Source: Flavobacteriales bacterium | Lineage (GTDB): Bacteria > Bacteroidota > Bacteroidia > Palsa-965 | DNA: 64,000 bases | Reading direction: 5' to 3' | Assembly: GCA_040377305.1 (NCBI GenBank) | Contig: JBEIPA010000014.1 | Location: 64,001-128,000 of the forward strand | Part shown: positions 1 to 64,000 of the stretch, piece after piece | Layout of the letters: each line of letters opens with the position of its first letter | Numbering within the stretch: the stretch's first letter is position 1 | Position numbers and translations under genes: made by a program | Notes under the pieces: generated by a model | The model's database searches: none | What the model was told of the DNA's origin: nothing | The model's input: the letters and a program-made list of their open reading frames with translations, nothing else

Positions 1-2302
1 CCCACATGTCCGTATCATCAAAACCCGGATCGTAAATTCCTCCCGGAGAATCGTCTTCGTACTTGCTGCAATCGAGATCCATCATCATTTTACGCTTCGG
101 TTTTTCGAATGCGCCCTTGGAAATCTTGATCGTTTTATCCGCGTAAACACGTTGGAAGAAATACGCCCAGATCGGCAATGCCATACTTGCACCCTGGCCT
201 TCACTCGTGTTGTCGAAGTGAACGCTACGGTCTTCGCCACCAACCCACGCACCGGCTACTAGCTCTGGTGTAATTCCCATGAACCAACCATCCGAGTTGT
301 TCTGCGTGGTTCCGGTTTTACCTGCGATAGCCGTGTTGAGATTGTATTTGTAACGCAAACGAACACCTGTTCCGGAGGACACAACGCCTTCCATCAGATT
401 GACCATGAGGAATGCCTTTTCCTCGCTGAGCACTTCCTTCGATTCCGGAATAAATTCTTCGAGCACTTTGCCGTTACGATCTTCAATGCGCGTGATGAAT
501 GTTGGTTCAATCCACGTGCCTTTGTTCGCGAATGTACTGTACGCGCCAGTCATTTCGTAAAGAGAAATGTCTGCGCTGCCGAGACACAGCGATGGAACAG
601 GATCAAGCGGACTTGTGATGCCAACGTTTCTTGAAAACTCAACCACGGCAGCAGGACCGAATTGCTTCATGATGTACGCTGTAATGTAGTTCACGGAATT
701 CGCCAATGCTTTTTTCAGTGTGAGCATTTGTCCGTTCATCTTGTTGTCGGAATTTTCCGGACACCATTCCACATCTGTTTCAGTTGTGATACAGGTTTTC
801 ACATTCGGAATCTGATCGCATGGCGACCACCCTTCCTGAATTGCGAGCGCGTATACAAACGGCTTGAACGTAGAACCAACCTGACGGCGGCTTTCTTTTA
901 CGTGATCGTATTTGAAGTGGTGAAAATCAATTCCGCCAACCCAGGCACGTATGTAACCGGTTTGTGGTTCCATGGCCATGAATCCCGCCTGCAAAAATCC
1001 TTTGTAATAGCGAATAGAATCCAACGGCGACATCACCGTGTCTATTTCACCTTTCCAGGAGAAGACAGACATTTCCACAGGTGTTACGAATGCGGTATCG
1101 ATTTCCTCTTCGGTTGCACCATCCGCTTCCATGTGCTTGTACCGATCAGAACGTTTCTTCGCGGAGTTCATGATGTTCGTTATCTCATCCTGCTTCACCT
1201 GCCAACTGAACGGACGATTCTTCTTCTTCTCCAGCGATTTGTCGAACTGCGCCTGCAAGTCAGTCATGTGTTGTGTTGTAGCTTCTTCCGCATATTGCTG
1301 CATGCGCGAATCGATTGTGGTGTAAATCTTCAATCCATCGCGATACATATCGTATGGCTTTCCGTTTGGCTTGAGATGTTCTGCGCACCATTTCTTCAGG
1401 TAATTGTCGCGCAGATACTCCCGGAAATACATTGCCAATCCTTCGTTGTGTGTTTCCGGATTGAAGTCAATCTCTAATGGGATTTCTTTGATAGAATCGT
1501 ATTGTGCCTGCGAGAGAAACCCATTCTTCTTCATCTGAGAAAGAACTATGTTTCGACGCGTGAGTGCATTCTCCGGAAAACGAATTGGATTCCAGCGGGA
1601 AGGATTCTGACACATTCCAACGAGCATGGCAGCTTGTTCTACGGTGAGCGAATCGGCTGTTGCTCCGAAATAAACTTTCGAAGAAGATTTGATTCCTACC
1701 GCGTTGTATGTGAAATCGAATTTATTCAGATACAAAGCGAGAATTTCTTCTTTCGTGTACAAACGCTCGAGACGAATGGCGATGATCCACTCTTTCAGTT
1801 TCTGGAACACACGCTCAAAGAATCCTGCTGTTTGAGATTCCTCCTGGTGAAATTGCATTTTCGCAAGCTGCTGTGTAATTGTTGATGCACCACCTCCCTT
1901 GCCCATTTTCACAATTGCACGCACGAGTGAACGAGCATCTATTCCGGAGTGTTCGAAGTAACGTTCATCTTCTGTTGCGATGAGTGCGTTGATTACATCC
2001 GAATCAATTTCATTGTACGCAACGTTTACGCGGTTCTCTGCATAAAAACGTCCGAGCTCTTTTCCATCAGAAGAATACAATACCGTTGCCTGATTACTTT
2101 CCGGATTCTGCAATTCTTCCACATCCGGAAGATCCGCAAACCACGCAATGCCCAGCATCAATCCAACAAAACCAAGAATGGGAGCGAGAAACATAAACCA
2201 GAAAAGGCGCACGATGTATTTCTGCAACTTGCTTTTCTTCTTACCTCCGACCGCTTTTTCCTTCGGTTTATTCTCGGATTTTTCTGGTTTTTCTTCAGCC
2301 AT
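1..2302 (-). CDS. Penicillin-binding protein 1A (transglycosylase/transpeptidase), 3' end runs out of the window
   Basis: Manual minus-strand reading from ATG at 2302 (MAEEKPEK...): N-terminal TM, GGASTITQQLAK transglycosylase motif, RQVGSTFKP and KTGTTQN transpeptidase motifs. Confidence 0.9.
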   Translation of the reverse strand, partial: MAEEKPEKSENKPKEKAVGGKKKSKLQKYIVRLFWFMFLAPILGFVGLMLGIAWFADLPDVEELQNPESNQATVLYSSDGKELGRFYAENRVNVAYNEIDSDVINALIATEDERYFEHSGIDARSLVRAIVKMGKGGGASTITQQLAKMQFHQEESQTAGFFERVFQKLKEWIIAIRLERLYTKEEILALYLNKFDFTYNAVGIKSSSKVYFGATADSLTVEQAAMLVGMCQNPSRWNPIRFPENALTRRNIVLSQMKKNGFLSQAQYDSIKEIPLEIDFNPETHNEGLAMYFREYLRDNYLKKWCAEHLKPNGKPYDMYRDGLKIYTTIDSRMQQYAEEATTQHMTDLQAQFDKSLEKKKNRPFSWQVKQDEITNIMNSAKKRSDRYKHMEADGATEEEIDTAFVTPVEMSVFSWKGEIDTVMSPLDSIRYYKGFLQAGFMAMEPQTGYIRAWVGGIDFHHFKYDHVKESRRQVGSTFKPFVYALAIQEGWSPCDQIPNVKTCITTETDVEWCPENSDNKMNGQMLTLKKALANSVNYITAYIMKQFGPAAVVEFSRNVGITSPLDPVPSLCLGSADISLYEMTGAYSTFANKGTWIEPTFITRIEDRNGKVLEEFIPESKEVLSEEKAFLMVNLMEGVVSSGTGVRLRYKYNLNTAIAGKTGTTQNNSDGWFMGITPELVAGAWVGGEDRSVHFDNTSEGQGASMALPIWAYFFQRVYADKTIKISKGAFEKPKRKMMMDLDCSKYEDDSPGGIYDPGFDDTDMW

Positions 2303-2410
2303 AGAGCGAAATTACGGAAAATAGGACACCATAGCCGCTACGGGAATAACTGTTAAGAGTGTTTGAATAAGTGTTATTGGATATGTTGGATTTCCCTAAC
2401 TTAACAGTGT

Positions 2411-3349
2411 ATGTTGCTTCGAGTCGCCTTCATCGTCGTTTGCTTGTCGTGCACACAGCTTCACGCACAAAGAACAATAACCGCATCAGACGGGTCTCAA
2501 TTCGTTATTGAATATTATCTCCAAGGCGATAGCTTATTCAAGCTAGGTCAGTACGATAAATCAATTGAAGCTTTTCGAAAAGAATATGCTATTTCAGCAA
2601 TGTTTACGTCGTATAATCTCGCATGTGCGTTTGCCAAGGCTAATGAACCAGATTCGGCTTTCAAGTATCTCTTTGAGGACTTAAAATTTGATAGTTCTAA
2701 GTATCCTTTAACGAATCCTGATTTTATCGGTTTACGAGGCGATAAGCGCTGGACCGAAGTTGTGAGCATTTCAACGAACAGTATAGCTGCATCAACTCCT
2801 AATGGAATCCCCGATTTACCCTTGGCGGTTAAGTTGTGGGATATGAGTGCTTGGGACCAGGCATATTATCATGAGATATTTATTGCCGAAGCCGAACTGG
2901 GAAAAAAATCCTCACGATGTGATTCACTCTGGAAGATGAAAGAAACAGTCAATATAGAGAATCAGCGCTTGTTGGATTCTATCATTACTGTAAAAGGTTG
3001 GCCGAAAAACTCACAGGTTGGAGACTATGCTGCGTCGGCAGCTTTTCTGATTATACAGCACTCTACTGAGGAGAAACAAAAAAAATATCTACCCATTATT
3101 AAAGACTTATGCGAGATCAAGGAAGCTTCATGGGAGTCTTATGCACTGATGTATGATCGGATTCAATTTCATGAAGGTAAACCTCAGCTATATGGTACGC
3201 AGATCATTTCTGATGAAGAAACTCATCAGATGAAATTCTACCCGATCGAAGACGAAGCGAATGTCAACAAACGCAGAGCAGAATTCGGGATGATGCCAAT
3301 TGAAACTTATGCGGAAATGATGGGTGTAAAATACACTCCGAAAAAGTAG
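2411..3349 (+). CDS. Secreted TPR + DUF6624-like protein
   Basis: Signal peptide, YNLACAFA TPR helix, GWP...AFLIIQHS and DR....GKPQLYGTQ motifs. Confidence 0.7.
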   Translation: MLLRVAFIVVCLSCTQLHAQRTITASDGSQFVIEYYLQGDSLFKLGQYDKSIEAFRKEYAISAMFTSYNLACAFAKANEPDSAFKYLFEDLKFDSSKYPLTNPDFIGLRGDKRWTEVVSISTNSIAASTPNGIPDLPLAVKLWDMSAWDQAYYHEIFIAEAELGKKSSRCDSLWKMKETVNIENQRLLDSIITVKGWPKNSQVGDYAASAAFLIIQHSTEEKQKKYLPIIKDLCEIKEASWESYALMYDRIQFHEGKPQLYGTQIISDEETHQMKFYPIEDEANVNKRRAEFGMMPIETYAEMMGVKYTPKK

Positions 3350-3365
3350 TTTCTATTCTATCCGA

Positions 3366-3818
3366 TTGCGTAAATTTCGCATGATCATGGTCTACAAAAA
3401 GGAACATAAATACTCCTCATTTGTGATGCGCAACTTAAAAGATGCGTGGCCTGTGTTGCTGCTCGCATGCATACCGTTCGTAATCTGGCGCGACTTTCAT
3501 TTCGGCGTGTTCGCTTTTGCTCTGGTGATTATCGGAATCGGAATTGTGCACAACGAAAGACGACAGCGCTATTTCGTGGAGGAAATTACCGTTGAAGGAA
3601 ATCAGACCACCGTTGTTTACTACAAATACGGAAAACGACACACCATGATTCTGGACAAAAACCCAGTTTCTTCGATCAGAACATTTGATTACAAAGGGTT
3701 CAAATGGCGCGAACCTGTTCTGGAAATTGGAGATGGAAAAACACGTCTGTTGCAGTTTGCTGTGAGTGGCTGGACGCCTGAGGACTTTCAGAATTTAAGC
3801 GCTGAGTTCGCAGCTTAG
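3366..3818 (+). CDS. Hypothetical membrane protein
   Basis: ORF with two hydrophobic segments; start uncertain. Confidence 0.55.
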   Translation: MRKFRMIMVYKKEHKYSSFVMRNLKDAWPVLLLACIPFVIWRDFHFGVFAFALVIIGIGIVHNERRQRYFVEEITVEGNQTTVVYYKYGKRHTMILDKNPVSSIRTFDYKGFKWREPVLEIGDGKTRLLQFAVSGWTPEDFQNLSAEFAA

Positions 3819-3820
3819 AA

Positions 3821-4768
3821 TCACTTCAAAAGTTTCGACATCACTCTTCCTGTCGCTGTTGGCATTGGGAAACTCATGAGCGTGCTTGTTGTTTTTGCAA
3901 TGTCGCACAGCACGTATGATTCGTCGCAGGAATAATTCTCTTTGAAGTCAGGGCCCATTGCGAGAAGCATAATGTGTTTGCAACCTTCGCAATTGTCGCC
4001 GTGGCTTACAAACCCATCGAGGTGACCATCGTCGTGGCGACCATGATCGTTGGTAACGAAAAGCGTTGTGGTTCCTGCGTAGTATGGATCGCTCTGCAGA
4101 TAGTCCCAGATTCGCTGCACGTAAATATCGCCCTGAATAATTCCGTTGAGGTAGCCGGGCCAGTTGTTCGAGTGTGCATATGCATCGGGATCTTTGAAGT
4201 TAACGAGCATAAGATCGGGTTGATGCATTGTCAGAATACTCAATGTGCGATTGAACGTAATCGAATCATCGCGATAACCAGTGAAGGGTCCATTCACACC
4301 ACAGTCGTAAGAAGCGATGAACTGATTGTCGTAAGAAGAATCAGCAGCGTTGTCGCAATTCGCAAGCACGAACAATTTGTCTTTACTCGATACAACCCAG
4401 CATTTTGCTTGCGGTGCGCCCGTAGCCTGTCGCCAATACTGGAAAATGCTTGGATACGTTGGATACTGATAACCGCTGTTGTTGATGAACTCATCGACAC
4501 CCGTTGTCATTGCACAGTGTCCACCATTCGTAAAAGTGAAAGAGGGATTGTGAAAGTTCGTGCATACGCTTCCGCTCAGGCTCATCTGTGCCATGTTTGG
4601 AATGTACGTGAGTTCCCCGTTGCCAAATGTTTCCTGGTACCGCGCACCATCTAGAACGACGATGATGACGTGTTTGGTTTTGTAAGGAGGAATTTCCGGG
4701 TCCTTCTTACACATGGAACACAGCACAAAAATTGCTGCGGCGAGAAAAATAGAATGGAGTGGTTTCAC
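3821..4768 (-). CDS. Alkaline phosphatase/sulfatase-superfamily lipoprotein
   Basis: VIIVVLDGAR, D..AH and TNDHG metal motifs; lipoprotein-like N terminus. Confidence 0.75.
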   Translation of the reverse strand: MKPLHSIFLAAAIFVLCSMCKKDPEIPPYKTKHVIIVVLDGARYQETFGNGELTYIPNMAQMSLSGSVCTNFHNPSFTFTNGGHCAMTTGVDEFINNSGYQYPTYPSIFQYWRQATGAPQAKCWVVSSKDKLFVLANCDNAADSSYDNQFIASYDCGVNGPFTGYRDDSITFNRTLSILTMHQPDLMLVNFKDPDAYAHSNNWPGYLNGIIQGDIYVQRIWDYLQSDPYYAGTTTLFVTNDHGRHDDGHLDGFVSHGDNCEGCKHIMLLAMGPDFKENYSCDESYVLCDIAKTTSTLMSFPMPTATGRVMSKLLK

Positions 4769-4952
4769 GTGACACTAAGTTAACTATTCCGCTACGGAAA
4801 CAGAGTAGCTAACGACGAAATGCGGTCAATGTGCTCGGTTTTGTGAGAACCAAGATTATTCTCGGTGCGTGAGAGACGATATTGTAGCTTTATTTTGCCG
4901 CAGATTCGCAGATTGCGCAGATTGTATTCAACCGAGCACTGAGAACCGAGCA

Positions 4953-5420
4953 CTATTCAACCGAACGTTCAATCCGAATCCCAACGTCCTTCACTCCAGG
5001 AAGTTTTTCCATGCGCATGGCTTGCTCAATTTCCATGTGATATTTTCCAGCAACAGGGAAGCGAACGTTTTTGCGGAAGATGAGTTGACAATCGTGAATG
5101 TCTCCCTGACCATTGCCGATCCATGAGCCGTCTGGATTTGTCAGAGGCAATTCGATGGTGTCGGTTCCGGTTTTGCCGTTGGGAAATGTAATGTGCGAGA
5201 ACACGTACAAATTGCTGAACGGGTAATCGTCGGTATTGCGCACGTTGAAGTAGAAATTGTAGAAGGTGGTTGTATCGGGAACATCGAAATCGAAAACAAC
5301 GCGTTCGCTGATGTCCCAATCGCCACCGGGAATTTCCTGGTTCTCTTCGAACATGCGGGTGTCATCGCAAGAAGTAAATGCGAGACAAACAATAACGAGA
5401 AGCGAAAGAAAATACTTCAT
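4953..5420 (-). CDS. gldH: Gliding motility lipoprotein GldH
   Basis: Lipobox FTSC, RNTDDYPFSNLY, G.W.G.G and EQAMR motifs. Confidence 0.9.
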   Translation of the reverse strand: MKYFLSLLVIVCLAFTSCDDTRMFEENQEIPGGDWDISERVVFDFDVPDTTTFYNFYFNVRNTDDYPFSNLYVFSHITFPNGKTGTDTIELPLTNPDGSWIGNGQGDIHDCQLIFRKNVRFPVAGKYHMEIEQAMRMEKLPGVKDVGIRIERSVE

Positions 5421-5423
5421 GCT

Positions 5424-6911
5424 CTATTGAGACGGAGGACTTGGCGGATTATTGTTCCCACCCGGTTTTGGACCACGATTTTGATTGCGGTTCTGATTAT
5501 TCGGATTGCGCTGATTCGGATTCAGTCCGCTTCTATTTTGCGGAGGACGATTCTGATTCGGCGGCTTCGGTCCTTGCTGCGGAGGTCTATTCGGATTTGG
5601 TCCTTGCGGCTTAGGAGTTTGCGGTCCTTTATTTTGCGGTGGACGATTCTGCTGAGGCTTTGGTCCTTGCTGTCTCGGTCCTTGCTGTTGTGGAGGACGC
5701 GGATTAGGTCCTTGCGGTCTATTCTGCTGCGCACCTTGTGGATTGTTCTCGCCACCAGGTCCTCTGCCCTTGCCCTTTTTCCTTTTCTTGTTGCCAGTCT
5801 TCTGCTTGTCAAAACGCGTCAGAGAATCTTGTCCCACGACGTTTTCAAAATCAGGAGCTTTCACTGCTACTTTTTCTTCTTTCACTTTCTCGATAAGAAC
5901 ATCCGCTTTTTCACCACGCTTATTCATCTCAATCAATTCCTTCGCGCGAAAATTCGGAACCGCAATAAACTGGTCCGGCTCATCGAAGAACGTGTAATAC
6001 ATCACGCCTTTGAAAATATCTGTCTTCTGGTGACGTGCTCTTCCGCGAGTAGTTTCAATGTCGGTTGCTTCCGGAAAATCTTTCAGCGCATCGAGATACG
6101 AATCGAGTTCGTAATTCAGACAGCACTTTAATTTTCCGCACTGACCGGCAAGCTTCAACGGGTTCAACGAAAGCTGCTGATATCGCGCAGCACTCGTAGT
6201 CACTGAACGGAAATCAGTAAGCCATGTACTGCAACACAATTCACGTCCACAAGAACCAATTCCTCCCAGACGGGCTGCTTCCTGTCGCGCACCGATCTGA
6301 CGCATTTCAATCCGCACCCGGAAATCGTCCGCCATTACTTTGATGAGCTCACGGAAATCAACGCGGTCCTCAGCAGTGTAATAGAAAATTGCCTTCGTCT
6401 TATCGCCTTGATATTCTACGTCACCAATTTTCATTTGCAATCCGAGTCGAATCGCAAACTCACGTGCTTTCACAAGAGTTGCTTTCTCGTGCGACTGCGC
6501 TTCCATCCACTTGTCAATATCGTTTTGCTTCGCCTTGCGATATACTTTCTTCATCGCAGGATCGGCAGCATTTACGTTCTTACGCTTGAGTTGATTCTTC
6601 ACAAGCTCTCCCGAAAGTGAAACTGTACCGATATCGTGACCGGGTGATGATTCAACCGCAATCACATCGCCCATTGCCAAAGGCAGATCATTCACGTTGC
6701 GGAAAAATTCCTTGCGATTGTTTTTGAAACGAACCTCAACAACATCGAATGGTTTTTGTCCGGGCGGCAACGACATATCCGACAACCAGTCGAACACGTT
6801 CATCTTGTTACATCCGCCTGTACTGCATGACGTAGCCGCACCACCTTCTCCGGTTTTACCCGAAGTTGCAGTGCTGCATCCTCTTCCGCTTGAACATCCT
6901 CCACAGGCCAT
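5424..6911 (-). CDS. ricT: PSP1-domain / RicT (YaaT)-like protein with Q/N/P-rich tail
   Basis: GGIGSCGRELCC and KLAGQCGKLKCCLNYE motifs; located between holB and gldH. Confidence 0.8.
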   Translation of the reverse strand: MACGGCSSGRGCSTATSGKTGEGGAATSCSTGGCNKMNVFDWLSDMSLPPGQKPFDVVEVRFKNNRKEFFRNVNDLPLAMGDVIAVESSPGHDIGTVSLSGELVKNQLKRKNVNAADPAMKKVYRKAKQNDIDKWMEAQSHEKATLVKAREFAIRLGLQMKIGDVEYQGDKTKAIFYYTAEDRVDFRELIKVMADDFRVRIEMRQIGARQEAARLGGIGSCGRELCCSTWLTDFRSVTTSAARYQQLSLNPLKLAGQCGKLKCCLNYELDSYLDALKDFPEATDIETTRGRARHQKTDIFKGVMYYTFFDEPDQFIAVPNFRAKELIEMNKRGEKADVLIEKVKEEKVAVKAPDFENVVGQDSLTRFDKQKTGNKKRKKGKGRGPGGENNPQGAQQNRPQGPNPRPPQQQGPRQQGPKPQQNRPPQNKGPQTPKPQGPNPNRPPQQGPKPPNQNRPPQNRSGLNPNQRNPNNQNRNQNRGPKPGGNNNPPSPPSQ

Positions 6912-7075
6912 AGGTCATTTTTTGAATGAACACAAATATACGGTCAGACGAGGGACTGGAAACGGGCATCTTGAGAATCTACTATCGAAATTGGGCGAAT
7001 TTTAACGAATTGAATGTGGATAAGTAGTTGGTTAGATCCGCGACCATCCGCTTGATCCGCTAAATCCGCGTTCCA

Positions 7076-8218
7076 TTACACCGATGCCTTATCGGGATTT
7101 GGCACATTCAGCTGCTCATTCGCCTTGAACGAAAGATCCATGAACACAATTCTTGCACTGCCGTTTCTTTCGATATGCTGCAGCGCAAGATTGATTTCGT
7201 TCATGAACTTGTAAGCATTTGCAGCATGAACGAACGGAGCGAATTTTGTGACGAATGCTTTCTCATCGCCGGCAATCCGTACGAGCGACTGATCTGCATA
7301 ATTCACGAGCAGGCTTTCGCGAATCATTTCGAGTGCGTACGCCAGAAATTGTTTTTGCCGCTCACGGCCCGCAGTTGCAAATTCATCTACTGCTTCCATG
7401 AGCACAGGCATGTTGAATTTCAGACATCCGCGCATCCATTTCTGGAATACCTGCAGATTGAAAACTGCTTGTTCGTCGGTGGTTACCAATTGCGATGCCG
7501 CAGCAAAACTTCCGTCGGCCTGAAATGTAATTCGTGTGGCGTCTGTATCACTCAATGAAAAGCGAACCTTGAGTGCAGCGTGTATATCATCATCATTGAG
7601 TCGCGACAATTTCACAAGTTGTGTGCGCGAAACAATGGTTCGAAGCAATTGATCTTCTGCTTCAGTGACGAGGAGGAACAACGTTTTATCCGGTGGCTCT
7701 TCGAGAATTTTCAGAAGCTTGTTCGCTGCAGTCAGGTTCATCTTCTCTGCCATCCAGATGATCATGATCTTGTATTCCGCTTCGAATGTGGTGAGTGAAA
7801 GTTTCTTCAGAATTTCTCCGCTCTCTTCTGTGCCGATGACTGGCTGCTTGTTCTCTGCTTCGATCTTTCCGAACCAATCGTCGAGTGTGAGATACGGATT
7901 CGCCAAAAACGATTCGCGAAATTCTTTGATCACAACTGTGCTCACACGCATTTCCTTCGATAATGCAATCGGATAAACGAGATGCAAATCGGGATGCACC
8001 AGTTTGTCGTGTTTCTGGCAGCTCGGGCAACTTCCGCAAGAATCATTCTCCCCGCGATTCGTGCAATGCACATAACGTGCGTAAGCAAACGCCATAGGTA
8101 ACGTTCCACAGCCGTCCGGACCGAAAAACAATTGCGCGTGAGAAATGCGATTGTCGCGCACGCTATTGACGAGTCGTTCTTTAATTGGGTGCTGGCCGAT
8201 GATGTCGCGGAAAAACAT
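7076..8218 (-). CDS. holB: DNA polymerase III subunit delta'
   Basis: HAQLFFGP, Zn cysteines, HPDLH, AANKLLKILEEPP, TIVSR. Confidence 0.9.
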   Translation of the reverse strand: MFFRDIIGQHPIKERLVNSVRDNRISHAQLFFGPDGCGTLPMAFAYARYVHCTNRGENDSCGSCPSCQKHDKLVHPDLHLVYPIALSKEMRVSTVVIKEFRESFLANPYLTLDDWFGKIEAENKQPVIGTEESGEILKKLSLTTFEAEYKIMIIWMAEKMNLTAANKLLKILEEPPDKTLFLLVTEAEDQLLRTIVSRTQLVKLSRLNDDDIHAALKVRFSLSDTDATRITFQADGSFAAASQLVTTDEQAVFNLQVFQKWMRGCLKFNMPVLMEAVDEFATAGRERQKQFLAYALEMIRESLLVNYADQSLVRIAGDEKAFVTKFAPFVHAANAYKFMNEINLALQHIERNGSARIVFMDLSFKANEQLNVPNPDKASV

Positions 8219-8317
8219 GGGGCAAAAGTAGGGATTAAGGGATTAGGGAATTTGGGAATCGGGCGCGCTGAAAAAATAAAAGGGATTCAGCCTGCGCCAA
8301 ATTCCCAATTCCTATTA

Positions 8318-8779
8318 CTACGTTGACGTCTTGAACGCGTGCACAATTCCAACGATGTGCAATCCGAGCAATGCGATACCCGCGAGAATAAATGCTGGAG
8401 CAACTTCATCGAATGAAATGTTGTCAGGTGAAGTCATTGGGAGCAATGACCACAAAAGGAACAATCCGGAAAGTGAAAGTCCGATAATGGAAATCACTTT
8501 CATGGTTTTGGTCTTGATCTTCATGAGCGCAAGCACAAATGCTCCTACAGACATTAGCATGTACAGCACGCTCACAATTCCGCCCATGCGAGTTGAATCG
8601 TTTGCTTCCTCCTCGTAGAAAGAAGAGCCGTCGTAATCGTAACTGTAATCATTGTTGTAGTAATCGTTACTATCAAAATAAGCCCATCTTGCGTCTCGTA
8701 CTTCCTTTGCAATGCCAATACAGGCAACAATGTAGACCAGCGATAAAACACAGGCAGTGATAAAAAATGCGCGCATCAT
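8318..8779 (-). CDS. Hypothetical membrane protein (4 TM)
   Basis: Four hydrophobic segments with a Tyr/Asp-rich loop. Confidence 0.6.
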   Translation of the reverse strand: MMRAFFITACVLSLVYIVACIGIAKEVRDARWAYFDSNDYYNNDYSYDYDGSSFYEEEANDSTRMGGIVSVLYMLMSVGAFVLALMKIKTKTMKVISIIGLSLSGLFLLWSLLPMTSPDNISFDEVAPAFILAGIALLGLHIVGIVHAFKTST

Positions 8780-8858
8780 AGGAGCATGGGTTTTCGTGTT
8801 CGACTAAGATAATCCAGTGGACAATTACCGTGCATTGCACCGGGAAGTATTTTTCTCC

Positions 8859-9557
8859 TTAGTGCATTATTTCGACTTGTTCAACGAAAATCCGTCCTTC
8901 TGAGTCGATAACACGACAGAAGTAGACTCCATCTGAGATAGATCCCGTAGAAATTTCGCTCGTGGATGTCATTGGAACACTTGTCATAACGACTTCTCCG
9001 ATCATGTTTACAATTTCAACCCGCACAATTGTACCCGCAGAAATTTGTACCGATAAGTTCTCTGAAGCAGGATTCGGAAATACGCGCGCATATATTTCAG
9101 GCAATGCCGGAATGTCGAGAACGGTTGAGACCTGAAACTGTAGAGTATCTTCATCATCAGCTTGAAAGCCCGGAGTGCAGTTTGGTATGCCGTAACCCGA
9201 ACTCAAGGTGAAGTACACGGTATAGTTGCCCGCGGTGAGTGGTGGAAACACCAAGGTATCTACGTCGTTACAGATAAACATAGCGGCGCCCATGCAATGC
9301 AGTGTGCTTCCGTAAATACTGTTTCCTACTACGGAGCCATAAGCTACGCCTGCGCAATTGCCTTGCGGAAATGTGAGATAAGCGTAGATGCGCACGGTGT
9401 CATTAGCATCTGGCATAGCAGGTGAAACTACCAGAGAATCGATCCACTGGGCCTTTGCGGCGAATGAGAACAATAAAATTGCGCTGAGTGTAAATAATTT
9501 TTTGATGGGTTTTAAGTTTGCTGCTGCGAAGTTACCTCCAATTGACACGCAGCGCAA
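8859..9557 (-). CDS. T9SS type A sorting domain protein (start uncertain, possibly ATC at 9506)
   Basis: Signal-like IKKLFTLSAILL; C-terminal VFPNPA...GVYF domain. Confidence 0.7.
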   Translation of the reverse strand: MRCVSIGGNFAAANLKPIKKLFTLSAILLFSFAAKAQWIDSLVVSPAMPDANDTVRIYAYLTFPQGNCAGVAYGSVVGNSIYGSTLHCMGAAMFICNDVDTLVFPPLTAGNYTVYFTLSSGYGIPNCTPGFQADDEDTLQFQVSTVLDIPALPEIYARVFPNPASENLSVQISAGTIVRVEIVNMIGEVVMTSVPMTSTSEISTGSISDGVYFCRVIDSEGRIFVEQVEIMH

Positions 9558-9674
9558 TAGGCAATGGGCAATAGGGCATTGCGACGATGGGGATAGACAT
9601 TCGTCACTTCCTTACCTCGATGCCCTATTGCCTTAATGCCTAATACTTATCTTTGCGTCCGAATAAATTTTCCT

Positions 9675-10868
9675 ATGAAAACTGTTGACCAACTCAATTT
9701 CTCAGGCAAAAAAGCCCTCATCCGTGTCGATTTCAATGTGCCGCTTGATGCCGCCTTTGCAATTACAGATGATACGCGCATGCGTGCCGCAATTCCCACA
9801 ATCAGGAAAATTCTTGCTGATGGTGGCGCCTGCATTTTGATGTCGCATCTTGGCCGACCGAAAGAAGGACCGGCAGAGAAATTTTCTCTGAAGCATCTGG
9901 TGAGTCACTTGTCGACCTTGCTTGGTGGAACAAAAGTTCATTTCGCGACGGACTGCATTGGTACACCTGCACAGGATGCAGCGAAGAATTTGCAGATGGG
10001 AGAAGTTTTGTTGCTGGAAAATCTGCGCTTCCATAAGCAGGAAGAAAAAGGTGATGAAACATTTGCACAGGAATTATCGAAGCTTGGTGATGTGTATGTG
10101 AATGATGCTTTCGGAACCGCGCACCGTGCACATGCTTCCACTGCAGTGATCGCAAAATTCTTCGCCGGGAATAAGTGTTTTGGCTATGTCATGAACGGAG
10201 AAATTGCGAGCGTGAATAAAGTTCTCAATGGTGCTTCAAAACCATTTACCGCAATTATGGGCGGAGCAAAAGTTTCTGATAAAATTCTCATTCTCGAACA
10301 GCTCATTAAGAAAGCGGATAACATCATCATTGGTGGCGGAATGGCTTTCACATTCGTCAAAGCACAAGGCGGAAACATCGGAAACTCATTGGTAGAAGAA
10401 GATCGTTTGCCGAATGCCTTGAAAATTCTGGAAGAGGCGAAAAAGCTAGGCGTAAATATTTACATTCCCGTAGATGCGATTTGTGCTGACAAATTCGATA
10501 ACGCTGCCAATAAAATGACCTGCGATGTGAAATCGATCGGAGAAGGCTGGATGGGTCTCGACATTGGTCCGGAAACAGAAAAGCTGTATGCTGATGCTAT
10601 CGCGAAATCGAAAACTATTTTGTGGAATGGTCCGATGGGTGTTTTCGAAATGGAAAACTTTGCACACGGAACAAAATCTGTTGCCGATGCAATTGTTACC
10701 GCTACTGCGAACGGTGCTTTCTCGCTGATCGGCGGTGGCGATTCGGTTGCTGCGATCAATAAATACAATCTTGCCGATAAAGTGAGCTATGTTTCAACTG
10801 GTGGCGGTGCATTACTCGAATACATCGAGGCCGGAACTCTTCCAGGTGTAGAAGCAGTAAATAATTAG
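9675..10868 (+). CDS. pgk: Phosphoglycerate kinase
   Basis: [37 protein letters not shown]. Confidence 0.98.
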
Positions 10869-10877
10869 TAATTCGGA

Positions 10878-11402
10878 TTGATCATGAAACGAATTCTCGC
10901 TTGTTTGACTTTCGTCGTTTTGCTTGCCGCTGGTTGCATGAGTGGTGGCTGGCGCGTCGTAGAAGATGAAGAATTCACGATTGAATTTCCGGGTATTCCT
11001 GTCGATACCGTAACTGCAGTTGGAGAAACGGCCGGAGCAAAAATGTACTTTATTCCTGTCGACGGCGGATTAGATTCAAACGCTTACTACGCAGTTTCCG
11101 TTTACGAACTCAACGATTCCGCAAGCATACTAGGTGATCAACTCGATGATATGCTATTGAAAGATGCCGAGATTTACGCGTGGTCGATGGGCGCATTTCT
11201 CACCGACAGCGGAAGAGTAGTAACGAGCGGAACATACGAAGGACGTGAATACACCATCTTCCTTGCGGAGAATGCAGGCGTGCTGAAGATGAGAAAGTTT
11301 GCGAAAGGAAAAAATCTCTATACCCTCGTTGTGATTACACGGAACGCGTACATGGATAACCGCGATGTGTTTCGCTTTCTGGATTCGTTTAAACTCAAAT
11401 AA
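10878..11402 (+). CDS. Hypothetical lipoprotein
   Basis: Lipobox AAGC; ends FLDSFKLK. Confidence 0.6.
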   Translation: MIMKRILACLTFVVLLAAGCMSGGWRVVEDEEFTIEFPGIPVDTVTAVGETAGAKMYFIPVDGGLDSNAYYAVSVYELNDSASILGDQLDDMLLKDAEIYAWSMGAFLTDSGRVVTSGTYEGREYTIFLAENAGVLKMRKFAKGKNLYTLVVITRNAYMDNRDVFRFLDSFKLK

Positions 11403-11480
11403 TTTGAAATTTGAAGATTTGAAATTCTGATGGTGCTAGCTACGCCCAAGAATCAAATTTTCGAATCTCGAATCTTCGAA

Positions 11481-12056
11481 TTACCAGGAACCCGCACTAT
11501 CCTTCGGCGATAGTGTTACATCAACTTCAACATTCGCAGAGTCAGTCTCCGGAATCATCTTTCCTAAGTCGCTGTCCTGTAATCCCGGAATAACTTTCGG
11601 TGCAACAGTTGCAACAGGACGATACAGCAACGAGTTGTTTTTCATTCCCGCAGGAATTATGTTGATGCTCTTTTCGATTGCATCAATCACGAAAAAAATC
11701 ACGCTGAGAATGAGTACGAATTTGAATCCTCCGAAAGCTGCTCCCGCAATTTTGTTGATGATGCCAATGGAAGCTTTCTCCATCAGCTTCTCAATCAACT
11801 TCGCCACACCGAACACGAGCATGAGAATGCCAACGAAAATCAGCGCAAATGCAATCAGCGGAATGTATGGCGATTGAGAATCAAACCAATCGCTAATCCA
11901 GCCTGCGATAAGGTCTGAGAATTTCATTCCACCCCAAACGCCCAGGAAGAATGCAGCGAGTGTTCCCACTTCCATCACCACTCCTTTCATGAAGCCGCGC
12001 CAGAATCCCCAGAGAACAGGAATGATGATTAAGATATCAATGAAATTCATACTCAA
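11481..12056 (-). CDS. CvpA family membrane protein
   Basis: MNFIDI...GF.RGF.KG..E, NKIAGAAFG, SLLY motifs. Confidence 0.85.
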   Translation of the reverse strand: MSMNFIDILIIIPVLWGFWRGFMKGVVMEVGTLAAFFLGVWGGMKFSDLIAGWISDWFDSQSPYIPLIAFALIFVGILMLVFGVAKLIEKLMEKASIGIINKIAGAAFGGFKFVLILSVIFFVIDAIEKSINIIPAGMKNNSLLYRPVATVAPKVIPGLQDSDLGKMIPETDSANVEVDVTLSPKDSAGSW

Positions 12057-12245
12057 AAGTAATGTGCTAACATGCTAATGGGATAATGTGCTAAAAGCAG
12101 TTGTGAATATCCATTGGTTGACAAGTCGGATAGTACTCCTTGAAGATTATGTCTTGCTTGATTTTTCGCGAACGTTTTTACGACGCAGCTAACCTGTACC
12201 TTTGGCTAGCACATTAACTTATTGGCACATTAGCATATTGTTCGA

Positions 12246-12590
12246 ATGCACATTGATGAACTCATCGCAAGTTGGAAAGCCCTGAAAGTCGCACTCAGAC
12301 CAAAGTTTGGTGACGATATCGACATGCAGGCTATTCTTTTTCTGATCGGCATGCAGGAGCTAGGTCAAGGACCGAAGAAACTTGAAAAGGCAGAGAAGGT
12401 GGATATCATGCATGTTGCAATTTGCACTTTACTCGAACCGCTAGGCTACTACATCTACAAAGGTCGCGACGAAGACAACTGGCCTCATTGGGAAAATACC
12501 GGAAAGATGCCACACATGACTTCCATGGAACAAAATCGTTTTATGCAGATCAGAATCATCGAGTATTTCCGTAGGCAGGGCCTCATCTAA
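12246..12590 (+). CDS. Conserved hypothetical protein (Bacteroidota)
   Basis: ILFLIGMQELG and HVAICTLLEP.GYY...GRDED.WPHW pattern. Confidence 0.7.
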   Translation: MHIDELIASWKALKVALRPKFGDDIDMQAILFLIGMQELGQGPKKLEKAEKVDIMHVAICTLLEPLGYYIYKGRDEDNWPHWENTGKMPHMTSMEQNRFMQIRIIEYFRRQGLI

Positions 12591-12712
12591 TGATCGGATG
12601 ATAGGATTATGTGATGATAGGATAGCGTGAGTCGAAATAAAAAATCCGGACTCATAGCCCGGACTTATATTTTTTCATCAGATGATTTTATCATCCAATC
12701 ATTCTATCATCA

Positions 12713-13063
12713 TTACATCTGCACCGTAACGTTATCCGTTTTGTCGTCCTCGAAGCGAGCTACACGACCTGTAGGATTTCCGTTTACGAAGATGTCGAGA
12801 ATCATTGGGAGATTCGTTTCGAAATTTACTGTTCCTGATCCATCAGTTGTTGCAGTGAGGGTTACATCACCACTCGTGCAATCTACCTGCGCACCAGCCA
12901 TTGGCGCTCCGCCAGGAGCAAGTACAGTGATAACAGCTTTGCAATTGATTTCCTTTGCGCAGCCGGTTGTGAATGTCGTAATCGACACCATCAGCACGAA
13001 AACAAAGAGTCCTGCGAATTTTACGACGAGTTTGTTCATATTTGTGTCCTGTTTGCCAGCCAC
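12713..13063 (-). CDS. Small hypothetical lipoprotein (beta-sandwich)
   Basis: Signal peptide with TGC lipobox; likely start at MNKLVV. Confidence 0.55.
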   Translation of the reverse strand: MAGKQDTNMNKLVVKFAGLFVFVLMVSITTFTTGCAKEINCKAVITVLAPGGAPMAGAQVDCTSGDVTLTATTDGSGTVNFETNLPMILDIFVNGNPTGRVARFEDDKTDNVTVQM

Positions 13064-13144
13064 AAGACGGCTTTTAAGCGGGTTTGCTGCAAAGTAGCCG
13101 AATAACTACTTTTACATTCTAACAAATATAACAAAGTTTTCAAC

Positions 13145-14005
13145 ATGCTTCGTAGGATTACTGCGCTCTTAGCGCTCCCGTTTATCTTCCTGTTATGCAC
13201 CTCTTTCATTGCGGCCGATAACAGGTCTAAAGTGTTGATCTCCACCGAGTTTGGTGACATTAAAATCGTCCTTTTTGACGAGACTCCTAAGCACCGGGAT
13301 AACTTCCTGAAGCTGGTAAAAAACGGCACTATCGACAGCACTCTTTTTCACCGGGTGATCAAATCTTTCATGATTCAGGGTGGTGATCCCGACTCGAAAA
13401 ATGCGAAAAAGGGCGCCATTCTCGGCAACGGAGAAGTTGGTTACACGATTCCTGCAGAGATTCATCCAAACTTATATCACAAACGCGGTGCACTCGCTGC
13501 TGCGCGTCAGTCCGATGACGTGAACCCAAACAAAGAATCTTCAGGTTGTCAGTTCTACATCGTTGAAGGAAGTGTGTGGACAGACAGCTCACTCGATGCA
13601 TTGGTTCAGCAGCGCTGGTACCAGCCTATCAAGCAAAAGATTTTTGATACGTACATCAACAAACCGGAGAACGCAGCAACTAAGTCTGCATTCGTTCGTG
13701 CACAAATTCGCGCGCAACAACTGCGGAACCACGATTCTCTAAACTATTGGGTCGGTGTTGTGAATCCTATTATCGAAGCAGAGTTTGAAAAAACGCCACA
13801 TCGCATTTTGACTGCAGATCAGCGCAAGATGTATACAACCTTTGGTGGTACTCCGTTTCTGGATGGATCTTACACCGTGTTTGGTGAAGTGGTATCAGGC
13901 ATGGATGCAGTTGATGTAATTGCTTCTCAACCAAAAGACAAAAATGATCGTCCGTTCCGCGATGTGAAGATGACGGTGAAATTGAATACTGGTAAGGCTA
14001 AGTAA
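13145..14005 (+). CDS. Cyclophilin-type peptidyl-prolyl isomerase
   Basis: FHRVIKSFMIQGGD, SSGCQFYIV, LDGSYTVFGEV. Confidence 0.92.
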   Translation: MLRRITALLALPFIFLLCTSFIAADNRSKVLISTEFGDIKIVLFDETPKHRDNFLKLVKNGTIDSTLFHRVIKSFMIQGGDPDSKNAKKGAILGNGEVGYTIPAEIHPNLYHKRGALAAARQSDDVNPNKESSGCQFYIVEGSVWTDSSLDALVQQRWYQPIKQKIFDTYINKPENAATKSAFVRAQIRAQQLRNHDSLNYWVGVVNPIIEAEFEKTPHRILTADQRKMYTTFGGTPFLDGSYTVFGEVVSGMDAVDVIASQPKDKNDRPFRDVKMTVKLNTGKAK

Positions 14006-14013
14006 AAAGACGG

Positions 14014-15021
14014 ATGCGCGATAGAATAGAAGAACTGTTCAAAGAAGTTGAGGAATTTTCAGCGAAGACGAAAGAACACGCTGAGGAATTCCGTCTGAAA
14101 TATCTTAGCCGCAAGGGAAAAATTTCTGAGCTCTTTGATGAATTCAAAAATGTTTCTCCCGAGCTTAAGAAGGATGTGGGGCAGATGCTCAACAAGCTCA
14201 AAGTAAAAGCTCAGGAAAAACTCGATGGTGCGAAAGGTGATGCTGATGAATCGTCTGCTTCAACGGGAGAAGATCTCACACGTCCTGTTGCTGAATGGAA
14301 AGGATCACGTCACCCGATTTCAATCGTACGAAAAAACATTCTTGATATTTTCACGCGTCTTGGATTCACCGTTGAGGAAGGTCCGGAGATCGAAGACGAC
14401 TGGCATAACTTCACGGCACTGAATTTCCCGGAAGAACATCCTGCACGTGATATGCAAGACACGTTCTTCATTGGAAATGAAATTGCATTGCGCACACACA
14501 CTTCAAGTGTACAGGTTCGCATTCTTGAAAAAACAAAACCGCCCGTGCGCATTATGATGCCGGGCAGAGTTTATCGCAACGAAGCTGTTTCTGCGCGCGC
14601 ACATTGTTTCTTCCACCAGGTAGAAGGATTGTATGTAGACAAAGGCGTTTCATTCGCAGATCTGAAGCAAACACTTTTGTATTTCGCTCAGGAGATGTTC
14701 GGATCGGAAACTAAAATTCGTTTGCGTCCCTCCTACTTTCCGTTTACAGAGCCGAGTGCTGAGATGGATATCTCGTGCACAATCTGTCACGGAAAAGGAT
14801 GCAACGTTTGCAAACACTCCGGCTGGGTTGAAATTCTCGGTTGCGGAATGGTTGATCCGGCTGTACTTACGAACTGCAAAATCGATCCGGAAGTTTATTC
14901 GGGATTTGCATTCGGAATGGGCATCGAGCGTATCACTATGCTGAAGTACGGCGTGAATGATTTGCGTTTGTTCTCGGAGAACGACGTACGTTTCCTCGCT
15001 CAGTTCGAATCAGAAATCTAG
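14014..15021 (+). CDS. pheS: Phenylalanine--tRNA ligase alpha subunit
   Basis: HPARDMQDTF, LRTHTSSVQ, FHQVEGL, YFPFTEPS, GFAFGMGIER. Confidence 0.98.
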   Translation: MRDRIEELFKEVEEFSAKTKEHAEEFRLKYLSRKGKISELFDEFKNVSPELKKDVGQMLNKLKVKAQEKLDGAKGDADESSASTGEDLTRPVAEWKGSRHPISIVRKNILDIFTRLGFTVEEGPEIEDDWHNFTALNFPEEHPARDMQDTFFIGNEIALRTHTSSVQVRILEKTKPPVRIMMPGRVYRNEAVSARAHCFFHQVEGLYVDKGVSFADLKQTLLYFAQEMFGSETKIRLRPSYFPFTEPSAEMDISCTICHGKGCNVCKHSGWVEILGCGMVDPAVLTNCKIDPEVYSGFAFGMGIERITMLKYGVNDLRLFSENDVRFLAQFESEI

Positions 15022-15072
15022 ATCGAGGCTGTTTTCTGCTACAAAGCTCACTAAGTTCACTAAGCTAAAATC

Positions 15073-15390
15073 ATGACTGTTTCGCGGCTTGATCAATTGC
15101 AGCAAATGTTGACCGAAGAACCAGGCGATTCTTTTCTACAATACGCTGTAGCAGTAGAATATGCAGTCGCTGGAAATATTTCAGAAGCCATCTCAAGAAT
15201 AGAAACGTTGATCGCCGACAAGCCGGATTATCTCGGTGCTTACTACAAACTCGGACAACTTCACGAACAAGTCGGTGCTACTGAAAAAGCCATTGATGTT
15301 TACCGCAGAGGTGCGGAAGTTGCGAAGAAGCAGAATAATGTTAAGACGTTGGGTGAGTTGAATACGGCGATTCTGTTGCTCGAAGATTGA
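15073..15390 (+). CDS. Small TPR protein
   Basis: P.DSFL.YA and PDYLGAYYKLG TPR pattern. Confidence 0.8.
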   Translation: MTVSRLDQLQQMLTEEPGDSFLQYAVAVEYAVAGNISEAISRIETLIADKPDYLGAYYKLGQLHEQVGATEKAIDVYRRGAEVAKKQNNVKTLGELNTAILLLED

Positions 15391-15454
15391 CTACGGACGA
15401 TGTGCAGATTTGCAAATGTGAAGATGTGCAAATGCGAAACTCAGATTGTAACAA

Positions 15455-16006
15455 TCAAAGCTGCGGCTCTAAGGTTCCCATCGTGACCACCGAATCAAGA
15501 ATCAAGAGTTCGGTGTCAAACTTTTCCGTCTGCCTCAAGCGCATCATGTAATCCGCTAGCGAATCGTACGCAACATTTACAAAACTTGAGTCGCGTAGAA
15601 TAAATCTAAATGAATAATACGCAGGCGGTTCGGAACCTTCAAAACATGAATCGAGGGAAACTTTAGAAAACATTCCGGGATTAGGATTTCTCAGCTCCCG
15701 AGAATAACCCTTCGCCATGATTGTTTGTCCATCAATCTCCATCCATTCTATCAATTCACCATTCTCAAAAATATATTCTCCGCGATGCCGTGCACCAGTG
15801 TGCCTGATGATCGTAAATTCACCTTCCATTAGTTCTCCCTGGTAATAGCACTTGCCATTCTTCGTCGCAATTTCATTAGACCCAATATCTTTCGGGCCAC
15901 ACGAACAACAGCACACGCACAGGAGACAAATAAAAATGAAGGTGCCTGTATTACACATTTTTTGAGAGAAAATAAATTCAGCATCTGCACATTTGCAAAT
16001 CTGCAC
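15455..16006 (-). CDS. Hypothetical lipoprotein (true start probably near 15958)
   Basis: Hydrophobic stretch + Cys; the annotated N terminus runs through a repeat. Confidence 0.45.
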   Translation of the reverse strand: MQICKCADAEFIFSQKMCNTGTFIFICLLCVCCCSCGPKDIGSNEIATKNGKCYYQGELMEGEFTIIRHTGARHRGEYIFENGELIEWMEIDGQTIMAKGYSRELRNPNPGMFSKVSLDSCFEGSEPPAYYSFRFILRDSSFVNVAYDSLADYMMRLRQTEKFDTELLILDSVVTMGTLEPQL

Positions 16007-16021
16007 ATCTGCACATATACC

Positions 16022-17467
16022 CTACTCGACTTGTGTCAGCTTAATCATGTTCGTCTTCCCTTTCTCGCTGATCGGAATACTCGCGATGTTAACCAGGAAA
16101 TCGTCTTTCATGATGTGTCCTGCCTTTTTCAGGATGAACTTGATGTCGGCGATCGTATGATCAGTGCTGATGTCGCGATCGTAGTATAGGCCACGTACGC
16201 CCCACACGAGAGAAAGTTGTGTAAGAATTCTATAGTTATCCGTGAAGACAAAAATGTTTGCTTTCGGACGATACGATGAAACTTTAAAGGCCGTGTATCC
16301 CGAATGCGTCATGGTAACGATTGCAACTGCATCGACTTGTTTTGCGAGTTGTGTAGCGCCAAAACAAATGTGATCGGAAAGATAACGCTGCGGATCAGAA
16401 ATTTCGCTGCTGATTTCGGAATAGTACAAATCACTTTCTTCTTCTACCTGCGCAATAATTTTCGACATTGCTCCCACAACTTTGTGCGGATGACGTCCGA
16501 CAGAAGTTTCTCCGCTCAGCATTACTGCATCTGCACCTTCCATTACCGAATTAGCAACGTCGCTTACTTCAGCACGTGAAGGAGAAATGTTCGTGATCAT
16601 GCTTTCCATCATTTGCGTAGCAATGATTACGGGAATTGCAGCACGGCGACATTTACGCACGAGCATTTTCTGAATAACAGGAACGCGCTGCATCGGAACC
16701 TCAACACCGAGATCGCCACGCGCAACCATGATAGCATCCGTTTGTGCGAGAATTGCATCAATGTCCATCACCGCTTCCGGCTTTTCAATCTTCGCAATAA
16801 CTTTCGCTTTGCATCCCGGATCAAGAGTCTGGATGATTGATTTTAATTCGATGATGTCGGTAGAATTTCGCACAAACGACAATCCGATCCAATCGAAATT
16901 GTGTTTCAAAGCGAACTCAAGATCTTTCAGATCCTTTTCGGTAAGACAAGGCAAAGAGATTTTCGTATTCGGAAGGTTCACTCCCTTTTTCGAAGAGAGA
17001 ATTCCTCCGTGCAGAATTGTGGCCACGACTTCATTTACTCCGTTCGTACTGTCGACGTTCAGTACCAGTTTCCCATCGTCGACCAGAATATTTTCACCGG
17101 CTTGTACATCCTTCGGAAACTGCGGATAGGTGATGAATACTTTCGAAGCATTCCCGATCATTTTCTCTGTGGTGAAAATGATCTTCGCACCCTCTACGAG
17201 TTCTACACCATTGTTCTCCACTTCACCAATACGCAATTTCGGACCCTGCAAATCGCCAAGAATTCCGACGTGAGAGCCGAGCTTACGATTCACTGCGTAA
17301 ATATTATTGAGCTGTGCTTCCACCGCAGAATAATCTCCGTGAGAAAAATTGATTCTGAAAATATCAGCGCCTGCCTTTACCATTTCCTCCAGCATCTCGG
17401 GTGAAGAAGATGCGGGGCCCAGCGTTGCAACAATTTTCGTGCGGTTGAATTGTAAACGTTCACTCAT
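16022..17467 (-). CDS. pyk: Pyruvate kinase
   Basis: TKIVATLGPAS, RINFSHG, DLQGPKLR, MVARGDLGVE, MLSGET. Confidence 0.98.
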   Translation of the reverse strand: MSERLQFNRTKIVATLGPASSSPEMLEEMVKAGADIFRINFSHGDYSAVEAQLNNIYAVNRKLGSHVGILGDLQGPKLRIGEVENNGVELVEGAKIIFTTEKMIGNASKVFITYPQFPKDVQAGENILVDDGKLVLNVDSTNGVNEVVATILHGGILSSKKGVNLPNTKISLPCLTEKDLKDLEFALKHNFDWIGLSFVRNSTDIIELKSIIQTLDPGCKAKVIAKIEKPEAVMDIDAILAQTDAIMVARGDLGVEVPMQRVPVIQKMLVRKCRRAAIPVIIATQMMESMITNISPSRAEVSDVANSVMEGADAVMLSGETSVGRHPHKVVGAMSKIIAQVEEESDLYYSEISSEISDPQRYLSDHICFGATQLAKQVDAVAIVTMTHSGYTAFKVSSYRPKANIFVFTDNYRILTQLSLVWGVRGLYYDRDISTDHTIADIKFILKKAGHIMKDDFLVNIASIPISEKGKTNMIKLTQVE

Positions 17468-17471
17468 GTCT

Positions 17472-17915
17472 TTAGAAAATCAGATTTTGTTTAGACTTCA
17501 GCACCTGAGGGTCGATGCGGTAAGCCATTAATATAAACGGAACTCCGCGCATACCGGCAATCATTTGCTGTTCATCTTCCTGCGTGAACGGCCCTTGTGC
17601 GAGGAGAAAATAATCGGCTTGATGTTGTTCAGGCACTAGCAAGCCATGTGTGCCTTTATTGCTGAGCAAAGTGTAGGTTGCTTCGAAATCGGGGTGATCC
17701 CAGGAGTACTGCGTAAAATCGGAAGTAGGTTCGCCCTTCTTCAATGCAAGACTGTACGGTTCTGTTTTCGCCAAATCAATTTCAAGTGATGTATTCAATC
17801 CCCATGCAACACGGTGTGATTTTTCGTGAGATGATATTCCTACGAGAATAAAATCATACTCGTATTCTACTTCCAGCTTATGGCGTTGGATGGGCATTCC
17901 GGTAAAGTTAGTCAT
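17472..17915 (-). CDS. IPExxxVDY-family protein
   Basis: LVPEQHQADY motif, ends LKSKQNLIF, upstream of pyk as is usual in Bacteroidota. Confidence 0.8.
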   Translation of the reverse strand: MTNFTGMPIQRHKLEVEYEYDFILVGISSHEKSHRVAWGLNTSLEIDLAKTEPYSLALKKGEPTSDFTQYSWDHPDFEATYTLLSNKGTHGLLVPEQHQADYFLLAQGPFTQEDEQQMIAGMRGVPFILMAYRIDPQVLKSKQNLIF

Positions 17916-18025
17916 TGCCTGTGTTCTGCAAGTTATGATTACCTGCTGTTACCAACAACCCCTTGTGAACCGTTTTAAACACATAGCATCATAGTCCTTT
18001 GTTTTCTTGCCGGGCGAAAGGAATT

Positions 18026-18124
18026 CATAGCTCACAAGAGAATATCGCTAAGCGATATTTCTCCTGTGTTCTATGATCGCGGTGCACATTAGCACCTAAC
18101 GAAACCTATGATACTATGTGGTTA
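18026..18124. repeat. Dispersed palindromic repeat, copy 1
   Basis: caagagaatatcgctaagcgatatttctc...ctatgat...ctatgatactatg; second copy at about 58562-58661. Confidence 0.75.
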
Positions 18125-18682
18125 GAGTTCCGTTCGAAGTCCCGAAGCAACCGCAATGACAACAGGAATTCCGGGAAGAATATTGGTTGACCAGTCGAGC
18201 GTTTCCGTAATCGGATAGTTGTATTCAATCTCCCCACCGTGCCACACAAATTTTTTCTGCCATTTTCCGGAAGGTGAAAGCTTGAAGTAGCCATCGTCTT
18301 CGTATCCTGAAATATTGAACCACGAACGTCGATAATACCAGAATGGCCCGAGCCCGGCGCTTATGTCGCCCGCATCGCCCATGTCAATTGTGCCGCGTAA
18401 ATTAATCATCGTCATTCCGGCAAATTTTCCTGCACAGTCGCGAAAACCCGATTGGCTGGCTTTCACAGAAAAGAAGCTGTTGATTTTGTATTCACAGGTT
18501 ACTGCCAATCCAAAGTGAAATGCAACCCGATTCTTCTTTCCGATCGCAGTTTTGTAGAGATGGCCGTTGAAATTGTTGTCGGTGTGAATAGAAACTCCCA
18601 TGAATTTGACGCCGACGTACCACTGCGCGTAATTCTGCAAAGCGAATAAAAGAAAGGCAAACAGGAGTATCGTTCGCTTCAT
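18122..18682 (-). CDS. Hypothetical outer-membrane beta-strand protein
   Basis: Signal peptide, alternating aromatic/polar strands. Confidence 0.6.
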   Translation of the reverse strand: MKRTILLFAFLLFALQNYAQWYVGVKFMGVSIHTDNNFNGHLYKTAIGKKNRVAFHFGLAVTCEYKINSFFSVKASQSGFRDCAGKFAGMTMINLRGTIDMGDAGDISAGLGPFWYYRRSWFNISGYEDDGYFKLSPSGKWQKKFVWHGGEIEYNYPITETLDWSTNILPGIPVVIAVASGLRTEL

Positions 18683-18737
18683 AAGCTTGCTGTAAATCTA
18701 CACGTAAATGTTCTATTTTCGTTGCAAGAACTCTGCC

Positions 18738-19976
18738 ATGAAGAACATTCTCCTGTTGTTTGCATTTGTAATCGGTTTCGCATCGTGCGGAACGAAAGAA
18801 GATCCGTTCACCCGAGAACAAAAAGAAATTGATGAATATCTTTCTTCCGATGGACTGAATGTTTACAAAGCATTCAAGGTTTCTATTCGCGGCACGAAAG
18901 CGGCAGGACAAGATCCGGAATTCGATAAAGCACGTGCACAGTTGTTTCTGCTAACCGGATATCTGCTGCAACAGGCGACAGACACCACGCACGAAGTAGA
19001 TGCGTTTGAAGTTTACGAAACTGTTACCGAAGCAAAACCTGCAATCGATGAACTAATCAAGAAAGACGAAGACAGTCTTCCAACGGTGATGGAAAATATT
19101 TCATTCGTGGTAGGGCCAACAAGCGGGGAAGATCCGTTGGCCGGTATGTTTACAGAGAGTGAAGAACATCTTATCCTAAGCGGACTTTGGTTTGCTGGTG
19201 CACATGCACATCCGGACCTTGCGCTGTACGAATTGAATCGCGTGCAATCTGCAGACATTCGCGATCCTCAATTCAAGTGTCTTGCTGAAATGACGCGTTC
19301 ACTATTGTATCTCACGAACAACTGGCCGTATCATGCTGAGAAAAGTGCGGATGATTTTCTCGCAGTTACTGAATCAGAAAAAGCGGCACTGATTGCGAGT
19401 CCATGGCCGATGGTCGATGCAAACGGTAACGAAGTGACACCGGAACAATCATGGCATCAGTTACGTGCGATCGGATATGTATTGCGCGGTGTTGCCCGTG
19501 AGAAATGCGAAGAGGATGAAAAGAAAGAACAGGGTATTGAAGATTTTGAAACCTTCATAACGGAAGCAGAAGCCGGCGGACTAGATCACAAAGTTGTGGA
19601 TCTGGTAGGTTTGCTGGTTGCACTGGAGAAAAAAGATGCCGACAGGGCGAACAGCTACATTGTGAAACTCGAAGCACGTCCTGATCTGACTCAGGAAGAA
19701 AAAGATCTGATTGCGGAAATCAAACCACTCGTTGCAGAAATGAAAGCGGAAGAAGCAAAGGATGCAATTGGTGAGAACAATTTACTCCCCTCTTTCGCGA
19801 CCAACCTGTTTGCAGAACAGTTCATGAATCTACAGGTTGTGAAAGATCTGAAAGCATCGGAAGGCGGAAAGAAATTCATTGGCATAACCGAAATCAAAGC
19901 TCAAGAGCTGATTCCGACCGATGCCATCGACAGCCTCAAAAAGGATGCTGAAGGATTGTTTGAGAAAGTTCTCTAG
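18738..19976 (+). CDS. Hypothetical alpha-helical lipoprotein
   Basis: MKNILL...FASC lipobox, long ORF. Confidence 0.7.
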   Translation: MKNILLLFAFVIGFASCGTKEDPFTREQKEIDEYLSSDGLNVYKAFKVSIRGTKAAGQDPEFDKARAQLFLLTGYLLQQATDTTHEVDAFEVYETVTEAKPAIDELIKKDEDSLPTVMENISFVVGPTSGEDPLAGMFTESEEHLILSGLWFAGAHAHPDLALYELNRVQSADIRDPQFKCLAEMTRSLLYLTNNWPYHAEKSADDFLAVTESEKAALIASPWPMVDANGNEVTPEQSWHQLRAIGYVLRGVAREKCEEDEKKEQGIEDFETFITEAEAGGLDHKVVDLVGLLVALEKKDADRANSYIVKLEARPDLTQEEKDLIAEIKPLVAEMKAEEAKDAIGENNLLPSFATNLFAEQFMNLQVVKDLKASEGGKKFIGITEIKAQELIPTDAIDSLKKDAEGLFEKVL

Positions 19977-20299
19977 TACGGATTCTTCATCGTTTCGCCC
20001 GCAACAGATCCGTTCTGATCAATGCACTGACCCTCTTTCAATGAAAAGCGTACGCCGTCTTTAGAGATGACCGTACCATCGGGTTTGATTGTGCTTCCGT
20101 TTTTCAGGAATACATCTCCCGTGATTTCTTTCCCGTCGAAAAGGACAACCATTTTTCCGTCTCGCATTCTCGCACAATATTGTCCTGGCTCGTCTGCAGA
20201 GAACTCGGTTTTAACAACTCGAGTATTCGCATCGTATGCGTAAGCCGCACCTGTTGAAAGCATTGCTCCTAATGACCAAATGAATAATCGATTTTTCAT
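19973..20299 (-). CDS. DUF6799-like small secreted protein
   Basis: MRDGKM...L.NG..I.PDGTV...DG....LKEGQCID pattern. Confidence 0.65.
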   Translation of the reverse strand: MKNRLFIWSLGAMLSTGAAYAYDANTRVVKTEFSADEPGQYCARMRDGKMVVLFDGKEITGDVFLKNGSTIKPDGTVISKDGVRFSLKEGQCIDQNGSVAGETMKNPY

Positions 20300-20427
20300 G
20301 ACCGTTTTGCTTTAGTTTGTACTTGTAATGGTCGCAAAATCGTGCCGTAAGAAAAAGGAGGGAAAACGTTCGGTAACAAGGGGTTTTTCGCTTCCTGTCG
20401 TGCAGGAGTGTTGACCTTACTCCACAA

Positions 20428-20463
20428 AAAAAGCGTCCCGTCAGTTTAAATTGCCGGGACGCC
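20428..20463 (-). terminator. Intrinsic terminator
   Basis: gcgtcccg...cgggacgc hairpin with A-tract on + strand. Confidence 0.65.
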
Positions 20464-20485
20464 TTAATTGTAATTATCGTGAAGA

Positions 20486-21055
20486 CTATTCGTAAGGCTC
20501 TTCGAAGTAAATCAGGATGTAACCTGCTTCGCTGTCGATCATGCGCTGAGTAGTAACTTCTGTTTTTTGTCCGCCGATTTCAGCAGTCCAGAGGTACTCT
20601 TCCCAATCTTTGTCATCAGTGCGTTTACCTTTGCCATATTTCGCATCGAAATTTGCAACGATGTCTTTGTACAGCTCTTCACCTGATTGTGCGTCAGGCA
20701 TAGTGATGTCCAAATGCACTTTCCAGACCTTCTTTGTGTCTGAATCATAAGCGTACTCGAGCATATACTCGTGATCGTACTCTTCAGTTCCCAGCTTGTA
20801 TAGGTAAGTGAGGTAACCGTCTTCGTCGCTGTCAGCAACTTCACTTCCGTGTTTTTTGCGGACATCATCGATAGACATACCTATAACAGCGCCATTCTCA
20901 AGAATAGTTGTGTTGCTGAAATGTAGTTTAGCGAAATCTGCAGATTTAGCTGCTGGAACTGTTACCGTGCTCTCTTCAGCATCTCCGGTTTTTTCGCCGC
21001 TTCCGCCGCATGCGATCAATGCGCAAAGTGGAAGTGCAAGTAGTAGATTTTTCAT
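20486..21055 (-). CDS. Hypothetical lipoprotein
   Basis: MKNLLL...LIAC lipobox. Confidence 0.65.
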   Translation of the reverse strand: MKNLLLALPLCALIACGGSGEKTGDAEESTVTVPAAKSADFAKLHFSNTTILENGAVIGMSIDDVRKKHGSEVADSDEDGYLTYLYKLGTEEYDHEYMLEYAYDSDTKKVWKVHLDITMPDAQSGEELYKDIVANFDAKYGKGKRTDDKDWEEYLWTAEIGGQKTEVTTQRMIDSEAGYILIYFEEPYE

Positions 21056-21363
21056 TTTCGGTTTTGATTTTGCTGCAAATGTACGAGCCACCACGACATA
21101 CGCCAATATTTATTCATAAATGGGTTCGCTTGATTGACCGTTACTGCTGCACATTTAACAAATGAAATTGCCAATTCGCCCATTTTGAAAGACTTGGGGT
21201 GAATCCAGATAACCGTAGTCCCAAAGGCTGGCACCTTGTATTCATGTTTATTCCGCTGATTTCAAAAGGAACCGGGCTGATGATTCCTTTAATCTCGCTG
21301 CATGCGGGTGGATTGTTCAGCATTTCCTGGGATTTCAATCTGAGGTTTTATCCAGTGATCGTC

Positions 21364-21882
21364 CTATTCAAGTTTCTCGATGCGCGCTACTTTGAAAATA
21401 TAAAGCATGCGGTCATCCCACACTTTTCCGGTTACACGCACCTTATCACCATGAACGATTTCGTTCCCACTATTGTCGTAAATCAATAGATCCTTGTCTT
21501 CGTAATCTTCCGGAATGGGTGCCATGGTGTTTTCGCAATCGCCTTCCCAAATCATCATGGTTACGTAGTCTCCTTCCATTGTTGAATCCTGTTTAAGATT
21601 CACGAGATACGTTCCGCTGTTCAGGTAAGTCATATTAGGCATTTCCGCATAACCTTCGAAGGTTACAAGTTCTTCCTTCGCAGGATAATTTGCGGCCGTA
21701 TCCCATTCGAGTGGCGTGCCGTGTGCAACCTTTGCAGGGCCTCCAGGACAAACTTCTTCTTCAGGCGTCTTGTGTACAGCAGGTTTGTCGTTGCAGTTTG
21801 CCCAGATTAAACCCGTTGTAATTCCACCAACAACGATCAATGCCATGATAAATCGGACGATAGCTTGTGCTTTGCTTTCCAT
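21364..21882 (-). CDS. Hypothetical membrane-anchored protein (possible OB fold)
   Basis: N-terminal TM; GDKVRVTGKV near the C terminus. Confidence 0.55.
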   Translation of the reverse strand: MESKAQAIVRFIMALIVVGGITTGLIWANCNDKPAVHKTPEEEVCPGGPAKVAHGTPLEWDTAANYPAKEELVTFEGYAEMPNMTYLNSGTYLVNLKQDSTMEGDYVTMMIWEGDCENTMAPIPEDYEDKDLLIYDNSGNEIVHGDKVRVTGKVWDDRMLYIFKVARIEKLE

Positions 21883-21903
21883 ATTCCAGATATTTAGTTT
21901 GTT

Positions 21904-22455
21904 CTACTGTTCAGTACCATGAAGCCAGAATCGCGATACTGGTTTACTGCCGCGTTCATCTATATTTTTGTCTATCTCTTCGTCAAAGAAATAATAAATT
22001 CTGTTTCCGGGAAGCGAAAAACTTTGGCAGGACCATGCTTGAATTGGAATTACTTCACTGCTTCCGCTATTCCCACTTAGTGTGTAAATGATTTCCTCCA
22101 GCAAAAGCGTGTTGAATGAATTATTGATAATCATCACCGAATCGGAATCATAGGTTTTTGTTATCTCGTTTCCATCGGCGAGCATATAACTGAAAGTTCC
22201 GAAAGCGCGGTAAGTAGAAACTTCATTCTCTGCGTCAACAATATACAGTCGCCCGACTCCGAACATCAGTCCCGCAAACAATACACCTGCAAGAAATAGT
22301 CCGACCACAAAACCCTGGCGGCTTTTCATTTTTGTCCGGATGAACCACGAAACACCCCAGAAAATTGCGATGGTAAAAAGTGAGACGAGAATAGTGTAAA
22401 TGATATTGTTGATCAGCATGCAGGCAAAAGGTATAAAAAAAGGTCCAGACAACAC
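21904..22455 (-). CDS. Hypothetical membrane protein
   Basis: Two N-terminal TM segments. Confidence 0.55.
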   Translation of the reverse strand: MLSGPFFIPFACMLINNIIYTILVSLFTIAIFWGVSWFIRTKMKSRQGFVVGLFLAGVLFAGLMFGVGRLYIVDAENEVSTYRAFGTFSYMLADGNEITKTYDSDSVMIINNSFNTLLLEEIIYTLSGNSGSSEVIPIQAWSCQSFSLPGNRIYYFFDEEIDKNIDERGSKPVSRFWLHGTEQ

Positions 22456-22475
22456 CAGGTCATCCGGACTCTTTT
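22436..22475 (-). terminator. Terminator after rtcB (end of the Ro60 operon)
   Basis: ggtccaga...tccggact imperfect hairpin with flanking A7 tract. Confidence 0.5.
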
Positions 22476-22481
22476 CATTCT

Positions 22482-23885
22482 TTACCCATCCATTCGCACG
22501 ATACGCGGACTGAACTTTCCTACGATGTCGACTAAATCAACTTGCGCCTCCATCACCTGAAAAATGTCTTTGTACGCATGTGGCGATTCATCCAGACCAC
22601 CACCGATTAACGTCACGTTATTTTCTTTCAGCACAGATTTCATCTCTGCATTCGTTACGTTTTTCATTGCTGCTGTACGCGACATTTTACGTCCCGCTCC
22701 ATGAGAAGCAGAGTTGATGGAAATGCTCGCACCTTTTCCGCGTACAATGAATCCCGGTGCAGTCATCGATCCCGGAATAATTCCGAGAACGCCTTTGCCG
22801 GCAGGTGTTGCACCTTTACGATGCACGATTACATCTTTGCCGTTGAATTTTTCTTTCCATGCAAAGTTGTGGTGGTTTTCTACCATCGCGATGGGTTCAA
22901 CACCAAGCGCAGCTGCAATCTTCTCGTGAATTTTGTGATGACACGCCGAAGCATAATCACCAGCGAGATTCATTGCAAGCCAATACTCTTGTCCTTCCTG
23001 AGTTGAAAGATCAAGCCACGCAAGATGTTTTGCTTCCTGCGGCAAACGACATTTCTCCATTGCCACTTTCGTGTAATGGTTCGCAATCGTTGCGCCAAGT
23101 CCGCGCGAACCGGAATGCGACAACAACGCGAGGTATCGACCTAATGGAAGATTGAACTCGTTGTTCTCATCGCTGATATCAACAACTCCGAATTCCACAA
23201 AGTGATTTCCCGAACCGGATGTTCCCATTTGCTTCACTGCTTTCAGCTGCAGACCTTTCAGCAATGGAATTTCATCGAACAACTTTCGGTCAGTCACTTC
23301 AAACTCTTTGTTCTCCTTGAACTCTTGTCCTGAACCAAAGAGTGTATTATCCGTAAGCACTTTGTAAAGTCCGCGCGAGTCGGTGTCGATGATCTCGTGC
23401 GGAGTCGGAAAAATACTCAGGCACATTCGGCAACCGATGTCGACGCCAACTCCATAAGGAATAATTGCGTTTTCCGTAGCGAGTACACCACCGATCGGCA
23501 ATCCATAACCCTGATGCGCATCCGGCATCAAAGCACCGGCAACTGCAACCGGCAAACGAATTGCCACATCCATTTGTTTACGCGCACCATCTTCGATCTG
23601 ATCTCCACCGTAAATTGCGTAAGATCCTTGTTCGATGCGCAATGCAATTTCGGGACCTTCCGCTTCTTTCGGCTTTTCCGTCAACGCATCCGCAATCGCA
23701 GCGAGGTTCGTGTCGTCGAGATAATCCGCAGGTGCAGCAAGAATATTTTTCAGCATCTCCATCACATCTTCACGTGATGATTTGCGGTAATACTTTTCAA
23801 TGATGTTGAGGGCAATTCCCACAACGCGTCCTTGTTTGTATCCAAGTTCGCGAAGGTGATCTCCGGTGATGTTTAATTTGTTCAT
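22482..23885 (-). CDS. rtcB: RtcB RNA ligase (copy 1)
   Basis: MPDAH.GYGLPIGG, VGVDIGC, GNHFVE, HSGSRG, HNFA, HRKGAT, SHGAGR. Confidence 0.95.
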   Translation of the reverse strand: MNKLNITGDHLRELGYKQGRVVGIALNIIEKYYRKSSREDVMEMLKNILAAPADYLDDTNLAAIADALTEKPKEAEGPEIALRIEQGSYAIYGGDQIEDGARKQMDVAIRLPVAVAGALMPDAHQGYGLPIGGVLATENAIIPYGVGVDIGCRMCLSIFPTPHEIIDTDSRGLYKVLTDNTLFGSGQEFKENKEFEVTDRKLFDEIPLLKGLQLKAVKQMGTSGSGNHFVEFGVVDISDENNEFNLPLGRYLALLSHSGSRGLGATIANHYTKVAMEKCRLPQEAKHLAWLDLSTQEGQEYWLAMNLAGDYASACHHKIHEKIAAALGVEPIAMVENHHNFAWKEKFNGKDVIVHRKGATPAGKGVLGIIPGSMTAPGFIVRGKGASISINSASHGAGRKMSRTAAMKNVTNAEMKSVLKENNVTLIGGGLDESPHAYKDIFQVMEAQVDLVDIVGKFSPRIVRMDG

Positions 23886-24514
23886 TTTACTAATTGTATT
23901 TCTTGTGTAACATAAATTCGAGGTTGTTCAACTTTATTTGTTGACTCGAATTTCATAGCGATGATTTCTTCGCAAGCGCGAGTAATGTGCACAACCATTT
24001 CATCGACATTAATATTTAATATCCCGTCTGCACGAAGAATTGTACCTCCACCTTGCGCATGTGAAAACCTGAGTTTGCCCTTTGGGGCAAAACAGTGAAC
24101 TAAGCCGCATCGCATTTCATCATATAGATCAAATGTTCCATTGGATTCTGCTTTTAAATACGCTCGATAATCCTTAAGAGATGCGAGATTCCGAATGGAG
24201 CGCTCAAAGTCCTCACGAACAGTGCCCGATTTATCCCAAACTGTTGGGGAATTTTCATTTATACACTTTCCGAAGAATTCAATTGCCGAACTCATGCAAA
24301 TTGCCCCGAGCCATGGCGATACTTTAACCACAGCTTGCATTTCGTCAATAAGTACAGTCCGCATAAATTGCTTAGTTGGAATGGGCATCTGCACAACAAA
24401 ATGTGATTTATCATCAGTAAAGCCAAAGACAACATTTTTCATTTGTTCATCCGTGAAAAGGTGCTTTCGTTGAAACTCTTGAAGGATCGATTGAACTGAT
24501 ATTTCTTTCATCAT
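23882..24514 (-). CDS. Putative HEPN-domain protein
   Basis: Helical ORF with AIEFFG and RCGLVH (Rx4H); 4-nt overlap with the rtcB start. Confidence 0.55.
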   Translation of the reverse strand: MMKEISVQSILQEFQRKHLFTDEQMKNVVFGFTDDKSHFVVQMPIPTKQFMRTVLIDEMQAVVKVSPWLGAICMSSAIEFFGKCINENSPTVWDKSGTVREDFERSIRNLASLKDYRAYLKAESNGTFDLYDEMRCGLVHCFAPKGKLRFSHAQGGGTILRADGILNINVDEMVVHITRACEEIIAMKFESTNKVEQPRIYVTQEIQLVK

Positions 24515-24552
24515 GATTATTCTATACTAATCAATTTACAAAATTTGTTTTG

Positions 24553-24623
24553 ACGACCGACAGGGATTCGAACCCCGATCCTCAGATTCGTATTCTGAGA
24601 TTCTTCCGTTGAACTATCGATCG
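24553..24623 (-). tRNA. tRNA-Arg(ACG), atypical
   Basis: CGATCGA/TCGGTCG acceptor, TCAGA-ATACGAA-TCTGA anticodon arm, GGTTCGAATCC. Confidence 0.85.
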
Positions 24624-24656
24624 AAATACAGTGTCGGGATACGATCCCGACACCTC

Positions 24657-24788
24657 ACAGGCAAAAAGCGAAAAGAGACTGTTTGCATTGCTCTACCACT
24701 GAGCTACACACAACTTTCGCTATGTGGCCGGATTCGAACCGGCGTCCCATGGATTGGAAGTCGAAGTAACTCTTTTCTACGGCACTGT
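24657..24788 (-). ncRNA. Y RNA (YrlA-like) with circularly permuted tRNA domain (Y1)
   Basis: 5' GTGCCGTA-GAAAAGAG-TTACTTC stem closed by CTCTTTTC; T arm precedes a GAAA-capped acceptor stem and a D arm (TAGCTCAGTGGTAGAGC); downstream of the TROVE gene. Confidence 0.85.
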
Positions 24789-24794
24789 TCATTG

Positions 24795-24868
24795 GGTGTT
24801 AGATCGGTTTCGATCCGATTACCTCTTGCTTCACAAGCAAGCGCTCTCCCGAGTGAGCTACAAACACC
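24795..24868 (-). tRNA. tRNA-His(GTG)
   Basis: G-1:C73, CTTGC-TTGTGAA-GCAAG arm, unusual T loop ATCGAAA. Confidence 0.85.
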
Positions 24869-24873
24869 GTGTT

Positions 24874-24957
24874 CAGTAGGCAGTTTGGCAGTAGTGCAGT
24901 TGGCAGTCAAAATATAATTCTCTGACTGCCTACTGCCCAACTGCTTACTGCCTACTG
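24874..24957. repeat. CAGTAGG/CAGTTGG heptamer hairpin spacer
   Basis: Tandem cagtNgg units followed by their reverse complement. Confidence 0.8.
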
Positions 24958-24963
24958 TTCTTG

Positions 24964-25037
24964 TACTCTGTGTGGGATTCGAACCCACGTGATCTGGTCG
25001 AAAACCAGATATACTAGACCAACTATATGAACAGAGC
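24964..25037 (-). tRNA. tRNA-Glu(TTC)
   Basis: GCTCTGT/ACAGAGT acceptor, TCTGG-TTTTCGA-CCAGA arm, GTGGG-TTCGAAT-CCCAC. Confidence 0.88.
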
Positions 25038-25122
25038 CTGATTGATTTGCGGATGACGCGCCGGGTTCTCTCCTTTGGAGAGTTAGAGAGGCGCGGCGCG
25101 TAATCCGCAAATCAATCTTCAG

Positions 25123-25196
25123 TCGCGACAGCAGGATTCGAACCTACATCTTCTCCAGTCCAAGTGGAGAGGCTTAGCCAATTAGCCGACCTCGCG
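25123..25196 (-). tRNA. tRNA-Pro(TGG)
   Basis: C1-G72, A73, CTCCA-CTTGGAC-TGGAG arm; one acceptor mismatch. Confidence 0.82.
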
Positions 25197-25285
25197 ATGT
25201 TGATTAGCTGATTTTTAATTTCTGATTTCTGATGCTGAAAGGTGTTACCCCAAGAGCTAATCAAAAATCAGCTAATCCTATTTAT

Positions 25286-25390
25286 TGTGAGGAAAAAATC
25301 ACAGAAAAGACGAAAGCGCCATCTTTCGATGTCAGGATTCGAACCTGTTTCTTCCTGCCACGAAGTATCTCTTCTGTTACGTCACTCACA
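25286..25390 (-). ncRNA. Y-like RNA Y2 (T arm + short capped stem)
   Basis: GTGACGTA-ACAGAAGAG-ATACTTC stem; CAGG-TTCGAAT-CCTG; CATC-GAAA-GATG. Confidence 0.7.
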
Positions 25391-25421
25391 AACTCAAAGA
25401 ACAAATTCAATTTCAAAATAA

Positions 25422-25510
25422 GCGGGCAAAAGTCAATCAGAGTCTGCCGGGATTTGAACCCGCGTCTTTCGACTTTCTACCAAAGAAGTATCTCTGATTT
25501 ACGGCACCGT
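25422..25510 (-). ncRNA. Y-like RNA Y3 (T arm only)
   Basis: GTGCCGTA-AATCAGAG-ATACTTC paired with CTCTGATT; CGGG-TTCAAAT-CCCG. Confidence 0.7.
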
Positions 25511-25523
25511 TTACTTTTAACTA

Positions 25524-26051
25524 TTATCTCGTCGGGATCTTCAATCCCATTTTCTTCATCGCAAGCAATGCTTCTGCATTTCCGATTGCGTCGTTGACCG
25601 GGTTGTGATCATGACGCGTTTTGCGAAACAATCGCTTCCACTCGCTGTTCAGTCCTCCATCCATTTTCATTCCACAATACAGATCACCGATTCGTCTGCC
25701 TGAAAATCCAAACGGATTTTTTCCCAGGTAGAAATGGAAGTAATAATTAATCCACTGCCAATCGAACGCGAGGTTATCGCTGATGAATATTGCTTTGCCG
25801 TCGGATGTTGCGTTCAACCATTCGGAGAAACGTTTCATCACTTCGGCGGGCTCCTCGAACGACTCGTGTTGCCCGCGTGTGAAACCACTTACTGCAAGTG
25901 CATCCGGAATCCATTCTTTGGAAATTGGTTGCGTCTTTCCGTAGAATGTTTTCGCGAGTGTGGGTTCTATCACCACTGCACCGAAGCAAACCATCGAATA
26001 TTTATTTGGGATGGGCCCATCGGCCTCTACATCCACTACTATGTAACTCAT
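25524..26051 (-). CDS. DEDDh 3'-5' exo(ribo)nuclease
   Basis: VDVEADG (ExoI), DNLAFD (ExoII), HNPVNDA (ExoIII). Confidence 0.85.
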   Translation of the reverse strand: MSYIVVDVEADGPIPNKYSMVCFGAVVIEPTLAKTFYGKTQPISKEWIPDALAVSGFTRGQHESFEEPAEVMKRFSEWLNATSDGKAIFISDNLAFDWQWINYYFHFYLGKNPFGFSGRRIGDLYCGMKMDGGLNSEWKRLFRKTRHDHNPVNDAIGNAEALLAMKKMGLKIPTR

Positions 26052-26083
26052 TTTGTTTTTGTTTTTAATCAATTTAATAATTT

Positions 26084-26156
26084 AAGCTGGCAACAAACTC
26101 GCAGAGGTTTTGGTCTAATTAACAGTTAGAAGTAACTCTGCAATACGGCACAGCTT
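26084..26156 (-). ncRNA. Y-like RNA Y4 (minimal, anticodon stem-loop cargo)
   Basis: GTGCCGTA-TTGCAGAG-TTACTTC stem with CTCTGCGA; TCTAA-CTGTTAA-TTAGA hairpin. Confidence 0.7.
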
Positions 26157-26214
26157 GCCGATGTGCCGATTTCCAATATGCCAATATGCCGATTGGAAAT
26201 ACCTCAATAAAATT

Positions 26215-26332
26215 CGGAAGCAAAAAACGATTCGGGTGGGGCGTCGCAATGAGGATTTGCACCTCTTCCTGGTTTTTACATCAGGACCCTTGCCCCCTGT
26301 CGAGCGAAGTATCCCGGCTCTACGGCATTCCG
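26215..26332 (-). ncRNA. Y-like RNA Y5
   Basis: ATGCCGTA-GAGCCGGG-ATACTTC, terminal CGGAA/TTCCG pairing, GAGG-TGCAAAT-CCTC T-loop-like hairpin. Confidence 0.62.
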
Positions 26333-26335
26333 TTT

Positions 26336-26421
26336 CAGTAGGCCGTTTGGCAGGCGTTCAGTAGGCAGTCAAAATTTATTCCTAATGACTGCCGACTGCA
26401 CTACCGCACTACTGCCTACTG
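26336..26421. repeat. CAGTAGG heptamer hairpin spacer
   Basis: Same family as 24874-24957. Confidence 0.75.
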
Positions 26422-26427
26422 ATTAAA

Positions 26428-26645
26428 CAACGGTAACTGGCAACAAGTCTGCTTTCTGCTTTCACAGAATACGGCCGTCCTATTTCTGTATTGCTACAGA
26501 CAGTTGACTGGTAATCATCATCCGCATGGTGTCAGGATCTGAAATCCTGATACTGCGCACTCAGATTAACGTTCGCGAACCACAGTTACCCGTGCATCAC
26601 TACCTTAGGACCGTTATCGAAGTATGACCCGTTTACGACACGTTG
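26428..26645 (-). ncRNA. Y-like RNA Y6 with 23S rRNA H69/H70-like cargo
   Basis: CAACG/CGTTG ends, GTGTCGTA-AACGGGTC-ATACTTC paired with GACTTGTT; cargo contains ATAACGGTCCTAAGGTAG and CGGCCGTA. Confidence 0.65.
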
Positions 26646-26766
26646 TGTGATGTCAGGATCCTATCCTGACAGTGCACATAATTTTTTCAAAGAACGTTTG
26701 TACTAACCAAGCCGTCGGGCGACCTCTCCTTCAGTGCAATTTCCGAAGGAGAGGCGTAGCCGTAAA

Positions 26767-28281
26767 CTACAACTCGAGTTGTTTTATCATCGCGATTGCA
26801 TCTGTACCGTTTTCTGCAGCATACAATACGTCGAACACTTTATCTGACCAGCCCGCGATGAGTGTTACATCGTCGCGCTGCACACTGATTGGTGTGTTAC
26901 CGTAACCTGCGAGGTCGAACAAGTACAGTTTCGCCATTGGCGCAATCTGTTTGTATTCTTTCCACGCCGTCTGCAACGAATCACCGTCAGCTTTGGTATT
27001 CCACATCTGGCAGTCAGTGAACATCATCACTTTGTCCATCACAACATTGCGCTGAACAAGATCTTTGATCACCAGGTAACCATTTGTGGCGTAACCAACT
27101 TCACCTTCCCGCTTGTAGTACTCATCAACATTCGCAAGTACTCCACGGTTAGGCATGTTGATTACCTTCCAGCGATCTCCGAACATTCCGGAAACCACTC
27201 GTTCACACTTGCTCTGCATCAGCATACCCAGTACCAGACCGATATCGAACAAATACACTTTGCTCTTCGCCGAGATTGGTTTCTGCATTGAACCCGAAAC
27301 GTCACACGCAATCAACACACGTGTTTTGTAATCGAATCCGCTGATGTTTTTCGCTGAAGCTACAATTGCATCTTCCAGCGCGTTAAGTATCATCGACACG
27401 TAATCAGCTTTCAGCACTTTCACTTCACGGTATGCAGACAGGAAACGGAATGGCAACTGCTTCGATTTCGCAACCTGGTTTGCATCAGAAAGCGTATCAC
27501 ACACTTTTTTGATTGCATCCCATGATACACCCGCTTCAATCATGTTACGGATGTTACGCAACATCGCCATGTATCCCAGCTTACCGCTGAAGATCAGTTC
27601 TTCCCATTTCGCACGAACCGCAAGCTCTTTTGCTTTTGCATCAGCGAATTTTTGCTGACCCAAAGCAGAAAGTTCAGTTTCCCAGGTATAAGCAACAGAC
27701 AGCTCTTTCGCAGCGATCTTGTTGAAGACTGCTTGCTGTTCATCACTTTTCGCTTTCGGGTGAACAAGGAACAATGCATCACGCAACGTTACTGCCGCTT
27801 CACGGTTGTATTTCGAGAACTGGTATTCATCAAAACGATTGAACGCCTTTGCGAGTCCTTTCTGTACCTGTTTCGAAAGCTTGTTCAGTTTCTTAGTTCC
27901 CGAACGGTTGTTCGCCAGTTGGTAGTAAGCCAGAAGCTCAGTGATCTCATCAGCACGCTGAACGACACCGTTCACCGCTTTGGATACAACTATATTTCCG
28001 GAGTTACGTTTTGCAAGTTCGACTGCAAGCACCTGTGGAATAGAACGCATGTACATTTTGTTACGTGCATACACCGCAAGCTTCGCCACGAATTCAGCAT
28101 CTGTCTTCTCCATGAGATCCACGATACGTTGAAGACGCTCGTTTCCTTTCTCATAGAACGAATCGCTCAGTCCTGCGGTTACTACCGCTGAATACAGTTC
28201 GAGCTCAGGAGTCATTGCGAATGCTTTTGCGCCTTCGTAATTAGTGACTGCTGTTTTACGTTTGAAGATGTTGAATTTCAT
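26767..28281 (-). CDS. rsr: Ro60/Rsr TROVE-domain RNA-binding protein with vWA domain
   Basis: NYEGAKAF, FDEYQFSKY, YTWETELS, LGYMAMLRN, QLPFRF, DVSGSM MIDAS, FTDCQ. Confidence 0.93.
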   Translation of the reverse strand: MKFNIFKRKTAVTNYEGAKAFAMTPELELYSAVVTAGLSDSFYEKGNERLQRIVDLMEKTDAEFVAKLAVYARNKMYMRSIPQVLAVELAKRNSGNIVVSKAVNGVVQRADEITELLAYYQLANNRSGTKKLNKLSKQVQKGLAKAFNRFDEYQFSKYNREAAVTLRDALFLVHPKAKSDEQQAVFNKIAAKELSVAYTWETELSALGQQKFADAKAKELAVRAKWEELIFSGKLGYMAMLRNIRNMIEAGVSWDAIKKVCDTLSDANQVAKSKQLPFRFLSAYREVKVLKADYVSMILNALEDAIVASAKNISGFDYKTRVLIACDVSGSMQKPISAKSKVYLFDIGLVLGMLMQSKCERVVSGMFGDRWKVINMPNRGVLANVDEYYKREGEVGYATNGYLVIKDLVQRNVVMDKVMMFTDCQMWNTKADGDSLQTAWKEYKQIAPMAKLYLFDLAGYGNTPISVQRDDVTLIAGWSDKVFDVLYAAENGTDAIAMIKQLEL

Positions 28282-28327
28282 GACTGTTTGTTTTAATTGT
28301 TATTGACGCTGCAAATGTTTTACTCAT

Positions 28328-28348
28328 CTACGCAATGGTCTTGCGCAG
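28328..28348. promoter_or_regulatory. Candidate WYL-regulator operator (site 1)
   Basis: CTACGCAA-N5-TTGCGCAG just upstream of the TROVE gene. Confidence 0.6.
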
Positions 28349-28434
28349 TTCGATTTATTTTAACTTTTTGTTTTAATCGCCTGATTTTCAGTTGGCATTA
28401 ATTCGTTTTTTCAATCGCAACATTTATTGCGGCG

Positions 28435-28507
28435 TTGGAAAGGAAGGGCTCGAACCTTCGACCTTGTGCGTATAAGGCACGTGCTCTTACCACTGAGCTA
28501 CTCTCCA
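28435..28507 (-). tRNA. tRNA-Ile(TAT)
   Basis: TGGAGAG/CTTTCCA acceptor, GTGC-CTTATAC-GCAC arm, canonical D and T arms. Confidence 0.82.
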
Positions 28508-28514
28508 AGTCTTG

Positions 28515-28586
28515 CGGCGCGGATTGGACTTGAACCAATATAATCTCCCTTAACAGGGGAGAGCTCTACCATTGAGCTACCAGGCC
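28515..28586 (-). tRNA. tRNA-Asn(GTT)
   Basis: CTCCC-CTGTTAA-GGGAG arm, G73; one acceptor mismatch. Confidence 0.85.
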
Positions 28587-28591
28587 ATTTG

Positions 28592-28664
28592 CGGTAACGA
28601 TGGGATTCGAACCCACAACTTTCCGATAGACAATCGGACGCTCTAGCCGTTGAACTACGCTACC
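28592..28664 (-). tRNA. tRNA-Asp(GTC)
   Basis: GGTAGCG/CGTTACC, TCCGA-TTGTCTA-TCGGA arm, G73. Confidence 0.87.
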
Positions 28665-28669
28665 ATTTG

Positions 28670-28742
28670 TGGACAAGGAAGGAATTGAACCTTCATCTTC
28701 TGATCTTCAGTCAGCCGCATTCACCGCGTTTGCTACCTGTCC
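28670..28742 (-). tRNA. tRNA-Phe(GAA)
   Basis: GGACAGG/CTTGTCC, CTGA-CTGAAGA-TCAG arm. Confidence 0.85.
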
Positions 28743-28748
28743 GTTTTG

Positions 28749-28822
28749 TTGACCCACCAGGGCTCGAACCTGGAACCCCCACTTTAAAAGAGCGGTGCAT
28801 CTAACCATTGAGCTATGGATCA
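28749..28822 (-). tRNA. tRNA-Lys(TTT)
   Basis: TGATCCA/TGGGTCA, CCGCT-CTTTTAA-AGTGG arm. Confidence 0.85.
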
Positions 28823-28835
28823 ATATTTCTTCGCT

Positions 28836-28891
28836 TGTCCTCCTTCGGCAAAGCCTGTGCTGAGCGAAGTCGAAGTGCTCAGTCTGACAAG
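28836..28891. repeat. REP-like element (CTGAGCGAAGTCGAAG family)
   Basis: ctgagcgaagtcgaag core; inverted relative cttcgactacgctcag at about 28988-29003. Confidence 0.6.
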
Positions 28892-28894
28892 TCG

Positions 28895-28965
28895 TTGTCG
28901 GAAATGGATTTGAACCACTATAGCCAGATTCAAACTCTGGTGTCCTACCATTAGACGATCCGACA
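28895..28965 (-). tRNA. tRNA-Gln(TTG)
   Basis: TGTCGGA/TCCGACA, CCAGA-GTTTGAA-TCTGG arm. Confidence 0.87.
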
Positions 28966-29010
28966 TTCAGTGTGTTTTCTTGTCATTCTTCGACTACGCT
29001 CAGTATGACA

Positions 29011-29041
29011 ATAAAAAAACCCGGTCGTGTGCGGACCGGGT
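29011..29041 (-). terminator. Attenuator terminator 2
   Basis: ACCCGGTC-loop-GACCGGGT followed by a T tract on - strand. Confidence 0.85.
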
Positions 29042-29064
29042 CTAACAAATCAGTTCAACTGATT

Positions 29065-29154
29065 TCAGTTATGACAACATCGGTCCACGAATTTTCCTTT
29101 CTGAAAATCTCGTTCGCTAAAATTGGGCAAGGCTATATAACTATGTTTCTTCAT
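29065..29154 (-). CDS. Leader peptide 2 (MKKHSYIALPNFSERDFQKGKFVDRCCHN)
   Basis: 29-aa ORF ending just before the terminator; contains GGACCG complementary to the terminator 5' arm. Confidence 0.7.
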   Translation of the reverse strand: MKKHSYIALPNFSERDFQKGKFVDRCCHN

Positions 29155-29252
29155 GGTGTTTCTTTCTCTTCAACTTTTTTATTGTCAGGCCGAGTAGTCA
29201 TTGCAGTCTGCGGAGCAACTTGTGCTTGAAGATCGACGTACCGAGGTCGGGC

Positions 29253-29282
29253 AATAAAAAAGCCCCGAATCTCTCCGGGGCT
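29253..29282 (-). terminator. Attenuator terminator 1
   Basis: AGCCCCGG-loop-TCGGGGCT followed by TTTTTATT. Confidence 0.85.
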
Positions 29283-29307
29283 TTACTTCAGTTATATCCT
29301 AAAGCAA

Positions 29308-29385
29308 TTACACCCCGTGCAACAGACGATCTCCTTCGAGATTTATCTGTTTGCGTGTTTGCGGATATGTAAAATGCTTTTTCAT
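29308..29385 (-). CDS. Leader peptide 1 (MKKHFTYPQTRKQINLEGDRLLHGV)
   Basis: 25-aa ORF after a TATATTTG promoter; ends in CGGGGT complementary to the terminator 5' arm. Confidence 0.7.
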   Translation of the reverse strand: MKKHFTYPQTRKQINLEGDRLLHGV

Positions 29386-29404
29386 TTTTCTTCTTATTCT
29401 GCGA

Positions 29405-29412
29405 CAAATATA
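29405..29412 (-). promoter_or_regulatory. Bacteroidota -7 promoter element TATATTTG
   Basis: Matches the TAnnTTTG consensus, about 20 nt upstream of leader 1. Confidence 0.65.
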
Positions 29413-29489
29413 TTGTAAAGAAATAATGCGATCCAAATTATTCTGCAATTATTTTTCATGATTTGCAGTATTTACTTCACTTTGTCCAA

Positions 29490-29510
29490 CTGCGCAAATA
29501 CATTGCGCAG
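29490..29510. promoter_or_regulatory. Candidate WYL-regulator operator (site 2)
   Basis: Perfect CTGCGCAA-N5-TTGCGCAG 35 nt upstream of the WYL gene. Confidence 0.65.
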
Positions 29511-29545
29511 ATAATTCTATCTTAGATGAGCCAATCACGCACATC

Positions 29546-30574
29546 ATGCCGATAAACAAACTCGCACTCATCCGCTACAAGACAATTGATAACTGTCTGC
29601 AGAACCGTTTCCGCAAATGGACACTTGACGATCTAGTGGATGCATGCTCGCGTACACTGGAAGAGTTCGAAGGAATTACACAAGGAGTAAGCAAGCGTAC
29701 TGTTCAGCTCGATATTCAGACGATGCGCAGTGAAAAGCTAGGATACAATGCTCCTATTGTGGTCAGCGACAAGAAGTATTATTCGTACGAAGACAAGAAT
29801 TACAGCATCACGAATATTCCGTTGACGAGTCAGGATTTAGGAACGCTCACGGAAGTTGTAGATATTCTACGCCAGTTTAAAGGGTTCGGTTACTTCGAAG
29901 AGCTCAGCACAATGGTGAACAAGCTCGAGGACAAAGTGCAGTCTCAGAAGAACAAAGGTCGCTCGTATATACACTTTGAGAAAAATGATTTGCTAAAAGG
30001 TCTCGAGTACATCGAATCATTGCACAAGGCGATCATTCGTCAGAAAACGATTGACGTATTATATCAGTCGTTCAAAGCACGTGAAGCGACAAGCATCATT
30101 TTTCATCCTTATCTGCTCAAGGAATACCGCAACCGCTGGTTTGTGATCGGCTCAACGCAAAAGAAAACAATTCTTACTCTGGCACTGGATAGAATTTTTT
30201 CTGTGAAAGAAGTCGGTGGAGAGAAATACATCAAGAATACCTTCTTTGATGTTGACTCGTACTTTGATGATACGATTGGCGTTACGAAGAATCTCGGGAT
30301 TCGACCACAATTGGTCGTGATGAAAATTGATCGTACGAATGCGCCATACGTAATCACAAAACCGATTCACCACACGCAGAAGATTCTGAAGACAGAACCC
30401 GACGGAATGATTTTCAGTATTAACGTGACGTGGAATTTTGAGTTGGAAAGAGAAATCCTTGGGTTTGGTGAACAGATAAAGGTGTTATCGCCAAAGAGAT
30501 TGCAGAATAAGATTAGCTGGAGGGTGAAGAGGATGGTGGAGAGGTATGAGGAACTTCAACCAAATGAACGATGA
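29546..30574 (+). CDS. wHTH-WYL-WCX transcriptional regulator
   Basis: N-terminal HTH (VSKRTVQLDIQTMR), HPYLLKEYRNRWFV and LALDRI WYL motifs, VLSPKRL tail. Confidence 0.92.
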   Translation: MPINKLALIRYKTIDNCLQNRFRKWTLDDLVDACSRTLEEFEGITQGVSKRTVQLDIQTMRSEKLGYNAPIVVSDKKYYSYEDKNYSITNIPLTSQDLGTLTEVVDILRQFKGFGYFEELSTMVNKLEDKVQSQKNKGRSYIHFEKNDLLKGLEYIESLHKAIIRQKTIDVLYQSFKAREATSIIFHPYLLKEYRNRWFVIGSTQKKTILTLALDRIFSVKEVGGEKYIKNTFFDVDSYFDDTIGVTKNLGIRPQLVVMKIDRTNAPYVITKPIHHTQKILKTEPDGMIFSINVTWNFELEREILGFGEQIKVLSPKRLQNKISWRVKRMVERYEELQPNER

Positions 30575-31659
30575 GCGGCAAAGTAAATTCATTTCACGAA
30601 GCAGTTCGAACGAGACCTGGCATGTATATTGGCAGATTGGGTCCCGCTGGTTTCGGTTATCTTGTCAGCGAACTGATTAGAGATTTTGCTGCTGACCTGC
30701 AAGCAAAAGAAGCGCATGTGAGGATCGACATAAAAGGGAAGGTCACAATTAAATTTCCCGAAATAAATTGCACTCAGGCTGACCTTTATACTTTAATAAA
30801 AAATGGTCGGATGAGTCGCAGTTCTTCATTTTGGAGGACATCACTTGCCATTATCCCGCCGTTATCAAAAGCGACCACGCTCAAAATCGGAAGCACTAAG
30901 TATACTGTCAGCCGCAACGCTAAACTTAATCCTCACTTCGAGTCCGATACCGCTAAAGCTATTTCACGATTTGAAATAACCTTTCAACCGGATGCAGGTA
31001 TTCTCAAAGCCAAAGCGCCTGAAATACTTACTTTATGTGCTCGCTTGCATGAGCTCACGGTGGTTTGTCCCGGATTAAAAATCACTTACCGTGATGACAA
31101 TACAAAACCATTTACGCAAATGGTCTGGCATACTCCTGAAGGAATACGCACACTATTGGCGCCGGCACGAAATATGTTTTATGAAAAGAAATTAGAAGGA
31201 GGTTTTTCCTTTAACGAAAAAGGACTACGCGGTGAGGTGTACTGGTTATGTGCAAACGGGGGATGTGATCCTATCTATTCATTTGCTAACGGTGAACGTA
31301 CTGTGAAAGGCGGATCGCATGTGAAAGGATGCGTACAAGGTATACTGGACGCGTTGAAGGATTTAGTCAAAGGAAATGGCGAGAAATATGACTTCAGTGT
31401 GTCTCGTGCAATCCGACATCAATGTCTCGTAGTTTCCGTTTGGGGAAACGGCCTAAGCTATGCGGGCAGTACAAAAGAATGTCTGGAACATAAACCTACA
31501 AACCAAATTCTCCGCAAACTTGTTGGTGCGCACATGGAGCAGCTGTGTGCGTCGAATCCAAAGGATGCTATACAACTTACGTATCGGTTGCAGAAATGGA
31601 ATCTTGCGGAGATGTATCCTGAATTGTATTCCGGAAAATCAAGGAAAAAGAAGAAGTAA
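30571..31659 (+). CDS. Stand-alone degenerate GyrB/ParE N-terminal (GHKL + transducer)-like protein
   Basis: EAVRTRPGMYIG, SFANGERTVKGGSHVKG, YAGSTKECL; no TOPRIM domain. Confidence 0.75.
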   Translation: MSGKVNSFHEAVRTRPGMYIGRLGPAGFGYLVSELIRDFAADLQAKEAHVRIDIKGKVTIKFPEINCTQADLYTLIKNGRMSRSSSFWRTSLAIIPPLSKATTLKIGSTKYTVSRNAKLNPHFESDTAKAISRFEITFQPDAGILKAKAPEILTLCARLHELTVVCPGLKITYRDDNTKPFTQMVWHTPEGIRTLLAPARNMFYEKKLEGGFSFNEKGLRGEVYWLCANGGCDPIYSFANGERTVKGGSHVKGCVQGILDALKDLVKGNGEKYDFSVSRAIRHQCLVVSVWGNGLSYAGSTKECLEHKPTNQILRKLVGAHMEQLCASNPKDAIQLTYRLQKWNLAEMYPELYSGKSRKKKK

Positions 31660-31660
31660 G

Positions 31661-32293
31661 ATGAAAATCATAGCCATTTCAGATACACACGGTCAGCATG
31701 GGAAGGTTGTGCTACCGGAAGGTGATGCGATTATTCACGCTGGTGATGTTTCCGTACGTGGAACTGAATCGCAGATCGTCGATTTCATCAACTGGTTTTC
31801 GGGACTGAACTATCGGTACAAGATTTTCATTGCGGGCAATCATGACTTCTTCTTCGAAAGAGAGTCACAGGAGAAAATCAAATCTCTGATTCCCGAGAAC
31901 GTTATATACCTGAACGATTCCGGTATTGAACTAGAAGGAATCAAAATCTGGGGCTCGCCGATTCAACCCTGGTTTCAGGACTGGGCGTTTAATCGGCAGA
32001 GAGGAATTGATATTCGTAAACACTGGGACATGATTCCGGGTGACACGGATATACTCATCACTCACGGGCCAGCGAAAGGAATTCTCGATCGCTTGGTTTA
32101 CGGAGAAGAAGTTGGTTGTGTTGATCTTCTTGACGCGGTTAACAGAATCAATCCCGCCTTTCATGTCTTCGGCCACATTCATGAAGGATACGGAGAGCAT
32201 CAAGAAGGGAAAACTAAATTCATTAACGCTGCCGTTCTCAATGAAGATTATTTCCTCGCGAATTCACCAATAGCATTTGAGTTCCTAAAATAA
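31661..32293 (+). CDS. Calcineurin-like metallophosphoesterase
   Basis: SDTH, HAGD, AGNHD, THGP, GHIH. Confidence 0.92.
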   Translation: MKIIAISDTHGQHGKVVLPEGDAIIHAGDVSVRGTESQIVDFINWFSGLNYRYKIFIAGNHDFFFERESQEKIKSLIPENVIYLNDSGIELEGIKIWGSPIQPWFQDWAFNRQRGIDIRKHWDMIPGDTDILITHGPAKGILDRLVYGEEVGCVDLLDAVNRINPAFHVFGHIHEGYGEHQEGKTKFINAAVLNEDYFLANSPIAFEFLK

Positions 32294-32294
32294 G

Positions 32295-32380
32295 TTGGGT
32301 AGGCCGGATTCGAACCGACATGTTTAGCACGTGGCAGCAGATTTACAGTCTGCCCCCTTCACCAGTTTGGATACTACCCA
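32295..32380 (-). tRNA. tRNA-Tyr(GTA) copy A
   Basis: TGGGTAG/CTACCCA, GCAGA-CTGTAAA-TCTGC, long variable region. Confidence 0.87.
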
Positions 32381-32384
32381 GTTT

Positions 32385-32455
32385 CAGTAAGCAGTTGTGC
32401 AGTTGGCGGTATCATAATTTGACTGCTTGCTGCCAGGCTGCACTACTGCCTACTG
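32385..32455. repeat. CAGTAAG/CAGTTG heptamer hairpin spacer
   Basis: Same family; duplicated together with tRNA-Tyr. Confidence 0.75.
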
Positions 32456-32461
32456 TTTCAG

Positions 32462-32544
32462 CGGAAGATATAGGAGTCGAACCCTGTCCTTTCGGACCGC
32501 CCCAGATTTCAAGTCTGGTTGACCACCATCGGTCGCTATCTTCC
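32462..32544 (-). tRNA. tRNA-Ser(TGA), non-canonical cloverleaf
   Basis: 8-bp GGAAGATA/TATCTTCC acceptor, G73, CCAGA-CTTGAAA-TCTGG, GTCC-GAAA-GGAC variable arm, short T stem. Confidence 0.75.
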
Positions 32545-32552
32545 AATAATTG

Positions 32553-32640
32553 CGGAGAACATTGGAATTGAACCAATAGTTCACTTTCGCGAACGCACAT
32601 TAGCAGTGTGCTGCAACGAGCCAATAGTTGCCTGCTCTCC
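32553..32640 (-). tRNA. tRNA-Ser(GCT), atypical
   Basis: GGAGAGC/GTTCTCC, G73, GCACA-CTGCTAA-TGTGC, 6-bp variable arm, A8, 5-bp D stem. Confidence 0.82.
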
Positions 32641-32643
32641 TTA

Positions 32644-32725
32644 CAGTAGGCAGTTGGGCAGTCGTTCAGTAGTCAGTCAAGTATTTTTTTGACTGCCTAC
32701 TGCCAAACTGCATTACTGCTTACTG
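32644..32725. repeat. CAGTAGG heptamer hairpin spacer
   Basis: Same family. Confidence 0.75.
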
Positions 32726-32731
32726 GCAAAG

Positions 32732-32805
32732 TACTCCGAAGCAGATTCGAACTGCTACTTAACGGGGCTTAACGCCGTTGTCTCTTCCAGTTGGACTACC
32801 GGAGT
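32732..32805 (-). tRNA. tRNA-Leu(TAA), short variable loop
   Basis: ACTCCGG/TCGGAGT, loop GTTAAGC, A73. Confidence 0.75.
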
Positions 32806-32814
32806 AAAAATTAG

Positions 32815-32900
32815 TTGGGTAGACAGGATTCGAACCTGTACGTTTAGCACATGGCAGCAGATTTACAGTCTGCCCCCTTCACCAGTTTGGATACTACCCA
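32815..32900 (-). tRNA. tRNA-Tyr(GTA) copy B
   Basis: Near-identical to copy A with compensatory T-stem changes. Confidence 0.87.
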
Positions 32901-32904
32901 GTTT

Positions 32905-32980
32905 CAGTAGGCAGTAAGCAGTTGTGCAGTTGGCAGTATCATAATTTGACTGCTTACTGCACACTGCACTGCTGCCTACT
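32905..32980. repeat. CAGTAGG heptamer hairpin spacer
   Basis: Same family. Confidence 0.75.
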
Positions 32981-32987
32981 TCTTTCG

Positions 32988-33060
32988 TAGCGATAAAGAG
33001 ATTCGAACTCTTACTGAACGGTTTCTAAGACCGTTGCCTCTGCCGTTGGGCTACATCGCT
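32988..33060 (-). tRNA. tRNA-Leu(TAG), short variable loop
   Basis: AGCGATG/TATCGCT, ACGGT-CTTAGAA-ACCGT, A73. Confidence 0.83.
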
Positions 33061-33120
33061 ATTTTTTACACAACACTCTTCCACCTCCACATCGCGAATA
33101 TTTTTTCGCAACATGAACTA

Positions 33121-33154
33121 AAAACAAAAAGCCTCCTGATGTTTTCAGGAGGCT
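33121..33154 (-). terminator. Attenuator terminator 3
   Basis: AGCCTCCTGA-loop-TCAGGAGGCT followed by TTTTGTTTT. Confidence 0.88.
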
Positions 33155-33179
33155 CTCGTATACTGTATGATATTACAGA

Positions 33180-33260
33180 TTACACAATACAATCCTCCCT
33201 GTCATTCGTGAGTGAATAACTGCTCAATAAGAGGAGAGAATATGTGTTTACTGTTTTCAT
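33180..33260 (-). CDS. Leader peptide 3 (MKTVNTYSLLLLSSYSLTNDREDCIV)
   Basis: 26-aa ORF between a CACCTTTG promoter-like element and the terminator; CAGGGAGG can pair with the terminator 5' arm. Confidence 0.8.
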   Translation of the reverse strand: MKTVNTYSLLLLSSYSLTNDREDCIV

Positions 33261-33340
33261 TCTGATGCAAAGGTGAAACTTTTTTTCAATCGCTCCGACA
33301 TGAAGTGGAAAATATTTTTTTGATGCGTGAAAACTAAAAC

Positions 33341-33348
33341 TACATTTG
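33341..33348 (+). promoter_or_regulatory. Bacteroidota -7 promoter element TACATTTG
   Basis: TAnnTTTG consensus with upstream TTTG. Confidence 0.6.
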
Positions 33349-33363
33349 CCGTGAAAGACAACC

Positions 33364-33402
33364 ATGAAGGAAGTCTTCAACCATCAACCGCTTCACTCTT
33401 GA
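33364..33402 (+). CDS. Putative leader peptide MKEVFNHQPLHS
   Basis: 12-aa ORF directly after the promoter, ahead of the RNA ligase operon. Confidence 0.45.
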   Translation: MKEVFNHQPLHS

Positions 33403-33506
33403 AGTCATGTAATGCCACAGTCATAACCGGTTCGCGCCGGTAATATCATCTGCCTCTTCCTGAGCGCGGACTGTGATTTTATTATCTTTTCTTAATTCAA
33501 ATTACC

Positions 33507-34205
33507 ATGGCTATTTCAAGAAAATACGGCCGTACATACCATTATCCATTTTCTCCCGGAACTACAAGCGATGATCGCATCAGCCACGACTACTGGAATG
33601 ATGTGACAAAAATTGCTTCGCTGATTCACACGGAAAAACTGGACGGTGAAAACAATTGCCTTAATCGTTATGGTGTTTTTGCGCGTTCGCATGCGGCCCC
33701 ATCGCAATCGCCGTGGACGGCATGGTTGCGTGAACGTTGGGAGTTACTGAAACATGATCTCGGTGATCTGGAAATATTCGGCGAGAATCTTTACGCAATA
33801 CATTCAATCGAATACGCGAAGCTGGAAAATCATTATTATGTTTTCGGTGTGCGGCGCGAAGATCATTGGTTGTCGTGGGAGGAAACTAAGTTCTATGCGA
33901 GTATGCTGGACTTTCCGACTGTACCTGAGATTCAACTTATTTCGACACCCATCGACCGGAAAGTATTCGAAGCCGATGTGCTTTCGATTGTTTCGCAGGA
34001 AAGTAAAATGGGAAGCCTCGATGCTTTCACCGGCAAAGTCTGCACGATGGAAGGAATTGTAACCCGCAACACCGGCGAATATGCCGTAACTGATTTCGCG
34101 CATCATGTTTTCAAATACGTGCGAAAAAGTCACGTGAAAACAGATGCACACTGGACACGTAACTGGAGAAGATCAAAACTGATCTGGGAACGAGCCGGCG
34201 ACTAA
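33507..34205 (+). CDS. ATP-dependent RNA ligase family protein
   Basis: KYGRTYHYPFSPG..DD, motif I TEKLDGEN, FGEN, EGIVTR, FKYV. Confidence 0.88.
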   Translation: MAISRKYGRTYHYPFSPGTTSDDRISHDYWNDVTKIASLIHTEKLDGENNCLNRYGVFARSHAAPSQSPWTAWLRERWELLKHDLGDLEIFGENLYAIHSIEYAKLENHYYVFGVRREDHWLSWEETKFYASMLDFPTVPEIQLISTPIDRKVFEADVLSIVSQESKMGSLDAFTGKVCTMEGIVTRNTGEYAVTDFAHHVFKYVRKSHVKTDAHWTRNWRRSKLIWERAGD

Positions 34206-34223
34206 CTAACAATTTCAAAATGA

Positions 34224-35336
34224 ATGTTTATGTGGACAATTTCGGATATAAAGCAATGGCAAACGCTCTACGACAAGTTCGACTGGGTGCGCGATATGCG
34301 TGGCGTTCCCCAGGATCGCGTGCATCATGCAGAAGGTGATGTGGAAGTACATACGCGCATGGTACTTGATGCGTTGGAAAATCTTCCAGACTATCAGCAA
34401 CTGAATGAACAGGACAGAGAAATTCTTTGGGCTTCTGCTTTGCTGCACGATGTAGAAAAACGATCAACTACTATTCACAATGAAGACGGACGTATATCTT
34501 CTCCCAATCACGCAAAAAAGGGTGCAGCTACAACGCGCAGTTTGTTGTACCGCAACATTCCCGCACCGTTTCATATTCGCGAAGCTGTGGTGAAGCTCGT
34601 GCGTTATCACGGCTTACCGCTGTGGGTATTCCATAAACCTGATCCGGCAAAAGCGCTAATTGCGGCAAGTCTTTCCGTGAATACGCATCACCTTAGTCTG
34701 CTCGCTGAAGCAGATGTGCTTGGAAGAGAATGCGCGGATCGTAATGAACTTCTTTATCGTGTGGAAATGTTTCGGGAACTATGCAAAGAACAGCTCGCGT
34801 ATGGAAAAGCAAAATCCTTTCCATCTGAACTCAGCAAGATGAACTATTTCCGGAAAGAAGACGGTTCGCCGGACTATGAACCATTCGACGTTACGCAATG
34901 TGAAGTAGTTTTACTTTCAGGTTTGCCGGGATCAGGAAAAGACAATTATCTGCGGAAATATCTGAAAGAGTGGCCGGTGGTAAGCATCGATGACATTCGA
35001 AAGAAAAATAAAATCTCCCCGACGGATAAAAAAGGAAATGGCCAGGCGATACAGATGGCGAAGGAACAGGCGCGAGTATACCTGCGAAGCAAAACTTCAT
35101 TCGTGTGGAATGCAACGAACATCACGCGATCTATGCGAGGGCAGTTGATTGATCTGTTTCTCACTTACAAAGCGAAAGTGAAGATCGTGTACGTAGAGGT
35201 TCCTTACGCCACATTGCGTAGACAAAACCGCGAACGTGAACACGTGGTTCCGGCAGCTGCATTGGAGAAATTAATCGATAAGCTGGAGGTTCCAACGCCG
35301 GACGAAGCGCATGAGATCATATATGAAATAAAATAG
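34224..35336 (+). CDS. HD-domain phosphohydrolase + P-loop (polynucleotide kinase-like) protein
   Basis: HHAEGDV..HT, ALLHDVEK, GLPGSGK Walker A, WNATN. Confidence 0.87.
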   Translation: MFMWTISDIKQWQTLYDKFDWVRDMRGVPQDRVHHAEGDVEVHTRMVLDALENLPDYQQLNEQDREILWASALLHDVEKRSTTIHNEDGRISSPNHAKKGAATTRSLLYRNIPAPFHIREAVVKLVRYHGLPLWVFHKPDPAKALIAASLSVNTHHLSLLAEADVLGRECADRNELLYRVEMFRELCKEQLAYGKAKSFPSELSKMNYFRKEDGSPDYEPFDVTQCEVVLLSGLPGSGKDNYLRKYLKEWPVVSIDDIRKKNKISPTDKKGNGQAIQMAKEQARVYLRSKTSFVWNATNITRSMRGQLIDLFLTYKAKVKIVYVEVPYATLRRQNREREHVVPAAALEKLIDKLEVPTPDEAHEIIYEIK

Positions 35337-35431
35337 TGCCCGGACAATCAATTGCAGATGTTCCTTTTTTTAAATATCCATTAAACATGACACTTTTTAT
35401 TGCATCTTAGCTGCTCAACAAATGCATTCTT

Positions 35432-35983
35432 ATGTCCGCTATTTATGATTCCTACGCCATCTTCGGCGAATTTACCGGTAAAGATCTCGGCACCGAAGAA
35501 ATGAAAATGGGATTAGCAAACCGCGTCTTCAATCGTACAGAGGCGCTTCACGGTGACGCAATTTCACTCGTCAAAAAATCCAATCATGAACGCATCCGTC
35601 TGAAACGGGGAGTGTACCGCATTACGGCAACTTCTTTTTTAACCATGCTCACTGCGGGAGTTCCGCCGGTACCTCCGGTGAAGACAGAATTTCTCTCCGA
35701 TGTGTACCCCGGCTACTGTATGTTGTATGATGCAAACGATCCTCCTACCGAAGCGGACATGTCTAAGATGCTTTATCCCGGAACCATGGGAACGGCTTAT
35801 GATGGCGTTCCAAGTCTTCTCGATTGTGTGCTCAAAGTAAAAGACAAACACATGGACATTTCACTCGGCCACCAGTGCAGCTACGATGGACCTAAGGGAG
35901 ATCTCCGGCCAAAAGTTTATCTGCGTATCGGCGGTTCAGACTTCCACGTATGCGCACGCATTTCCATTTTTAAGATCGCTTAA
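35432..35983 (+). CDS. Hypothetical protein
   Basis: 183-aa ORF, no motif recognised. Confidence 0.6.
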   Translation: MSAIYDSYAIFGEFTGKDLGTEEMKMGLANRVFNRTEALHGDAISLVKKSNHERIRLKRGVYRITATSFLTMLTAGVPPVPPVKTEFLSDVYPGYCMLYDANDPPTEADMSKMLYPGTMGTAYDGVPSLLDCVLKVKDKHMDISLGHQCSYDGPKGDLRPKVYLRIGGSDFHVCARISIFKIA

Positions 35984-36005
35984 AACAACCACAATTCTGA
36001 GCTGT

Positions 36006-36779
36006 ATGAAAATATTTCTTGCACCTGTTGCATTGGGTCTGCTGCTGCTCACATGCAGTTCACCGAAAGAAAGTAATCACGCCGTTGATTCCGCTGCTGT
36101 TGACACAACGAAAAACGACACCCCGTTAGTCAGCGGCAATGGAGCTGCATTTGTCTACGGCATCGACATCTCTTCCTACCAGGGCGACGAGATCGATTTT
36201 CTTAACAGCAAACAGGATACACTTTCGTTTGTAATCTGCAGAGCAACACTCGGTATTACGGTTACCGACACCGACTTTAAGAACAACTGGAGCCTCATTC
36301 CACAAAAGGGATTTATCCGCGGGGCTTATCACTTTTATGAATGTAACGACGATCCAACCGAACAGGCGCAACATTATCTCGACATTGTTGGTACTCTTGC
36401 TGCCGGAGATCTTCCTCCTATTCTTGATTTTGAACAGGCGGGCCTCGCCGACATTATAGACAAGCAGAAAATTCAGAGTGACCTACTGACTTTTCTCAGC
36501 ACAGTGGAAAGCGCAACCGGGAGAACACCTTTGATTTATGTAAGTCCGGACTTTGCGAATGTGTATCTGACTGATCCGGCATTTGCGAAGTATCCCTTGT
36601 ACGTTGCCGACTACAACGGACAACAGAAGCCATCCGTTCCGACGGTGTGGAAATCGGAGCAATGGACGCTCTGGCAAAAAACGGACACCGTTCACGTGAA
36701 CGGAAATCAAAATGACTACGACATGTTCAATGGTAGCGCAGAAGCCTTACAGGCATTCATTAACGGAACCGGCAAGTAA
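36006..36779 (+). CDS. GH25 lysozyme/muramidase lipoprotein
   Basis: GIDISSYQG, RGAYHFY, PPILDFE, WTLWQ. Confidence 0.9.
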   Translation: MKIFLAPVALGLLLLTCSSPKESNHAVDSAAVDTTKNDTPLVSGNGAAFVYGIDISSYQGDEIDFLNSKQDTLSFVICRATLGITVTDTDFKNNWSLIPQKGFIRGAYHFYECNDDPTEQAQHYLDIVGTLAAGDLPPILDFEQAGLADIIDKQKIQSDLLTFLSTVESATGRTPLIYVSPDFANVYLTDPAFAKYPLYVADYNGQQKPSVPTVWKSEQWTLWQKTDTVHVNGNQNDYDMFNGSAEALQAFINGTGK

Positions 36780-36787
36780 AATTATTG

Positions 36788-37402
36788 TCAGAGCGGCTCG
36801 CGTATTATTTTACCCGCATTTCCCCTCTGCAACGAATGGTGCTCCAGCCATTGCGACCTTTGTTGCGCGTTCAATTCATCGACATGCATACCGAGCAGTT
36901 TATTCTTCAAACGTTCAGTAGCTGCTTTTTTATTCAACATCTGCGAACGTTCCTCTGAAGCCGTAACACTGATTCCGCTTGGAACATGCGTAGCACGAAC
37001 TGCTGATTCCGTTTTGTTCACATGCTGTCCACCGGGACCTGATGCGCGCATGGTTTGATACGTAACGTCTTTCTCTTTCCATTCAGGAAAAACGGATACA
37101 TCATAAACGTGGATGCCCGCAAACCAATTTTTTCGTTTGTGGTTTTTCCGGAACGGACTCTGCGCAATCCACTGCACGGTTCCTTCCCACTCTATATAGA
37201 ACGAAGACACGTTTTCTCCTCTGATCCGGATCAGTGCCGACAACAACGTATCATCCGGCTTCCCGGGAACAAGCTCAATGATTTCCACACCGAGCTGTTC
37301 CCGTTCTGCCGCTTTCGTAATCTTCTTAAGAAGAAGCGCCACAACTCTTTCGCATTCTGCCGGACCTTTGCCGGAAGTTATCTGCATGATTTTTTCTTTC
37401 AT
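36788..37402 (-). CDS. prfH: Peptide chain release factor H
   Basis: TSGKGPAEC, GTVQW...SPFR..HKRKNWF, GGQ motif; adjacent to rtcB. Confidence 0.93.
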   Translation of the reverse strand: MKEKIMQITSGKGPAECERVVALLLKKITKAAEREQLGVEIIELVPGKPDDTLLSALIRIRGENVSSFYIEWEGTVQWIAQSPFRKNHKRKNWFAGIHVYDVSVFPEWKEKDVTYQTMRASGPGGQHVNKTESAVRATHVPSGISVTASEERSQMLNKKAATERLKNKLLGMHVDELNAQQRSQWLEHHSLQRGNAGKIIREPL

Positions 37403-37407
37403 CGTTT

Positions 37408-38814
37408 CTATTCTTTATTCATGCGTACAATCTTCGGCGTAAACTTTCCGTGAACCTCCACGAGATCCTGCTGTGCCTTCATCACGTCATCGATGTCTTT
37501 GTATGCAAGAGGCGATTCTTCAGAACTTCCTCCGACCATCGTTACATCTGCAGCATTCAGCATTTGTCGTAATCCGGAATTCGTAATAGATTCCTTCGCT
37601 TTTTTACGCGACATTTTTCTGCCCGCTCCATGCGAAGCAGAGTTTAGTGATTCCGGAACTCCTTTGCCACACACGAGATATCCACCGTGAATCATGTTAC
37701 CAGGAATAATTCCAAGCTCGCCTTTGTGCGCCGGCGTAGCACCTTTACGATGAACAATCATCTCTGCTCCATCTTCCATCGTCTCTTTCCATGCAAAGTT
37801 GTGATGATTCTCTACTTTCGCAACTGGTTTAATTCCGAGTGCACGAGAGAGATTGATGTGAATCCTGTCGTGACACGCTTTCGCGTAATCGCCTGCAAGA
37901 TTCATACTCAGCCAATATTCCTGTCCTTCCGCGCTGGTGAGATCAAGCCACGCCATGTGTTGTGCATTGCGCGGAAGCTTGCACACGTCCATCGCAACAT
38001 CCGTGTAGTGCTTTGCGATTGTTGCACCCAATCCGCGTGAACCGGAATGCGACAAGAGTGCAACATAATTTCCTGCCGCCATGCCCAGTGTATTTTCCTC
38101 ATTGAGTTCAATCACACCAAACTCTACGAAGTGATTTCCTCCACCCGATGATCCCAGCTGTCTGACTGCTTTACCATGCAATTTTTTCAGCAGTTGCGTT
38201 TCATTGAACGACGGATCATCAAGCACATCATGATCCTGCGCGAATTCCAGACATCCTTCCATTCCGAAGTGCGTGTAATCTTTCAGCGCCATTTTCAATT
38301 CGTGCCGGTTATGTTCAAGATACTTTTCCGGCAAATCAAAAATGGAAAGCGCCATGCGACAACCAATGTCAACACCAACTCCAAATGGAATTACTGCATT
38401 CTCCGCAGCAAGCACACCTCCAATCGGCAAACCGAATCCGCTGTGCGCATCAGGCATCAGCGCTCCTCGTCTGCTTACCGGTAAGCTCAACGCAATTTCC
38501 ATTTGCTGAATTGCTGAGTACTCGATGTGTTGACGTCCGTAGATTTTCACCGGAGCCAACTCGCTGAGCAATTCATGCGTGCGATACTTTTTGTCGGGTA
38601 ATCTTTCCATGAACGTAGACGCCAGTTTCGACAACACTCCATCGCCCAGAAATTCTTCCGGATTTGCTTTCACCTCACAGAACAATTTCAGCACCTCTTC
38701 CTTTGCAGTGTGCTTGAAATGTTGCGACGCGATGATCACTGCCAGACTTTTCGATGTATTGTGATGAAAGCCCATGCGATCGAGATCTTTACTTTTAACT
38801 TTATTCTTACTCAT
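37408..38814 (-). CDS. rtcB: RtcB RNA ligase (copy 2, PrfH-associated)
   Basis: All RtcB motifs present; start MSKNK at 38814 by comparison with copy 1. Confidence 0.93.
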   Translation of the reverse strand: MSKNKVKSKDLDRMGFHHNTSKSLAVIIASQHFKHTAKEEVLKLFCEVKANPEEFLGDGVLSKLASTFMERLPDKKYRTHELLSELAPVKIYGRQHIEYSAIQQMEIALSLPVSRRGALMPDAHSGFGLPIGGVLAAENAVIPFGVGVDIGCRMALSIFDLPEKYLEHNRHELKMALKDYTHFGMEGCLEFAQDHDVLDDPSFNETQLLKKLHGKAVRQLGSSGGGNHFVEFGVIELNEENTLGMAAGNYVALLSHSGSRGLGATIAKHYTDVAMDVCKLPRNAQHMAWLDLTSAEGQEYWLSMNLAGDYAKACHDRIHINLSRALGIKPVAKVENHHNFAWKETMEDGAEMIVHRKGATPAHKGELGIIPGNMIHGGYLVCGKGVPESLNSASHGAGRKMSRKKAKESITNSGLRQMLNAADVTMVGGSSEESPLAYKDIDDVMKAQQDLVEVHGKFTPKIVRMNKE

Positions 38815-38971
38815 TTGTTTCTTCGTTGTTGAATTTAAGTTCTTTGAATTCTCTTCCCACTGTAAGCCGAATCCGTTGCTTCTCCTCTTGTGTCTTTCGG
38901 ATCTGAGTTCTTCTTCGTTTTGTTCTGAACCTTCCGGACAAGACATAGGAATCCCATGTGGCTGTTGCCAT
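38807..38971 (-). CDS. Small basic protein (54 aa) coupled to rtcB copy 2
   Basis: MATATWDSYVLSGRFRTKRRRTQIRK...; A-rich initiation context; stop overlaps the rtcB start (ATGAGTAA). Confidence 0.5.
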   Translation of the reverse strand: MATATWDSYVLSGRFRTKRRRTQIRKTQEEKQRIRLTVGREFKELKFNNEETNE

Positions 38972-39123
38972 TGTTTTTTGTTGTGTTGAATAAACAGTGA
39001 ATTATTCCGATGAATCAGAAGACCTGCAAATGCAACCACGGGCCACAGAAATTCTGTAGTTAGTCAGCGCCGACTATGAAAACTTTATTCGTAAAAAATG
39101 GAAATAGAATTCAAAGCCGCGCT

Positions 39124-39168
39124 TTACGCGGAGAACTGCAGAGGTGATATGTTCGCTTGTTCTTTCAT
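39124..39168 (-). CDS. Putative leader peptide MKEQANISPLQFSA
   Basis: 14-aa ORF preceded by TAAGGAGG at 6-nt spacing. Confidence 0.55.
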   Translation of the reverse strand: MKEQANISPLQFSA

Positions 39169-39282
39169 GATGCTCCTCCTTACTTGTTAGAAGAGATTTG
39201 AATTCTGTGGCAAATATGATGAAATAAATAAATCACTTCCAAATTTATTTTCATAAAATAATTTTGGAAGTGCGTGGACTCT

Positions 39283-40182
39283 CTACGGGTAGTCCGTATT
39301 AGCTTTATTTATCCATCCCATAATGTGCGTACAACGGCTTGTAGAATCATAGGTCATTACGCGTAACCAGTTGCGTCCGTCGACAACCTTTTCTTCATAG
39401 ACACCAAGTTGTGTATGCTCATTCACACGTATTGTTCCATAATAGTAAGTGCGCGTATGGGTACTCTTTAATGGAAACGGATGCATGTTCGTGCCGTGAA
39501 CAACATGCGTAAGACCCAACAATGTGAGCTTCGACATGGTTTGCGTTCTTTTCGATACACAGGTACGTAGCTCAATAGAGAATCCTTCGTTTGTAACACG
39601 TATATCATTATACGTGTCGTAAGGATAATCGCAGCATGCCGGGTATCTGCATCTGATGGAGACGATGCGCCCTTGCATATACTCCAGATGAGTTACGTTT
39701 GCGCCGGTGGTGCCGAAATAACTAAACCTGTTTTGTTTCACCACAAAATATATGCAGGCGTTATCGTCGGCGCCGTTGTTGTACCGAACAACGAGATCGT
39801 CGGTGGTGTCTCCGTTAAAGTCGAAAATGAATATTTCAGCACGCCCGTTTCCTTTAATCCATTTCCCGGTAGAATCGGTGTATGATTCTTCATACGTGTG
39901 CAACGATGTGCTGTCACTGAAATTTGTTTCCAGAAACGCAAGCGGATTTATTTTGAGCACGCCGGATTCGCTAATGGCCTTTCTCAGAAGTGTTATTCGC
40001 TCTTGTATCGCTAGTGGTTTTTTATCGAACCGTGAGAAAGAAACCGTGTCGTGCGAAAAATAATTGCTGTCCAGCACTGCGGGAAAATTATCTGTGCCGC
40101 TCTCCGTTGGAAACTCTGCATTTTGAAAAGAAGTGCAGGCGATTATAATTCCTGCAATGAGTAGTCTGCCAGCAAATTTCAT
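39283..40182 (-). CDS. Hypothetical secreted/lipoprotein
   Basis: Signal with Cys; DFNGD..DD FG-GAP-like loop. Confidence 0.6.
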   Translation of the reverse strand: MKFAGRLLIAGIIIACTSFQNAEFPTESGTDNFPAVLDSNYFSHDTVSFSRFDKKPLAIQERITLLRKAISESGVLKINPLAFLETNFSDSTSLHTYEESYTDSTGKWIKGNGRAEIFIFDFNGDTTDDLVVRYNNGADDNACIYFVVKQNRFSYFGTTGANVTHLEYMQGRIVSIRCRYPACCDYPYDTYNDIRVTNEGFSIELRTCVSKRTQTMSKLTLLGLTHVVHGTNMHPFPLKSTHTRTYYYGTIRVNEHTQLGVYEEKVVDGRNWLRVMTYDSTSRCTHIMGWINKANTDYP

Positions 40183-40197
40183 CCTCGAATATAATAG

Positions 40198-40230
40198 AAA
40201 AGCCCCGAAGATATTTTCTTCAGGGCTTTT
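40198..40230. terminator. Bidirectional terminator-like hairpin
   Basis: aaaagcccc gaaga...tcttc agggctttt. Confidence 0.55.
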
Positions 40231-40295
40231 AGGAATTCCGATTTGTTATTCGAATAAAGTATTCGTTTATTTTCATGATACAACGCCATCAGGTA

Positions 40296-41006
40296 TCAGC
40301 CTTCCATCCTTTTCAAAAAATCACTCTTCCTGCGTCGCGACAACAAAACTGTTTTCCCGTTGCGTAACTCGATGGTGCCACCGTCGTTGTTCGAAAGCTT
40401 TACAACGTGTGAACAATTCACAAGCCACGATTTGTGCACGCGAAAAAATCCGTGCGACGATAATTCCTCTTCGAACTCGCCAATGTTTCTGGTTACGAGT
40501 TGTTGCTTCCCGTCGGATAAGTACAAAGTGGAATAACGCCCCTCTCCTTCAATGCCAATGATGCTATTCGCCGGAACAAACTGAATGCCCGCCGTGGCAC
40601 TGAGCCGAACGCGATAGTCTGAGTGCAATGCAACTTCTTTGTCTCTGCGCACCGCAGCACGAGCAACGGCAACACGAAGCTCTTTGTATGACACCGGCTT
40701 CAGCAAGTAGTGAATTGCTTCGACTGTAAACGCGCGCTGTGCGTAATCAGCATGGCCGGTAACAAAAACAAGTGACGCTCCTGTAGACGCGGCAATTTCT
40801 GCGAGATCAAATCCCGTGCCCTCGGAAAGTTCCACATCCAAAAAAGCGATGTCGGGTTTCACCGAGAGAATTTGCGGAACAGCCTCCTTAATTGAAGAAG
40901 CGGTTCCGATCACATCGACTTCGGGACAATACAATTTGAGTAGCTCGCGTAATCCGTCAATTGCGTGCTGTTCGTCATCAACGATTAATGCTCTCAGCTT
41001 TTTCAT
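40296..41006 (-). CDS. LytTR-family response regulator
   Basis: IVDDE, FLDV, YLLKP, FFRVHKSWLVN. Confidence 0.92.
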   Translation of the reverse strand: MKKLRALIVDDEQHAIDGLRELLKLYCPEVDVIGTASSIKEAVPQILSVKPDIAFLDVELSEGTGFDLAEIAASTGASLVFVTGHADYAQRAFTVEAIHYLLKPVSYKELRVAVARAAVRRDKEVALHSDYRVRLSATAGIQFVPANSIIGIEGEGRYSTLYLSDGKQQLVTRNIGEFEEELSSHGFFRVHKSWLVNCSHVVKLSNNDGGTIELRNGKTVLLSRRRKSDFLKRMEG

Positions 41007-43986
41007 ACGTCGCGGGTTTGTTGGTTGTATACGGAAGAGTGAGCCGAACAAGTGTGCCCGACGCTTCTTTAGTCGATGGATTTATCTTGTCAATTATTTC
41101 GAATGTGTAATTTTCGTTGTACATCTGACCCAGAACCCGAAGGCGATCGCGTGTAATGTCAGTTCCGGCCGACGTATGTCCTTTCTTGTTCTGAGAAGAC
41201 GCGGCTCTTCCGATTCCGTTGTCTTCCACTTCGCAAATTAGTCGTATGCCCTGCAAACTTAAACGAATTACCACCTCACCTCCGCCTTCCTTTCTTCGTA
41301 ATCCATGAACGAGTGCATTCTCTACGAGAGGTTGAATAAGCATGGCGGGTACAGACAGCTTTTCCACTTCAACATCCTTTCCAAGAATAAATTGATAACT
41401 AAGACTTCCCTCGAATCTCACTTCTTCGAGTTCAAAGTACATGGCGAGAATGCGCAGTTCTTCTTCCAGTGGAATATATCGTTCCGTCGAATTGTGTAAG
41501 CTTTTGCGGAGGAGTGTTGCAAATGTGGAAAACATGTCCAACGCTTTCGTTTTTTCCTCCTTAAGAACCAAAGCCTGAATGGTGTTCAATGTATTAAAAA
41601 CGAAATGCGGATTCATTTGTGAGGCCAACGCTTGCTGACGAAAGATCAGGACTTGTTCACGTAACAAATGTCGGCGGCGAATCATTCGGATACGCATAAC
41701 AATGACCATATACATCAGAAGTCCCCCAACTACAATACACCCGGCGATAAACCACCACGTATTCCAGAATGGAGGTACAATTGTAAATGCGAAAATCGCG
41801 GGTTGAGAAGACCACTCTCCCGATTCATTTTGCGCCAACACTTCAAACATATAATCACCCGCTGCGAGCGCCGCAAACTCTACCGTATTTTGCTTTGTGT
41901 AAATCCAGTCTTCCCCGGTGCCAGCCAGCCGGTAACGATACTGCACGTTTCCCCTCATCCTATATGCGATTCCGCAGAAACTAATGCGCAATGAGTTTTG
42001 ATCATGCCTGAGTTCCGATTTCCTGTCTGTCTGCAATGCGCTATCCCCCAATGCTACGCCGGTAATATGAACACGCGGAGCTACTGAATTTGTCGAAAGC
42101 GATGTATTGAATGTGATCACCTGATTTCCGTCACACAACCACAATTGATCTTGCGCGGGAAGATACCCCGGCTTGCCTCCCTGGGTGAGAATACTTCTAA
42201 TAACAAGTTGCTCCTTAAATGTTATGCCAGTGGAAGTACATGATATTTCAAATACACCGTCTTGTGTAGAACACCAGACGGTGTTACCGGCACCGGTAAC
42301 AATTCCATAAATGTGATCACACGGAAATCCATCGGCCTGTGAAAGGGTGCGCACCTCAGAGTTGCTCATAAACACAATCCCATTGCTCTGCGTTGCAACT
42401 ACTAATGTCGAATCAGCAAGCTCACATATCCCGGCAATTCTTCTCGTAAGCAAATCACTGCTGGCACCGACATAGATCATTGATGTATCAACTACTTTGT
42501 ACAATCCATCAAGTGCACCAACCCAGATGGCACCGCTGCAATCTTCAAATAAAACATCAGGTCTGTGCCTGACTTTGTGGTCGCCGAAAATAAATACTGT
42601 TCCGTCTGCATCCACGTTGAACAAATTCCACGATTGACCTACATACGTTTTGTCATCTTTACAAATAATACTGTTTGTCGAGGCCCTAAATATTATTCGA
42701 TGATTCCCGGTGGAGGCAACATATTCATAAGCGCCTTGTGTAGTCCCGATCATAAGCGCATCGTGTTTCTCAGTCCAGACGAGTGCGTTGTACGCTATCA
42801 CATCCGGAATCGGAGGATAAATTGTTGCAGTATCATTGAAAATTGAAACCAAACCGTGATCGCGCCACAATACATACATTCCTCCGGAAGTGTCCGGAAG
42901 AAATTCACGCGCTTCATCATTATCAAAAAAGCTCCACGCTCTGATCGCAACGTTTGGCACAAAGAAAAGACCGTGGTGATGCGTTGCTACCCAGAATGAG
43001 CCTTCAGCGTCTTGCTGTATTGAGGTAATTATTTCGCTTTCATAAAATCGTTCATAGCTTGCGCCCGCTATTCTGGCACCGGGTGCATACTTGTAAATAC
43101 CCGCTCCGTTGGTGCCCATCCAAATGCAACCGGCCTGGTCCTCCATCACGCTGAGGATATTGATTGGCAATTCGGTTTTAGTTGTCCGTCCTGAAACATC
43201 AATTTCGTAAACTTTTCGTCCTACGCAAAACAAGATGCTACCATCGCTTCGCTTCAGTCCCGACAAATCATAATGTGGTGGAATACCTGCTAACGAGTCC
43301 AGCGTAATGGTCTTATCATTCGTAAACTGGACCAGAACTGCGCCGCCTTTTTTGTAGGCCGTGCTAGACCCTATGAGAAATTTTCCCGAACGACTCATCT
43401 TTGCCCAGAATAATCGATCAATGCTATTCTTTGTGGTTGTGCGTTCCAACTTTCCGGATGCACTTATTCTAACATCACCGTACGACAAGAATCCGATTTC
43501 GAGCGCACCGGAAGAATCAACATCCATTGTCCGCACAATGCGAACTCCCGGCAAATATTTTTCAATTGTATCGTTATACTGGTAACTAGTTACTTTGTTG
43601 TTCTCAATGTAACACAGTTCACCATTAAAGGGCATGAGCCAGATTCGTCCACGAACATCTTCGTGCAATCGAAAAACAGTATTGTCTGTTAATCCTTGAG
43701 CTGTAGTGAATGGTTGAAAAGTATAGCCATCAAAGCGGAAAACACCGCGATCGCCAGCCACCCAGATAAAGCCCAACTTGTCCTGGTGAACATCGTAAAT
43801 CTCTTCGCATGTTAAACCTTGCTGCTTGGTGTAACAGAAGTACGCCGGAGATTGTGCCGAAACTAATATTGCAAGGAAGAGTAGAATTAATGACGAAACA
43901 ACCTGCCGTTGGAAGCAGTTAAATTTCGCGAAGGATAATTTTTGTTTCCCCCAATAAATAAAGGTCATGCACAGGTTTGTGCACAT
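40978..43986 (-). CDS. LytS-type histidine kinase with beta-propeller/Y_Y_Y sensor
   Basis: Propeller repeats, YRYRL Y_Y_Y, QMNPHFVFN, IQPLVENA, EDNGIG. Confidence 0.92.
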   Translation of the reverse strand: MCTNLCMTFIYWGKQKLSFAKFNCFQRQVVSSLILLFLAILVSAQSPAYFCYTKQQGLTCEEIYDVHQDKLGFIWVAGDRGVFRFDGYTFQPFTTAQGLTDNTVFRLHEDVRGRIWLMPFNGELCYIENNKVTSYQYNDTIEKYLPGVRIVRTMDVDSSGALEIGFLSYGDVRISASGKLERTTTKNSIDRLFWAKMSRSGKFLIGSSTAYKKGGAVLVQFTNDKTITLDSLAGIPPHYDLSGLKRSDGSILFCVGRKVYEIDVSGRTTKTELPINILSVMEDQAGCIWMGTNGAGIYKYAPGARIAGASYERFYESEIITSIQQDAEGSFWVATHHHGLFFVPNVAIRAWSFFDNDEAREFLPDTSGGMYVLWRDHGLVSIFNDTATIYPPIPDVIAYNALVWTEKHDALMIGTTQGAYEYVASTGNHRIIFRASTNSIICKDDKTYVGQSWNLFNVDADGTVFIFGDHKVRHRPDVLFEDCSGAIWVGALDGLYKVVDTSMIYVGASSDLLTRRIAGICELADSTLVVATQSNGIVFMSNSEVRTLSQADGFPCDHIYGIVTGAGNTVWCSTQDGVFEISCTSTGITFKEQLVIRSILTQGGKPGYLPAQDQLWLCDGNQVITFNTSLSTNSVAPRVHITGVALGDSALQTDRKSELRHDQNSLRISFCGIAYRMRGNVQYRYRLAGTGEDWIYTKQNTVEFAALAAGDYMFEVLAQNESGEWSSQPAIFAFTIVPPFWNTWWFIAGCIVVGGLLMYMVIVMRIRMIRRRHLLREQVLIFRQQALASQMNPHFVFNTLNTIQALVLKEEKTKALDMFSTFATLLRKSLHNSTERYIPLEEELRILAMYFELEEVRFEGSLSYQFILGKDVEVEKLSVPAMLIQPLVENALVHGLRRKEGGGEVVIRLSLQGIRLICEVEDNGIGRAASSQNKKGHTSAGTDITRDRLRVLGQMYNENYTFEIIDKINPSTKEASGTLVRLTLPYTTNKPATYEKAESINR

Positions 43987-44048
43987 AAATCAGCAGAGTG
44001 GTCGCCAGGGAGCGTGGGCGGGTTTGTTCTCTAAATATAAGAACAATC

Positions 44049-44642
44049 TTATTTCGCTACACCTTGTTTGGTCTCTACAGTTGCATGCTCCCTTACACTC
44101 TTCATGGCCTGGCCCCATTCCGTAACCTGGTCGAATAATTTTTCCACCGACTTCAGGTGACGTTCTCTGGGTTTGAAGCGAAAACTGTCTTCGAAATCTT
44201 CGGACAATGAAAGGATGACCTGTGCGCGCACATCGGCAATCATCAGTGCGCCCATTATTACGCGCAAATGTTCTACGGAACGCACCCCTCCCTCGCTTCC
44301 GTAGCTCACAAATCCAGCCGCTTTGTTATTCCACTCTTTAAACAAATAGTCCAATGAATTTTTCAGTGCAGCGTTAATGCCGTGATTGTATTCTGGAACA
44401 ACGAATACAAATGCATCATATTGTGAAATCTTCGCCGACCAATCTTTGGTGTGCTGGTGTGTGTACTTACCTTTCGCTGCTGGGAGCGGTTCGTCAAGTA
44501 GCGGAAGCTTCCAGTCCAACAAGTCTACCAAATCGACTTGCGCGTCTGTGCGCTTGCGGGCTTGTTCGTAAACCCATTTGCCAACTGCGTCGCCGTTGCG
44601 GTTCGGACGCGTACTGCCAATAATAACTGCAATTCTGATCAT
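44049..44642 (-). CDS. NADPH-dependent FMN reductase
   Basis: GSTRP.R, PEYNH, LKNSLD, VSYG. Confidence 0.92.
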   Translation of the reverse strand: MIRIAVIIGSTRPNRNGDAVGKWVYEQARKRTDAQVDLVDLLDWKLPLLDEPLPAAKGKYTHQHTKDWSAKISQYDAFVFVVPEYNHGINAALKNSLDYLFKEWNNKAAGFVSYGSEGGVRSVEHLRVIMGALMIADVRAQVILSLSEDFEDSFRFKPRERHLKSVEKLFDQVTEWGQAMKSVREHATVETKQGVAK

Positions 44643-44656
44643 ACGCTCGAAAGGAT

Positions 44657-45226
44657 TTAGTGTGTTGATTTGTAATTCTCGCGCATCGACCCAACAAAAA
44701 GCACAATCTTCTTCACATCGTCTCTCGAGAGTTGATCTTCTTTGAATGCCGGCATATCGCCCATGCCCTGACGTACCTGAAAGTGGACCAAAAAATCAGG
44801 GAGAGGCTTGTCAATTAAGGATGGTCCGGTGCCTTTATTTCCTCCGGGATGACATTGGTTACAGTGTGTCATGAACAACTGCATTCCCGCATACTCGCCG
44901 TGTGTCATGCGTATGTTGAGTGAATCCGGTTCTTCGTCTTCAATATTTTCGATATCATTCTTCTGAATGTAAACCGTGTAATTGTCCGTCGACAAAACAG
45001 TATCACTACCGTCAGTCTCATCCGCTTTATCTCCGCCGCACGATGCGACAAGTGTAATGGAGAATACGACCAACAGAATTGAAATAGATTTCTTCAGGAT
45101 TTCTCCGTTTGTTCGCGATCGGAGAAACAATGCTGCACCGGTTATAAATGTAACCACTGCAATAAGTAGTTTCAACTCCATGAGGAATGCTGTGTTGTGT
45201 GTAAAAGATAGAAGGGAGTGAAACAT
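44657..45226 (-). CDS. Membrane-anchored cytochrome c
   Basis: CNQCH, GPSL, MPAF. Confidence 0.85.
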   Translation of the reverse strand: MFHSLLSFTHNTAFLMELKLLIAVVTFITGAALFLRSRTNGEILKKSISILLVVFSITLVASCGGDKADETDGSDTVLSTDNYTVYIQKNDIENIEDEEPDSLNIRMTHGEYAGMQLFMTHCNQCHPGGNKGTGPSLIDKPLPDFLVHFQVRQGMGDMPAFKEDQLSRDDVKKIVLFVGSMRENYKSTH

Positions 45227-45251
45227 TCACTCCCTTCGTGATTTATGATCG

Positions 45252-45425
45252 TCACTTCTTGTCCTTGAACAACGCTGCACCAAACAATAATGTCAGTACC
45301 AGCATTACCAGGAAAACGAAGAAGATCACTTTTGCTACCGACGCCGCGCCAGCTGCAATTCCGGTGAAACCGAAAATAGCCGCTACAATTGCGATGACGA
45401 AAAATATGGCTGCCCATCTTAACAT
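45252..45425 (-). CDS. DUF1328 (YtjA-like) small membrane protein, missing from the ORF track
   Basis: [36 protein letters not shown]... Confidence 0.88.
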
Positions 45426-45451
45426 GACCGTACGTTTTAAGTTGTTATTGA

Positions 45452-45997
45452 CTAGGATGATATAGTGTGTTCGCTCAATTGCGAATCATTGTTTTTATTT
45501 TTTGAACGTCGCTCCTTTTTATCCCCACTCTTCTTCGCATGCCAGGATTCGGCTTCTTCGATGGAATGTGACTCTTGCAGATTCTCCGCGTGCTTGGACA
45601 TCTCTGCGAGCTTGCGGTAATACTTCTGCAATACATTCAGTTCTTCTTCCGTGAGATCTTCAACACTTACAAGACGGTTACTCGCGAGTTCATAAGATGC
45701 TACAAGTTCATTCAATTTGAGATGGAGCGCGACTGACTCCTTGTTTTGTGCACGCTGAATCACAAACACCATCAGAAACGTAATGATCGTTGTGCCTGTG
45801 TTAATGACTAACTGCCATTCCGATGAGAAATTGAAAATCGGACCCAGTGCAGCCCACACTACCACTGCGGCTGCCGCTGCAATAAAAGCAGGAGTACTTC
45901 CACTTGCTTTGCTCACCCACATTGAAAATTTTTCAAAGATCGTGTGGCGCTTGCTGCCTATCTTATGGTGAGTCTCCATACAGCATAACCAGAGCAA
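45452..45997 (-). CDS. Low-affinity iron permease (Fet4-like) family protein
   Basis: [23 protein letters not shown]. Confidence 0.88.
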
Positions 45998-46160
45998 ACC
46001 CCAGACCAGTTGGTTTTCCTTGGGGAAATGCAGTCTTTTTGTACCGAATGTGTAGAACTTAATGCCCGTTTCGTGGCAGTGTCGCGCAAGTGTCGGAAAC
46101 TGCTCGCGGCACTTTCCAGATGAAATTCAACCCCGGAATAGTTGTTGGTCTTTATGCAGT

Positions 46161-46646
46161 ATGAACTTACTAATCTCACTATTTATGATTGCTACCCTGA
46201 ATACTGCAGCCACCGAAAATAAACCCGTGAGCAAAATTGACCCTTTGAAATATGCAGGCAAATGGTATGTGATCGGGTGGATCCCCACAAAGTTTGATCG
46301 GAGTTGGGAAAACACAACTGAAACGTATACACTCAACGACAAAGGCAACTACGACATCTTCTCCGCGTACACCAGAGATGGAAAAAATAAATCGGTTCGT
46401 TCCAAAGGATTTCCTGATGAGAAACTCGGCAATGCTAGCTGGAAAGTTCAGTTTGTGTGGCCAATACGGGCCGACTATTGGGTGATAGAAATGGGTGAAG
46501 ACTATTCATACACCGTTGTAGGACATCCCAAGAATAAATTTCTATACATCATGTCACGTCAACCGCAAATGAGCGATTCACTATATGGTGCAATCACCGC
46601 CCGATGCGATGCAAAAGGATATAACACCGATAAACTTCGGAAGTAA
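46161..46646 (+). CDS. Lipocalin (Blc-like)
   Basis: KYAGKWY, YWVI...DY, YIMSR. Confidence 0.88.
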   Translation: MNLLISLFMIATLNTAATENKPVSKIDPLKYAGKWYVIGWIPTKFDRSWENTTETYTLNDKGNYDIFSAYTRDGKNKSVRSKGFPDEKLGNASWKVQFVWPIRADYWVIEMGEDYSYTVVGHPKNKFLYIMSRQPQMSDSLYGAITARCDAKGYNTDKLRK

Positions 46647-46656
46647 TCACAAGCTG

Positions 46657-47931
46657 CTAATCAGTAATCCGGGATGTCTTCTTCGTGTCTCGCATAAAGA
46701 AATACACGAGAAGTGAAATGAATATACATCCGGTGACGTACCAGTAGTAATACGATTCGTGGTTCGCATCCTTGAACAGAAGCGCGATTGACTCTGCCGT
46801 TCCACCGAATATTGCAACCGTAACTGCATACGGAAATCCAACGCCCAGTGCCCGTATTTCTGCAGGGAACAATTCGGCTTTCACGACTGCATTGATGGAA
46901 GTGTAGCCGCTCACAATCAGCAACGCGCACATCATCAAACCAAATGCTTCCCATTGTCCGCTTGCATGACTCAATGCCGTAAGCAGCGGCACTGTTGCAA
47001 TTGTTCCGAGCACACCAAAGCCAATCAGTAGTGGTCGTCGCCCGATCTTGTCGGAGAGCAATCCGAACAGCGGTTGTAAGCAGGCATATATCAGCAATGA
47101 CAGGAATGTGAGCAGGGTCGATTGATCTTTCGTGAGATGCACCGTATTCACCAAAAACTTCTGCATGTAGGTGGTATATGTGTAGAAAGCAATCGTTCCT
47201 CCCAGCGTGAGTCCAACCACGATCGCCACTGCTCGCGGATGCTTCATGAGTTCACGAATTGTTCCTGACTTTTTCGCTTTGGTTTCGTGGGCGTGTTTGA
47301 ACGCTTCTGTTTCATCCATCTGTGAACGCAGATACAATGCAGTTACAGACAACATCGCGCCTATTACAAAAGGTATTCTCCATCCCCATGCACTCAGTTC
47401 TTCCGGTGTGAGAATGAATTTCTGGAGAACCAGCTGAACACCCAACGCAAGTAATTGTCCGCCAATGAGGGTTACATACTGAAAGCTCGAATAAAATCCG
47501 CGTCGGTCGGATGTTGCCATTTCACTCAGGTACGTGGCTGATGTACCGTACTCTCCGCCTACACTCAATCCCTGCAACAAACGGGCGAGCAATAAGAGTA
47601 CTGGCGCTGCATAACCAATGCTTGCAAATCCAGGTGTACAGGCAATGAGTAATGAACCCAACGACATGAGTAACACAGAGAGTGTCATTGCTTGCTTTCG
47701 CCCGACCCGATCAGCGATACTTCCGAAAAGCCAACCACCTACAGGACGCATCAGAAATCCTACAGCGAATATTCCCGCTGAGTTAAGCAACTGCGCAGTC
47801 GGACTACTGTTCGGGAAAAATACCGGAGCGAAATAAAGTGAGAATGCTGAATACGCATACCAGTCGTACCACTCTACGAGGTTGCCGACAGAACCGGAAA
47901 AAATTGCTTTAAGTCGTGCGCGCTGTTCCAC
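46657..47931 (-). CDS. MHS-family MFS transporter (KgtP-like)
   Basis: GNLVEWYDW, GFLMRP, QGLSVGGEYG, KAELFP. Confidence 0.9.
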   Translation of the reverse strand: MEQRARLKAIFSGSVGNLVEWYDWYAYSAFSLYFAPVFFPNSSPTAQLLNSAGIFAVGFLMRPVGGWLFGSIADRVGRKQAMTLSVLLMSLGSLLIACTPGFASIGYAAPVLLLLARLLQGLSVGGEYGTSATYLSEMATSDRRGFYSSFQYVTLIGGQLLALGVQLVLQKFILTPEELSAWGWRIPFVIGAMLSVTALYLRSQMDETEAFKHAHETKAKKSGTIRELMKHPRAVAIVVGLTLGGTIAFYTYTTYMQKFLVNTVHLTKDQSTLLTFLSLLIYACLQPLFGLLSDKIGRRPLLIGFGVLGTIATVPLLTALSHASGQWEAFGLMMCALLIVSGYTSINAVVKAELFPAEIRALGVGFPYAVTVAIFGGTAESIALLFKDANHESYYYWYVTGCIFISLLVYFFMRDTKKTSRITD

Positions 47932-48022
47932 GAAACGTGAGTTTCCGTAAATGTATTAATGAATCGTCGCAAACGATACGGCGGAAGAAAAACATTCGTC
48001 GCCATTGCACCCTGTAAACGCA

Positions 48023-48054
48023 GACAGCGGACTAAATTTCTTTAGTCCGCTGTC
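48023..48054. terminator. Strong hairpin downstream of the SprB-repeat gene
   Basis: gacagcggactaaa...tttagtccgctgtc. Confidence 0.6.
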
Positions 48055-48080
48055 GTAATTATAGTAATCCGTAGTGCCTG

Positions 48081-49097
48081 TTACTGCTTGAACAACTTAA
48101 CTGTTGTTTTAGCTTCCCCTGCTCTAACTTCCAGCAGATACGCTCCTGAAGGATAATTTTCAAAGTTCATTTGAATAGTCGTTCCTTTCGGCGCATTGTA
48201 TTGCTTGCTCTCGAGCAGTTTACCTGTCACGTCGAACAGTGTAACCCACATAACTTGTCCTTCTACATGACCCACTTCAATGTTCGCTACATTGTTAATC
48301 GGGTTAGGATAAACGTGAAGGTAAATGCCCGCCGCGTTTGACTCAATTCCTGTAGGAGAAGTCACGACAATAGTATCCATGATTGTACAACCTTGCGCAT
48401 CAGTAGCTGTGACAGTATAAGAACCTGCAGTGAGATTGGTCGCAGTCTGAGTGGTTTGACCACTTGGTGTCCACAAGTACGAATAGCTGGGAGTACCGCC
48501 ACCAACGTTTGCAGATGCACTACCGTCTGTACACGCCTGGCAAGATGTAGGAACTGCTGACGTAGTAATTGTCATTGCGAGTGGTTGTGTTACTGTTGCT
48601 GCATTTGTTGTTGTGCAACCATTTGCATCTGTTACTAATACCGTGTAAGTTCCAGGGCATAGAGCTGAAGCGGTAGCTGTGATCTGATTTGCTGCTGTAG
48701 AGTCCCAGTCGAACTGGTAAGGCTGTGTTCCGCCAGAAGGAAGTACAGTCGCGTCTCCATCACAATCACCGTAGCAGGAAACTGCATTCGAAGAAGTTGT
48801 AGAAGTAAGGACCGCTGGCTCAGTGATCGTAACCGTTTCAGTTGTCTGACATGAGTTCGCGTCAGTCATTGTTACGGTGTGCGTTCCAGGACAAAGGTCC
48901 GTTGGATTCTGTACTGTTTGTCCGCCTGGTGCCCAGCTGAACGTGTATGGAGGAAATCCAACACCAGTTGCAGTTGCTTGTCCGTCGCATGCACCATTAC
49001 ACGTAACGTTTTGCACGCTGTTAATAATAATGGAGCACTGAGAATATGCTGCTGATCCAATCAGGAGCATTGAAAATAAAGTGTAGATCTTTTTCAT
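48081..49097 (-). CDS. SprB-repeat protein with T9SS sorting domain
   Basis: Three C...CDG.A....GG..PY..W...GTYTV.VTDA.GC repeats; YPNP CTD. Confidence 0.88.
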   Translation of the reverse strand: MKKIYTLFSMLLIGSAAYSQCSIIINSVQNVTCNGACDGQATATGVGFPPYTFSWAPGGQTVQNPTDLCPGTHTVTMTDANSCQTTETVTITEPAVLTSTTSSNAVSCYGDCDGDATVLPSGGTQPYQFDWDSTAANQITATASALCPGTYTVLVTDANGCTTTNAATVTQPLAMTITTSAVPTSCQACTDGSASANVGGGTPSYSYLWTPSGQTTQTATNLTAGSYTVTATDAQGCTIMDTIVVTSPTGIESNAAGIYLHVYPNPINNVANIEVGHVEGQVMWVTLFDVTGKLLESKQYNAPKGTTIQMNFENYPSGAYLLEVRAGEAKTTVKLFKQ

Positions 49098-49230
49098 GTT
49101 GTCGTTTTTTGGGTTTTGTTTTAGACGTACGATGTGTTTCGACTAATTTGTCGGTACATATTTAACGCTATAAAGGAGGGCAGGTCGCGCGAATTCGATA
49201 CTTAGCAGAATGGTGTCGACTTCTTGTAAG

Positions 49231-49264
49231 AAAAAGAGCCACTTCCTAAATCAGGAAGTGGCTC
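49231..49264 (-). terminator. Intrinsic terminator
   Basis: gagccacttcct...aggaagtggctc with A tract. Confidence 0.75.
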
Positions 49265-49285
49265 AAAACTCAGTATTTGGATTGC

Positions 49286-50899
49286 TTACCAACCGATGAT
49301 TCGGCCGGTCTGCGTAATTTCTTCTCCTTCATAAATAGTATAGACATAAACTCCTGATGGCAGGCCGCTGGTGTTAACTGTAGTCGTAGTCGCAGTAATT
49401 GGAATACACATTACTACTTCGCCCAACGTATTGTGCATGACAAAGGTTGTCGTGTTCATCACATTTTGCATCGTTACAGAAACCGATCCGTTAAATGGAT
49501 TTGGGAATACCGTAGCAACGGATGCATTTTGTGAGTTGTTACTAATATCGAGTGACAGACAATTCCCCGGGATCATTGGTGCGTTTGCAGTGGCAGCAGT
49601 TGTTGTCAAAGCGCCTACTGTAGTTAACGCGCGGCCATCGAATAATACTCCAGTGTTCAAAGCGCCAAGTGCGCCGTTATTGCACACGAGTGTTCCGCGG
49701 AATATTGAATAGTCGTCGATGTCTACTGCACCGTTAACAATCCAGTACACGTTTTTAGATTGCGCGCCGTTGATCAAAATAACATTGGAATAAGTACTTG
49801 TTGAAAACGCTCCGTACACCTGAATGACAAATGTAGCATTGGGATTTCCCTGTGCATTGAGATAAACCGAGTCGGTAAATGTTACCGCACCATTCATTAC
49901 ATATGTGTGGGGCGTAAGTACAAGACTGTTTCCAAATTGCGCGGGATACAACAATTCAATATCAGGCGAGAGTGCATTAAGGTAACTTGTTACAGACGTA
50001 AGGTCAGAAGCACATTGTGCAGTTGAGCCATCGGGTGTGAGGTGAATTGTTCCATTAACATTAAGTGAATTGAATCCAGTTGTTAAACCATTGTTAGTTC
50101 CTACATCACCTGTAACATACGTGGTTCCTGTGTTCGAAACGGGTCCGTTAGAGGAGAAGAGCGCATAACACGCTGTCGCACCAAGAAACGGTGCGAGAGG
50201 GCCTGTAAGTATTGGACTTCCGCAACCTACTGGCGTATACGCTAAGATTCCATCAATACTAACTGCACCGGCAGTAGTCATTGCACGACCTTCTAATGTG
50301 TCGTTCGTGCTCAGATTTACAGCAGCATTATTTGCGATAATTGTGCCGCGCATAAATACACCTGCTGCAAGACTAACGAGTCCTTCAACTTTCCAGTATA
50401 CATTGCATGCCTTGGCTCCGTTAAGAAGCATAACTTTTGCATTTGCATTCGCGGATAATGATGCTTGAATCTGAAAGATGAACACCGCATTGGTGTCGCC
50501 CTGTGCATTCAGATTAAGAATATCATTGATGACAGTTGCACCGCTGATTTCGTAAACTCCTTCAACAAGTGTTTGTCCATTGCCGAGTAATGCAGCAGGG
50601 AAATAATTGGGTACGGTTGCATTCAGTTGGTTGTATGCAATCAGCAAATCGACTGCAGCCTGCGAACTTTCAGGACCACCATCATGCATGTTGCCGTCCA
50701 CGTTTCCGAAGCCGGTACTTGATCCGTTGTTCGTTCCGACATTTCCCGTAAGGTGAGAGATGCCAGTATTGGTTACAGAACCGTTTGTTGAAAATAGTAC
50801 AAACGATGCAGTAGATCCAAGATTGGGTTGTGCTTGTAATGTTGCTGAAATCGTGAGCAATGAAAATGCGGCTAACGTAGTAAATATATGGGTCTTCAT
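49286..50899 (-). CDS. Tandem DUF3494 ice-binding-like protein with T9SS sorting domain
   Basis: Two repeats with LNAQG..NAVFIFQI / L.NGA...NVYW.V.G / G...GRA; FPNP CTD. Confidence 0.88.
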   Translation of the reverse strand: MKTHIFTTLAAFSLLTISATLQAQPNLGSTASFVLFSTNGSVTNTGISHLTGNVGTNNGSSTGFGNVDGNMHDGGPESSQAAVDLLIAYNQLNATVPNYFPAALLGNGQTLVEGVYEISGATVINDILNLNAQGDTNAVFIFQIQASLSANANAKVMLLNGAKACNVYWKVEGLVSLAAGVFMRGTIIANNAAVNLSTNDTLEGRAMTTAGAVSIDGILAYTPVGCGSPILTGPLAPFLGATACYALFSSNGPVSNTGTTYVTGDVGTNNGLTTGFNSLNVNGTIHLTPDGSTAQCASDLTSVTSYLNALSPDIELLYPAQFGNSLVLTPHTYVMNGAVTFTDSVYLNAQGNPNATFVIQVYGAFSTSTYSNVILINGAQSKNVYWIVNGAVDIDDYSIFRGTLVCNNGALGALNTGVLFDGRALTTVGALTTTAATANAPMIPGNCLSLDISNNSQNASVATVFPNPFNGSVSVTMQNVMNTTTFVMHNTLGEVVMCIPITATTTTVNTSGLPSGVYVYTIYEGEEITQTGRIIGW

Positions 50900-51088
50900 G
50901 TGTTTGGTTTTGGTAAAAGGAATTGTTCCTAATAGCAAATGTCATCCATGAGCAGACCTATTCCGTTACATAACGAACTCAATCCGTTACATCATTCACT
51001 CTTTACCACTCAGAAGCTCTTAAGGTCAGCCTACTGGAGAATAATTTGGCGGTAAGGTTGAGACCGAATTCAATCAATATCGCCGCAA

Positions 51089-51565
51089 TTAATGCACAGC
51101 GATTCGTCCGTCACATAGCATACGCAATATTTTCCGGACAGAATCATACGCCACCACATCGCGTACCATATAGTACGTGTCATCGTCTTCTGTGAGCAAC
51201 GCATCGTCAACTTTGCGTTTACCTGAGACAATTACAACAGGAACGTAGCCATTCTCCTTTCTGATGCTTCGGAGTAACCGCGCACCACACAAGGATCCAT
51301 TCCCCTGAGAAGCGAGATACTGATCCATGATAATTAGCTGAGGTTCCAACCAAAGATGCTTCACGCACTCTTCTCCGGTTGCAAAGCAATGAACATGATA
51401 GTTGTGGAATGGATTTTCCTTCGTCAATCGATAACCCAGCGCCATTAACGATGATTCCTCGTCGTCAACAATGAATACGTTGAAGTTTTCCTGTCGGGCC
51501 AACTCTCTCTTTCCGGAAATATGAATCGCGCCAAACATGATCAGATAGTTTAAGGTATTTGTCAA
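51089..51565 (-). CDS. Single-domain response regulator (atypical)
   Basis: IVDDE, IMDQ, VSG; conserved Lys not evident. Confidence 0.75.
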   Translation of the reverse strand: MTNTLNYLIMFGAIHISGKRELARQENFNVFIVDDEESSLMALGYRLTKENPFHNYHVHCFATGEECVKHLWLEPQLIIMDQYLASQGNGSLCGARLLRSIRKENGYVPVVIVSGKRKVDDALLTEDDDTYYMVRDVVAYDSVRKILRMLCDGRIAVH

Positions 51566-52260
51566 TCAATCCACTTCCCGTTTTGAATGTACTCCATTGT
51601 TTGAATCTGACCGGAATCTATACGCGAGGTGTTTACCCAGGTACGAATAACAATAACGCCACAAGCTATGCTGAGACCGAACCATAACCAATTCCACCAA
51701 TCACGAAACCCTCCCGTGTCTGCGACGATTGTTCCCGTTACAATTACCGCTATACTGAGAACTCCCATCGCAATCCATTTTGCTACTTTCGATTCCTGTC
51801 GTCTAACCTGAATTTTAATAGATGCCTTACGCACCTGATTGAGCAAACGAGCCAATCCGTTTTTATCCTTCGCAATAAAATCTACAGCACCCGCTTTGAT
51901 CGCAGTTACCGCAACTTCTGTATTCGCAGTTCCACTGAGGAAGATCACAGTTGCCTGATCATTCACCTGTCGAACTTTGCGGAGGACTTCAATCCCATTC
52001 ATCACACCTCCACTTCCGTCTGCACAGAGTCTGTAATCAAGAACAAAAATGTCGGGCTTTGATGTATGATAATTTTTGAAGCACTCCTCTCCCGATTGAT
52101 AACCGAGGACGCGACTGCCAGGAACTTTTTTAAGAGAGACTTCTATTGCCTGACGATACATCATGTCGTCATCGACAACTGCAATGCAAATACTTTCAGC
52201 TGGTGGTGGACTTGCCTTCCCGCCCGCATTTGGTTTCCGAAGTTGCTGAAGAGCTTTCAT
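51562..52260 (-). CDS. Response regulator with C-terminal TM helices
   Basis: VVDDD, VLDY, DFIAK then two hydrophobic segments. Confidence 0.8.
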   Translation of the reverse strand: MKALQQLRKPNAGGKASPPPAESICIAVVDDDMMYRQAIEVSLKKVPGSRVLGYQSGEECFKNYHTSKPDIFVLDYRLCADGSGGVMNGIEVLRKVRQVNDQATVIFLSGTANTEVAVTAIKAGAVDFIAKDKNGLARLLNQVRKASIKIQVRRQESKVAKWIAMGVLSIAVIVTGTIVADTGGFRDWWNWLWFGLSIACGVIVIRTWVNTSRIDSGQIQTMEYIQNGKWID

Positions 52261-52480
52261 GGTGATGGTGCATTATCTACAAAGGTAGATGGGCGCTGAT
52301 TCACCGTCCCTTCGTTTCGATAACTGACTCAAAGCGTCAGGTAATCCGTCAAAAAGCACAACTCATTGGGGATAGATGTCGAATAATCGAAACAAACAGA
52401 GGATCAACGGGGTTATTTGATAACCTTTGTTTACCGTAACGGGTATAACTTCCGGAGCGGTGAAAGAAGCCAGGATAATT

Positions 52481-55400
52481 ATGGCAGGATTTTCATTCAT
52501 TAAGTGGTTTCGAAATGTCTCCATTGCGAAGAAGCTTTACTTCACGATGGGCATCATGGCAGTACTCATTGCAATCGAGCTTGTAACGCTTGGATTCGCA
52601 ATAAGAACACTATCCTCTGTTCGTGCATTTGTTGGAGGTGAAGGTTTGTGGTCAAAGGCGCAGAAAGATGCGATCTATCATCTCGAACGTTACGGACACT
52701 CGCGCAACGAATCCGAATATTTGCTCTATCAGGAATTCATGAAAGTCCCCGATGGCGACTACAAGGCGCGTGTTGAACTTGAAAAACCAGAACCGAATCT
52801 CGAAATTGTTTATGACGGATTCAAACAAGGACGAAACCACGAAGACGACGTGGAAGGGATGGCGTGGCTCTTCCGCAATTTCTATTGGGTCAGTTACATC
52901 GGCGATGCAATTCAAATCTGGAGCGAAGCCGACAACCTGCGCATGCAACTCCTTCCAATTGCTGATAAGCTTCACAACACGATTCAGTCAGGAACCGCAA
53001 CGCAGGAAGAGATCGATGCAATTCTTCACGAGATCGCTCCAATCAATAATCAGCTAACCCGTGTAGAAGACAACTTCTCCTTTACGCTTGGTGAGGGTTC
53101 TCGTTGGCTCGAGAATCTCATCATGAAAATTTTGTTGTCACTCGCGCTTACTGTCGAAGTCAGCGGATTGTTGCTCACCATTTCTGTCACACGGCGAATG
53201 CAGAAAGGCCTGAACGAGATTATTATCACATCCGAGAAAATTTCTCAGGGAGATGCATATGCACGTGCACGTGTGTTCTCGAAAGATGAAATTGGTCAGC
53301 TTGCAGAGTCATTCAACACCATGACCGATGAGCTTCAGCAAAATATTTATGCTCTTGGTGCCTCGCAGGCTATGTTAAAAACGAGCGAGGAAAGAATGGG
53401 CCTGCTCGTCGACAATATCAAGGACTACGCAATTGTAATGCTCGATCCGGAAGGAAATATTCTCAGTTGGAACGAAGGCGCATCGGGAATCAGCGGTTAC
53501 AAATCGGAAGAAATTGTTGGGAAGCACGTTTCGACCTTCTACACACAGGAAGATATTAGCAAGGGCATTCCTGTTGATAATCTTCTGGCGTCGAGTGAGC
53601 GTGGTGAAATGCAAACAGAAGGCTGGCAGCGACGAAAAGACGGTACGCTATTCTGGGCACACGTAACGATTACGCGATTAGTGGACGAAGAGAAGAAGAT
53701 GCGCGGGTATGTGCAAATTACACGCGACATCACCGAACAGATGCGTGCAGAAACTGCAGTTCGGCAGAGTCGTGCCCAACTCGCCATGTCGCAACAACTT
53801 GCGCACATCGGATCATGGGAATTGGATCTTGAAACAAAATCGCTCAACTGGTCAGATGAGTTGTACCACATCTACGGACAAACTCACGAGGAAATTAAGT
53901 TTGATCGTATGTTTTTGCTTACGCATCCTGCCGATCGTGAATTTGTGATGAATACGATTCTCGATGCTGTTAACAAACATTCGTCGTTCGATTTCCGCAG
54001 AAGAATTATCCGGACCGATGGCGCTGTGCGTACGTTGCATTCATTGGGAGAAGTAATTTACAATGAATCCGGAACCGCCGTGAAAATGATTGGGGCTGAT
54101 CAGGACATCACCGATCGTATACACGAAGAGGAAATGGAAAAGTTAGCGATGGCGGCAACGAAATCGTTCAACTCCGTAATCATTGCGAACAATGAAGGAA
54201 AAATTGAGTGGGTAAACGAAGGGTTCACCAAGCTCACGGGATATACATTTGAAGAGGTTCAGAATACACACGGAGAGCTGCTTCGTCGTGGTGGACTTAC
54301 GGGCTTGTCCCGCGAAATGATTGATTACCAAAAATTACTTCAGGACAATAAGCCCGTAGTTTACGAGAGCAAAAATTATTCGAAGAACGGGCACGAGTAT
54401 TGGGTGATCACTACCTTGACTCCTGTAATTGGTCATGACGGAAAAATCGAACGTATCATCGCAATTGATTCTGACATTTCCGAGCGCAAAAAGGTCGAAG
54501 AAGATCTTATTCTGTCCAACCGGATTGCCGAACACTCACTGAAAAAAGGGAACAAAGCACTTACTGATTTGCTGCGTGCTAAGAAAGAGCTCGAAGAATC
54601 GATGACTGTGAAGGAGCAATTCCTCGCGAAAATGAGTCACGAGATCCGAACGCCAATGAACGCAATTGTAGGCTTGTCGGATATTCTCATGGAATCTCCT
54701 CTCACTTCGGAACAGCATGAGTGCATGGATGCGATTCGTCTTTCATCGCATAACCTGCTTTCTATTATCAATGACATTCTGGACTTCTCCCGACTGAGTT
54801 CCGGTAAAATGGATCTCGAATCACTTCCATTCCGACCAACAGAAGTCGCACAGGGAGTATTGCGCACGGTTGGTTTCTCTGCTACGCAAAAGGGAATTGA
54901 ACTTTCTGTTGAGGCCGATGAAGTGAAACTCCCGGAATACGTTGTGGGCGACAGTGTACGTCTCAGGCAGATTCTGATTAATCTCGTTGGCAATGCAATT
55001 AAGTTTACTGAAAAAGGCAAAATCACTATCCGTGTAAAAGTTCTGGAAGAGTTTGACGGAAAAATCACCTTGCAGTTTACGGTTAGTGATACGGGAATCG
55101 GAATTCCGAAAGACCGACTCGATACAATTTTCGACAGCTTTACACAAGCGAGCAACGAAACTTCCCGGAAGTATGGTGGAAGTGGACTGGGGCTAACTAT
55201 TGTAAAACAGCTTGCAGAGCTACACAACGGTTCTGTGAGTGTGGAGAGCACCATTGGCAGCGGTTCTATGTTCATGGTGAATCTTCAATACGCTATTTCC
55301 GGAGCAATGCCATTCGGACCGGAAGAACAGCATCAATCAGTTCAGGAATCTTCGCTCGATGGAAAACGCATTCTTCTCGCGGAAGACAATGAAATGAACC

Positions 55401-56134
55401 AGATGCTTGCGCGCCGGGTATTTGAGAAATGGAACTTTACACTTGAAATTGCAGGCAACGGCAAGATTGCTGTTGAACGTCTTGCGAAAGAACATTTTGA
55501 TCTGGTTCTGATGGATGTTCAGATGCCTGAGATGGACGGATACACAACCACGCAATATATCCGCACCCAAATGCCGAAAGAAAAATCAGGCATTCCTATT
55601 ATTGCGATGACCGCGCACGCCATTGTTGGTGAAGCAGAAAAATGTATTTCACTAGGCATGAACGATTACATTTCGAAACCATTCAATCGGAATGTTCTCT
55701 ACGAAAAGATCTGCGCATTACTGAAGCAACAACCTGCAGAAGAAGCGAAGAGCGAAGAAAAAACGGTGACGAGAAAATCCTCCTACGAAGTAATCGATCT
55801 CTCCTACCTAACTGAGCTCGCAGAAGGCAGCGAGGTTTTTATACAGAAAATGATTCGGGCTTTTCTGTTGCAGACTCCACAACTCATTCAACAAATGAAA
55901 CAGGGTGTTGCACTCAACAACTGGCAGGAAGTTCGCGCGGCGGCACACAAGATGAAACCGTCCATGGATTTTATTGGCATACACTCCCTCAGATCCGTTG
56001 TTGCGGACATTGAGAACGATGCACACAGTGAAGAAAATCTCGACAAGATTCCCACTATGGTTGCAGAAGTTGAAACCGTGTGCGACAAAGCAATGCAGGA
56101 ATTGGAATCTATGCTTGCCACAGAGCACAAGTAA
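52481..56134 (+). CDS. Hybrid histidine kinase (HAMP, 3 PAS, HisKA, HATPase, REC, Hpt)
   Basis: MSHEIRTPMN, NLVGNAIKF, GSGLGL, LMDVQMP, AHKMK. Confidence 0.95.
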   Translation: MAGFSFIKWFRNVSIAKKLYFTMGIMAVLIAIELVTLGFAIRTLSSVRAFVGGEGLWSKAQKDAIYHLERYGHSRNESEYLLYQEFMKVPDGDYKARVELEKPEPNLEIVYDGFKQGRNHEDDVEGMAWLFRNFYWVSYIGDAIQIWSEADNLRMQLLPIADKLHNTIQSGTATQEEIDAILHEIAPINNQLTRVEDNFSFTLGEGSRWLENLIMKILLSLALTVEVSGLLLTISVTRRMQKGLNEIIITSEKISQGDAYARARVFSKDEIGQLAESFNTMTDELQQNIYALGASQAMLKTSEERMGLLVDNIKDYAIVMLDPEGNILSWNEGASGISGYKSEEIVGKHVSTFYTQEDISKGIPVDNLLASSERGEMQTEGWQRRKDGTLFWAHVTITRLVDEEKKMRGYVQITRDITEQMRAETAVRQSRAQLAMSQQLAHIGSWELDLETKSLNWSDELYHIYGQTHEEIKFDRMFLLTHPADREFVMNTILDAVNKHSSFDFRRRIIRTDGAVRTLHSLGEVIYNESGTAVKMIGADQDITDRIHEEEMEKLAMAATKSFNSVIIANNEGKIEWVNEGFTKLTGYTFEEVQNTHGELLRRGGLTGLSREMIDYQKLLQDNKPVVYESKNYSKNGHEYWVITTLTPVIGHDGKIERIIAIDSDISERKKVEEDLILSNRIAEHSLKKGNKALTDLLRAKKELEESMTVKEQFLAKMSHEIRTPMNAIVGLSDILMESPLTSEQHECMDAIRLSSHNLLSIINDILDFSRLSSGKMDLESLPFRPTEVAQGVLRTVGFSATQKGIELSVEADEVKLPEYVVGDSVRLRQILINLVGNAIKFTEKGKITIRVKVLEEFDGKITLQFTVSDTGIGIPKDRLDTIFDSFTQASNETSRKYGGSGLGLTIVKQLAELHNGSVSVESTIGSGSMFMVNLQYAISGAMPFGPEEQHQSVQESSLDGKRILLAEDNEMNQMLARRVFEKWNFTLEIAGNGKIAVERLAKEHFDLVLMDVQMPEMDGYTTTQYIRTQMPKEKSGIPIIAMTAHAIVGEAEKCISLGMNDYISKPFNRNVLYEKICALLKQQPAEEAKSEEKTVTRKSSYEVIDLSYLTELAEGSEVFIQKMIRAFLLQTPQLIQQMKQGVALNNWQEVRAAAHKMKPSMDFIGIHSLRSVVADIENDAHSEENLDKIPTMVAEVETVCDKAMQELESMLATEHK

Positions 56135-56298
56135 TCCGCGTAGCCAGAAATGTTGTCGGGTTGCACCGATAACTTGAGTTCCCAGTGTAGAACTCTTGGT
56201 TGCACCCCCGTATTACTACGGGATATTGCGCAGGTATGCAACTTCACATTTTGTTTTTCGTACTACAAAACGGCAGTAGTATTCACACCAAACACACT

Positions 56299-56991
56299 AT
56301 GAATTGTCTCATAATTGACGACGACGACCTAAGCCGTATTGACCTTGAGAAAAAAGTTGCGAAAGTTTCTTTCCTTAAGCTCGTAGGTTCTTGCGTTTCT
56401 GCGTCAGGTGCACCTGATATTCTGCTGAACAATCGTGTTGACTTGCTCATACTTGACGTGATGATGCCCGGAATTTCCGGAATTCAGTTTCTCGAGAACT
56501 TAACTGAGCGTACATTGCAGGTGATACTTGTATCCAGCGATATGCGTTATGCGGTCAACGGTTTCGATCATTCTGTCGCCGATTTTCTTGTGAAACCAAT
56601 CACCGACGAGCGTTTTCTCAAAGCAGCGATGCGTTCCTATTCTTTACATCATAAACCCAATGGTAAAGAAACATTTCAGAAAGATCATCTCTTCGTGAAA
56701 TCGAACGGAGTTCATGTTCGCGTTATGACCAGTTCCATTTTCTACATTGAAGCGCAGCCCGATCATCTCGACATTGTAACTGAATCCGGAGTATATAAAG
56801 TACACGCGACTTTGAAAAGTGTTGCAGAAAGCATTCCGCTCGATCAGTTTTTTCGCGTACATAATTCCTTCATCGTTAATCTTCAGAAAATTTCAGGCCT
56901 TGATGGAAATTTTGTGCTGATCGGGAAGAAGACTATTCCGGTTAGCAGATCGCGTCAAAAAGAACTGCTAAACAGGATCAATATGATCTGA
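56299..56991 (+). CDS. LytTR-family response regulator
   Basis: IIDDD, LDVMMP, FFRVHNSFIVN. Confidence 0.9.
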   Translation: MNCLIIDDDDLSRIDLEKKVAKVSFLKLVGSCVSASGAPDILLNNRVDLLILDVMMPGISGIQFLENLTERTLQVILVSSDMRYAVNGFDHSVADFLVKPITDERFLKAAMRSYSLHHKPNGKETFQKDHLFVKSNGVHVRVMTSSIFYIEAQPDHLDIVTESGVYKVHATLKSVAESIPLDQFFRVHNSFIVNLQKISGLDGNFVLIGKKTIPVSRSRQKELLNRINMI

Positions 56992-57139
56992 TCTTATACA
57001 GATACACAGGTTTTTCAGCAAAGCACCGACACTTCACGTCTATACATCGACTGGTCCTTTACCTTCCTTAGCACTCCCCGTATAAGGATCAACAGATATA
57101 CACCTACAGGTAAATATCGGTTAGGAATAATCAAAATAA

Positions 57140-57547
57140 ATGGTGAAGTTGAAAGTGAGGAATCAAATGGAGGGTGCAAACATGAATGTACTAATTGTGG
57201 ATGATGATCCAATGATCATCGAACTGCTAACGTTCAAGCTCAGCGAACAGGGCTATACTGTCGACTCAGTTACAAATGGCTGGGGCGCATTATTAAAACT
57301 TTCAAAGAATAAATACGATCTGCTCGTCACTGATCTGATGATGCCGGATATTTCGGGATTAACATTGCTTAGCCTGCTTAAGAATTACACGTTCGAAAGC
57401 ATTCCTATTATTATCATCTCCAGCCTGGATCACTCCACGACTATTCTGTCGGGGTTCGGTCTTGGTGCCGCAGAGTATTTCGTGAAACCAATCAATATGG
57501 ATCTCTTCCTCAATACGGTGGGCAAATTAACGAGCAAGGCTGGTTAG
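57140..57547 (+). CDS. Single-domain response regulator
   Basis: IVDDD, TDLMMP, FVKP. Confidence 0.88.
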   Translation: MVKLKVRNQMEGANMNVLIVDDDPMIIELLTFKLSEQGYTVDSVTNGWGALLKLSKNKYDLLVTDLMMPDISGLTLLSLLKNYTFESIPIIIISSLDHSTTILSGFGLGAAEYFVKPINMDLFLNTVGKLTSKAG

Positions 57548-57600
57548 CATCCCCGGCGAATTGTGGTGGAGGATAATTGCCCTGCGTAAAAACTACAGGT

Positions 57601-58497
57601 ATGAAACTTGAAATCAGAAAAATATTAGTCCCTGTCGATTTTTCGGAGACGAGTGAGAATGCAATAGAACATGCGGCATGGCTGGCAGCAACTACGCAAG
57701 CTGAACTTTATCTGGTTCACGTGCTGCCGCAGAATCAGTTCCGCGCTGATGCTGCAGAGCCATTGGTGCTCTCCGATGATACCGTTCAATCTCAGCGCGA
57801 AACGGAAGAAAAACTTCGCATTGTTGCGCAGGATCTATTGGCCAGGTTCAATGTAGCCGCACGGACCCGCGTACTACATGGGAAAATTTCAGCTGCACTT
57901 ATCGATCTTGTGACTGCAGAAAGTATCGATCTCATTTTGATGGGAACACATGGCGCCAAAGGCCTTGAGGAAATTCTCATCGGCAGTAATGCACAACACC
58001 TGGTTTCGCTTGCGTCGTGCCCTGTTATCACTTTTCAGAAAGAGAAACTGAAGCCCGGATTTTCGAACATCGTATTACCTATCGATCGTTCGCGCCATTC
58101 ACGTGAGAAGGTGAGTGTCGCAATGGATATTGCACTGTTGTGCAATTCGAAAATTCACATTGTGGGACTTCTCGACAGTGCCGACGAAGGCGAATACCAA
58201 AAGTTGCAGGTTGTACTCGATCAGGTAACAATAGCAGTTGACAGCGCAGAGATTCCATACACGCGTCACACCGTGAAAGGTGACAACATCGCTGTGGAAG
58301 CCATTAAGTACGCGCGTTCCATTAACGCAGATCTGATTCTCATTCTTACTGAAGATGAATCGGTGATGGGTAAACTCGATCTTGGTCCATTGTCGCGACA
58401 CATTGTCAACCACAGTCCTATTCCGGTGTTGAGCATGAATTCGCATTACGGAAATTTTGAAGCGCTCGATCTGAGCGGTGCGTCTCGCGCCTATTGA
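57601..58497 (+). CDS. Universal stress protein (tandem USP)
   Basis: ILVPVDFS, MGTHG, IGSNA. Confidence 0.9.
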   Translation: MKLEIRKILVPVDFSETSENAIEHAAWLAATTQAELYLVHVLPQNQFRADAAEPLVLSDDTVQSQRETEEKLRIVAQDLLARFNVAARTRVLHGKISAALIDLVTAESIDLILMGTHGAKGLEEILIGSNAQHLVSLASCPVITFQKEKLKPGFSNIVLPIDRSRHSREKVSVAMDIALLCNSKIHIVGLLDSADEGEYQKLQVVLDQVTIAVDSAEIPYTRHTVKGDNIAVEAIKYARSINADLILILTEDESVMGKLDLGPLSRHIVNHSPIPVLSMNSHYGNFEALDLSGASRAY

Positions 58498-58561
58498 ACT
58501 TCACCCCATAGGAACATAGCCTTCCGCCGCGGCAGGGTTTTCTTGTTGGGCGATAGAGTTA

Positions 58562-58661
58562 CATAGTGCGCAAGAGAATATCGCTTAGCGATATTTCTCA
58601 TGTGTTCTATGATTGCGTAGCTCTTTAACACCCGGCGAAAACTATGATTCTATGCGTTTAA
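58562..58661. repeat. Dispersed palindromic repeat, copy 2
   Basis: caagagaatatcgcttagcgatatttctc...; matches 18026-18124. Confidence 0.75.
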
Positions 58662-59266
58662 AACACGTATCCGGTTCCATAGAACAGCCCGAACGCATTT
58701 ATTCCGAAAGAATAACTCGAGCCGATATACATAATGAAGTCTTCCCGCTTGAGAAAACGGAATCGTCCGGCAATGAGTGGTGCCATACGAACCTGTCCTC
58801 CTTTGTCGAAGAGAAAACTTGCGAGTGGTCCAACCTCAAATTCAATTCCGGAATTTGATCCGAAGTTTTTTCGGAAGACTTTGTACTCCAGTCCTGCGCC
58901 GAATGTGGGCGACGCGCGTTCACTTACCAGATTTCCGTCTAGAATAAATTGTTTCGGTCCTGTTGCAAGACTGAAGAAGACAGGAATACGTAAACGCTTC
59001 TGAGGGCGAAACTCGGCGAAGAAAAGAATGGCATTCGTAGGGACAACAATCGCTTCATCGACATTAAATGCTGAATCCCGCGCGCTAGTGATAAACAACT
59101 TCGACTGACCAAAGCTCAACTCAAAGAGCTGACGATTCTTTTTCTTCGTCGTCGTATCCTGACTCGATTCAGCGACCGTCTGAGCCTGAAGCGTAGACAA
59201 GCCAAGTGTGAACAGAAAGAAGAACAACATCTTCATTCCCGTGATTATTGTGCGGGGGTACATCAT
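58658..59266 (-). CDS. Hypothetical outer-membrane beta-barrel protein
   Basis: Signal peptide; C-terminal YGTGYVF. Confidence 0.65.
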   Translation of the reverse strand: MMYPRTIITGMKMLFFFLFTLGLSTLQAQTVAESSQDTTTKKKNRQLFELSFGQSKLFITSARDSAFNVDEAIVVPTNAILFFAEFRPQKRLRIPVFFSLATGPKQFILDGNLVSERASPTFGAGLEYKVFRKNFGSNSGIEFEVGPLASFLFDKGGQVRMAPLIAGRFRFLKREDFIMYIGSSYSFGINAFGLFYGTGYVF

Positions 59267-59278
59267 AATGAGTGCTGA

Positions 59279-60811
59279 TTGTGCGTTTTAGTAAGACCTT
59301 CTGGATTAGTTGTAATTCACCAAGGCATTACTCGCAAAAATTACATAAATTTCATGACTATGAAGGTTGTCATCTCCTTCGCCGCTGGATTACTTCTATG
59401 CATGCAGGCTTACAGTCAGAACCTACTCGGGTACGGACATAGCAATTATGCAGGTATTTCAGGTGCGTCGTACAATCCTGCTTCTCTCGCCGACAGTCGT
59501 TTTAGCATGGACATTCAGGCTTTTGGCTTTGGTGTTGAAGTCGCGAACAATTATGTAGGTGCGAAACGCATCGATATGTTTCGTTCAGATTTTGACGTGA
59601 GCTATCTTAAACTTCGCACGCGCGACACGAAGAAATCGGTATTCTTCCGGAATGAAATACTGCTTCCGGGTATCATGTTCTCCAATGAAAAATTCGGTTG
59701 GGGTGTCGATCTGAAAATTCGTTCCTACGCAAACGTGGATGGAGTTGAAAGTGAACTCGCTCACATCTTCGTAATGGAAATGAAAGATGCGCCAACTTAC
59801 AACCAGGCTATGTACAATAAGCATATTGGTATACAAGCCATGAGCTGGATGGAAATTGGCGGAACGTATGCACAAACCATCTGGACAGGTGCAGAACACT
59901 TCGTCGCAATTGGTGCGCGACCTAAATTTTTGCTCGGACTCGGCGCTATGTATGCGTTTGTGAATGATGCTGGTTACAGTTTTCGCGATGACACGACACT
60001 GAATCTTGTTCGCGGCGATGTTGAATTCGGACATTCGAACAATTTCGCTTTCGATGGAGGATTTGGAATGCAATACAGCATGGGATTCAATCCTGGCTTT
60101 GGTGTTGACTTCGGATTGGTTTACGAATTCCGTCCTGATGCAATGCAGGAAGAGAATAAAGAAAATAAAGAGAAAAAATGGCCGGGATATCGCGAACGTC
60201 CGACATACAAATACAGAATTGGCGCTTCAATTACCGATTTAGGATTCGTGCATTTCCGACACGGCGAATTCAGCGATCATTATACCGTGAATGCCAATAT
60301 GTGGAATTACGATGACGAAACATTCGATGCTTCATCGCCGAACTCATTGCACAATACCTTCGAATTGCGTCAGGGCGGATCGAAAGAAGGCAAAGGTTTC
60401 TTCATGCGTTTACCACCTGCGCTCAATCTGCAGTACGACTACTACTGGAAGCATAACATCTACTTCAACGCAACTTCGTTCACAGGAATTTATGCTCGAA
60501 ACTGGGATGGCAAACGTGTTCACGAATTAACACGCGTCAGCATAACGCCGCGTTGGGAAAAACGTTGGTTCGCGGTGTGGGCTCCGGTTTCTTTCACGCG
60601 CATGGGAGTAGTTTCCCTCGGAGGTGGTCTTCGTCTGGGACCCGTCGCAATCGGCACCACAGATATTCTCAATCTCGTTCTTCGCAAAAAAACAATCTAC
60701 AATGCCGATGTGTACTTCGTTGTGAAAGTTCCATTGTTCCCAACGAAAAAAGGGCAAGCGAAGAAAGGCAAATCGAAGACGGGTGGACCGATTGACGACT
60801 GTCCGGATTAG
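59279..60811 (+). CDS. DUF5723-family outer-membrane protein
   Basis: SNYAG.....NPAS.AD, YKYRIGASITDLG, LRLGP..IG. Confidence 0.8.
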   Translation: MCVLVRPSGLVVIHQGITRKNYINFMTMKVVISFAAGLLLCMQAYSQNLLGYGHSNYAGISGASYNPASLADSRFSMDIQAFGFGVEVANNYVGAKRIDMFRSDFDVSYLKLRTRDTKKSVFFRNEILLPGIMFSNEKFGWGVDLKIRSYANVDGVESELAHIFVMEMKDAPTYNQAMYNKHIGIQAMSWMEIGGTYAQTIWTGAEHFVAIGARPKFLLGLGAMYAFVNDAGYSFRDDTTLNLVRGDVEFGHSNNFAFDGGFGMQYSMGFNPGFGVDFGLVYEFRPDAMQEENKENKEKKWPGYRERPTYKYRIGASITDLGFVHFRHGEFSDHYTVNANMWNYDDETFDASSPNSLHNTFELRQGGSKEGKGFFMRLPPALNLQYDYYWKHNIYFNATSFTGIYARNWDGKRVHELTRVSITPRWEKRWFAVWAPVSFTRMGVVSLGGGLRLGPVAIGTTDILNLVLRKKTIYNADVYFVVKVPLFPTKKGQAKKGKSKTGGPIDDCPD

Positions 60812-60951
60812 ACGGCAGACAGTTGACGACAGACGGGAGAGATTGACCCGGGAAATAATTAGTTGATGTGCGGATTAGTCAATTAGTTGATTCCTTTGTT
60901 TTCTAACTTAGGGCATGAACTAATTTGCACATAAACTAATTAACTATTTGC

Positions 60952-61758
60952 ATGAGCAAGCACAATTGGGCAACCGAAGTCCAGCCTCTTCTGAAAAAAT
61001 ACGCCGGCAAACCACATCCGCTGGAATACAAAAATCTGTACCAATTGTTGGTGATGGTTGTGCTTTCTGCTCAAGACTCCGACAAGAATATCAACAATCG
61101 GGCTCCTGCGCTCTTCGACGTGTATCCGAATATGGAAGCGCTTTCAAATGCGACCGAAGAAACGCTCGCTCCGTTTTTGAGAAGTATCCGCAGCGGACGC
61201 AACAAAGGCAATTGGTTGGTGCGAATTGCTCAGCAAATCAAAAACGACAAGAACATTCCGCTCTCACAAGAGGAACTCACAAAGCTTCCCGGCATTGGCA
61301 GAAAGTCGGCAAATGTCATCATGCGCGAAGCAAAAGCGAACGCAGGAGGTGTGATCGTTGACCTGCATGTTGTGCGTGTTGCTCCGCGACTCGGCATTTC
61401 AAAAAACGAGGATCCGAAAAAAATTGAAGCCGACATCATGGCTGTTGTTCCGCAAAAGGATTGGGGCGAAATCGGAATGGCTATTTCTTTTCTGGGAAGA
61501 GAAATTTGTCGTCCGAAAGATCCCCTGCACAGTGAATGTCCGATGAATTCGGTTTGTGATTTATACGCACAGGTGAAATCAGGGAAAGTGCAATCGCCAG
61601 CGAAGAAAGCGACGTTGAAGAAAATTGCGACAACGAAAGAAGTCACAAAGACTGTCAAGAAAACTGGAGCGAAGAAATCAGTGGCTGTGAAAAAAGCTAA
61701 AGCACCTGTGAAAAAGAAGGTCGCTGCGAAGAAGAAAACCGTAAAGAAGCGTAAGTAG
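60952..61758 (+). CDS. nth: Endonuclease III with Lys/Ala-rich tail
   Basis: VLSAQ, LPGIGRKSANV HhH, VDLHV. Confidence 0.88.
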   Translation: MSKHNWATEVQPLLKKYAGKPHPLEYKNLYQLLVMVVLSAQDSDKNINNRAPALFDVYPNMEALSNATEETLAPFLRSIRSGRNKGNWLVRIAQQIKNDKNIPLSQEELTKLPGIGRKSANVIMREAKANAGGVIVDLHVVRVAPRLGISKNEDPKKIEADIMAVVPQKDWGEIGMAISFLGREICRPKDPLHSECPMNSVCDLYAQVKSGKVQSPAKKATLKKIATTKEVTKTVKKTGAKKSVAVKKAKAPVKKKVAAKKKTVKKRK

Positions 61759-61765
61759 CATACGT

Positions 61766-62296
61766 CTACCGCTTAACAAGCCACATTGTAGGAACAATTT
61801 CATAAGCCCAAGGTCGATCCAATCTTCCCGGAAAACTTTGAGACCAGTAAGTCAGATCCTGTAATTGAGTTTGTCGCCTACATTCATTTTCACAGAGCCA
61901 TAATTGCAAATCGGAATACGTTTTTCCGTTTCTAAATAGCACCTGGATCGTGGTATCTCCGCACACTTTGATTCTTTCTATTCCATAGGACATAGCAAGC
62001 GTCAAGCTGTCCAGACTTAATTGTTTTATCGGTTGATCCGAAGTTAAAGGTTCCAGGTAAGCCTCATTATTCTTCCAATGCCAGCTCACCGTATAATCCC
62101 CTTCAAGGCCCAATGCGCGTGTATTTCTCCAAATGGAACCAACATCCCATTGCCCCGACGTATAGTCCTCTTTGAAATCTTCAATCTTAGTTTCCGGGGA
62201 ATAAATCTGTTGATTTTGGAATATCACGAAGTACAATAGGACACCAACAGCTCCCAAAGCTATTCTCTTAAATAACCTGCTTCGATCATGCATCAA
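61766..62296 (-). CDS. Hypothetical membrane-anchored protein
   Basis: N-terminal TM. Confidence 0.5.
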   Translation of the reverse strand: MMHDRSRLFKRIALGAVGVLLYFVIFQNQQIYSPETKIEDFKEDYTSGQWDVGSIWRNTRALGLEGDYTVSWHWKNNEAYLEPLTSDQPIKQLSLDSLTLAMSYGIERIKVCGDTTIQVLFRNGKTYSDLQLWLCENECRRQTQLQDLTYWSQSFPGRLDRPWAYEIVPTMWLVKR

Positions 62297-62410
62297 TCTC
62301 GAAAGTACAAATTGATTGTAATTGAATGTCGAACACCAGAACTGCCCTACTGAGGTGAAAAGACAACGTGCATCCGGGCTGTACGTTTAGCACATTAACC
62401 GATTAGCAAA

Positions 62411-62818
62411 TTACTCGCGTCCCTTATCCGCCTGCACTCTAATCGTTCTCGCCAGCGCAACGCACAAATCCGTAAACGAATCGGGCTTCGTAAGATAATC
62501 GGCAGCACCTAAAGCTTTCGTGTCGTCCTTATCCTGCTGGGCATTCGATGTGGAATAAATGACCACCGGAATATTTTTGTAACGCTCCGAAGCTTTCAGT
62601 CGCTCGAGTGTTTCGCGCCCATTCAGTTTGGGCATGTTGAGATCAAGAAAAATTACATCCGGCAATAAATCGAGTGCATCCAATCGCGCCAACGCATCTT
62701 CTCCGTTTTTCGCTTTGTAGCATCCCATTCCCTTGTCAATCTCATTCACAGCCTCTACGAAAAGGTTGATATCATCCTCATCATCGTCGACGATGAACAG
62801 TACTTTATTCTTATGCAT
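62411..62818 (-). CDS. Single-domain response regulator
   Basis: IVDDD, FLDLNMP, LTKP. Confidence 0.92.
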   Translation of the reverse strand: MHKNKVLFIVDDDEDDINLFVEAVNEIDKGMGCYKAKNGEDALARLDALDLLPDVIFLDLNMPKLNGRETLERLKASERYKNIPVVIYSTSNAQQDKDDTKALGAADYLTKPDSFTDLCVALARTIRVQADKGRE

Positions 62819-63099
62819 TTGTTGGATTTAGCGTGAACAATATTAGGTATTATTCGTGGTGGTACCATTACTTTTCCATCATACAACCCCGCCAATCTGA
62901 GACCAAAACGGTTTAACGAAATAATGTGCTCGATTATCAACCAATTGCGCCACCCAACACCTATTTTTCATTGGCAAATCGCATTTTGGCATGCCCAAAT
63001 AAATTTTAATATGGGGAATATATTCTACACACTTTCGGGAACGTAGAAACTAATTTTGTTAGACTGAGAATATTGGTCAACCAACCCAAATAAGCTCCC

Positions 63100-64000
63100 A
63101 TGAAGAGTCAAAAGCTACTTTCCGCAAAAGGCGGGACTGGAAAAACTGTCCACAAAAGTGTCAAGACAGCCCCACGAAAAAAGAAGATTGTTACCAAGCG
63201 AGTTACTCCGGCAAACGGAACTAACGGCAACGGAAATCACGCCATTGAAGTCGATGAAATTGATCAGCAACTTGCCGGTCATTTCGACAGCCGCGAATTG
63301 CTGCGCGTACTTTCTGCAGTAAAGAATGGCGACTTCAGTGTTCGCATGCCACTCGATCAGGTTGGTGTCAGCGGAAAAATAAGCGACACGCTCAACGAAA
63401 TCATTTCTCTCAATGAGAAAATGATCAACGAGTTCACAAGAGCTGGCAATACAATTGGTAAGCAAGGAAAACTTACCCAACGAATCGAGCTTCCTGCTGC
63501 ACGCGGGTCATGGCGACGTGGTACTGAAGCACTGAATGAGCTCATCTCTGATCTTGTTCACCCGACCATTGAAATTGCACACGTAATTTCTTCCGTTGCG
63601 AAAGGAAATCTCTCGCAACAAATGTCGCGCAGCATTGGTGACCACGAATTGCAAGGTGAGTTTGCCCGTATTGCCAAAGAAGTAAACGACATGGTTAAGC
63701 AGCTCAATCTGTTTTCCATGGAGGTAACGCGTGTTGCACGTGAGGTAGGTTCGGAAGGAAAACTCGGTGGACAAGCGAAAGTAAAAGGCGTTGGTGGTGT
63801 ATGGAAAGATTTGACCGACTCTGTAAACCAGATGGGATCGAACCTTACTGCACAGGTACGAAACATCGCCGAAGTAACAACAGCCGTTGCGAAAGGTGAC
63901 TTATCGAAGAAAATTACGGTTGACGTAAAAGGAGAAATTCTCGAGCTCAAGAACACGATCAACACGATGGTGGATCAGCTCAACTCATTCTCTTCTGAGG
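63100..64000 (+). CDS. Poly-HAMP hybrid histidine kinase, N-terminal part (runs out of the window)
   Basis: Manual translation: [53 protein letters not shown]. Confidence 0.9.

Follow-up and report, generated by a model that had tools for sequence, protein, structure and literature searches.

We hypothesized that accreted RNA-repair modules, spare tRNAs and Y RNAs gathered in one chromosomal cluster would protect translation from anticodon nucleases, and that a WYL regulator would switch on the core of the cluster at a conserved palindrome; the sequence evidence makes this reading somewhat better than an even bet. The predicted WYL-activated core comprises rsr, six Y RNAs, an exonuclease, four tRNAs and rtcB. 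Nucleic-acid damage would generate a single-stranded ligand for the WYL dimer; sitting at the would-be −33 element, the dimer would, in the manner of DriD and PafBC, drive RNA polymerase at a −7 box that has no TA. Cut tRNAs would be resealed by RtcB, Rsr-bound Y RNAs would offer housekeeping-type anticodon loops as bait occupying the nuclease, and spare tRNAs with changed loops would escape cleavage and keep decoding. Independently, ribosomes stalled on leaders 1–3 would make an antiterminator strand available and thereby allow expression of the other 12 tRNAs. The ligase/HD-kinase pair and the PrfH/RtcB pair would be passengers that have promoters of their own and allied functions in repair and rescue. 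More tentatively, a widespread bacterial and phage subfamily of Y RNAs may act as Ro60-carried anticodon decoys with interchangeable housekeeping-type loops, which in Bacteroidota a WYL activator sensing RNA damage would deploy alongside RtcB and escape-variant tRNAs, as a bait-repair-replace immunity against anticodon nucleases.

Every part listed in the original prediction was recovered in the window (the whole 64,000-nucleotide stretch analysed) by Pfam, TIGRFAM, ARAGORN, Rfam and motif scans, and the RNA-repair, spare-tRNA and tRNA-mimic function proposed there is supported at the sequence level. The operator palindrome, the anticodon loops in Y RNAs and the position-37 contrast of the spare tRNAs go beyond it. 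The features are as follows.

22443..22469, minus: terminator-like hairpin ending the rsr...rtcB unit
22482..23885, minus: RtcB (A), final gene in the unit predicted to be under WYL control (Pfam RtcB)
23882..24514, minus: orf210, helical protein, function unassigned, absent from the relatives' loci examined
24552..24623, minus: tRNA-Arg(ACG), A32/A37 against housekeeping C32/G37 (ARAGORN)
24655..24785, minus: Y6, permuted tRNA-like YrlA-type RNA (3' end approximate)
24794..24867, minus: tRNA-His(GUG), A37 against housekeeping G37 (ARAGORN)
24963..25037, minus: tRNA-Glu(UUC), G37 against housekeeping A37 (ARAGORN)
25122..25196, minus: tRNA-Pro(UGG), A37 against housekeeping G37 (ARAGORN)
25286..25385, minus: Y5, Y-motif RNA with T-arm and possible Ala(GGC)-like loop (3' end approximate)
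25420..25507, minus: Y4, Y-motif RNA with T-arm-like hairpin (3' end approximate)
25524..26072, minus: DEDDh / Rv2179c-like 3'-5' exonuclease, ATG likely at 26051
26084..26151, minus: Y3, short YrlB-like hairpin RNA (3' end approximate)
26202..26328, minus: Y2, Y-motif RNA with T-arm and acceptor-like stem (3' end approximate)
26480..26641, minus: Y1, Y-motif RNA with the weakest terminal stem (6/8; 3' end approximate)
26767..28281, minus: Rsr / Ro60 (TROVE + vWA; Pfam)
28312..28347, minus: predicted WYL-dependent rsr promoter, palindrome 28329–28347 with a TA-less −7 box 13 nt downstream
28434..28965, minus: tRNA block 1, Gln(UUG), Lys(UUU), Phe(GAA), Asp(GUC, U37), Asn(GUU), Ile(UAU)
29017..29154, minus: leader 2 (29 aa, 29065–29154) and terminator (29017–29043)
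29259..29385, minus: leader 1 (25 aa, 29308–29385) and terminator (29259–29284), downstream of a consensus TAnnTTTG box
29491..29509, strand not assigned: perfect operator palindrome, immediately 5' of WYL, the genome's top-scoring site
29546..30574, plus: WYL-WCX regulator, DNA-binding region predicted at the N-terminus, the genome's sole PF13280 match
30571..31659, plus: degenerate GyrB-like ORF, not conserved at relatives' loci
31658..32293, plus: calcineurin-like metallophosphoesterase (PADLOC PDC-S10 match)
32294..33060, minus: tRNA block 3, Leu(UAG), Tyr, Leu(UAA), Ser(GCU), Ser(UGA), Tyr
33127..33260, minus: leader 3 (26 aa, 33180–33260) and terminator (33127–33157)
33364..33402, plus: leader 5 (12 aa), frame not conserved, doubtful
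33507..34205, plus: ATP-dependent ligase (PF09414, KxDG motif)
34224..35336, plus: HD phosphoesterase and P-loop kinase (HD + AAA_33), HD-Pnk-like
36788..37402, minus: PrfH (TIGR03072)
37408..38814, minus: RtcB (B), paired with PrfH (Pfam RtcB)
38807..38971, minus: 54-aa basic ORF before the second rtcB
39124..39168, minus: leader 4 (14 aa), hairpin over its stop codon

The start motif TG[CTA]CGTA-N-TACTTC occurred at 26641, 26328, 26151, 25507, 25385 and 24785, and the other 5.1 Mb held six scattered matches. The terminal stem was closed at 7–8 of 8 bp in five of the six RNAs and at 6 of 8 in Y1; from this stem and a position within 2.2 kb of rsr, binding by Rsr is predicted. Y6 was the sole match to Rfam YrlA (RF02553; 39.8 bits, E 6.8e-6, below the 69-bit gathering score) and the sole RNA in the window with a permuted tRNA order (T arm, closed acceptor stem, then D arm), a fold backed by covariation over 22 related RNAs (97% of cells paired). 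Its loop, CUUCCAA, is Gly(UCC)-like in exact tRNA register, and Y3 terminates in a hairpin whose 5-bp stem is capped by a 7-nt Asn(GUU) loop, CUGUUAA. That is, two of the six Y RNAs in the window keep a true anticodon loop. An anticodon-like loop in exact register was present in 28 of 68 permuted RNAs, Y6 included, and such loops occurred in 35 of 183 non-permuted Y RNAs, compared with 8.3±2.8 in shuffled sequences (maximum 18). U33 was found in 94 of 107 Y RNA loops and R37 in all 107; G37 followed G36 in 11/12 metagenome and 12/12 viral cases, and in only 2/5 cases of the strict genome-derived set. Position 37 was of the housekeeping type in 22 of 27 Y loops, and Lys, Pro and Ser loops were swapped on one Y-RNA scaffold. 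Speaking against the bait reading, only 8 of 33 Y loops at tRNA-rich loci showed an anticodon also encoded as a tRNA at the same locus. The Asn loop of Y3 was identical to the housekeeping and spare Asn loops, and the Gly loop of Y6 had no matching spare tRNA in the window. Some Y RNAs here differ from Salmonella YrlA, whose published structure contains no anticodon loop (10.1101/312249). Salmonella YrlA was not cleaved (PMC7790460), which also counts against bait. Loops that follow tRNA rules while exchanging their anticodons offer a direct and cheap test of whether bacterial Y RNAs, beyond tethering PNPase, act as decoys.

The 16 spare tRNAs, split in three blocks, comprise 15 detected by ARAGORN and tRNA-Ser(UGA) at 32463–32544, which was seen only as a sub-threshold Rfam tRNA-Sec match; both Leu tRNAs of block 3 are without a long variable arm (74–75 nt). 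A housekeeping copy exists for 14 of 15 spare-tRNA anticodons, and position 37 differs from it in 9 of the 14 in this genome. Relative to each genome's own housekeeping genes, G37 became A37 in 14 of 14 cases (5/5 here, 5/5 in G029 and 4/4 in G020). Other changes at this position were A37→G in Glu, Phe and Leu(UAA) and A37→U in Asp. By contrast, Arg, His, Leu and Pro retain G37 in the array of G051, as do Gln and Leu in G013. Evasion of anticodon nucleases has been predicted for phage tRNAs whose anticodon loops are altered (PMC10264068), and these likewise differ from host isoacceptors in the loop outside the anticodon; however, the present tRNAs belong to a cellular chromosome, where their neighbours are repair ligases and Y RNAs retaining the host-type loop. 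The position-37 contrast may extend the escape-tRNA idea to cellular chromosomes, and it points to loops worth assaying. The Anabaena trn L-array, which the repressor TrcR is reported to control jointly with rtcB (PMC8421152; PMC10272220), similarly ties a redundant tRNA set to rtcB under stress control, whereas here three short blocks, two of them behind leader-terminators, are accompanied by a different regulator, Rsr and Y RNAs. In Anabaena, cleavage is reported for array tRNAs only, the opposite of escape (PMC8421152).

A less probable reading, to which we would give perhaps a minor share of belief, is that the cluster is a general translation-stress regulon rather than a ribotoxin defence: A37 spare tRNAs would need no TrmD methylation or would tolerate other modification shortfalls, attenuation would release them under antibiotic or starvation stress, and the Y loops would be tRNA-dimer relics. 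The single directional change of all five G37 housekeeping isoacceptors to A37 suits this reading, but trmD is present in the genome, and TrmD independence leaves the A37→G and A37→U changes unexplained. The leaders have attenuator anatomy, and the Anabaena array is reported to be induced together with rtcB by ribosome antibiotics. All 15 terminators found follow a 25–34 codon ORF whose last codons pair with the 5' arm of the terminator, but only 8 of the 15 antiterminator pairings outperformed shuffled sequences at p≤0.05. All five short leaders that had been predicted exist as ORFs; leaders 1–3 are conserved and lie upstream of terminators, for leader 4 a single conserved orthologue was seen, and the frame of leader 5 is not conserved. 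Attenuation is supported for the two leader-fronted tRNA blocks, as the main reading also assumes. Regarding the loops, Wang et al. proposed that YrlA arose from dimeric tRNAs, so that the anticodon arm of the first tRNA would remain upstream (5') of the T arm; however, free-standing anticodon hairpins in YrlB-like RNAs, and loops exchanged while the scaffold stays unchanged, call for ongoing selection or conversion and not for a relic.

Control of the core was examined through the 19-bp palindrome TRCGCAA-N5-TTGCGYA, which is followed after 13–14 nt by a weakened −7 box. In an unbiased scan of 301 Bacteroidia genomes, exact palindromes occurred at 25 sites in 21 genomes (control, 0), and 21 of the 25 preceded rtcB, rsr, band-7, rlaP or WYL. 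The operator was located within 320 nt upstream of rsr in 55 of 77 evaluable loci, whereas 119,290 nt of rsr coding sequence contained none. In this genome it stands only before WYL and rsr, and these two sites are the genome's top two. At all 60 promoter-proximal sites, TTTG followed the operator at 13–14 nt (1.4% in shuffled sequences), and 59 of the 60 were without the TA of the −7 box (present in one); therefore, the target promoters should be weak without an activator. WYL orthologues distant from rsr kept the operator and a divergent rtcB in 5 of 7 loci examined; G020, by contrast, combines rsr, Y RNAs and a tRNA array with neither a WYL match nor an operator. Salmonella rsr-yrlBA-rtcBA, under RtcR/sigma54 (Chen 2014 PMC4201824; Hughes 2020 PMC7790460), likewise has Rsr, YrlA-/YrlB-like RNAs and rtcB in one same-strand unit and shares the tRNA-damage theme; however, here six Y RNAs and tRNA genes lie inside the unit, no rtcA is in the cluster (no cluster ORF matched the RtcA family), and a WYL protein and palindrome take the place of RtcR. 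RtcR (PF06956) gave 0 matches in the 99.99%-complete genome, with the same profile positive in the E. coli control. The earlier remark that neither RtcR nor sigma54 was seen thus holds genome-wide for RtcR, but RpoN is encoded elsewhere, outside the cluster. WYL control in place of RtcR, as originally suggested, now has a candidate operator: the palindrome likely marks a WYL-activated repair regulon replacing RtcR, and may be an RtcR-independent control element for RNA repair across Bacteroidia.

The shape of these promoters suggests activation rather than repression. The WYL activators DriD (Caulobacter) and PafBC (mycobacteria) (PMC10853764, PMC8635444) share the WYL-WCX layout, a palindrome that also precedes their own gene (in sequence pattern only), and a site occupying the place of the upstream promoter element, a constant distance away from the core promoter; the operator geometry equals the DriD consensus (19 bp, TACG...CGTA). 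Their targets are DNA-repair genes, whereas the predicted targets here are RNA-repair genes, and the present WYL protein may sense RNA rather than DNA damage. Its similarity to PafBC/DriD structures was at E 0.8–2, and its N-terminal wHTH, without a Pfam match, is predicted. Among ssDNA-binding residues, Tyr, Ser and the last Arg are seemingly kept, and the first β6 Arg is Ala (weak alignment, E 0.77). Because the position of the base-stacking Arg204 of DriD is an invariant Ala here in this weak alignment, the ligand may differ from that of DriD. It is improbable that WYL is instead a BrxR/CapW-like repressor covering the promoter until damage, with Y loops tethering tRNA-binding proteins (modification enzymes, RtcB, exonuclease) rather than baiting nucleases: the palindrome does overlap the expected −33 region, WYL repressors are described (BrxR and CapW) and Y RNAs are known tethers, but the TA-less boxes disfavour repression and variable anticodons suit conflict better than a fixed partner.

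Neighbourhoods were counted over 80 rsr loci, and counts throughout include kin and are hence non-independent. The conserved core was WYL–rsr–Y RNAs–rtcB, with WYL at 50/80 and RtcB at 41/80 loci; the ligase-kinase (6/80), PrfH (3/80), exonuclease (3/80) and phosphoesterase (2/80) were rare neighbours and the GyrB-like gene was never one (0/80). Conserved clustering was seen for the core, which supports the proposed 17-kb island only in part. We give little credence to the original idea of one coordinated island with WYL and attenuation governing all modules jointly: although G008 has PrfH-RtcB and ligase-kinase beside the core, the ligase-kinase is linked to rsr at the six loci above, and G013 keeps WYL, phosphoesterase, orf183 and the leader-3 tRNA block together, the ligase-kinase and PrfH modules assort independently, being unlinked or not found in most rsr-bearing relatives (PrfH and rsr lie on separate contigs in G016, G020 and G029), and these modules have their own −7 boxes, with no operator found in this genome before them or before the third tRNA block.

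RtcB A and B are 51% identical and both intact, and the positions D149/C152/H228/H257/H355/H395, which we take to be the catalytic residues, are invariant. PrfH passed TIGR03072 (252.2 bits against a cut-off of 166.65). As in the PrfH-linked RtcB2 system, a true PrfH directly follows an RtcB; however, RtcB B, the 51% paralogue, fell below the TIGR03073 cut-off for RtcB2, the PrfH-linked RtcB (139.7 against 271.8 bits). The other pair has an N-terminal HD, a C-terminal kinase and a ligase ORF immediately upstream, and its HD-Pnk/ligase activity is predicted. The Runella slithyformis pair (PMC6097658), also from Bacteroidota, resembles it in gene order; no Tpt1 or MTase-HIT cassette was seen here. 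In that Runella pair, the closest one known, the ligase joined none of the tested substrates (PMC6097658).

No integrase was found in 20 distant flanking ORFs scanned or in nearer ORFs, and the cluster GC (~0.45) equals that of the genome, which gives no sign of recent mobility. Parts that the first list had not included are the GyrB-like ORF, orf210, orf183, a GH25 lysozyme, the two operator palindromes and the 54-aa basic ORF, which resembles the N-terminus of longer proteins preceding prfH or rtcB-prfH in relatives. REP-like repeats, also unlisted, are spread genome-wide (121 matches).

Domain, tRNA and RNA-motif searches of the window placed every listed part of the cluster where the original prediction had put it, on a chromosomal contig from a Bacteroidota genome of 5.18 Mb that is 99.99% complete; T9SS sorting domains fit this phylum. 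The parts form five units, with two copies of the palindrome TRCGCAA-N5-TTGCGYA (the operator):

Unit a, (-) strand: leaders 1 and 2 with terminators, then six tRNAs
Unit b, (-) strand: rsr (Ro60 gene), Y1-Y3, exonuclease, Y4-Y5, tRNAs Pro, Glu and His, Y6, tRNA-Arg, orf210, rtcB
Unit c, (+) strand: WYL (WYL-WCX regulator gene, 29546..30574), GyrB-like ORF, phosphoesterase
Unit d, divergent pair: leader 3 and six tRNAs on one side; ligase, HD-kinase, orf183 and GH25 on the other
Unit e, (-) strand: leader 4, small basic ORF, rtcB, prfH
28329-28347: operator before rsr
29491-29509: operator before WYL

Unit b ends in a terminator after rtcB. We compared the best 80 of 318 rsr loci, whose flanks reached at most 10 kb and were often shorter. 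Among these 80, WYL was near rsr in 50, any RtcB in 41, at least two Y motifs in 66 and at least three tRNAs in 19; the ligase with HD-kinase was found in 6, PrfH and the exonuclease in 3 each, the phosphoesterase in 2 and the GyrB-like ORF in none. Of these 80, the 45 that had flanks of 5 kb or more on both sides gave WYL 30, RtcB 24, ligase 4 and PrfH 2. Rsr was present in 12 of 61 genomes and WYL matches at E ≤ 1e-30 in 25 of 61 (unpublished G012 counted in both, the window's own genome in the former), and a genome-wide search of 61 genomes found PrfH in 7 and the ligase in 5. PrfH adjoins rsr in one genome (G008) and lies on a different contig in three (G016, G020, G029). The 17 kb are not conserved as the single coordinated island that had been proposed; the WYL-rsr-Y-rtcB core is conserved, and the repair modules probably accreted independently. 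In many loci, WYL and rsr form a compact divergon with two operators approximately 100 nt apart. In the window, as in the relatives nearest to it, a leader-tRNA cassette separates the two operators and, because it splits this otherwise compact divergon, the cluster has probably grown by accretion. At the same chromosomal site in G015, next to a LytTR pair, a broken rtcB remnant lies by tRNA-Leu(UAG) (L001:7168-7367), which suggests turnover of modules.

The palindromes before WYL and rsr were first revealed by a repeat search. With at most one mismatch allowed, 55 of 77 evaluable loci carry the operator in the 320 nt upstream of rsr; rsr coding sequence totalling 119,290 nt contained none. Scored with a matrix from relatives, the two window sites are the best in the genome (33.0 and 26.4 bits, against 19.5 for the next), and the matrix scan found no site before units d or e; a sigma-70 promoter scan was no better than chance. 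TTTG begins 13 or 14 nt past the palindrome in all 60 operators within 130 nt of rsr or rtcB (shuffles, 1.4%). The sigma-54 promoter consensus has GG at -24, and a sigma-54 reading was discarded, as the palindrome has CG in that place, is symmetric and keeps a fixed spacing to the -7 TTTG. RtcR was not found in the genome, but RpoN is present outside the cluster. The Bacteroidetes -7 box consensus is TAnnTTTG (PMC9723704, excerpt), and its TA was found at 1 of the 60 sites.

An exact scan of 301 Bacteroidia genomes returned 25 operators in 21 genomes (reversed control, 0), 5 known before the scan and 20 new. Downstream lie rtcB (10), rsr (5), band-7 (4), rlaP (1), WYL (1), a RING-protein block (1), unknown ORFs (2) and an ORF that we take to be recA-like (1); 16 of the 20 new sites precede rtcB, rsr, band-7 or rlaP. 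The operator with TTTG before the recA-like ORF (L392, G267:C23:64329-64365) echoes the control of recA by DriD/PafBC and may be due to chance. Uncharacterised ORFs of 425, 326, 130 and 127 aa follow operators at L376, L391, L375 and L394, respectively, and are candidate new members of the repair regulon. WYL orthologues away from rsr keep the operator and divergent rtcB in five genomes (G027, G051, G053, G029, G035); the context in G022 is cut by a contig end, and the G036 orthologue has an internal stop and lacks this context. Against WYL control of the core, both WYL and operator are absent from G020 and several other rsr loci. The window's genome has a single PF13280-type WYL match, and we infer from sequence that WYL binds the palindrome and activates from it. 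The operator resembles the DriD consensus ATACGAC-N7-GTCGTAT, both with a 19-bp TACG...CGTA core (PMC10853764, excerpt), and PafBC switches on promoters without a -35 element (PMC8635444, excerpt).

Fourteen of the 15 cluster anticodons are also served by a housekeeping gene outside the cluster; the exception is Ile(UAU). The spare tRNAs are 43-70% identical to their housekeeping isoacceptors. Position 37 differs in 9 of 14 anticodons: all five housekeeping G37 are A37 in the spare tRNAs, spare Asp has U37, and G37 is found in spare Glu, Phe and Leu(UAA). Two relatives, each compared with 26 of its own housekeeping genes rather than the full set, show the same G37-to-A37 change (G029, 5/5; G020, 4/4), together with Asp U37 and Phe G37. 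In the arrays of relatives, A37 occurs in Arg (14/15), Pro (16/21) and Gln (11/12), and U37 in Asp (7/8). U35 anticodons were enriched post hoc in one genome (7/7 vs 7/25, p 0.001). tRNA-Ile(UAU) (28434-28507), which recurs in 6 of the best 80 of 318 rsr loci, would need no lysidine to read AUA, a rare codon in this genome (6.4 per 1000). tRNA-Leu(UAA) (32731-32805) and Leu(UAG) (32987-33060) are 74-75 nt without a long variable arm, in contrast to 81-85 nt with one in housekeeping Leu tRNAs, and the short Leu(UAG) recurs in arrays of relatives. At L358 (G051:C39), rlaP-rlaP-WYL / rtcB precede a 20-tRNA array, without Rsr, with loops mostly of housekeeping type at 37.

Among 68 distinct permuted Y RNAs (T then D) near rsr, exactly 19 nt separate TACTTC from tRNA position 49 in 28. 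These in-register RNAs carry U33 (26/28), R37 (28/28), Y32 (23/28) and 17 different triplets, and pairs 30:40 and 31:39 form in 27; the remaining 40 are spaced differently, 16 by no more than one base. The strand that follows the D arm supplies pairs 27:43 and 28:42, so that the Ro-binding stem interrupts the anticodon stem. In 22 hand-chosen, related RNAs of this class, 97% of cells were paired and two-sided changes occurred at 13 of 22 pairs, more than in any of 500 shuffles or any slid control. Independent metagenome, viral and genome scans used a pattern blind to the loop. Some raw matches were plain tRNAs and, among the matches listed, terminal- and acceptor-stem filters kept 107 of 127 T+D matches out of 238 distinct ones (metagenome at least 43, viral 40, genome 24); seven of the 127 with a second T arm, dimeric tRNAs taken for YrlA, were removed. 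The filtered RNAs among the matches listed had U33 in 94/107 and R37 in 107/107, compared with 22/67 and 34/67 in control matches without T and D arms. G37 followed G36 in 11/12 metagenome RNAs (among the matches listed) and 12/12 viral ones; the genome set gave only 2/5. A distantly related Rsr lies near most of the viral cases, so the anticodon-bearing class extends beyond Bacteroidota. On these viral contigs (L257-L356), Thr UGU is commonest, and one (L317) carries three such YrlA RNAs in tandem.

Short non-permuted Y RNAs have a terminal anticodon hairpin in 35 of 183 (shuffled, 8.3±2.8). One scaffold is common to three loci with Lys, Pro and Ser loops (L063, L074, L081), and L018 carries a Tyr loop where window Y3 has Asn. 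An exact housekeeping 7-mer was present in 29 of 80 Y loops (chance, 2-4%). Within the window, such loops are clear in Y3 (Asn) and Y6 (Gly-like, 3/5 inner stem pairs) and possible in Y5, with none in Y1, Y2 or Y4. Chen 2014, in the portion available, describes the hairpin ahead of the T arm as a less-conserved 'V' loop, and its supplement lists Bacteroidetes YrlAs; YrlA in the accessible part of Wang 2018 has no anticodon loop, unlike Y6-type RNAs.

The best explanation, which we moderately favour, is that the cluster defends translation against anticodon nucleases, with a core activated by WYL at the palindrome. A fuller version, in which Y RNAs are Ro60-carried anticodon decoys acting with repair and escape-variant tRNAs, is more tentative. 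At seven anticodons for which arrays mostly differ, 22 of 27 Y loops are of housekeeping type at 37, counted without requiring a purine there; arrays gave 14/88, low by construction because the anticodons were picked for that difference. Shared ancestry without current selection could also produce the position-37 and Y-loop pattern. Against the escape and decoy readings, the G051 array of 20 tRNAs retains G37 in Arg, His, Leu and Pro, and of 33 Y loops only 8 have a matching tRNA in their own locus. RtcB neighbourhoods with Ro/TROVE, Band-7, RlaP and WYL are reportedly described by Burroughs and Aravind in 2016, so the linkage of the genes has probably been published. Outside that paper, Sim & Wolin 2018 and Sim et al. 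2020, the literature searched yielded no description of the operator, no WYL-run rtcB/rsr regulon, no anticodon-bearing Y RNAs and no position-37 shifts in cellular arrays; the operator and loop patterns may be new to print. The spare tRNAs parallel the phage tRNAs for which evasion of anticodon nucleases has been predicted (PMC10264068, excerpt), whereas in Anabaena the array tRNAs are the cleaved ones, proposed as sponges (PMC8421152, excerpt), contrary to the escape proposed here. A mobile island was unsupported by composition and a scan of flanking ORFs, and phage origin of tRNA block 1 was rejected, its matches being generic short tRNA ones, none reaching 80% query coverage.

PrfH is a true family member, and its partner RtcB fails RtcB2 by cut-off. 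The ligase/HD-kinase pair is arranged as in Runella, whose ligase was adenylylated yet joined no tested substrate (PMC6097658, excerpt); 'both ligation chemistries', as originally predicted, is therefore unproven. Charged-helix genes accrete around RFH-RtcB (PMC6514570, excerpt), and the 54-aa basic ORF resembles the N-termini of their products. The GyrB-like ORF (30571-31659) overlaps the WYL stop codon, scores far below gyrB cut-offs, is absent from the best 80 of 318 rsr loci and is possibly a decoy or recent insertion. In PADLOC, the phosphoesterase (31658-32293) matches the candidate system PDC-S10 (E 2e-93), and the exonuclease matches an 'Effector' exonuclease model. For orf210, no Pfam match or homologue was found, Atlas neighbours are unnamed, and the single-sequence structure model has pLDDT 36; orf183 matches fall in unnamed clusters, with a weak C1q/BclA lead.

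Leader 1 has 25 codons in five of five aligned orthologues and in G013, where leader 3 has 26. Each of the 15 terminators found has a 5' arm whose best complement falls within, or at the end of, the closing codons of the ORF upstream; 8 of these pairings beat shuffles at p ≤ 0.05. A ribosome at the leader stop would mask the complement strand and allow termination; one stalled on the leader would leave it free, giving read-through. Of the five leaders, 1-3 are conserved and terminator-linked, leader 4 has one conserved orthologue, and leader 5 is doubtful. REP-like palindromic repeats (CAGTAGGCAG units) lie between tRNAs (24872-24957, 26334-26422, 32385-32981) and may be processing sites; they were discarded as island features since they are spread genome-wide (121 matches to the core 11-mer). 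The window also encodes an ice-binding-like protein (PF11999; 49286-50938) that carries a T9SS sorting domain.

Follow-up and report, generated by a model that had tools for sequence, protein, structure and literature searches.

Six Y-type RNAs on one shared stem carry different tRNA-like and 23S rRNA-like cargoes beside a Bacteroidota Ro60 gene

Results

In this study, we analyzed a window of 64,000 nucleotides from a Flavobacteriales bacterium (contig JBEIPA010000014.1), in which six small structured RNA units, Y1 to Y6, lie on the minus strand at 24657–26646, downstream of a Ro60/TROVE gene. Their setting is an island of RtcB, WYL regulator and spare tRNA genes in a Bacteroidota genome. The Ro60/Rsr gene (26767..28281, minus strand) encodes 504 residues with a TROVE domain (Pfam E 2e-30) and a vWA domain (vWA_Ro60, E 3e-5), with the MIDAS motif DVSGSM at residue 327, and the phage Ro60 structures 9L5Y/9KOP match the protein with an E-value of 1e-29. 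The units are found 0.1–2.1 kb downstream of the TROVE gene on its strand, within the range (≤4 kb, same strand) that characterizes bacterial Y RNAs. Reading away from Ro60, the minus strand carries Y6 (26427..26646), Y5 (26215..26332), Y4 (26084..26156), an Rv2179c-like 3′–5′ exoribonuclease gene (25524..26051; Pfam PF16473, E 1e-6), Y3 (25419..25513), Y2 (25285..25391), spare copies of tRNA-Pro(UGG), tRNA-Glu(UUC) and tRNA-His(GUG) (24794..25196), Y1 (24657..24788), a spare tRNA-Arg(ACG) (24552..24623), a 210-aa ORF (23882..24514) and the RtcB RNA ligase gene (22482..23885; Pfam PF01139, E 3e-81). The 210-aa ORF has no Pfam match, has a counterpart in none of 80 related loci and matches unnamed Bacteroidota clusters in the atlas. 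Upstream of Ro60 are six minus-strand tRNA genes (Gln, Lys, Phe, Asp, Asn and Ile-UAU; 28434..28965), and the plus strand carries a divergent WYL-WCX regulator gene (29546..30574) and, in the same island, ATP-type RNA ligase and HD + AAA_33 (kinase-like) genes (33507..35336). A PNPase gene is also present in the genome. Promoter and terminator scans gave no excess over shuffles (13 vs 10.7 and 8 vs 7.3, respectively).

All six copies of a head-and-stem pattern that the initial annotation had placed at 24657–26645 were located, with minus-strand heads starting at 26641, 26328, 26151, 25507, 25385 and 24785 (Y6, Y5, Y4, Y3, Y2 and Y1, respectively), and the four stem pairs quoted there proved exact. 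A complementary strand and an outer stem rich in pyrimidines close off every head, and in each unit the 5′ and 3′ ends pair into a long stem whose conserved helix is bulged, as is typical of bacterial Y RNAs; the inner stem of Y5, which has a 2 × 2 internal loop, forms six of eight pairs. The published 5′ motif of bacterial Y RNAs is GNCGAAN0-1G, and the heads of Y1–Y6 read GNCGUA at the same place, a single change (U for the first A). The head pattern has eight matches in the whole 5,175,023-base genome, six of them at this locus, and the chance of six in 2 kb is ~5e-24 when the other two matches are taken as the background. In 81 sequences, the motif was found 275 times on the Ro60 strand versus three times on the opposite strand. 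These 275 heads have 174 distinct stems, and stems were fully Watson-Crick in 56/275 cases with their own partner versus 15/1361 with a swapped partner. In 186 of 195 units, head position 4 is paired with a base of the tail, as CG (117), UA (52), UG (11) or AU (6). The handle stem is common to all six units and covaries in relatives.

The 80 related Bacteroidota loci hold 0–12 units each (median 4), 322 on the Ro60 strand versus one on the opposite strand. Because palindromic repeats adjoining Y1 and Y5 in this genome leave both with short outer stems, a stricter unit filter recovers only four of the six units in the window; another such repeat sits inside Y6. The unit classes are found again in many genera, and close relatives preserve the unit order, running from the 23S mimic and the Y5 type to the YrlA type. 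Hundreds of units score below Rfam cut-offs and so are invisible to annotation, and a search of Y2–Y6 against Rfam 15 at E ≤ 10 returned only chance-level miRNA and snoRNA matches. Unconstrained folding mispaired parts of the Y1, Y3 and Y6 cargoes, and structures were taken from comparison instead. Compensatory changes are present in every cargo class counted, and the Y6-type, second 23S-mimic-type, Y3-type and Y5-type cargo structures covary beyond all of 500 shuffles, controls that, like every shuffle control here, are inflated by kinship of the sequences. Since stems and cargoes covary, the units are not the decayed duplicates that the initial annotation had named as the outcome fatal to its proposal of one Ro60-type stem with different conserved cargoes, and that part of the proposal is supported. 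Among the neighboring genes, RtcB is found in 41 of the 80 loci (24/43 with full flanks) and the WYL regulator in 51 (29/43), the Rv2179c-like exoribonuclease in three, and the ATP-type RNA ligase and the HD + AAA_33 gene in six each.

The cargoes that had been described for the six units hold, with refinements in Y1, Y3 and Y5. Y1 is a YrlA-like permuted tRNA in which an anticodon loop and V precede a T arm, a closed acceptor stem and a D arm, the last three in the order found in YrlA. It scores 39.8 bits (E 5e-6) against RF02553, the Rfam model of YrlA, below the gathering score of 69, and YrlA-type copies of relatives score 21–54 bits. The newly recognized anticodon loop of Y1 is identical to that of the genome’s tRNA-Gly(UCC); such a loop is retained by Y1 and by 25 of 77 related copies, whose anticodon stem is divided between the 5′ and 3′ pieces. 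Anticodons of this class vary freely among orthologs, which fits shape mimicry and not a specific nuclease target. Y2, which by alignment carries UGG, a T arm and a short closed acceptor-like hairpin, and Y3, a minimal elbow, are T-arm minimal forms; in Y3 the refinement is a D-loop-like UGG and a GNRA hairpin ahead of the T arm, and 17 of the 22 pairs of its type covary. The cargo of Y4 is a lone anticodon stem-loop (26129–26115) whose loop is identical to that of tRNA-Asn(GUU). Exact real anticodon loops occur in 24 of 60 distinct short-hairpin copies versus 1.8 in shuffled sequences, and 20 of the 24 are those of Asp, Lys, Tyr and Asn. There is an excess of Asp among the exact loops, which may be inheritance among kin.

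Within its stem, Y5 has GGGG, a purine linker, a hairpin, a T-loop arm, a linker and CCCC, following the order of Yrn1 (a purine-rich GGG..GGAA stretch, hairpin, T arm, linker and CCC). Its T loop, UGCAAAU, is without a U55 equivalent, and a second, crossing pairing of 2–3 bp forms a pseudoknot, the refinement in this unit. In the class, the crossing pair is present in 32/35 copies versus 19.9 when swapped, with 0/3000 as good, and 20 of 28 pairs of the Y5 type covary. The class is a single copy in 44 of the 80 related loci and occurs twice in none. A sister subtype of Y5 aligns with RF01053 (Yrn1) end to end over all 126 positions, with 32.9 bits (E 1.6e-4) at best and a range of 21–33 bits, the gathering score being 80; in the 11 loci scanned, RF01053 matched only Y5-class copies (3/5 of the sister subtype). 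Y5 itself has no match to RF01053, an HMM and a covariance model built from the sister subtype's cargo alone match neither Y5 nor any of eight Y5-type copies tried, and with a full-length model Y5 takes first place by a margin of only 3.4 bits. The Yrn1 link of Y5 is a prediction drawn only from architecture, position and mutual exclusion. Mimicry of RNase P RNA, tmRNA, 16S, 23S, 5S or a riboswitch was also considered for Y5 and rejected, no significant match being found.

The domain of Y6 that had been called rRNA-like is real and maps to H67–H71 of 23S rRNA. Judged from its sequence, Y6 is a circularly permuted H67–H71 junction, opened at the H69 loop and without loop 70. It shares with domain IV 18 identical bases, which we take to be about 1916–1933 in E. 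coli numbering. Like domain IV, it has the H69 stem (5′ strand 26479–26470), a lone C-G pair with a UAA triloop, H70 pairs, an H71-like hairpin (26594–26581), H67 (strands 26570–26564 and 26516–26510) and the H68 base (from 26508), with the core at 26617–26597. Unlike domain IV, the order in Y6 is permuted, H69 is opened onto the Y stem, H67 is capped, H68 is shortened, loop 70 is absent and the size is 170 nt. The palindromic insert (about 26554–26528) is itself a hairpin within the dispensable capping hairpin. A search with RF02541 found no match, and hence no assembled 23S, in this genome; the reference was the genes of relatives and of E. coli. We rejected a 23S rRNA gene or pseudogene as an identity for Y6, as only about 20 nt align and their order is permuted.

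Seven pairs changed on both sides in the seven sequences of the Y6 type, as did 18 pairs in the 10 sequences of the second 23S-mimic type, and one H67 pair is mismatched in four of seven Y6 copies. The junction triplet is GCC/GGC in 6/6 real 23S genes and GUC/GAC (7), GCU/AGC (7) or GUU/AAC (3) in the 17 mimics parsed of 19. Outside the 18–20 nt core, plain alignment with permuted 23S was mostly not significant: that of the window copy was equaled by 42/200 shuffles, and two of the 10 mimic copies tested reached 4/200 shuffles or better. The UUCCU loop, which PMC5408214 gives as the site of 23S cut by MazF-mt3/mt6, is kept in none of the mimic copies inspected. Y6 is accessory, being found in seven of the 80 related loci, single-copy where present, and in 3/26 other genomes of the genus, 9/26 of which have Ro60. 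A 23S-core pattern gave 53 matches in the sequence collection, including many duplicates, at least two true rRNAs and several apparently unrelated sequences; Ro60 was seen within 2.5 kb in seven, and the 23S-mimic alignments took in only eight Bacteroidota-type copies.

Discussion

Our analysis establishes the common stem and its covariation, the cargo classes and their conservation, and the RNA-repair neighborhood. We consider it probable that Ro60 binds the six RNAs via the common stem and that each cargo presents a different tRNA or 23S surface, tethering or blocking a different RNA-acting protein under stress. By analogy with known Y RNAs, the units would be induced by stress along with the island, for which the WYL regulator is a candidate switch, processed from a polycistronic precursor shared with the tRNAs, and bound and stabilized by Ro60. 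The surface offered by Y1, Y2 and Y3 would be the tRNA elbow. Y4, together with the anticodon loop of Y1, may compete for anticodon nucleases, and Y5 could be a Yrn1-like tether to PNPase through which structured RNA is degraded once damaged. Y6 would display the H67–H71 junction of the 50S subunit, but with loop 70, which toxins cleave, missing and the H69 loop interrupted; given these two features, it may substitute for the subunit interface without being cleavable, and bind a nuclease or a factor for ribosome rescue or splitting, rather than serve as a sacrificial substrate.

A broader reading, which we offer tentatively and regard as rather doubtful, is that Bacteroidota Ro60 is a programmable platform that combines a toxin-proof H67–H71 mimic, anticodon-loop nuclease bait and a Yrn1 ortholog. 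The H67–H71 mimic would bring Ro60 to, or titrate, factors that cut, split or rescue ribosomes, and the Y5-like class would be the long-missing Yrn1 ortholog, so that the Ro60–PNPase machine would be no Deinococcus oddity. In all of them, the Ro stem would have been grafted at the tRNA anticodon arm or at rRNA helix 69.

Possibly, though we think it unlikely, the cargoes of the Ro60-bound RNAs are no more than stable caps or gates, compact folds borrowed to shield the RNA from nucleases and to adjust entry to the Ro60 cavity, and have no partners specific to each cargo. Nuclease protection was offered as one role of the tRNA module (Chen et al. 2014), a Y RNA gates Rsr, and the panels vary widely in size and make-up (0–12 units), most loci being without Y6. 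However, unpaired sequence is kept (the 18-nt identity to 23S, real anticodon loops and T loops), the Y5 and Y6 classes are single-copy and close relatives keep the unit order, and therefore more is conserved than stability requires. It is somewhat less likely again that the RNAs act mainly in free form as decoys, soaking up anticodon nucleases and rRNA toxins as an antitoxin would, with Ro60 only stabilizing them. Competitive inhibition of an anticodon nuclease was proposed for YrlA, and spare tRNAs lie in the island alongside two RNA ligases. The tRNAs for Asp, Lys, Tyr and Asn, whose loops make up 20 of the 24 exact matches, are targets of colicin E5 and PrrC, but the Asp excess may reflect kinship, Y2, Y3 and Y5 have no anticodon loop, and what Y6 is missing is precisely the loop-70 site of toxin cleavage.

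We consider it very improbable that only Y1, perhaps with Y5, is functional and that the others are recent duplicates or captured tRNA and rRNA scraps in decay. The palindromic repeats at Y1, Y5 and Y6 and the mismatched H67 pair point that way; covariation, with compensatory changes in every class counted, largely refutes it, the classes recur across many genera, and the Y6 insert is a hairpin confined to the dispensable cap.

The role of bacterial Y RNAs outside Deinococcus is a long-open question. This locus holds every known Y type and new ones on one interchangeable stem, that is, the same protein and the same handle with one variable, and therefore makes bacterial Y RNA function directly testable. 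With a common handle and varied cargoes, one Ro60 could probably be directed against damage of several kinds in the translation machinery. A small RNA mimicking an rRNA junction was not found in the literature searched; such a mimic would tie Ro60 to the control of ribosome damage. PMC11277228 implicates the Ro60 RNPs of gut Bacteroides in lupus cross-reactivity, which makes their RNA content relevant in that setting as well.

Multi-RNA Ro60 loci are already published. The initial annotation was wrong that described loci have two Y RNAs, as Table S1 of Chen et al. 2014 (PMC4201824) lists 2–4 YrlA for each locus, also in Bacteroidetes, and the same paper gives five ncRNAs alongside Deinococcus rsr. 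The rRNA-mimic, anticodon-loop and non-Deinococcus Yrn1-like Ro60 cargoes were absent from the literature searched, which covered reviews incompletely. Y1 resembles YrlA (RF02553; PMC4201824; bioRxiv 10.1101/312249) in having a long terminal stem that bears a T arm, a closed acceptor stem and a D arm, and in lying near Ro60 and RtcB, but keeps the anticodon loop that Salmonella YrlA lacks. The Ro helix retains both of its strands, which covary, in the Bacteroidota units, whereas just the 5′ strand can be discerned in Salmonella and Mycobacterium YrlA (PMC4201824). The loops of the long-hairpin Y RNAs YrlB and Yrn2 were called small and pyrimidine-rich (PMC4201824), in contrast to the Bacteroidota short hairpins, of which 24/60 distinct copies carry a real anticodon loop.

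As a multi-RNA cluster with a tRNA beside Ro60, the locus resembles that of Deinococcus radiodurans rsr (Yrn1, Yrn2 and RNAs a, b and d), for which, however, no counterpart to the rRNA-like Y6 is described. RNAs a and b have T arms (PMC4201824), and Y5 shares the absence of a U55 equivalent with RNA a, known here by its description in that paper. Yrn1, which tethers Rsr to PNPase, had no orthologs found by BLAST in 2014, and deletion of its T arm left complex assembly unchanged (unpublished remark in PMC4201824). The rsr-yrlBA-rtcBA RNA repair operon (Hughes et al. 2020, PMC7790460) likewise unites Ro60 and Y RNAs with RtcB, and the Anabaena trn operon (PMC10272220) is reportedly a comparable spare tRNA array for translational stress. 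In place of the RtcR of the former, the Bacteroidota island has a divergent WYL regulator, and unlike both operons it interleaves six Y-type RNAs with tRNAs and an exonuclease gene.

The Ro60 Island

The six RNA units Y1–Y6, which combine one common stem with differing cargoes (the structures it encloses), all lie on the minus strand (24657–26646), bracketed by the gene for Ro60 (26767–28281, minus strand; TROVE E 2e-30) and, at the other end, that for RtcB (22482–23885, minus strand). The order of transcription is six tRNAs, Ro60, Y6, Y5, Y4, an Rv2179c-like exonuclease, Y3, Y2, three tRNAs, Y1, tRNA-Arg, a 210-aa ORF and RtcB; the opposite strand carries a WYL regulator, an ATP-type RNA ligase and an HD-kinase gene. 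All island tRNAs have a second copy elsewhere in the genome except tRNA-Ile with a UAU anticodon (28434–28507).

Several other features of the island were observed. The 210-aa ORF upstream of RtcB (23882–24514) had no Pfam match, and its atlas neighbors were unnamed Bacteroidota clusters (0.95), the nearest named ones, Rv1289 and DUF4145 (<0.8), being a lead only. A short GyrB-like protein (362 aa, 30571–31659), encoded directly after the WYL gene, recurred in 0/80 related loci. A long, perfect-looking hairpin without a Y head lies between tRNA-Pro and tRNA-Glu (25032–25120). Three related palindromes of ~23–25 nt, a kind with six occurrences in the genome under a strict pattern, shorten the Y1 outer stem, sit in the Y6 cap hairpin and precede Y6 (24631–24653, 26528–26554 and 26650–26674), and this family looks like a small mobile repeat. 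Imperfect long hairpins of short tandem units between RNA genes (24872–24955 and 26337–26420), with 13–29 similar genome copies at 2–4 mismatches, are the source of chance miRNA matches in Rfam.

A Conserved Panel with a Covarying Stem

Six of the eight genome-wide matches to the pattern of the head, the conserved 5' motif of each unit, fall in the window, confirming the six head-bearing units of the initial annotation. The search with the YrlA model (tRNA-like Y RNA, RF02553) that it proposed recovered Y1 at a sub-threshold 39.8 bits, and Rfam sees no other unit. From 318 confirmed Ro60 relatives we then took the 80 best, nearly all titled Bacteroidota, which with the window make 81 sequences. 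In these, the head occurred 275 times on the Ro60 strand versus three on the opposite strand, with 174 different inner stems, and inner pairing was fully Watson-Crick for 56/275 units with their own downstream strand versus 15/1361 with swapped stems. A looser head with obligatory double closure gave 322 versus 1 by strand and 0–12 units per locus (median 4), which are lower bounds because only four of the six window units were recovered. Of 220 distinct units passing the inner-stem filter, 195 had a definable outer register, and head position 4 was paired with the tail in 186 of these (CG 117, UA 52, UG 11, AU 6); selection thus acts on both strands of the conserved helix.

By cargo, and with the four recovered window units included, there were a YrlA-like class (104 units in 63 loci), a short-hairpin class (69 in 48), a T-arm-only class (62 in 47), the Y5 type (44 in 44), the 23S type, which copies a permuted 23S rRNA junction (8 in 8), and other cargoes (35 in 23). 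Close relatives keep the unit order of 23S mimic, Y5 type, hairpin or T forms and YrlA type. RtcB was found in 24/43 and WYL in 29/43 full-flank loci; Ro60 was present in 9/26 other genomes of the genus (a count that alone takes in the unpublished genome G012), and Y6 in 3/26 plus one genome of another genus. Cargoes outside the assigned classes, up to 165 nt, were seen in a few loci each (L016:3355, L019:6523, L070:6523; L007:1965, L008:6547; L050:10146, L051:11133), and four loci hold a tRNA opened at a point other than that of YrlA, the cargo beginning with the 3' half of the D loop, followed by a complete anticodon arm (L002:7586, L018:9332, L020:9174, L022:6063).

Covariation in relatives, which the initial annotation had set as the test against decayed duplicates, was found for the Y3, Y5 and Y6 types. 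Its readings of the cargoes also held, with refinements: a permuted tRNA in Y1, T arms in Y2 and Y3, a lone anticodon hairpin in Y4, a hairpin plus T-loop in Y5 and an rRNA-like domain in Y6.

tRNA-Like Cargoes

Y1 reads as loop, variable region, T arm, closed acceptor stem and D arm. At its start, two pairs close a 7-nt loop whose sequence is exactly that of the loop in the genome's tRNA-Gly(UCC). Of 77 related copies in which the D arm is clear, 25 have such an anticodon-type loop; the anticodon itself varies from orthologue to orthologue. In 10/25, the three bases that follow the loop are fully paired with the three that follow the D arm (swapped: 1.7; 0 of 5000), and the Ro stem is thus inserted into the anticodon stem, within its 5' strand. 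Y2 and Y3 are minimal forms that combine a T arm with a UGG close to the start, and both were found again in other loci; the Y3 type has both-sided changes in 17/22 pairs, including all three of its GNRA hairpin (0 of 500 shuffles). The stem-loop of Y4 has the same loop as tRNA-Asn(GUU). Of the 60 distinct short-hairpin cargoes, 28 carry a loop of the anticodon type (shuffled: 1.7), and in 24 this loop exactly reproduces that of a real tRNA from the window's genome (shuffled: 1.8, maximum 7), namely Asp 10 (inflated by kinship), Lys 6, Tyr 2, Asn 2, Ser 2, Leu 1 and Trp 1.

Y5 and Yrn1

The two subtypes of the Y5 class have a common plan (short 5' strand, GGGG, purine-rich linker, hairpin, T-loop arm, linker, CCCC), and a single copy of either, never two, occurs in 44/80 loci, mostly first in the panel. 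In 32/35 copies, the first two cargo bases form Watson-Crick pairs with the linker that follows the T arm (19.9 swapped; 0 of 3000), a pairing that crosses GGGG/CCCC and thus forms a pseudoknot. The window's subtype has both-sided changes in 20/28 pairs. The sister subtype aligned with the Rfam model of Yrn1, the Deinococcus Y RNA (RF01053), across all 126 positions (32.9 bits, E 1.6e-4 in a 181-base stretch; 21.4 bits in locus L061). In 11 loci scanned whole, this model matched the Y5 class only (sister subtype 3/5, window's subtype 0/3). Yrn1-like RNAs are thus likely to occur in Bacteroidota. The model does not match Y5, nor do models built from the sister subtype's cargo alone recover Y5 or any of the eight further copies tried; by plan and position, Y5 behaves like a Yrn1-like RNA and is a candidate member only.

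A Permuted 23S rRNA Junction in Y6

Against 20,395 E. coli records, the sole blastn matches of Y6 were to 23S rRNA, and weak (E 0.7 and 9). The 18 bases following its head match 23S from the same genus without a difference (chance ~7e-6); outside this core, plain alignment mostly lacks significance, and the argument is therefore structural. Compared with six real 23S genes, in E. coli numbering and with the usual helix names, Y6 runs from the H69 3' strand through H70, a short H71-like hairpin, the H70 and H67 3' strands and a capping hairpin to the H67 5' strand, H68 base, short H68 hairpin, H69 5' strand, a small hairpin and the Ro stem. The window's cap hairpin holds a 23-nt palindromic insert.

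Across seven copies, 96.5% of cells are paired and seven pairs are changed on both sides, a result seen in 0 of 500 shuffles; controls with slid strands gave 32–52%. Ten copies of a second type, from Chryseobacterium-like loci, have 96.7% paired and 18 pairs changed on both sides, including two of H67 and 1836–1904; both structures were derived from the sequences tested, and the controls are inflated by kin. In several copies of the second type the H69 loop is complete, and this type is opened within the H69 5' strand, much as Y1 is opened within its anticodon stem. The triplet 1835–37/1903–05, GCC/GGC in rRNA, is GUC/GAC, GCU/AGC or GUU/AAC in the mimics (17 parsed of 19). In pattern scans, the 23S core was found following an ACUUC head in 44 stretches from metagenomes and 9 from viruses, some of them of other lineages; eight of these stretches entered the analysis. 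Core RNAs with a different head were seen in another lineage (L097, L104, L106, L107, L114, L131; viral-collection contigs L143, L146, L148) and in L103, L117, L122 and L128.

Possible Roles and Comparison with Known Y RNAs

In earlier work (PMC4201824; 10.1101/312249; PMC7790460; PMC12135203), Ro60 holds the terminal stem of a Y RNA and an effector the far end, and Yrn1 tethers PNPase. The panel has a shared covarying stem, six conserved cargoes and an RNA-repair neighborhood. Y1–Y6 are very probably six real RNAs bound by Ro60, and we somewhat favor cargo-specific partners. Each unit would form its own RNP: the Y5 type may serve decay, Y1–Y3 may engage elbow-binding factors, Y4 could be bait for an anticodon nuclease and Y6 could take the place of the 50S interface in a form that cannot be cleaved.

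The initial annotation's statement that described loci have two Y RNAs does not stand. Table S1 of Chen 2014 (PMC4201824) gives three YrlA in Chryseobacterium indologenes and in Mucilaginibacter paludis and four in Neisseria elongata, and the same source has five ncRNAs adjoining Deinococcus rsr; a many-RNA Ro60 locus is therefore not new. In the literature searched, rRNA-mimic cargo, anticodon-loop hairpins and Yrn1-like RNAs outside Deinococcus were not found, leaving at least one cargo type of the panel not found in print. The mimics lack the UUCCU loop 70 of 23S rRNA, which MazF-mt3 and -mt6 cut (PMC5408214), and Y1 retains an anticodon loop, unlike Salmonella YrlA as described in bioRxiv 10.1101/312249. 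The panel is real, conserved and richer than the Y RNA loci described so far.

What the first reader, a model, noticed from the sequence alone, without database searches (positions are those of the whole stretch)
26428..26645. Y-like RNA whose cargo is a circularly permuted mimic of 23S rRNA helix 69/70
Seen: the first ncRNA after the Ro60 gene has the same terminal stem as the five other Y-like RNAs. Right after the shared TACTTC it reads ATAACGGTCCTAAGGTAG-TGA-TGCACG (minus strand of about 26591-26617). Near its 3' end it reads CGGCCGTA (26470-26477). Known: the conserved 23S segment is ...GGCGGCCGTAACTATAACGGTCCTAAGGTAGCGAAA...(H71)...CTGCACG (the I-CeuI site region). So 18 nt match exactly, H71 appears replaced by a GTGA tetraloop, and the 5' strand of H69 comes last but can still pair (GGCCGT/ACGGTC). 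The helix is opened in its loop, the same topology by which Y1 opens a tRNA at the anticodon loop. Weaker H68-like words (GAACGTTAA, CCAGTCAAC) lie between. Inference: a Ro60-bound rRNA mimic acting as decoy, sensor or adaptor for factors that bind or damage H69. The bacterial Y RNA mimics I know of are tRNA mimics.
Basis: partly seen in the sequence, partly recalled or inferred. Interest (0 to 1): 0.93.

Follow-up and report, generated by a model that had tools for sequence, protein, structure and literature searches.

The report
Ro60 RNA copying the ribosome interface
Next to the gene for the RNA-quality-control protein Ro60 lies a conserved small-RNA gene whose middle is a shrunken, rearranged copy of the surface the large ribosomal RNA uses to meet the small subunit, likely held by Ro60 as bait for ribosome-binding factors, whereas the bacterial RNAs of this class described so far copy tRNA.

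Summary
Window 26428-26645 (-), just after Ro60, shares its terminal stem with five sister Y-like RNAs. Its middle is a circularly permuted, trimmed 23S H67-H71 junction.

I aligned 47 distinct RNAs; named records include Bacteroidota, cyanobacteria and myxobacteria. 82.8% of cells pair (shuffles 70.9%, slid controls at most 47.3%). A profile of segments outside my search patterns ranks the true 23S sites 1 of 413,700. Two exclusive permutations occur: opened in the H69 loop (22) or below an intact loop (24). 33 of 47 lie beside a Ro60-like gene; three myxobacterial copies do not. It is a rare cargo (0 of 25 other Bacteroidia Ro60 loci).

Transcription, Ro60 binding and partners are untested. 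Best guess: a Ro60-held bait or tether in an RNA-repair locus. No Rfam family or paper was found. This scan already noted the family in three other genomes.

The parts
26428..26645 (-). Y-like RNA with permuted 23S H67-H71 cargo (ends predicted from the closing stem, not mapped)
   Evidence: fold -69.1 kcal/mol, z -2.2, 6 of 200 shuffles as good; homologues
26619..26645 (-). 5' half of the shared Y-type stem plus TACTTC linker
   Evidence: shared with five sister RNAs
26598..26617 (-). 23S 1916-1935 copy: H69 3' strand and H70 5' part (E. coli numbering recalled)
   Evidence: 18 nt identical to relatives' 23S
26581..26594 (-). H71 copy: 5-bp hairpin with GYRA loop; 23S 1939-1944 and 1954-1956 absent
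   Evidence: 4 of 5 pairs show two-sided changes; pair probability 1.0
26572..26576 (-). H70 3' strand copy (G1964, C1967-A1970)
   Evidence: both H70 pairs 100% paired in 47 RNAs; A1969 in 47 of 47; not part of the patterns
26509..26571 (-). variable arm capping H67; holds a 26-nt palindromic repeat (about 26528-26553) absent in three close homologues
   Evidence: the repeat core occurs 14 times in the genome; H67 register poorly aligned, 46% paired
26477..26508 (-). H68 base (1835-1842 with 1898-1905) and a 6-bp stub in place of the long H68 arm
   Evidence: covariation; profile ranks the true 23S site 1 of 5034
26470..26476 (-). H69 5' strand (1906-1912), placed last by the permutation
   Evidence: pair probability 0.44-0.61 in the free ensemble; A-U and C-G swaps in homologues
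26428..26468 (-). small extra hairpin and 3' half of the Y-type stem
26767..28281 (-). Ro60/Rsr gene (TROVE + vWA), 504 aa, directly upstream on the same strand
   Evidence: PF05731 E 2e-30; PF25045 E 3e-5, below its cut-off
26080..26330 (-). two sister Y-like RNAs (about 26215-26330 and 26080-26152)
   Evidence: shared stem
25285..25510 (-). two sister Y-like RNAs with T-loop-like hairpins (about 25420-25510 and 25285-25385)
24659..24776 (-). YrlA-like tRNA-mimic RNA with the same stem
   Evidence: Rfam RF02553 39.8 bits, E 6e-6, below gathering 69
25524..26051 (-). 3'-5' exoribonuclease-like gene inside the RNA array
   Evidence: PF16473 E 1e-6
22482..23885 (-). RtcB RNA ligase gene
   Evidence: PF01139 E 3e-81
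28434..28965 (-). six tRNA genes upstream of Ro60 (four more at 24552-25196, five at 32294-33060)
29546..30574 (+). divergently oriented WYL-WCX regulator
   Evidence: PF13280, PF25583
33507..35336 (+). RNA ligase gene and HD/AAA_33 (kinase-like) gene
   Evidence: PF09414, PF13671, PF01966

Best explanation
This element is a Y-like RNA gene beside Ro60 whose middle is a circularly permuted, trimmed copy of 23S rRNA helices 67-71 with covarying base pairs; it is likely transcribed, likely held by Ro60 through its terminal stem, and would present the large subunit's interface junction as a bait or tether that draws ribosome-binding factors to the RNA-repair machinery encoded around it. Shown: the copy, the permutation, the covariation, the shared stem and the gene neighbourhood. 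Inferred: transcription; Ro60 binding (from the stem shared with a YrlA-like RNA); a 23S-like three-dimensional fold; and the bait role (from the two-module design of known Y RNAs). The recognised feature is most likely the H69-base/H70/H71/H68-base junction, not the H69 loop. That junction is what both permutation types share, while the loop is missing in 22 of 47.
For: Structure: 82.8% of 1073 cells pair versus 70.9% in shuffles (0 of 500) and at most 47.3% in slid controls; 145 two-sided cells versus 53. The free fold of the window RNA gives H69, H70, H71 and the H68 stub. Segments outside the search patterns map to the right 23S sites: H68 5' arm rank 1 of 5034, joint rank 1 of 413,700. 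With a pattern that omits 1917-1928, 10 of 10 cyanobacterial hits still form all three lower H69 pairs, including A-U, C-G and G-C variants (read by eye). Unpaired positions outside the patterns are kept: A1969 in 47 of 47; A1912 in 16 of 22 loop-opened RNAs. 33 of 47 have a Ro60-like gene on the same strand; the cyanobacterial neighbour is Ro60-like by profile (97%, E 1.5e-11). The locus encodes RtcB, a second RNA ligase, a WYL regulator, an exonuclease and 15 tRNAs. Known Y RNAs tether Ro60 to an effector through a second module, and YrlA lacks the anticodon loop where the Ro60 module attaches (bioRxiv 10.1101/312249, passages).
Against: No test of expression, binding or partners was possible. 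Three myxobacterial copies have no Ro60 within 3.5 kb and no PF05731 match in their genomes (0 of 3); their distant look-alike protein scores only 41%. 11 of 47 lie on contigs too short to judge. The stem reads GNCGUA, not the published GNCGAA motif. No candidate partner gene is shared across loci. The RNA is dispensable for most Ro60 loci: 0 of 25 other Bacteroidia loci had it. Invariance of 1917-1935 in the 47 RNAs is partly imposed by my search patterns. Related sequences inflate the shuffle control, and H67 is weakly supported (46% paired).
Confidence: 0.45

Rival explanations
1. The RNA is a surrogate 50S face that docks by RNA-RNA contact on free 30S subunits (or on tRNA and tRNA-like Y RNAs). 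It would shield their exposed interface or deliver Ro60 and a ligase there.
For: The retained parts are the bridge-forming helices H67-H69 and H71 (recalled). A1912 and 1917-1919 are kept even when the loop is opened. Free subunits expose their interfaces to RNases in starvation (PMC4931109, passages). tRNA-like sister RNAs share the locus.
Against: A1913, a main 30S contact (recalled), is missing in 22 of 47. In those RNAs the Ro60 stem is attached at the tip that would touch the small subunit. No binding data.
Confidence: 0.22
2. The RNA is a sacrificial substrate or damage sensor: rRNA-cutting nucleases cut it instead of ribosomes, and the cut form is re-ligated or signals to the WYL regulator.
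For: 24 of 47 keep the exact H69 loop CGTAACTA. An H69-loop nuclease exists, though shown on eukaryotic ribosomes (PMC13189344, passages). Ligases and a WYL gene are neighbours.
Against: The window's type has no H69 loop to cut. The UUCCU segment, cut by MazF-type toxins and near the RNase E site at 1942 (PMC5408214, PMC4931109, passages), is absent in all 47. That count is biased, because the pattern excluded a full-length segment.
Confidence: 0.18
3. The sequence acts as DNA: a decoy or relic of the I-CeuI-type homing-endonuclease site, or a group I intron remnant.
For: 8 of 24 loop-intact members carry a 26-mer identical to this part of 23S. That this is the I-CeuI site and an intron hot spot is recalled. 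One 23S hit is interrupted here (L025).
Against: Loop-opened members lack the left half of the site. Distant pairs covary as RNA. No intron family matched in Rfam.
Confidence: 0.04
4. A neutral captured rRNA fragment kept 23S-like by gene conversion, or an assembly chimera.
For: Patchy distribution (1 of 401 class genomes by strict pattern). Both permutation types occur within one stem family, which recombination with rDNA could explain.
Against: Changes away from the 23S letters are compensated (G1922-C1908 becomes A-U in 5 of 7 cases with A1922). The same trimmed layout recurs in independent assemblies of several phyla. A 26-nt insertion in the window copy fell in the variable arm.
Confidence: 0.04

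Closest known systems
YrlA, the tRNA-mimic bacterial Y RNA (Rfam RF02553; PMC4201824; bioRxiv 10.1101/312249)
   Same: Encoded near Ro60 on the same strand. Terminal stem plus a cargo that copies a translation RNA opened at a functional loop. A YrlA-like RNA with the same stem lies in this locus.
   Different: The cargo copies 23S H67-H71, not tRNA. No D or T arm, and no RF02553 match at 26428-26645. Two permutation points exist. Ro60 binding not shown.
Deinococcus Yrn1-Rsr-PNPase (RYPER)
   Same: A Y RNA second module tethers an effector to Ro60; Rsr also acts in 23S maturation (PMC4201824, passages).
   Different: Yrn1 is modelled as tRNA-like; here the module is rRNA-like and the effector is unknown.
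rRNA-mimicking ribosomal-protein leader RNAs (recalled; a review title seen in a reference list)
   Same: A non-rRNA copies an rRNA site.
   Different: Those are cis elements of r-protein operons. This one sits in a Y-type stem within an RNA array, before another Y-like RNA and an exonuclease gene.
23S rRNA domain IV (H67-H71)
   Same: Sequence and pairing of the junction.
   Different: Order permuted; H67 capped; H68 cut to a stub; 1939-1944 and 1954-1956 deleted; about 130-200 nt core.

Membership tests
Bacterial Y RNAs | Encoded within about 4 kb of Ro60, same strand | tested here: met
   122 nt after the Ro60 stop in the window; 33 of 47 family members, 11 on short contigs, 3 without
Bacterial Y RNAs | 5' and 3' ends pair into a stem with the Ro60-binding motif (GNCGAAN0-1G in YrlA) | tested here: inconclusive
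   stem predicted; motif reads GNCGUA, the same variant as in the locus's YrlA-like RNA
Bacterial Y RNAs | Discrete transcript bound by Ro60 | not testable with these tools
   needs Northern or RNA-seq and co-IP
YrlA (RF02553) | tRNA-like module with D and T arms | tested here: not met
   no tRNA or RF02553 match at 26428-26645 at E up to 1
23S rRNA gene fragment or pseudogene | Colinear order with 23S and drift without compensation | tested here: not met
   order permuted; compensatory changes; no RF02541 match in the genome
Group I intron or other Rfam family | Match to a curated model | tested here: not met
   window 20000-34000 at E up to 1; 20 homologous loci at gathering score gave only tRNAs
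r-protein autoregulatory leader | Lies directly upstream of a ribosomal-protein gene | tested here: not met
   window neighbours; no r-protein family among 70 selected ORFs at homologous loci (70 of 150 listed)

The most novel reading that the evidence does not exclude
Bacteria encode stand-alone RNA copies of ribosomal functional surfaces. This Ro60-held mini-50S interface would dock on 30S subunits or on tRNA-mimic Y RNAs to build a dummy ribosome that traps ribosome-targeting factors. It would be one of a wider set of rRNA-site mimics in tRNA arrays; a GTPase-centre-like copy sits 300 nt away in L054.
Probability: 0.22. Interest if true: 0.96.

Novelty: new variant of a known kind. Interest (0 to 1): 0.86.

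Why it matters
The bacterial Y RNA cargos in the papers I read are tRNA mimics. An rRNA mimic widens Ro60 RNAs into a modular display system for translation-RNA surfaces, and it makes the open question of what Y RNA cargos recruit directly testable by pull-down. It also points to an unknown factor or damage that targets the H67-H71 junction. As a natural minimal version of this junction, it shows which nucleotides evolution keeps once the rest of the ribosome is gone, and it could serve as a small model for factor and antibiotic binding studies.

Tried and rejected

My idea that Bacteroidota members also copy H65/H66, or that the recurring CUCGY hairpin copies another rRNA site: not supported, the profiles did not rank those sites first. 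A sequence-only HMM of the 3' block did not hit 23S at E 1; only the position-weight test did.

A covariance model could not be calibrated in the time limit, so the family was collected by exact patterns and is under-counted. The genome scan required T at 1934 and missed all C versions.

Expression: no RNA holder was listed, which is no evidence either way. The promoter/terminator scan was at chance level (8 versus 7.4; 6 versus 5.5). Annotated phages gave no real match.

Viral scans gave one member (L096) and one doubtful stub (L053); L052, L138, L139, L150 and L151 were chance. One search had a spacing error and its two hits were chance.

Rows dropped before the 47: of 30 genome hits, 11 chance, 3 true 23S and 3 divergent (L030, L042, L051). 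Of 42 metagenome hits, 7 duplicates, 2 truncated (L061, L067) and 1 near-duplicate (L087, which has a changed H69 loop letter).

Literature: nine searches listed no rRNA-mimic Y RNA. The Sim and Wolin 2018 review was not held. One supplementary file of PMC4201824 could not be searched. Only the main text of PMC5737381 was searched.

Full report
OBSERVATION. The words are at the stated places on the minus strand: TACTTC 26624-26619, the 18-mer 26617-26600 and CGGCCGTA 26477-26470. The element starts 122 nt after the stop of a 504-aa TROVE/vWA gene. The assembly has no 23S of its own, so I used the rRNA operon of a same-genus relative (G010; L009 and L123). Helix names and E. coli numbers are recalled and were laid on that sequence from the anchor at 1917. 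Five further elements share the 5' stem and TACTTC; the last matches YrlA weakly (39.8 bits, gathering 69). No Rfam family matches 26428-26645 at E up to 1. Record titles of relatives point to Bacteroidia.

HOMOLOGUES. BLAST of 61 genomes found the RNA in 4 of 34 other genomes of the family. A 19-nt pattern that excludes normal 23S gave 30 genome hits: 13 members, 3 divergent candidates, 3 true 23S and 11 chance. A pattern adding the H71 loop gave 42 metagenome hits, of which 32 were kept after removing duplicates and truncated rows, and 1 viral-collection hit. With the window this makes 47 distinct RNAs. Named records include Bacteroidota, cyanobacteria and myxobacteria.

ANATOMY. Read 5' to 3', the RNA has these parts: Y stem; H69 3' strand and H70 (1916-1935); three nucleotides; an H71 hairpin with a GYRA loop; GCGA(A), the H70 3' strand; a variable arm closing H67; the H68 base 5' arm; a short H68 stub; the H68 base 3' arm; the H69 5' strand; Y stem. 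In 23S the order is H67, H68, H69, H70, H71, so the copy is circularly permuted. The distance from G1935 to the H71 loop is 8 in 44 of 47 RNAs versus 14 in 23S, and UUCCU is present in 0 of 47. The metagenome pattern excluded a full-length segment, so that count is biased.

STRUCTURE TESTS. On 23 pairs, 82.8% of 1073 cells pair. Shuffles give 70.9% (0 of 500 as high) and slid partners at most 47.3%. Cells with two-sided changes number 145 against 53. The pair-count measures are weaker (32 and 35 of 500), H67 is only 46% paired in this register, and related rows inflate the shuffle control. The long-range pair G1922-C1908 is G-C in 37, A-U in 5, G-U in 3 and unpaired in 2. The free fold of the window RNA gives H70, H71 and the stub at probability 0.93-1.0, H69 at 0.44-0.61, and two H68 pairs at only 0.06.

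Two tests avoid my pattern bias. First, weight matrices of the H68 arms, which were in no pattern, rank the true sites of a 5-kb rRNA operon first (1 of 5034; joint 1 of 413,700). Second, a pattern omitting 1917-1928 found 10 of 301 genomes of a cyanobacterial order (two of them were already in my set). All 10 form the three lower H69 pairs, among them A-U (2), C-G (2), G-C for G-U (3) and an A-U closing pair (1), read by eye.

TWO PERMUTATIONS. 22 RNAs, including the window's, end in CG(T)(A) and lack the H69 loop. 24 carry the intact loop CGTAACTA at the 5' side and stop after 1908. None has both and one has neither. Both types occur in Bacteroidota and within the cyanobacterial stem family. 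The part common to both is the lower H69/H70/H71/H68-base junction.

CONTEXT. 33 of 47 have a Ro60-like gene on the same strand within the fetched flank, 11 are on short contigs, and 3 myxobacterial copies have none within 3.5 kb and no PF05731 match genome-wide. The cyanobacterial 477-aa neighbour has no Pfam or NCBIfam match but aligns to Ro60 by profile (97%, E 1.5e-11). The cargo is rare in Bacteroidia. Ro60 was found in 27 of 401 class genomes (this tally includes G123, an unpublished genome). The strict pattern matched 1 of 401. Profiles found nothing in 25 fetched Ro60 loci, though most of these carry arrays of the same stem with other cargos. The window locus also holds RtcB, an RNA ligase, an HD/AAA protein, a WYL regulator, an exonuclease and 15 tRNAs.

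MECHANISM. Known Y RNAs use a stem to bind Ro60 and a second module to tether an effector; YrlA's module folds as tRNA lacking the anticodon loop (PMC4201824, passages and section 5; bioRxiv 10.1101/312249, passages). By that logic I commit to a Ro60-held bait or tether that shows the 50S interface junction to a factor that normally binds 23S there (0.45). Rough step odds: structural mimic 0.93, Ro60-bound transcript 0.8, protein bait rather than another use 0.6. The rivals are docking on 30S or tRNA (0.22), sacrificial substrate or sensor (0.18), DNA-level homing site (0.04) and neutral relic (0.04). The sacrificial reading is weakened because the window's type has no H69 loop and the family lacks the UUCCU stretch. 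That stretch is cut by MazF-type toxins (PMC5408214, passages) and lies at the RNase E site 1942 (PMC4931109, passages). An H69-loop nuclease is known, but on eukaryotic ribosomes (PMC13189344, passages).

KNOWN OR NEW. It works like a Y RNA and meets the position test. The motif test is inconclusive, binding is untestable here, and it fails the YrlA test. Twenty homologous loci gave only tRNA in Rfam. Nine paper searches (listings) showed no rRNA-mimic Y RNA. PMC8058203 had the phrase only in a reference title (passages). The main text of PMC5737381 lacks the terms, and the searchable supplements of PMC4201824 lack the motif, with one file not searched. Subscription papers and motif supplements that I could not see might describe it. 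This scan noted the same family in three other genomes. I had recorded my mapping before that look-up, and those notes are not independent evidence.

VERDICT. A real, conserved, covarying rRNA-mimic cargo on a Y-type stem, and a new variant of a known kind. Function is inferred. Interest 0.86.

Noticed in passing
L054:2074-2118; L134 and L135 at 1501-1537: A copy of the 23S GTPase-associated centre (H43 region; 38 of 46 nt, E 0.002) lies 300 nt from the H67-H71 mimic in a tRNA array. The same word occurs in tRNA arrays of two phage contigs, followed about 220 nt later by an H44-loop-like word. Possibly a second rRNA-site mimic; no Rfam match in L054 at gathering score.
   Followed up: partly
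L098-L121 (Ro60 loci of Bacteroidia): Most Bacteroidia Ro60 loci carry 2-7 RNAs with one shared stem (TGYCGTA...TACTTCG) and varied cargos: T-loop hairpins, partial tRNAs, and a recurring GGGG..AGGG..GAAGAGGTGCA type like window 26215-26330. Only one in the window matches Rfam YrlA, weakly.
   Followed up: partly
L034:822-2252, L058:2181-3611, L092:3729-5159: Cyanobacterial 477-aa protein missed by Pfam and NCBIfam but Ro60-like by profile, preceded by arrays of RNAs with their own shared stem. In two genomes an HNH gene lies upstream (for L034).
   Followed up: partly
L033, L035, L036; L131-L133: Myxobacterial copies stand alone in long GC-rich hairpins with no TROVE match in the genome. These genomes encode a 590-aa vWA protein weakly like the cyanobacterial Ro60-like protein.
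   Followed up: partly
window 24552-25196, 28434-28965, 32294-33060: Fifteen tRNA genes in three clusters flank the RNA-repair genes. They include Lys, Gln, Asn, Asp, His, Tyr and Arg species that are common nuclease targets (recalled), and an Ile-TAT call; possibly a spare-tRNA set.
   Followed up: no
window 26528-26553 and 26652-26672: A palindromic repeat (14 copies of its core in the genome) sits inside the RNA's variable arm and again just upstream of the RNA.
   Followed up: partly
L030, L042, L051, L053: Divergent look-alikes that keep 1916-1935 but not the GYRA hairpin. L030 lies between Ro60 and RtcB-RtcA genes; L053 is a viral contig with a family B polymerase.
   Followed up: no
window 30571-31659 and 23882-24514: A 362-aa gyrase-B-like gene after the WYL gene, and a 210-aa ORF without Pfam or NCBIfam match directly upstream of RtcB.
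   Followed up: no

Follow-up and report, generated by a model that had tools for sequence, protein, structure and literature searches.

How does a cell sense the loss of a single tRNA species and deploy spare arrays of tRNA genes? The known switches for spare tRNAs and RNA repair, as described in the accessible parts of the sources, are proteins, TrcR and RtcR (PMC8421152, PMC10272220, PMC7790460). A locus in a 5.2-Mb Bacteroidota genome raises the question in a different form. On the minus strand of an RNA-repair island, between the gene for a WYL regulator and an RNA-repair operon with Ro60 and RtcB, a block of six spare tRNA genes is preceded by two short ORFs, each followed by its own terminator. 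What is this arrangement for? The window referred to below is the whole stretch of DNA that was analysed, 64,000 nt in length.

The order on the minus strand is promoter, leader 1, terminator T1, leader 2, terminator T2 and the six tRNA genes, as a sequence-only reading of this DNA had proposed. Its parts are:

29437-29434, minus strand: predicted −33 promoter element, TTTG, from the sequence
29412-29405, minus strand: predicted −7 promoter element, TATATTTG, from the sequence, with a 21-nt spacer from TTTG
29308..29385, minus strand: leader ORF 1, 25 codons (25 aa), from the sequence
29362..29380, minus strand: attenuator 1 segment 1, predicted from folding and both-side changes to pair with 29317-29301 as an anti-antiterminator helix
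29301..29317, minus strand: attenuator 1 segment 2, the antiterminator, with its core CGGGG at 29317-29313, from folding and pairing
29259..29284, minus strand: intrinsic terminator T1, a stem-loop then a U tract to about 29255, from a terminator scan
29155..29258, minus strand: T1-to-leader-2 spacer, 104 nt, largely a dispersed genomic repeat (19 BLASTN hits including itself)
29065..29154, minus strand: leader ORF 2, 29 codons (29 aa), from the sequence
29081..29086, minus strand: attenuator 2 antiterminator core, GGACCG, from folding and pairing
29017..29043, minus strand: intrinsic terminator T2, a stem-loop then a U tract to about 29012, from the same scan
28434..28965, minus strand: spare array of tRNAs Gln(UUG), Lys(UUU), Phe(GAA), Asp(GUC), Asn(GUU) and Ile(UAU), from a tRNA search

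The two promoter elements are of the Bacteroides −33/−7 type. The −7 box TATATTTG is the only such box from 29560 to the tRNAs, and a TA..TTTG box is found 23-35 nt ahead of leader 1 in 9/9 genus-group loci. In the window, the stretch that leads from the promoter to the tRNAs contains no further −7 box; among homologous regions, 3/33 have one. CA..TTTG boxes head attenuated units too, and a degenerate −7 box was for this reason rejected as a mark of dependence on WYL. Rfam gives no gathering-score match for the leaders in the window or in four homologous loci, and within 29011-29412 it gives weak matches only (E > 0.3), with no T-box riboswitch or other cis-regulator.

Five of the six array anticodons have same-anticodon copies elsewhere in the genome. 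The sixth, Ile(UAU), is unique and an extra in a genome that also has TilS; the array is thus a spare set. This tRNA-Ile(UAU) (28434-28507, minus strand) stands alongside an intact TilS, and a pattern for the tRNA matches 3/401 class genomes, once inside a coding sequence, which leaves two true cases. Small dispersed repeats are found in further spacers of the window, at 28966-29016 and 28823-28893, besides the one between T1 and leader 2, and in the relatives L006, L007 and L254 short insertions break up spare tRNA genes.

The array is flanked by the regulator on one side and by the RNA-repair operon on the other:

29546..30574, plus strand: WYL/WCX transcription regulator, divergent (PF13280, PF25583)
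29491..29509, no strand assigned: operator-like palindrome at the promoter of the WYL gene
28329..28347, no strand assigned: palindromic operator-like site at the Ro60 promoter, a predicted WYL site, with a −7-like box at 28319-28312
26767..28281, minus strand: TROVE/Ro60 protein (PF05731, PF25045)
24552..25196, minus strand: tRNAs Pro(UGG), Glu(UUC), His(GUG) and Arg(ACG) and, at 24776-24659, a YrlA-like element, from tRNA and Rfam searches
22482..23885, minus strand: RtcB RNA ligase (PF01139)

The downstream order is Ro60, an exoribonuclease, the Pro/Glu/His/Arg tRNAs with Y-RNA-like elements, and RtcB. The Ro60 and RtcB genes are confirmed by Pfam, with the NCBIfam Rsr model scoring below its cut-off, and the YrlA-like element scores 39.8 bits (E 4e-6), below the gathering score of 69. 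A motif in five copies (26641, 26151, 25507, 25385 and 24785, minus strand) heads Y-RNA-like, partly tRNA-like elements after Ro60. Further along the window, the island of RNA repair and ribosome rescue is completed by genes for an RNA ligase, an HD/AAA kinase-like protein, PrfH and another RtcB (33507-39039). Ro60 has an operator-bearing promoter of its own, and since the Pro/Glu/His/Arg tRNAs (25196-24552) come after this gene, transcripts from the leader promoter reach them by read-through only. The scan found no terminator after tRNA-Ile, and read-through may therefore reach Ro60 and these four tRNAs, which makes ten anticodon classes downstream of the leaders.

T1 and T2 have stabilities of −17.5 and −15.7 kcal/mol. 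The terminator scan as such returns a count at chance level (16 sites vs 16.0 in shuffles), and the pairing of leader end with terminator arm, measured against shuffled leader ends, is marginal at this locus (p 0.077 and 0.025); evidence from this locus alone goes only modestly beyond chance. Among ordinary gene ends with terminators in the same genome, 1/254 reaches the level of leader 1 (−12.3 kcal/mol) and 2/254 that of leader 2 (−11.4 kcal/mol). Both leaders had been said to end in a word complementary to the 5′ arm of their terminator. This is true of leader 1 (29317-29313); in leader 2 the word lies 5-7 codons before the stop (29086-29081). Across 32 tandem loci, a leader's pairing with its own terminator is stronger than with that of the other unit in 30/32 cases for the first leader and 32/32 for the second, and in L036 (from the unpublished genome G012), L119, L190, L191, L188 and L126 the terminator core and the leader word have changed in a matched way. 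Most of the antiterminator helix does not vary within alignments, and its covariation is not above shuffles (both-side changes 155/500 and 336/500).

When nascent-RNA folding is run with a modelled ribosome, the antiterminator has a probability of 0.8-1.0 as long as the P site is at codons 0-18, and of at most 0.16 at later positions up to the final sense codon. The folding of alternative structures, named at the outset as a way of checking the locus, predicts antitermination with a ribosome at codons 1-18 and termination beyond. In the computation antiterminator and terminator are mutually exclusive, and where the ribosome stands decides between them, the exception being a ribosome exactly on the leader 2 stop codon, where the model re-forms antiterminator 2.

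The reading that we favour, at a probability of about 0.7, is that the two units are ribosome-dependent, array-tuned attenuators that would act in series to gate the spare tRNAs. A ribosome reaching the end of a leader would cover the antiterminator word, the terminator would form, and transcription would stop. With the ribosome held up in roughly the first 18 codons, the word would instead stay free to pair with the 5′ arm of the terminator, and read-through would follow. Each leader may be likened to a checklist, with one or two codons per spare anticodon class and no run of a single codon. By this design, both leaders would stall whenever one of the listed tRNAs is lost, be it through cleavage, failed modification or starvation, and equally when elongation is blocked in general. 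The two gates would multiply and so give a low leak. The double translation-dependent gate put forward by the sequence-only reading gains support from the conservation of both units, from the ribosome-modelled folding and from the want of a second −7 box.

A separate question is what keeps the gate shut when no ribosome loads. First leaders are predicted to fold their start region onto the antiterminator segment, and in leader 1 this 1:2 helix would likely serve that role. Both-side changes in the helix number 7 in a set of 13 sequences (0/500 shuffles) and 13 in a set of 19 (1/500 shuffles), in tests that ignore kinship among the sequences. Second leaders lack the 1:2 signal (pairing probability 0.29 vs 0.39 and 0.30 vs 0.41 shuffled), and in genus-group first leaders the probability is barely above shuffled (0.67 vs 0.61). 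At equilibrium without a ribosome, the antiterminator beats the 1:2 helix (−37.2 vs −27.3 kcal/mol), so that the closed state without a ribosome would rest on the order of folding, a kinetic argument.

The arrangement is conserved among close relatives. A WYL match is present in 29/61 related genomes, and both leaders and both terminators are intact in 8/8 loci with WYL identity of at least 77%. One of these eight is the unpublished G012 (L005/L036), on which its paired change in T1 rests; rows from G012 also enter the 1:2 and antiterminator covariation, the permutation and the L036-L039 coverage results. No leader-terminator unit was seen in the eight next WYL loci, one of which is without upstream DNA. 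The four-residue start shared by the two leaders, offered earlier as a likeness between them, is incidental, as leader 2 keeps it in 0/7 same-genus orthologs; BLASTN of either leader unit against the genome does not retrieve the other.

More distant examples exist as well. The pattern of the second unit matches in 21/301 genomes of the family of G429, against a single hit in the reversed control, and 17 of the 21 matches have a first terminator upstream and 18 have tRNAs within 1.5 kb. Tandem pairs are also present in the L177 lineage, L126 and L255. A relaxed second-unit pattern matches 27/401 genomes against 10 control hits in 7 genomes; among 30 of its loci that were read, tRNAs lie downstream in 6, and many are ordinary gene-end terminators. 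A scan of metagenomes with the pattern gave two loci only, one with leaders identical to those of L004/L035. In 29 control loci, which include housekeeping tRNAs from a DNA search around G051, a leader-attenuator precedes 0/31 tRNA clusters. L133 has a spare array without a leader directly ahead. The comparisons draw on 80 automatically detected units, pre-filtered at −6 kcal/mol, from which L194 was left out as a doubtful ORF; nine start codons were picked by hand among alternatives, and five terminators had no leader called.

Within the genome of the window, 2/33 tRNA clusters pass the leader-attenuator test, with a third leader falling below threshold. Among 46 genome-wide candidates that combine a small ORF with a terminator, tRNA genes follow four of the five with the highest switch scores: the two window leaders, the third leader at 33260-33180 and a Cys/Met-rich leader. 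The third leader and its terminator (33260-33127, minus strand) are rich in Leu/Ser/Tyr codons (z 2.3), precede tRNAs Leu, Tyr, Leu, Ser, Ser and Tyr at 33060-32294, and are conserved in L035. The Cys/Met-rich leader (contig C50 of G000, about 23451-23175, minus strand) has the same geometry and lies before a second tRNA-Cys and a sulfite-reductase-like gene, so named from its sequence with no family search behind the name; L233 has a similar terminator ahead of a like gene. A single leader of 37 codons with 18 different amino acids is found in L044 (7412-7654, G051) before a 20-tRNA array behind RtcB. In L256 and L257 (G022 and G024, of the same genus), a separate tandem pair precedes small unannotated ORFs without tRNAs, and one of these ORFs looks common to both genomes.

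The sense of the codon content can be judged from coverage. Within codons 1-18 after the start, a stretch set independently by folding, both leaders match all ten downstream anticodon classes (0/3000 and 1/3000 shuffles), and they cover the six adjacent classes as well (p 0.010 and 0.016). The sequence-only reading had counted correctly that each leader contains all ten amino acids, that these make up 15/25 and 19/29 residues, and that Ile is encoded as ATA in both. Its doubt about the enrichment was justified as far as the share of matching residues goes (p 0.21 and 0.035); the coverage of all ten classes over whole leaders holds (p 0.01 and 0.015). The cognate codons are dispersed singly, the sole run among the ten classes being a Lys-Lys pair, and there is no run of control codons. 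In the family group of G429, first leaders cover 0.91 of their own array vs 0.67 when shuffled (14/14 loci), second leaders 0.94 vs 0.79 (13/14 loci), and first leaders hold 17.7 different amino acids vs 14.6 shuffled.

The link between leader codons and downstream tRNAs, suggested earlier for this locus, was upheld by a permutation test and by one leader outside the sample. In six groups with distinct arrays (36 units), assembled by the analyst, partly homologous and including low-score tRNA calls, the true pairing of leaders with arrays ranks 1/720. It ranks 1/120 without the Cys group, and holds at both the codon and the amino-acid level. Groups C and G were excluded because their arrays cover most amino acids. 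The out-of-sample leader, inside the array of L254, matches the tRNAs downstream of it (0.70 vs 0.45, p 0.003), with no match to those upstream (0.17 vs 0.27).

The strongest rival accepts the attenuators and makes them blind to codons: they would sense general elongation failure, as caused by ribosome-targeting antibiotics or damaged ribosomes, and the match to the array would reflect shared history. Tandem pairs are found before Ro60, RtcB, an RNA ligase gene pair and small ORFs without adjacent tRNAs, which this explanation would expect, and impaired translation is reported to induce the Anabaena trn operon in the text available (PMC8421152). In L255 (668-764, G093), the first leader has all 20 amino acids in 30 post-start codons (0/3000 shuffles) ahead of only Asp and Tyr tRNAs, and neither in L255 nor in L258 are the leaders enriched for the few tRNAs that follow them. 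The codon match also lags behind tRNA loss, as L036-L039 lost several of the six tRNAs yet retain 4-6 of the six codon classes. The behaviour of the Pro/Glu/His/Arg classes can be compared as a single clade contrast: leaders score 10/10 in the window, L033 and L034, where these tRNAs lie behind Ro60, and 6-7 in L036, L037 and L039, where the tRNAs are absent from the loci examined. Against codon-blindness stand the 1/720 rank, the downstream-only match in L254, and the Cys/Met-rich leader of like geometry before tRNA-Cys and the sulfite-reductase-like gene. Codon choice in genus-group leaders, which as kin are not independent, points the same way, with Ile as ATA in 24/28 codons vs 10% genome-wide and Arg never as AGA (0/37). 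We therefore hold the codon-blind explanation to be unlikely. The fairest reading of the array-tuned attenuators is a broad sensor of translation failure with a codon list tuned to the array. These two readings together leave only a small share of probability for all others jointly.

Could a protein control read-through instead, be it the WYL regulator or an RNA-binding antiterminator acting on a conserved RNA, with the ORFs incidental? The adjacent WYL gene invites the thought, and some sequence words appear to be kept irrespective of frame. The antiterminator word is read in different frames across lineages, and an ACATA word, 12-20 nt past the start in most first leaders (29370-29366 in the window), occurs in three reading frames across lineages. 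This word lies inside the 1:2 helix in the genus of the window and mostly outside it in the family of G429; it is a possible pause or cleavage signal. The ORFs themselves argue against their being incidental. Among relatives they stay open with near-constant length, and pN/pS for leader 1 is 0.73 in frame vs 0.86-0.87 in the other frames. Two larger groups give 0.73 and 0.66 in frame vs 0.86-1.14 out of frame, and a third group, of three sequences, shows no clear contrast between frames.

The distribution of operator sites also speaks against protein control. The palindrome T(A/G)CG(C/T)A-N7-T(A/G)CG(C/T)A has six matches in the genome and is a likely WYL operator at the WYL and Ro60 promoters; there is no such site at the leader promoter. 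Among 80 of 318 Ro60 loci that were examined, 60 have an operator-like palindrome upstream and 10 have leader units. Ro60 operons that begin directly with tandem leaders lack the palindrome, and 5/10 leader-bearing Ro60 loci have neither operator nor WYL gene in the locus. Control by a protein is accordingly very improbable.

Marginally less probable again is the notion that the ORFs are small-protein genes with ordinary terminators, the tRNAs being transcribed by leak or from an unseen promoter. It draws on the weak purifying selection on the peptides and on the spacing from stop to stem, which resembles that of ordinary genes. The share of terminators close to a stop is a criterion for the coupling of transcription and translation. 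Terminators within 12 nt of a stop make up 6.7% of the 254 ordinary ones, a low share that is consistent with the coupling which the proposed attenuators would need; no paper applying that criterion to this phylum was found. The small-protein explanation sits poorly with the ordinary genes, among which pairing of gene end with terminator arm comparable to that of the leaders is seen in only 1-2/254, and with the single −7 box. In addition, an NCBIfam search with the leader peptides matched no family, and the peptides are not conserved from family to family.

Finally, the sequence-only reading had named as an alternative that a gene was lost between the terminators, leaving the second unit as a relic; gene loss can indeed stack units, since the third unit of L174 and L175 lies two genes away from the pair and the one of L177 abuts it, but the spacer is only 16-153 nt in all 32 tandem loci, from four lineage groups, and at most 30 nt in 11 of them, and that of the window is a repeat with no tRNA or Rfam family in it (29155-29258), so that no gene was lost here and the probability of a relic is close to nil. 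A 16-codon ORF in the same spacer (29201-29151, minus strand), whose stop overlaps the start of leader 2, is absent from the orthologs examined. L177 has three units in a row.

Classical and multivalent leader-peptide attenuators control trp, his, thr, ilvGMEDA and pheST. The units described here share with them a promoter-proximal short ORF between promoter and regulated genes, an intrinsic terminator, a predicted exclusive antiterminator and, in leader 1, a predicted 1:2 helix. They differ in that tRNA genes would be regulated rather than genes for amino-acid biosynthesis or synthetases, in having no codon run but a codon or two per class for ten classes, and in standing two in series. From its sequence and modelled folding, the locus would behave as a multivalent leader-peptide attenuator minus two classical features, the codon runs and the amino-acid genes. 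A full-text search, with most subscription journals outside its scope, found no paper on leader-peptide attenuation of tRNA genes. In Flavobacterium psychrophilum, leader-peptide attenuation is inferred for amino-acid operons in the accessible text of PMC9723704, and the main text of an attenuator survey (PMC2965389) contains no word beginning with Bacteroid-.

The closest precedent for two units in one leader is the Salmonella mgtCBR operon, in which, as PMC3641672 presents it, the tandem attenuators mgtM and mgtP read different signals, ATP and Pro-tRNA, and act additively on protein genes. In both systems a single leader holds two short ORFs and their attenuator structures, which here are predicted. 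Unlike mgtM and mgtP, both leaders here carry the same ten-class list, each with its own intrinsic terminator. The antibiotic-sensing upstream ORFs of topAI-yjhQ and bmrB (PMC12121999, PMC4191407) likewise employ a short ORF as a sensor of ribosome stalling. There, the accessible texts describe no tRNA control or match between codons and output, whereas here tRNA genes would be regulated.

Among spare-tRNA systems, the Anabaena trn operon and related L-arrays, which are noted in Bacteroidetes, are governed by the ribbon-helix-helix repressor TrcR bound to direct repeats in the promoter, according to the parts available of PMC8421152 and PMC10272220; the string "attenuat" is absent from the main texts of both. 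As in the present locus, a spare array is tied to RtcB and its tRNAs are redundant with housekeeping genes. Silence until translation is impaired has been demonstrated for the trn operon and is what we infer here. The Salmonella rsr-yrlBA-rtcBA operon, as described in PMC7790460, responds to RtcR, which binds a cyclic-phosphate tRNA fragment and links the response to damaged tRNA. It brings Ro60, Y-RNA-like elements and RtcB together in a similar way. What sets the present locus apart is its WYL protein, with the operator-like sites, and a tRNA unit of its own behind the proposed attenuators.

A wider hypothesis, which we hold tentatively and at a little under even odds, is that these elements form a feedback loop on the tRNA pool in Bacteroidota. 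A checklist attenuator pair would activate spare tRNAs upon the loss of any listed species, the module would take the place of the WYL regulator before some Ro60/RtcB operons, and the codon list would be retuned with the array. An anticodon nuclease might be one trigger and failed lysidine formation another, the latter through the ATA codon and the spare Ile(UAU). If this is true, the sensor is the act of decoding itself, and the trigger of each spare tRNA would then be readable from the sequence and testable codon by codon. A portable element of 400 nt would report a shortage of any of ten tRNA classes, and could readily be used to report on anticodon nucleases and defects of modification, for which this phylum has few tools.
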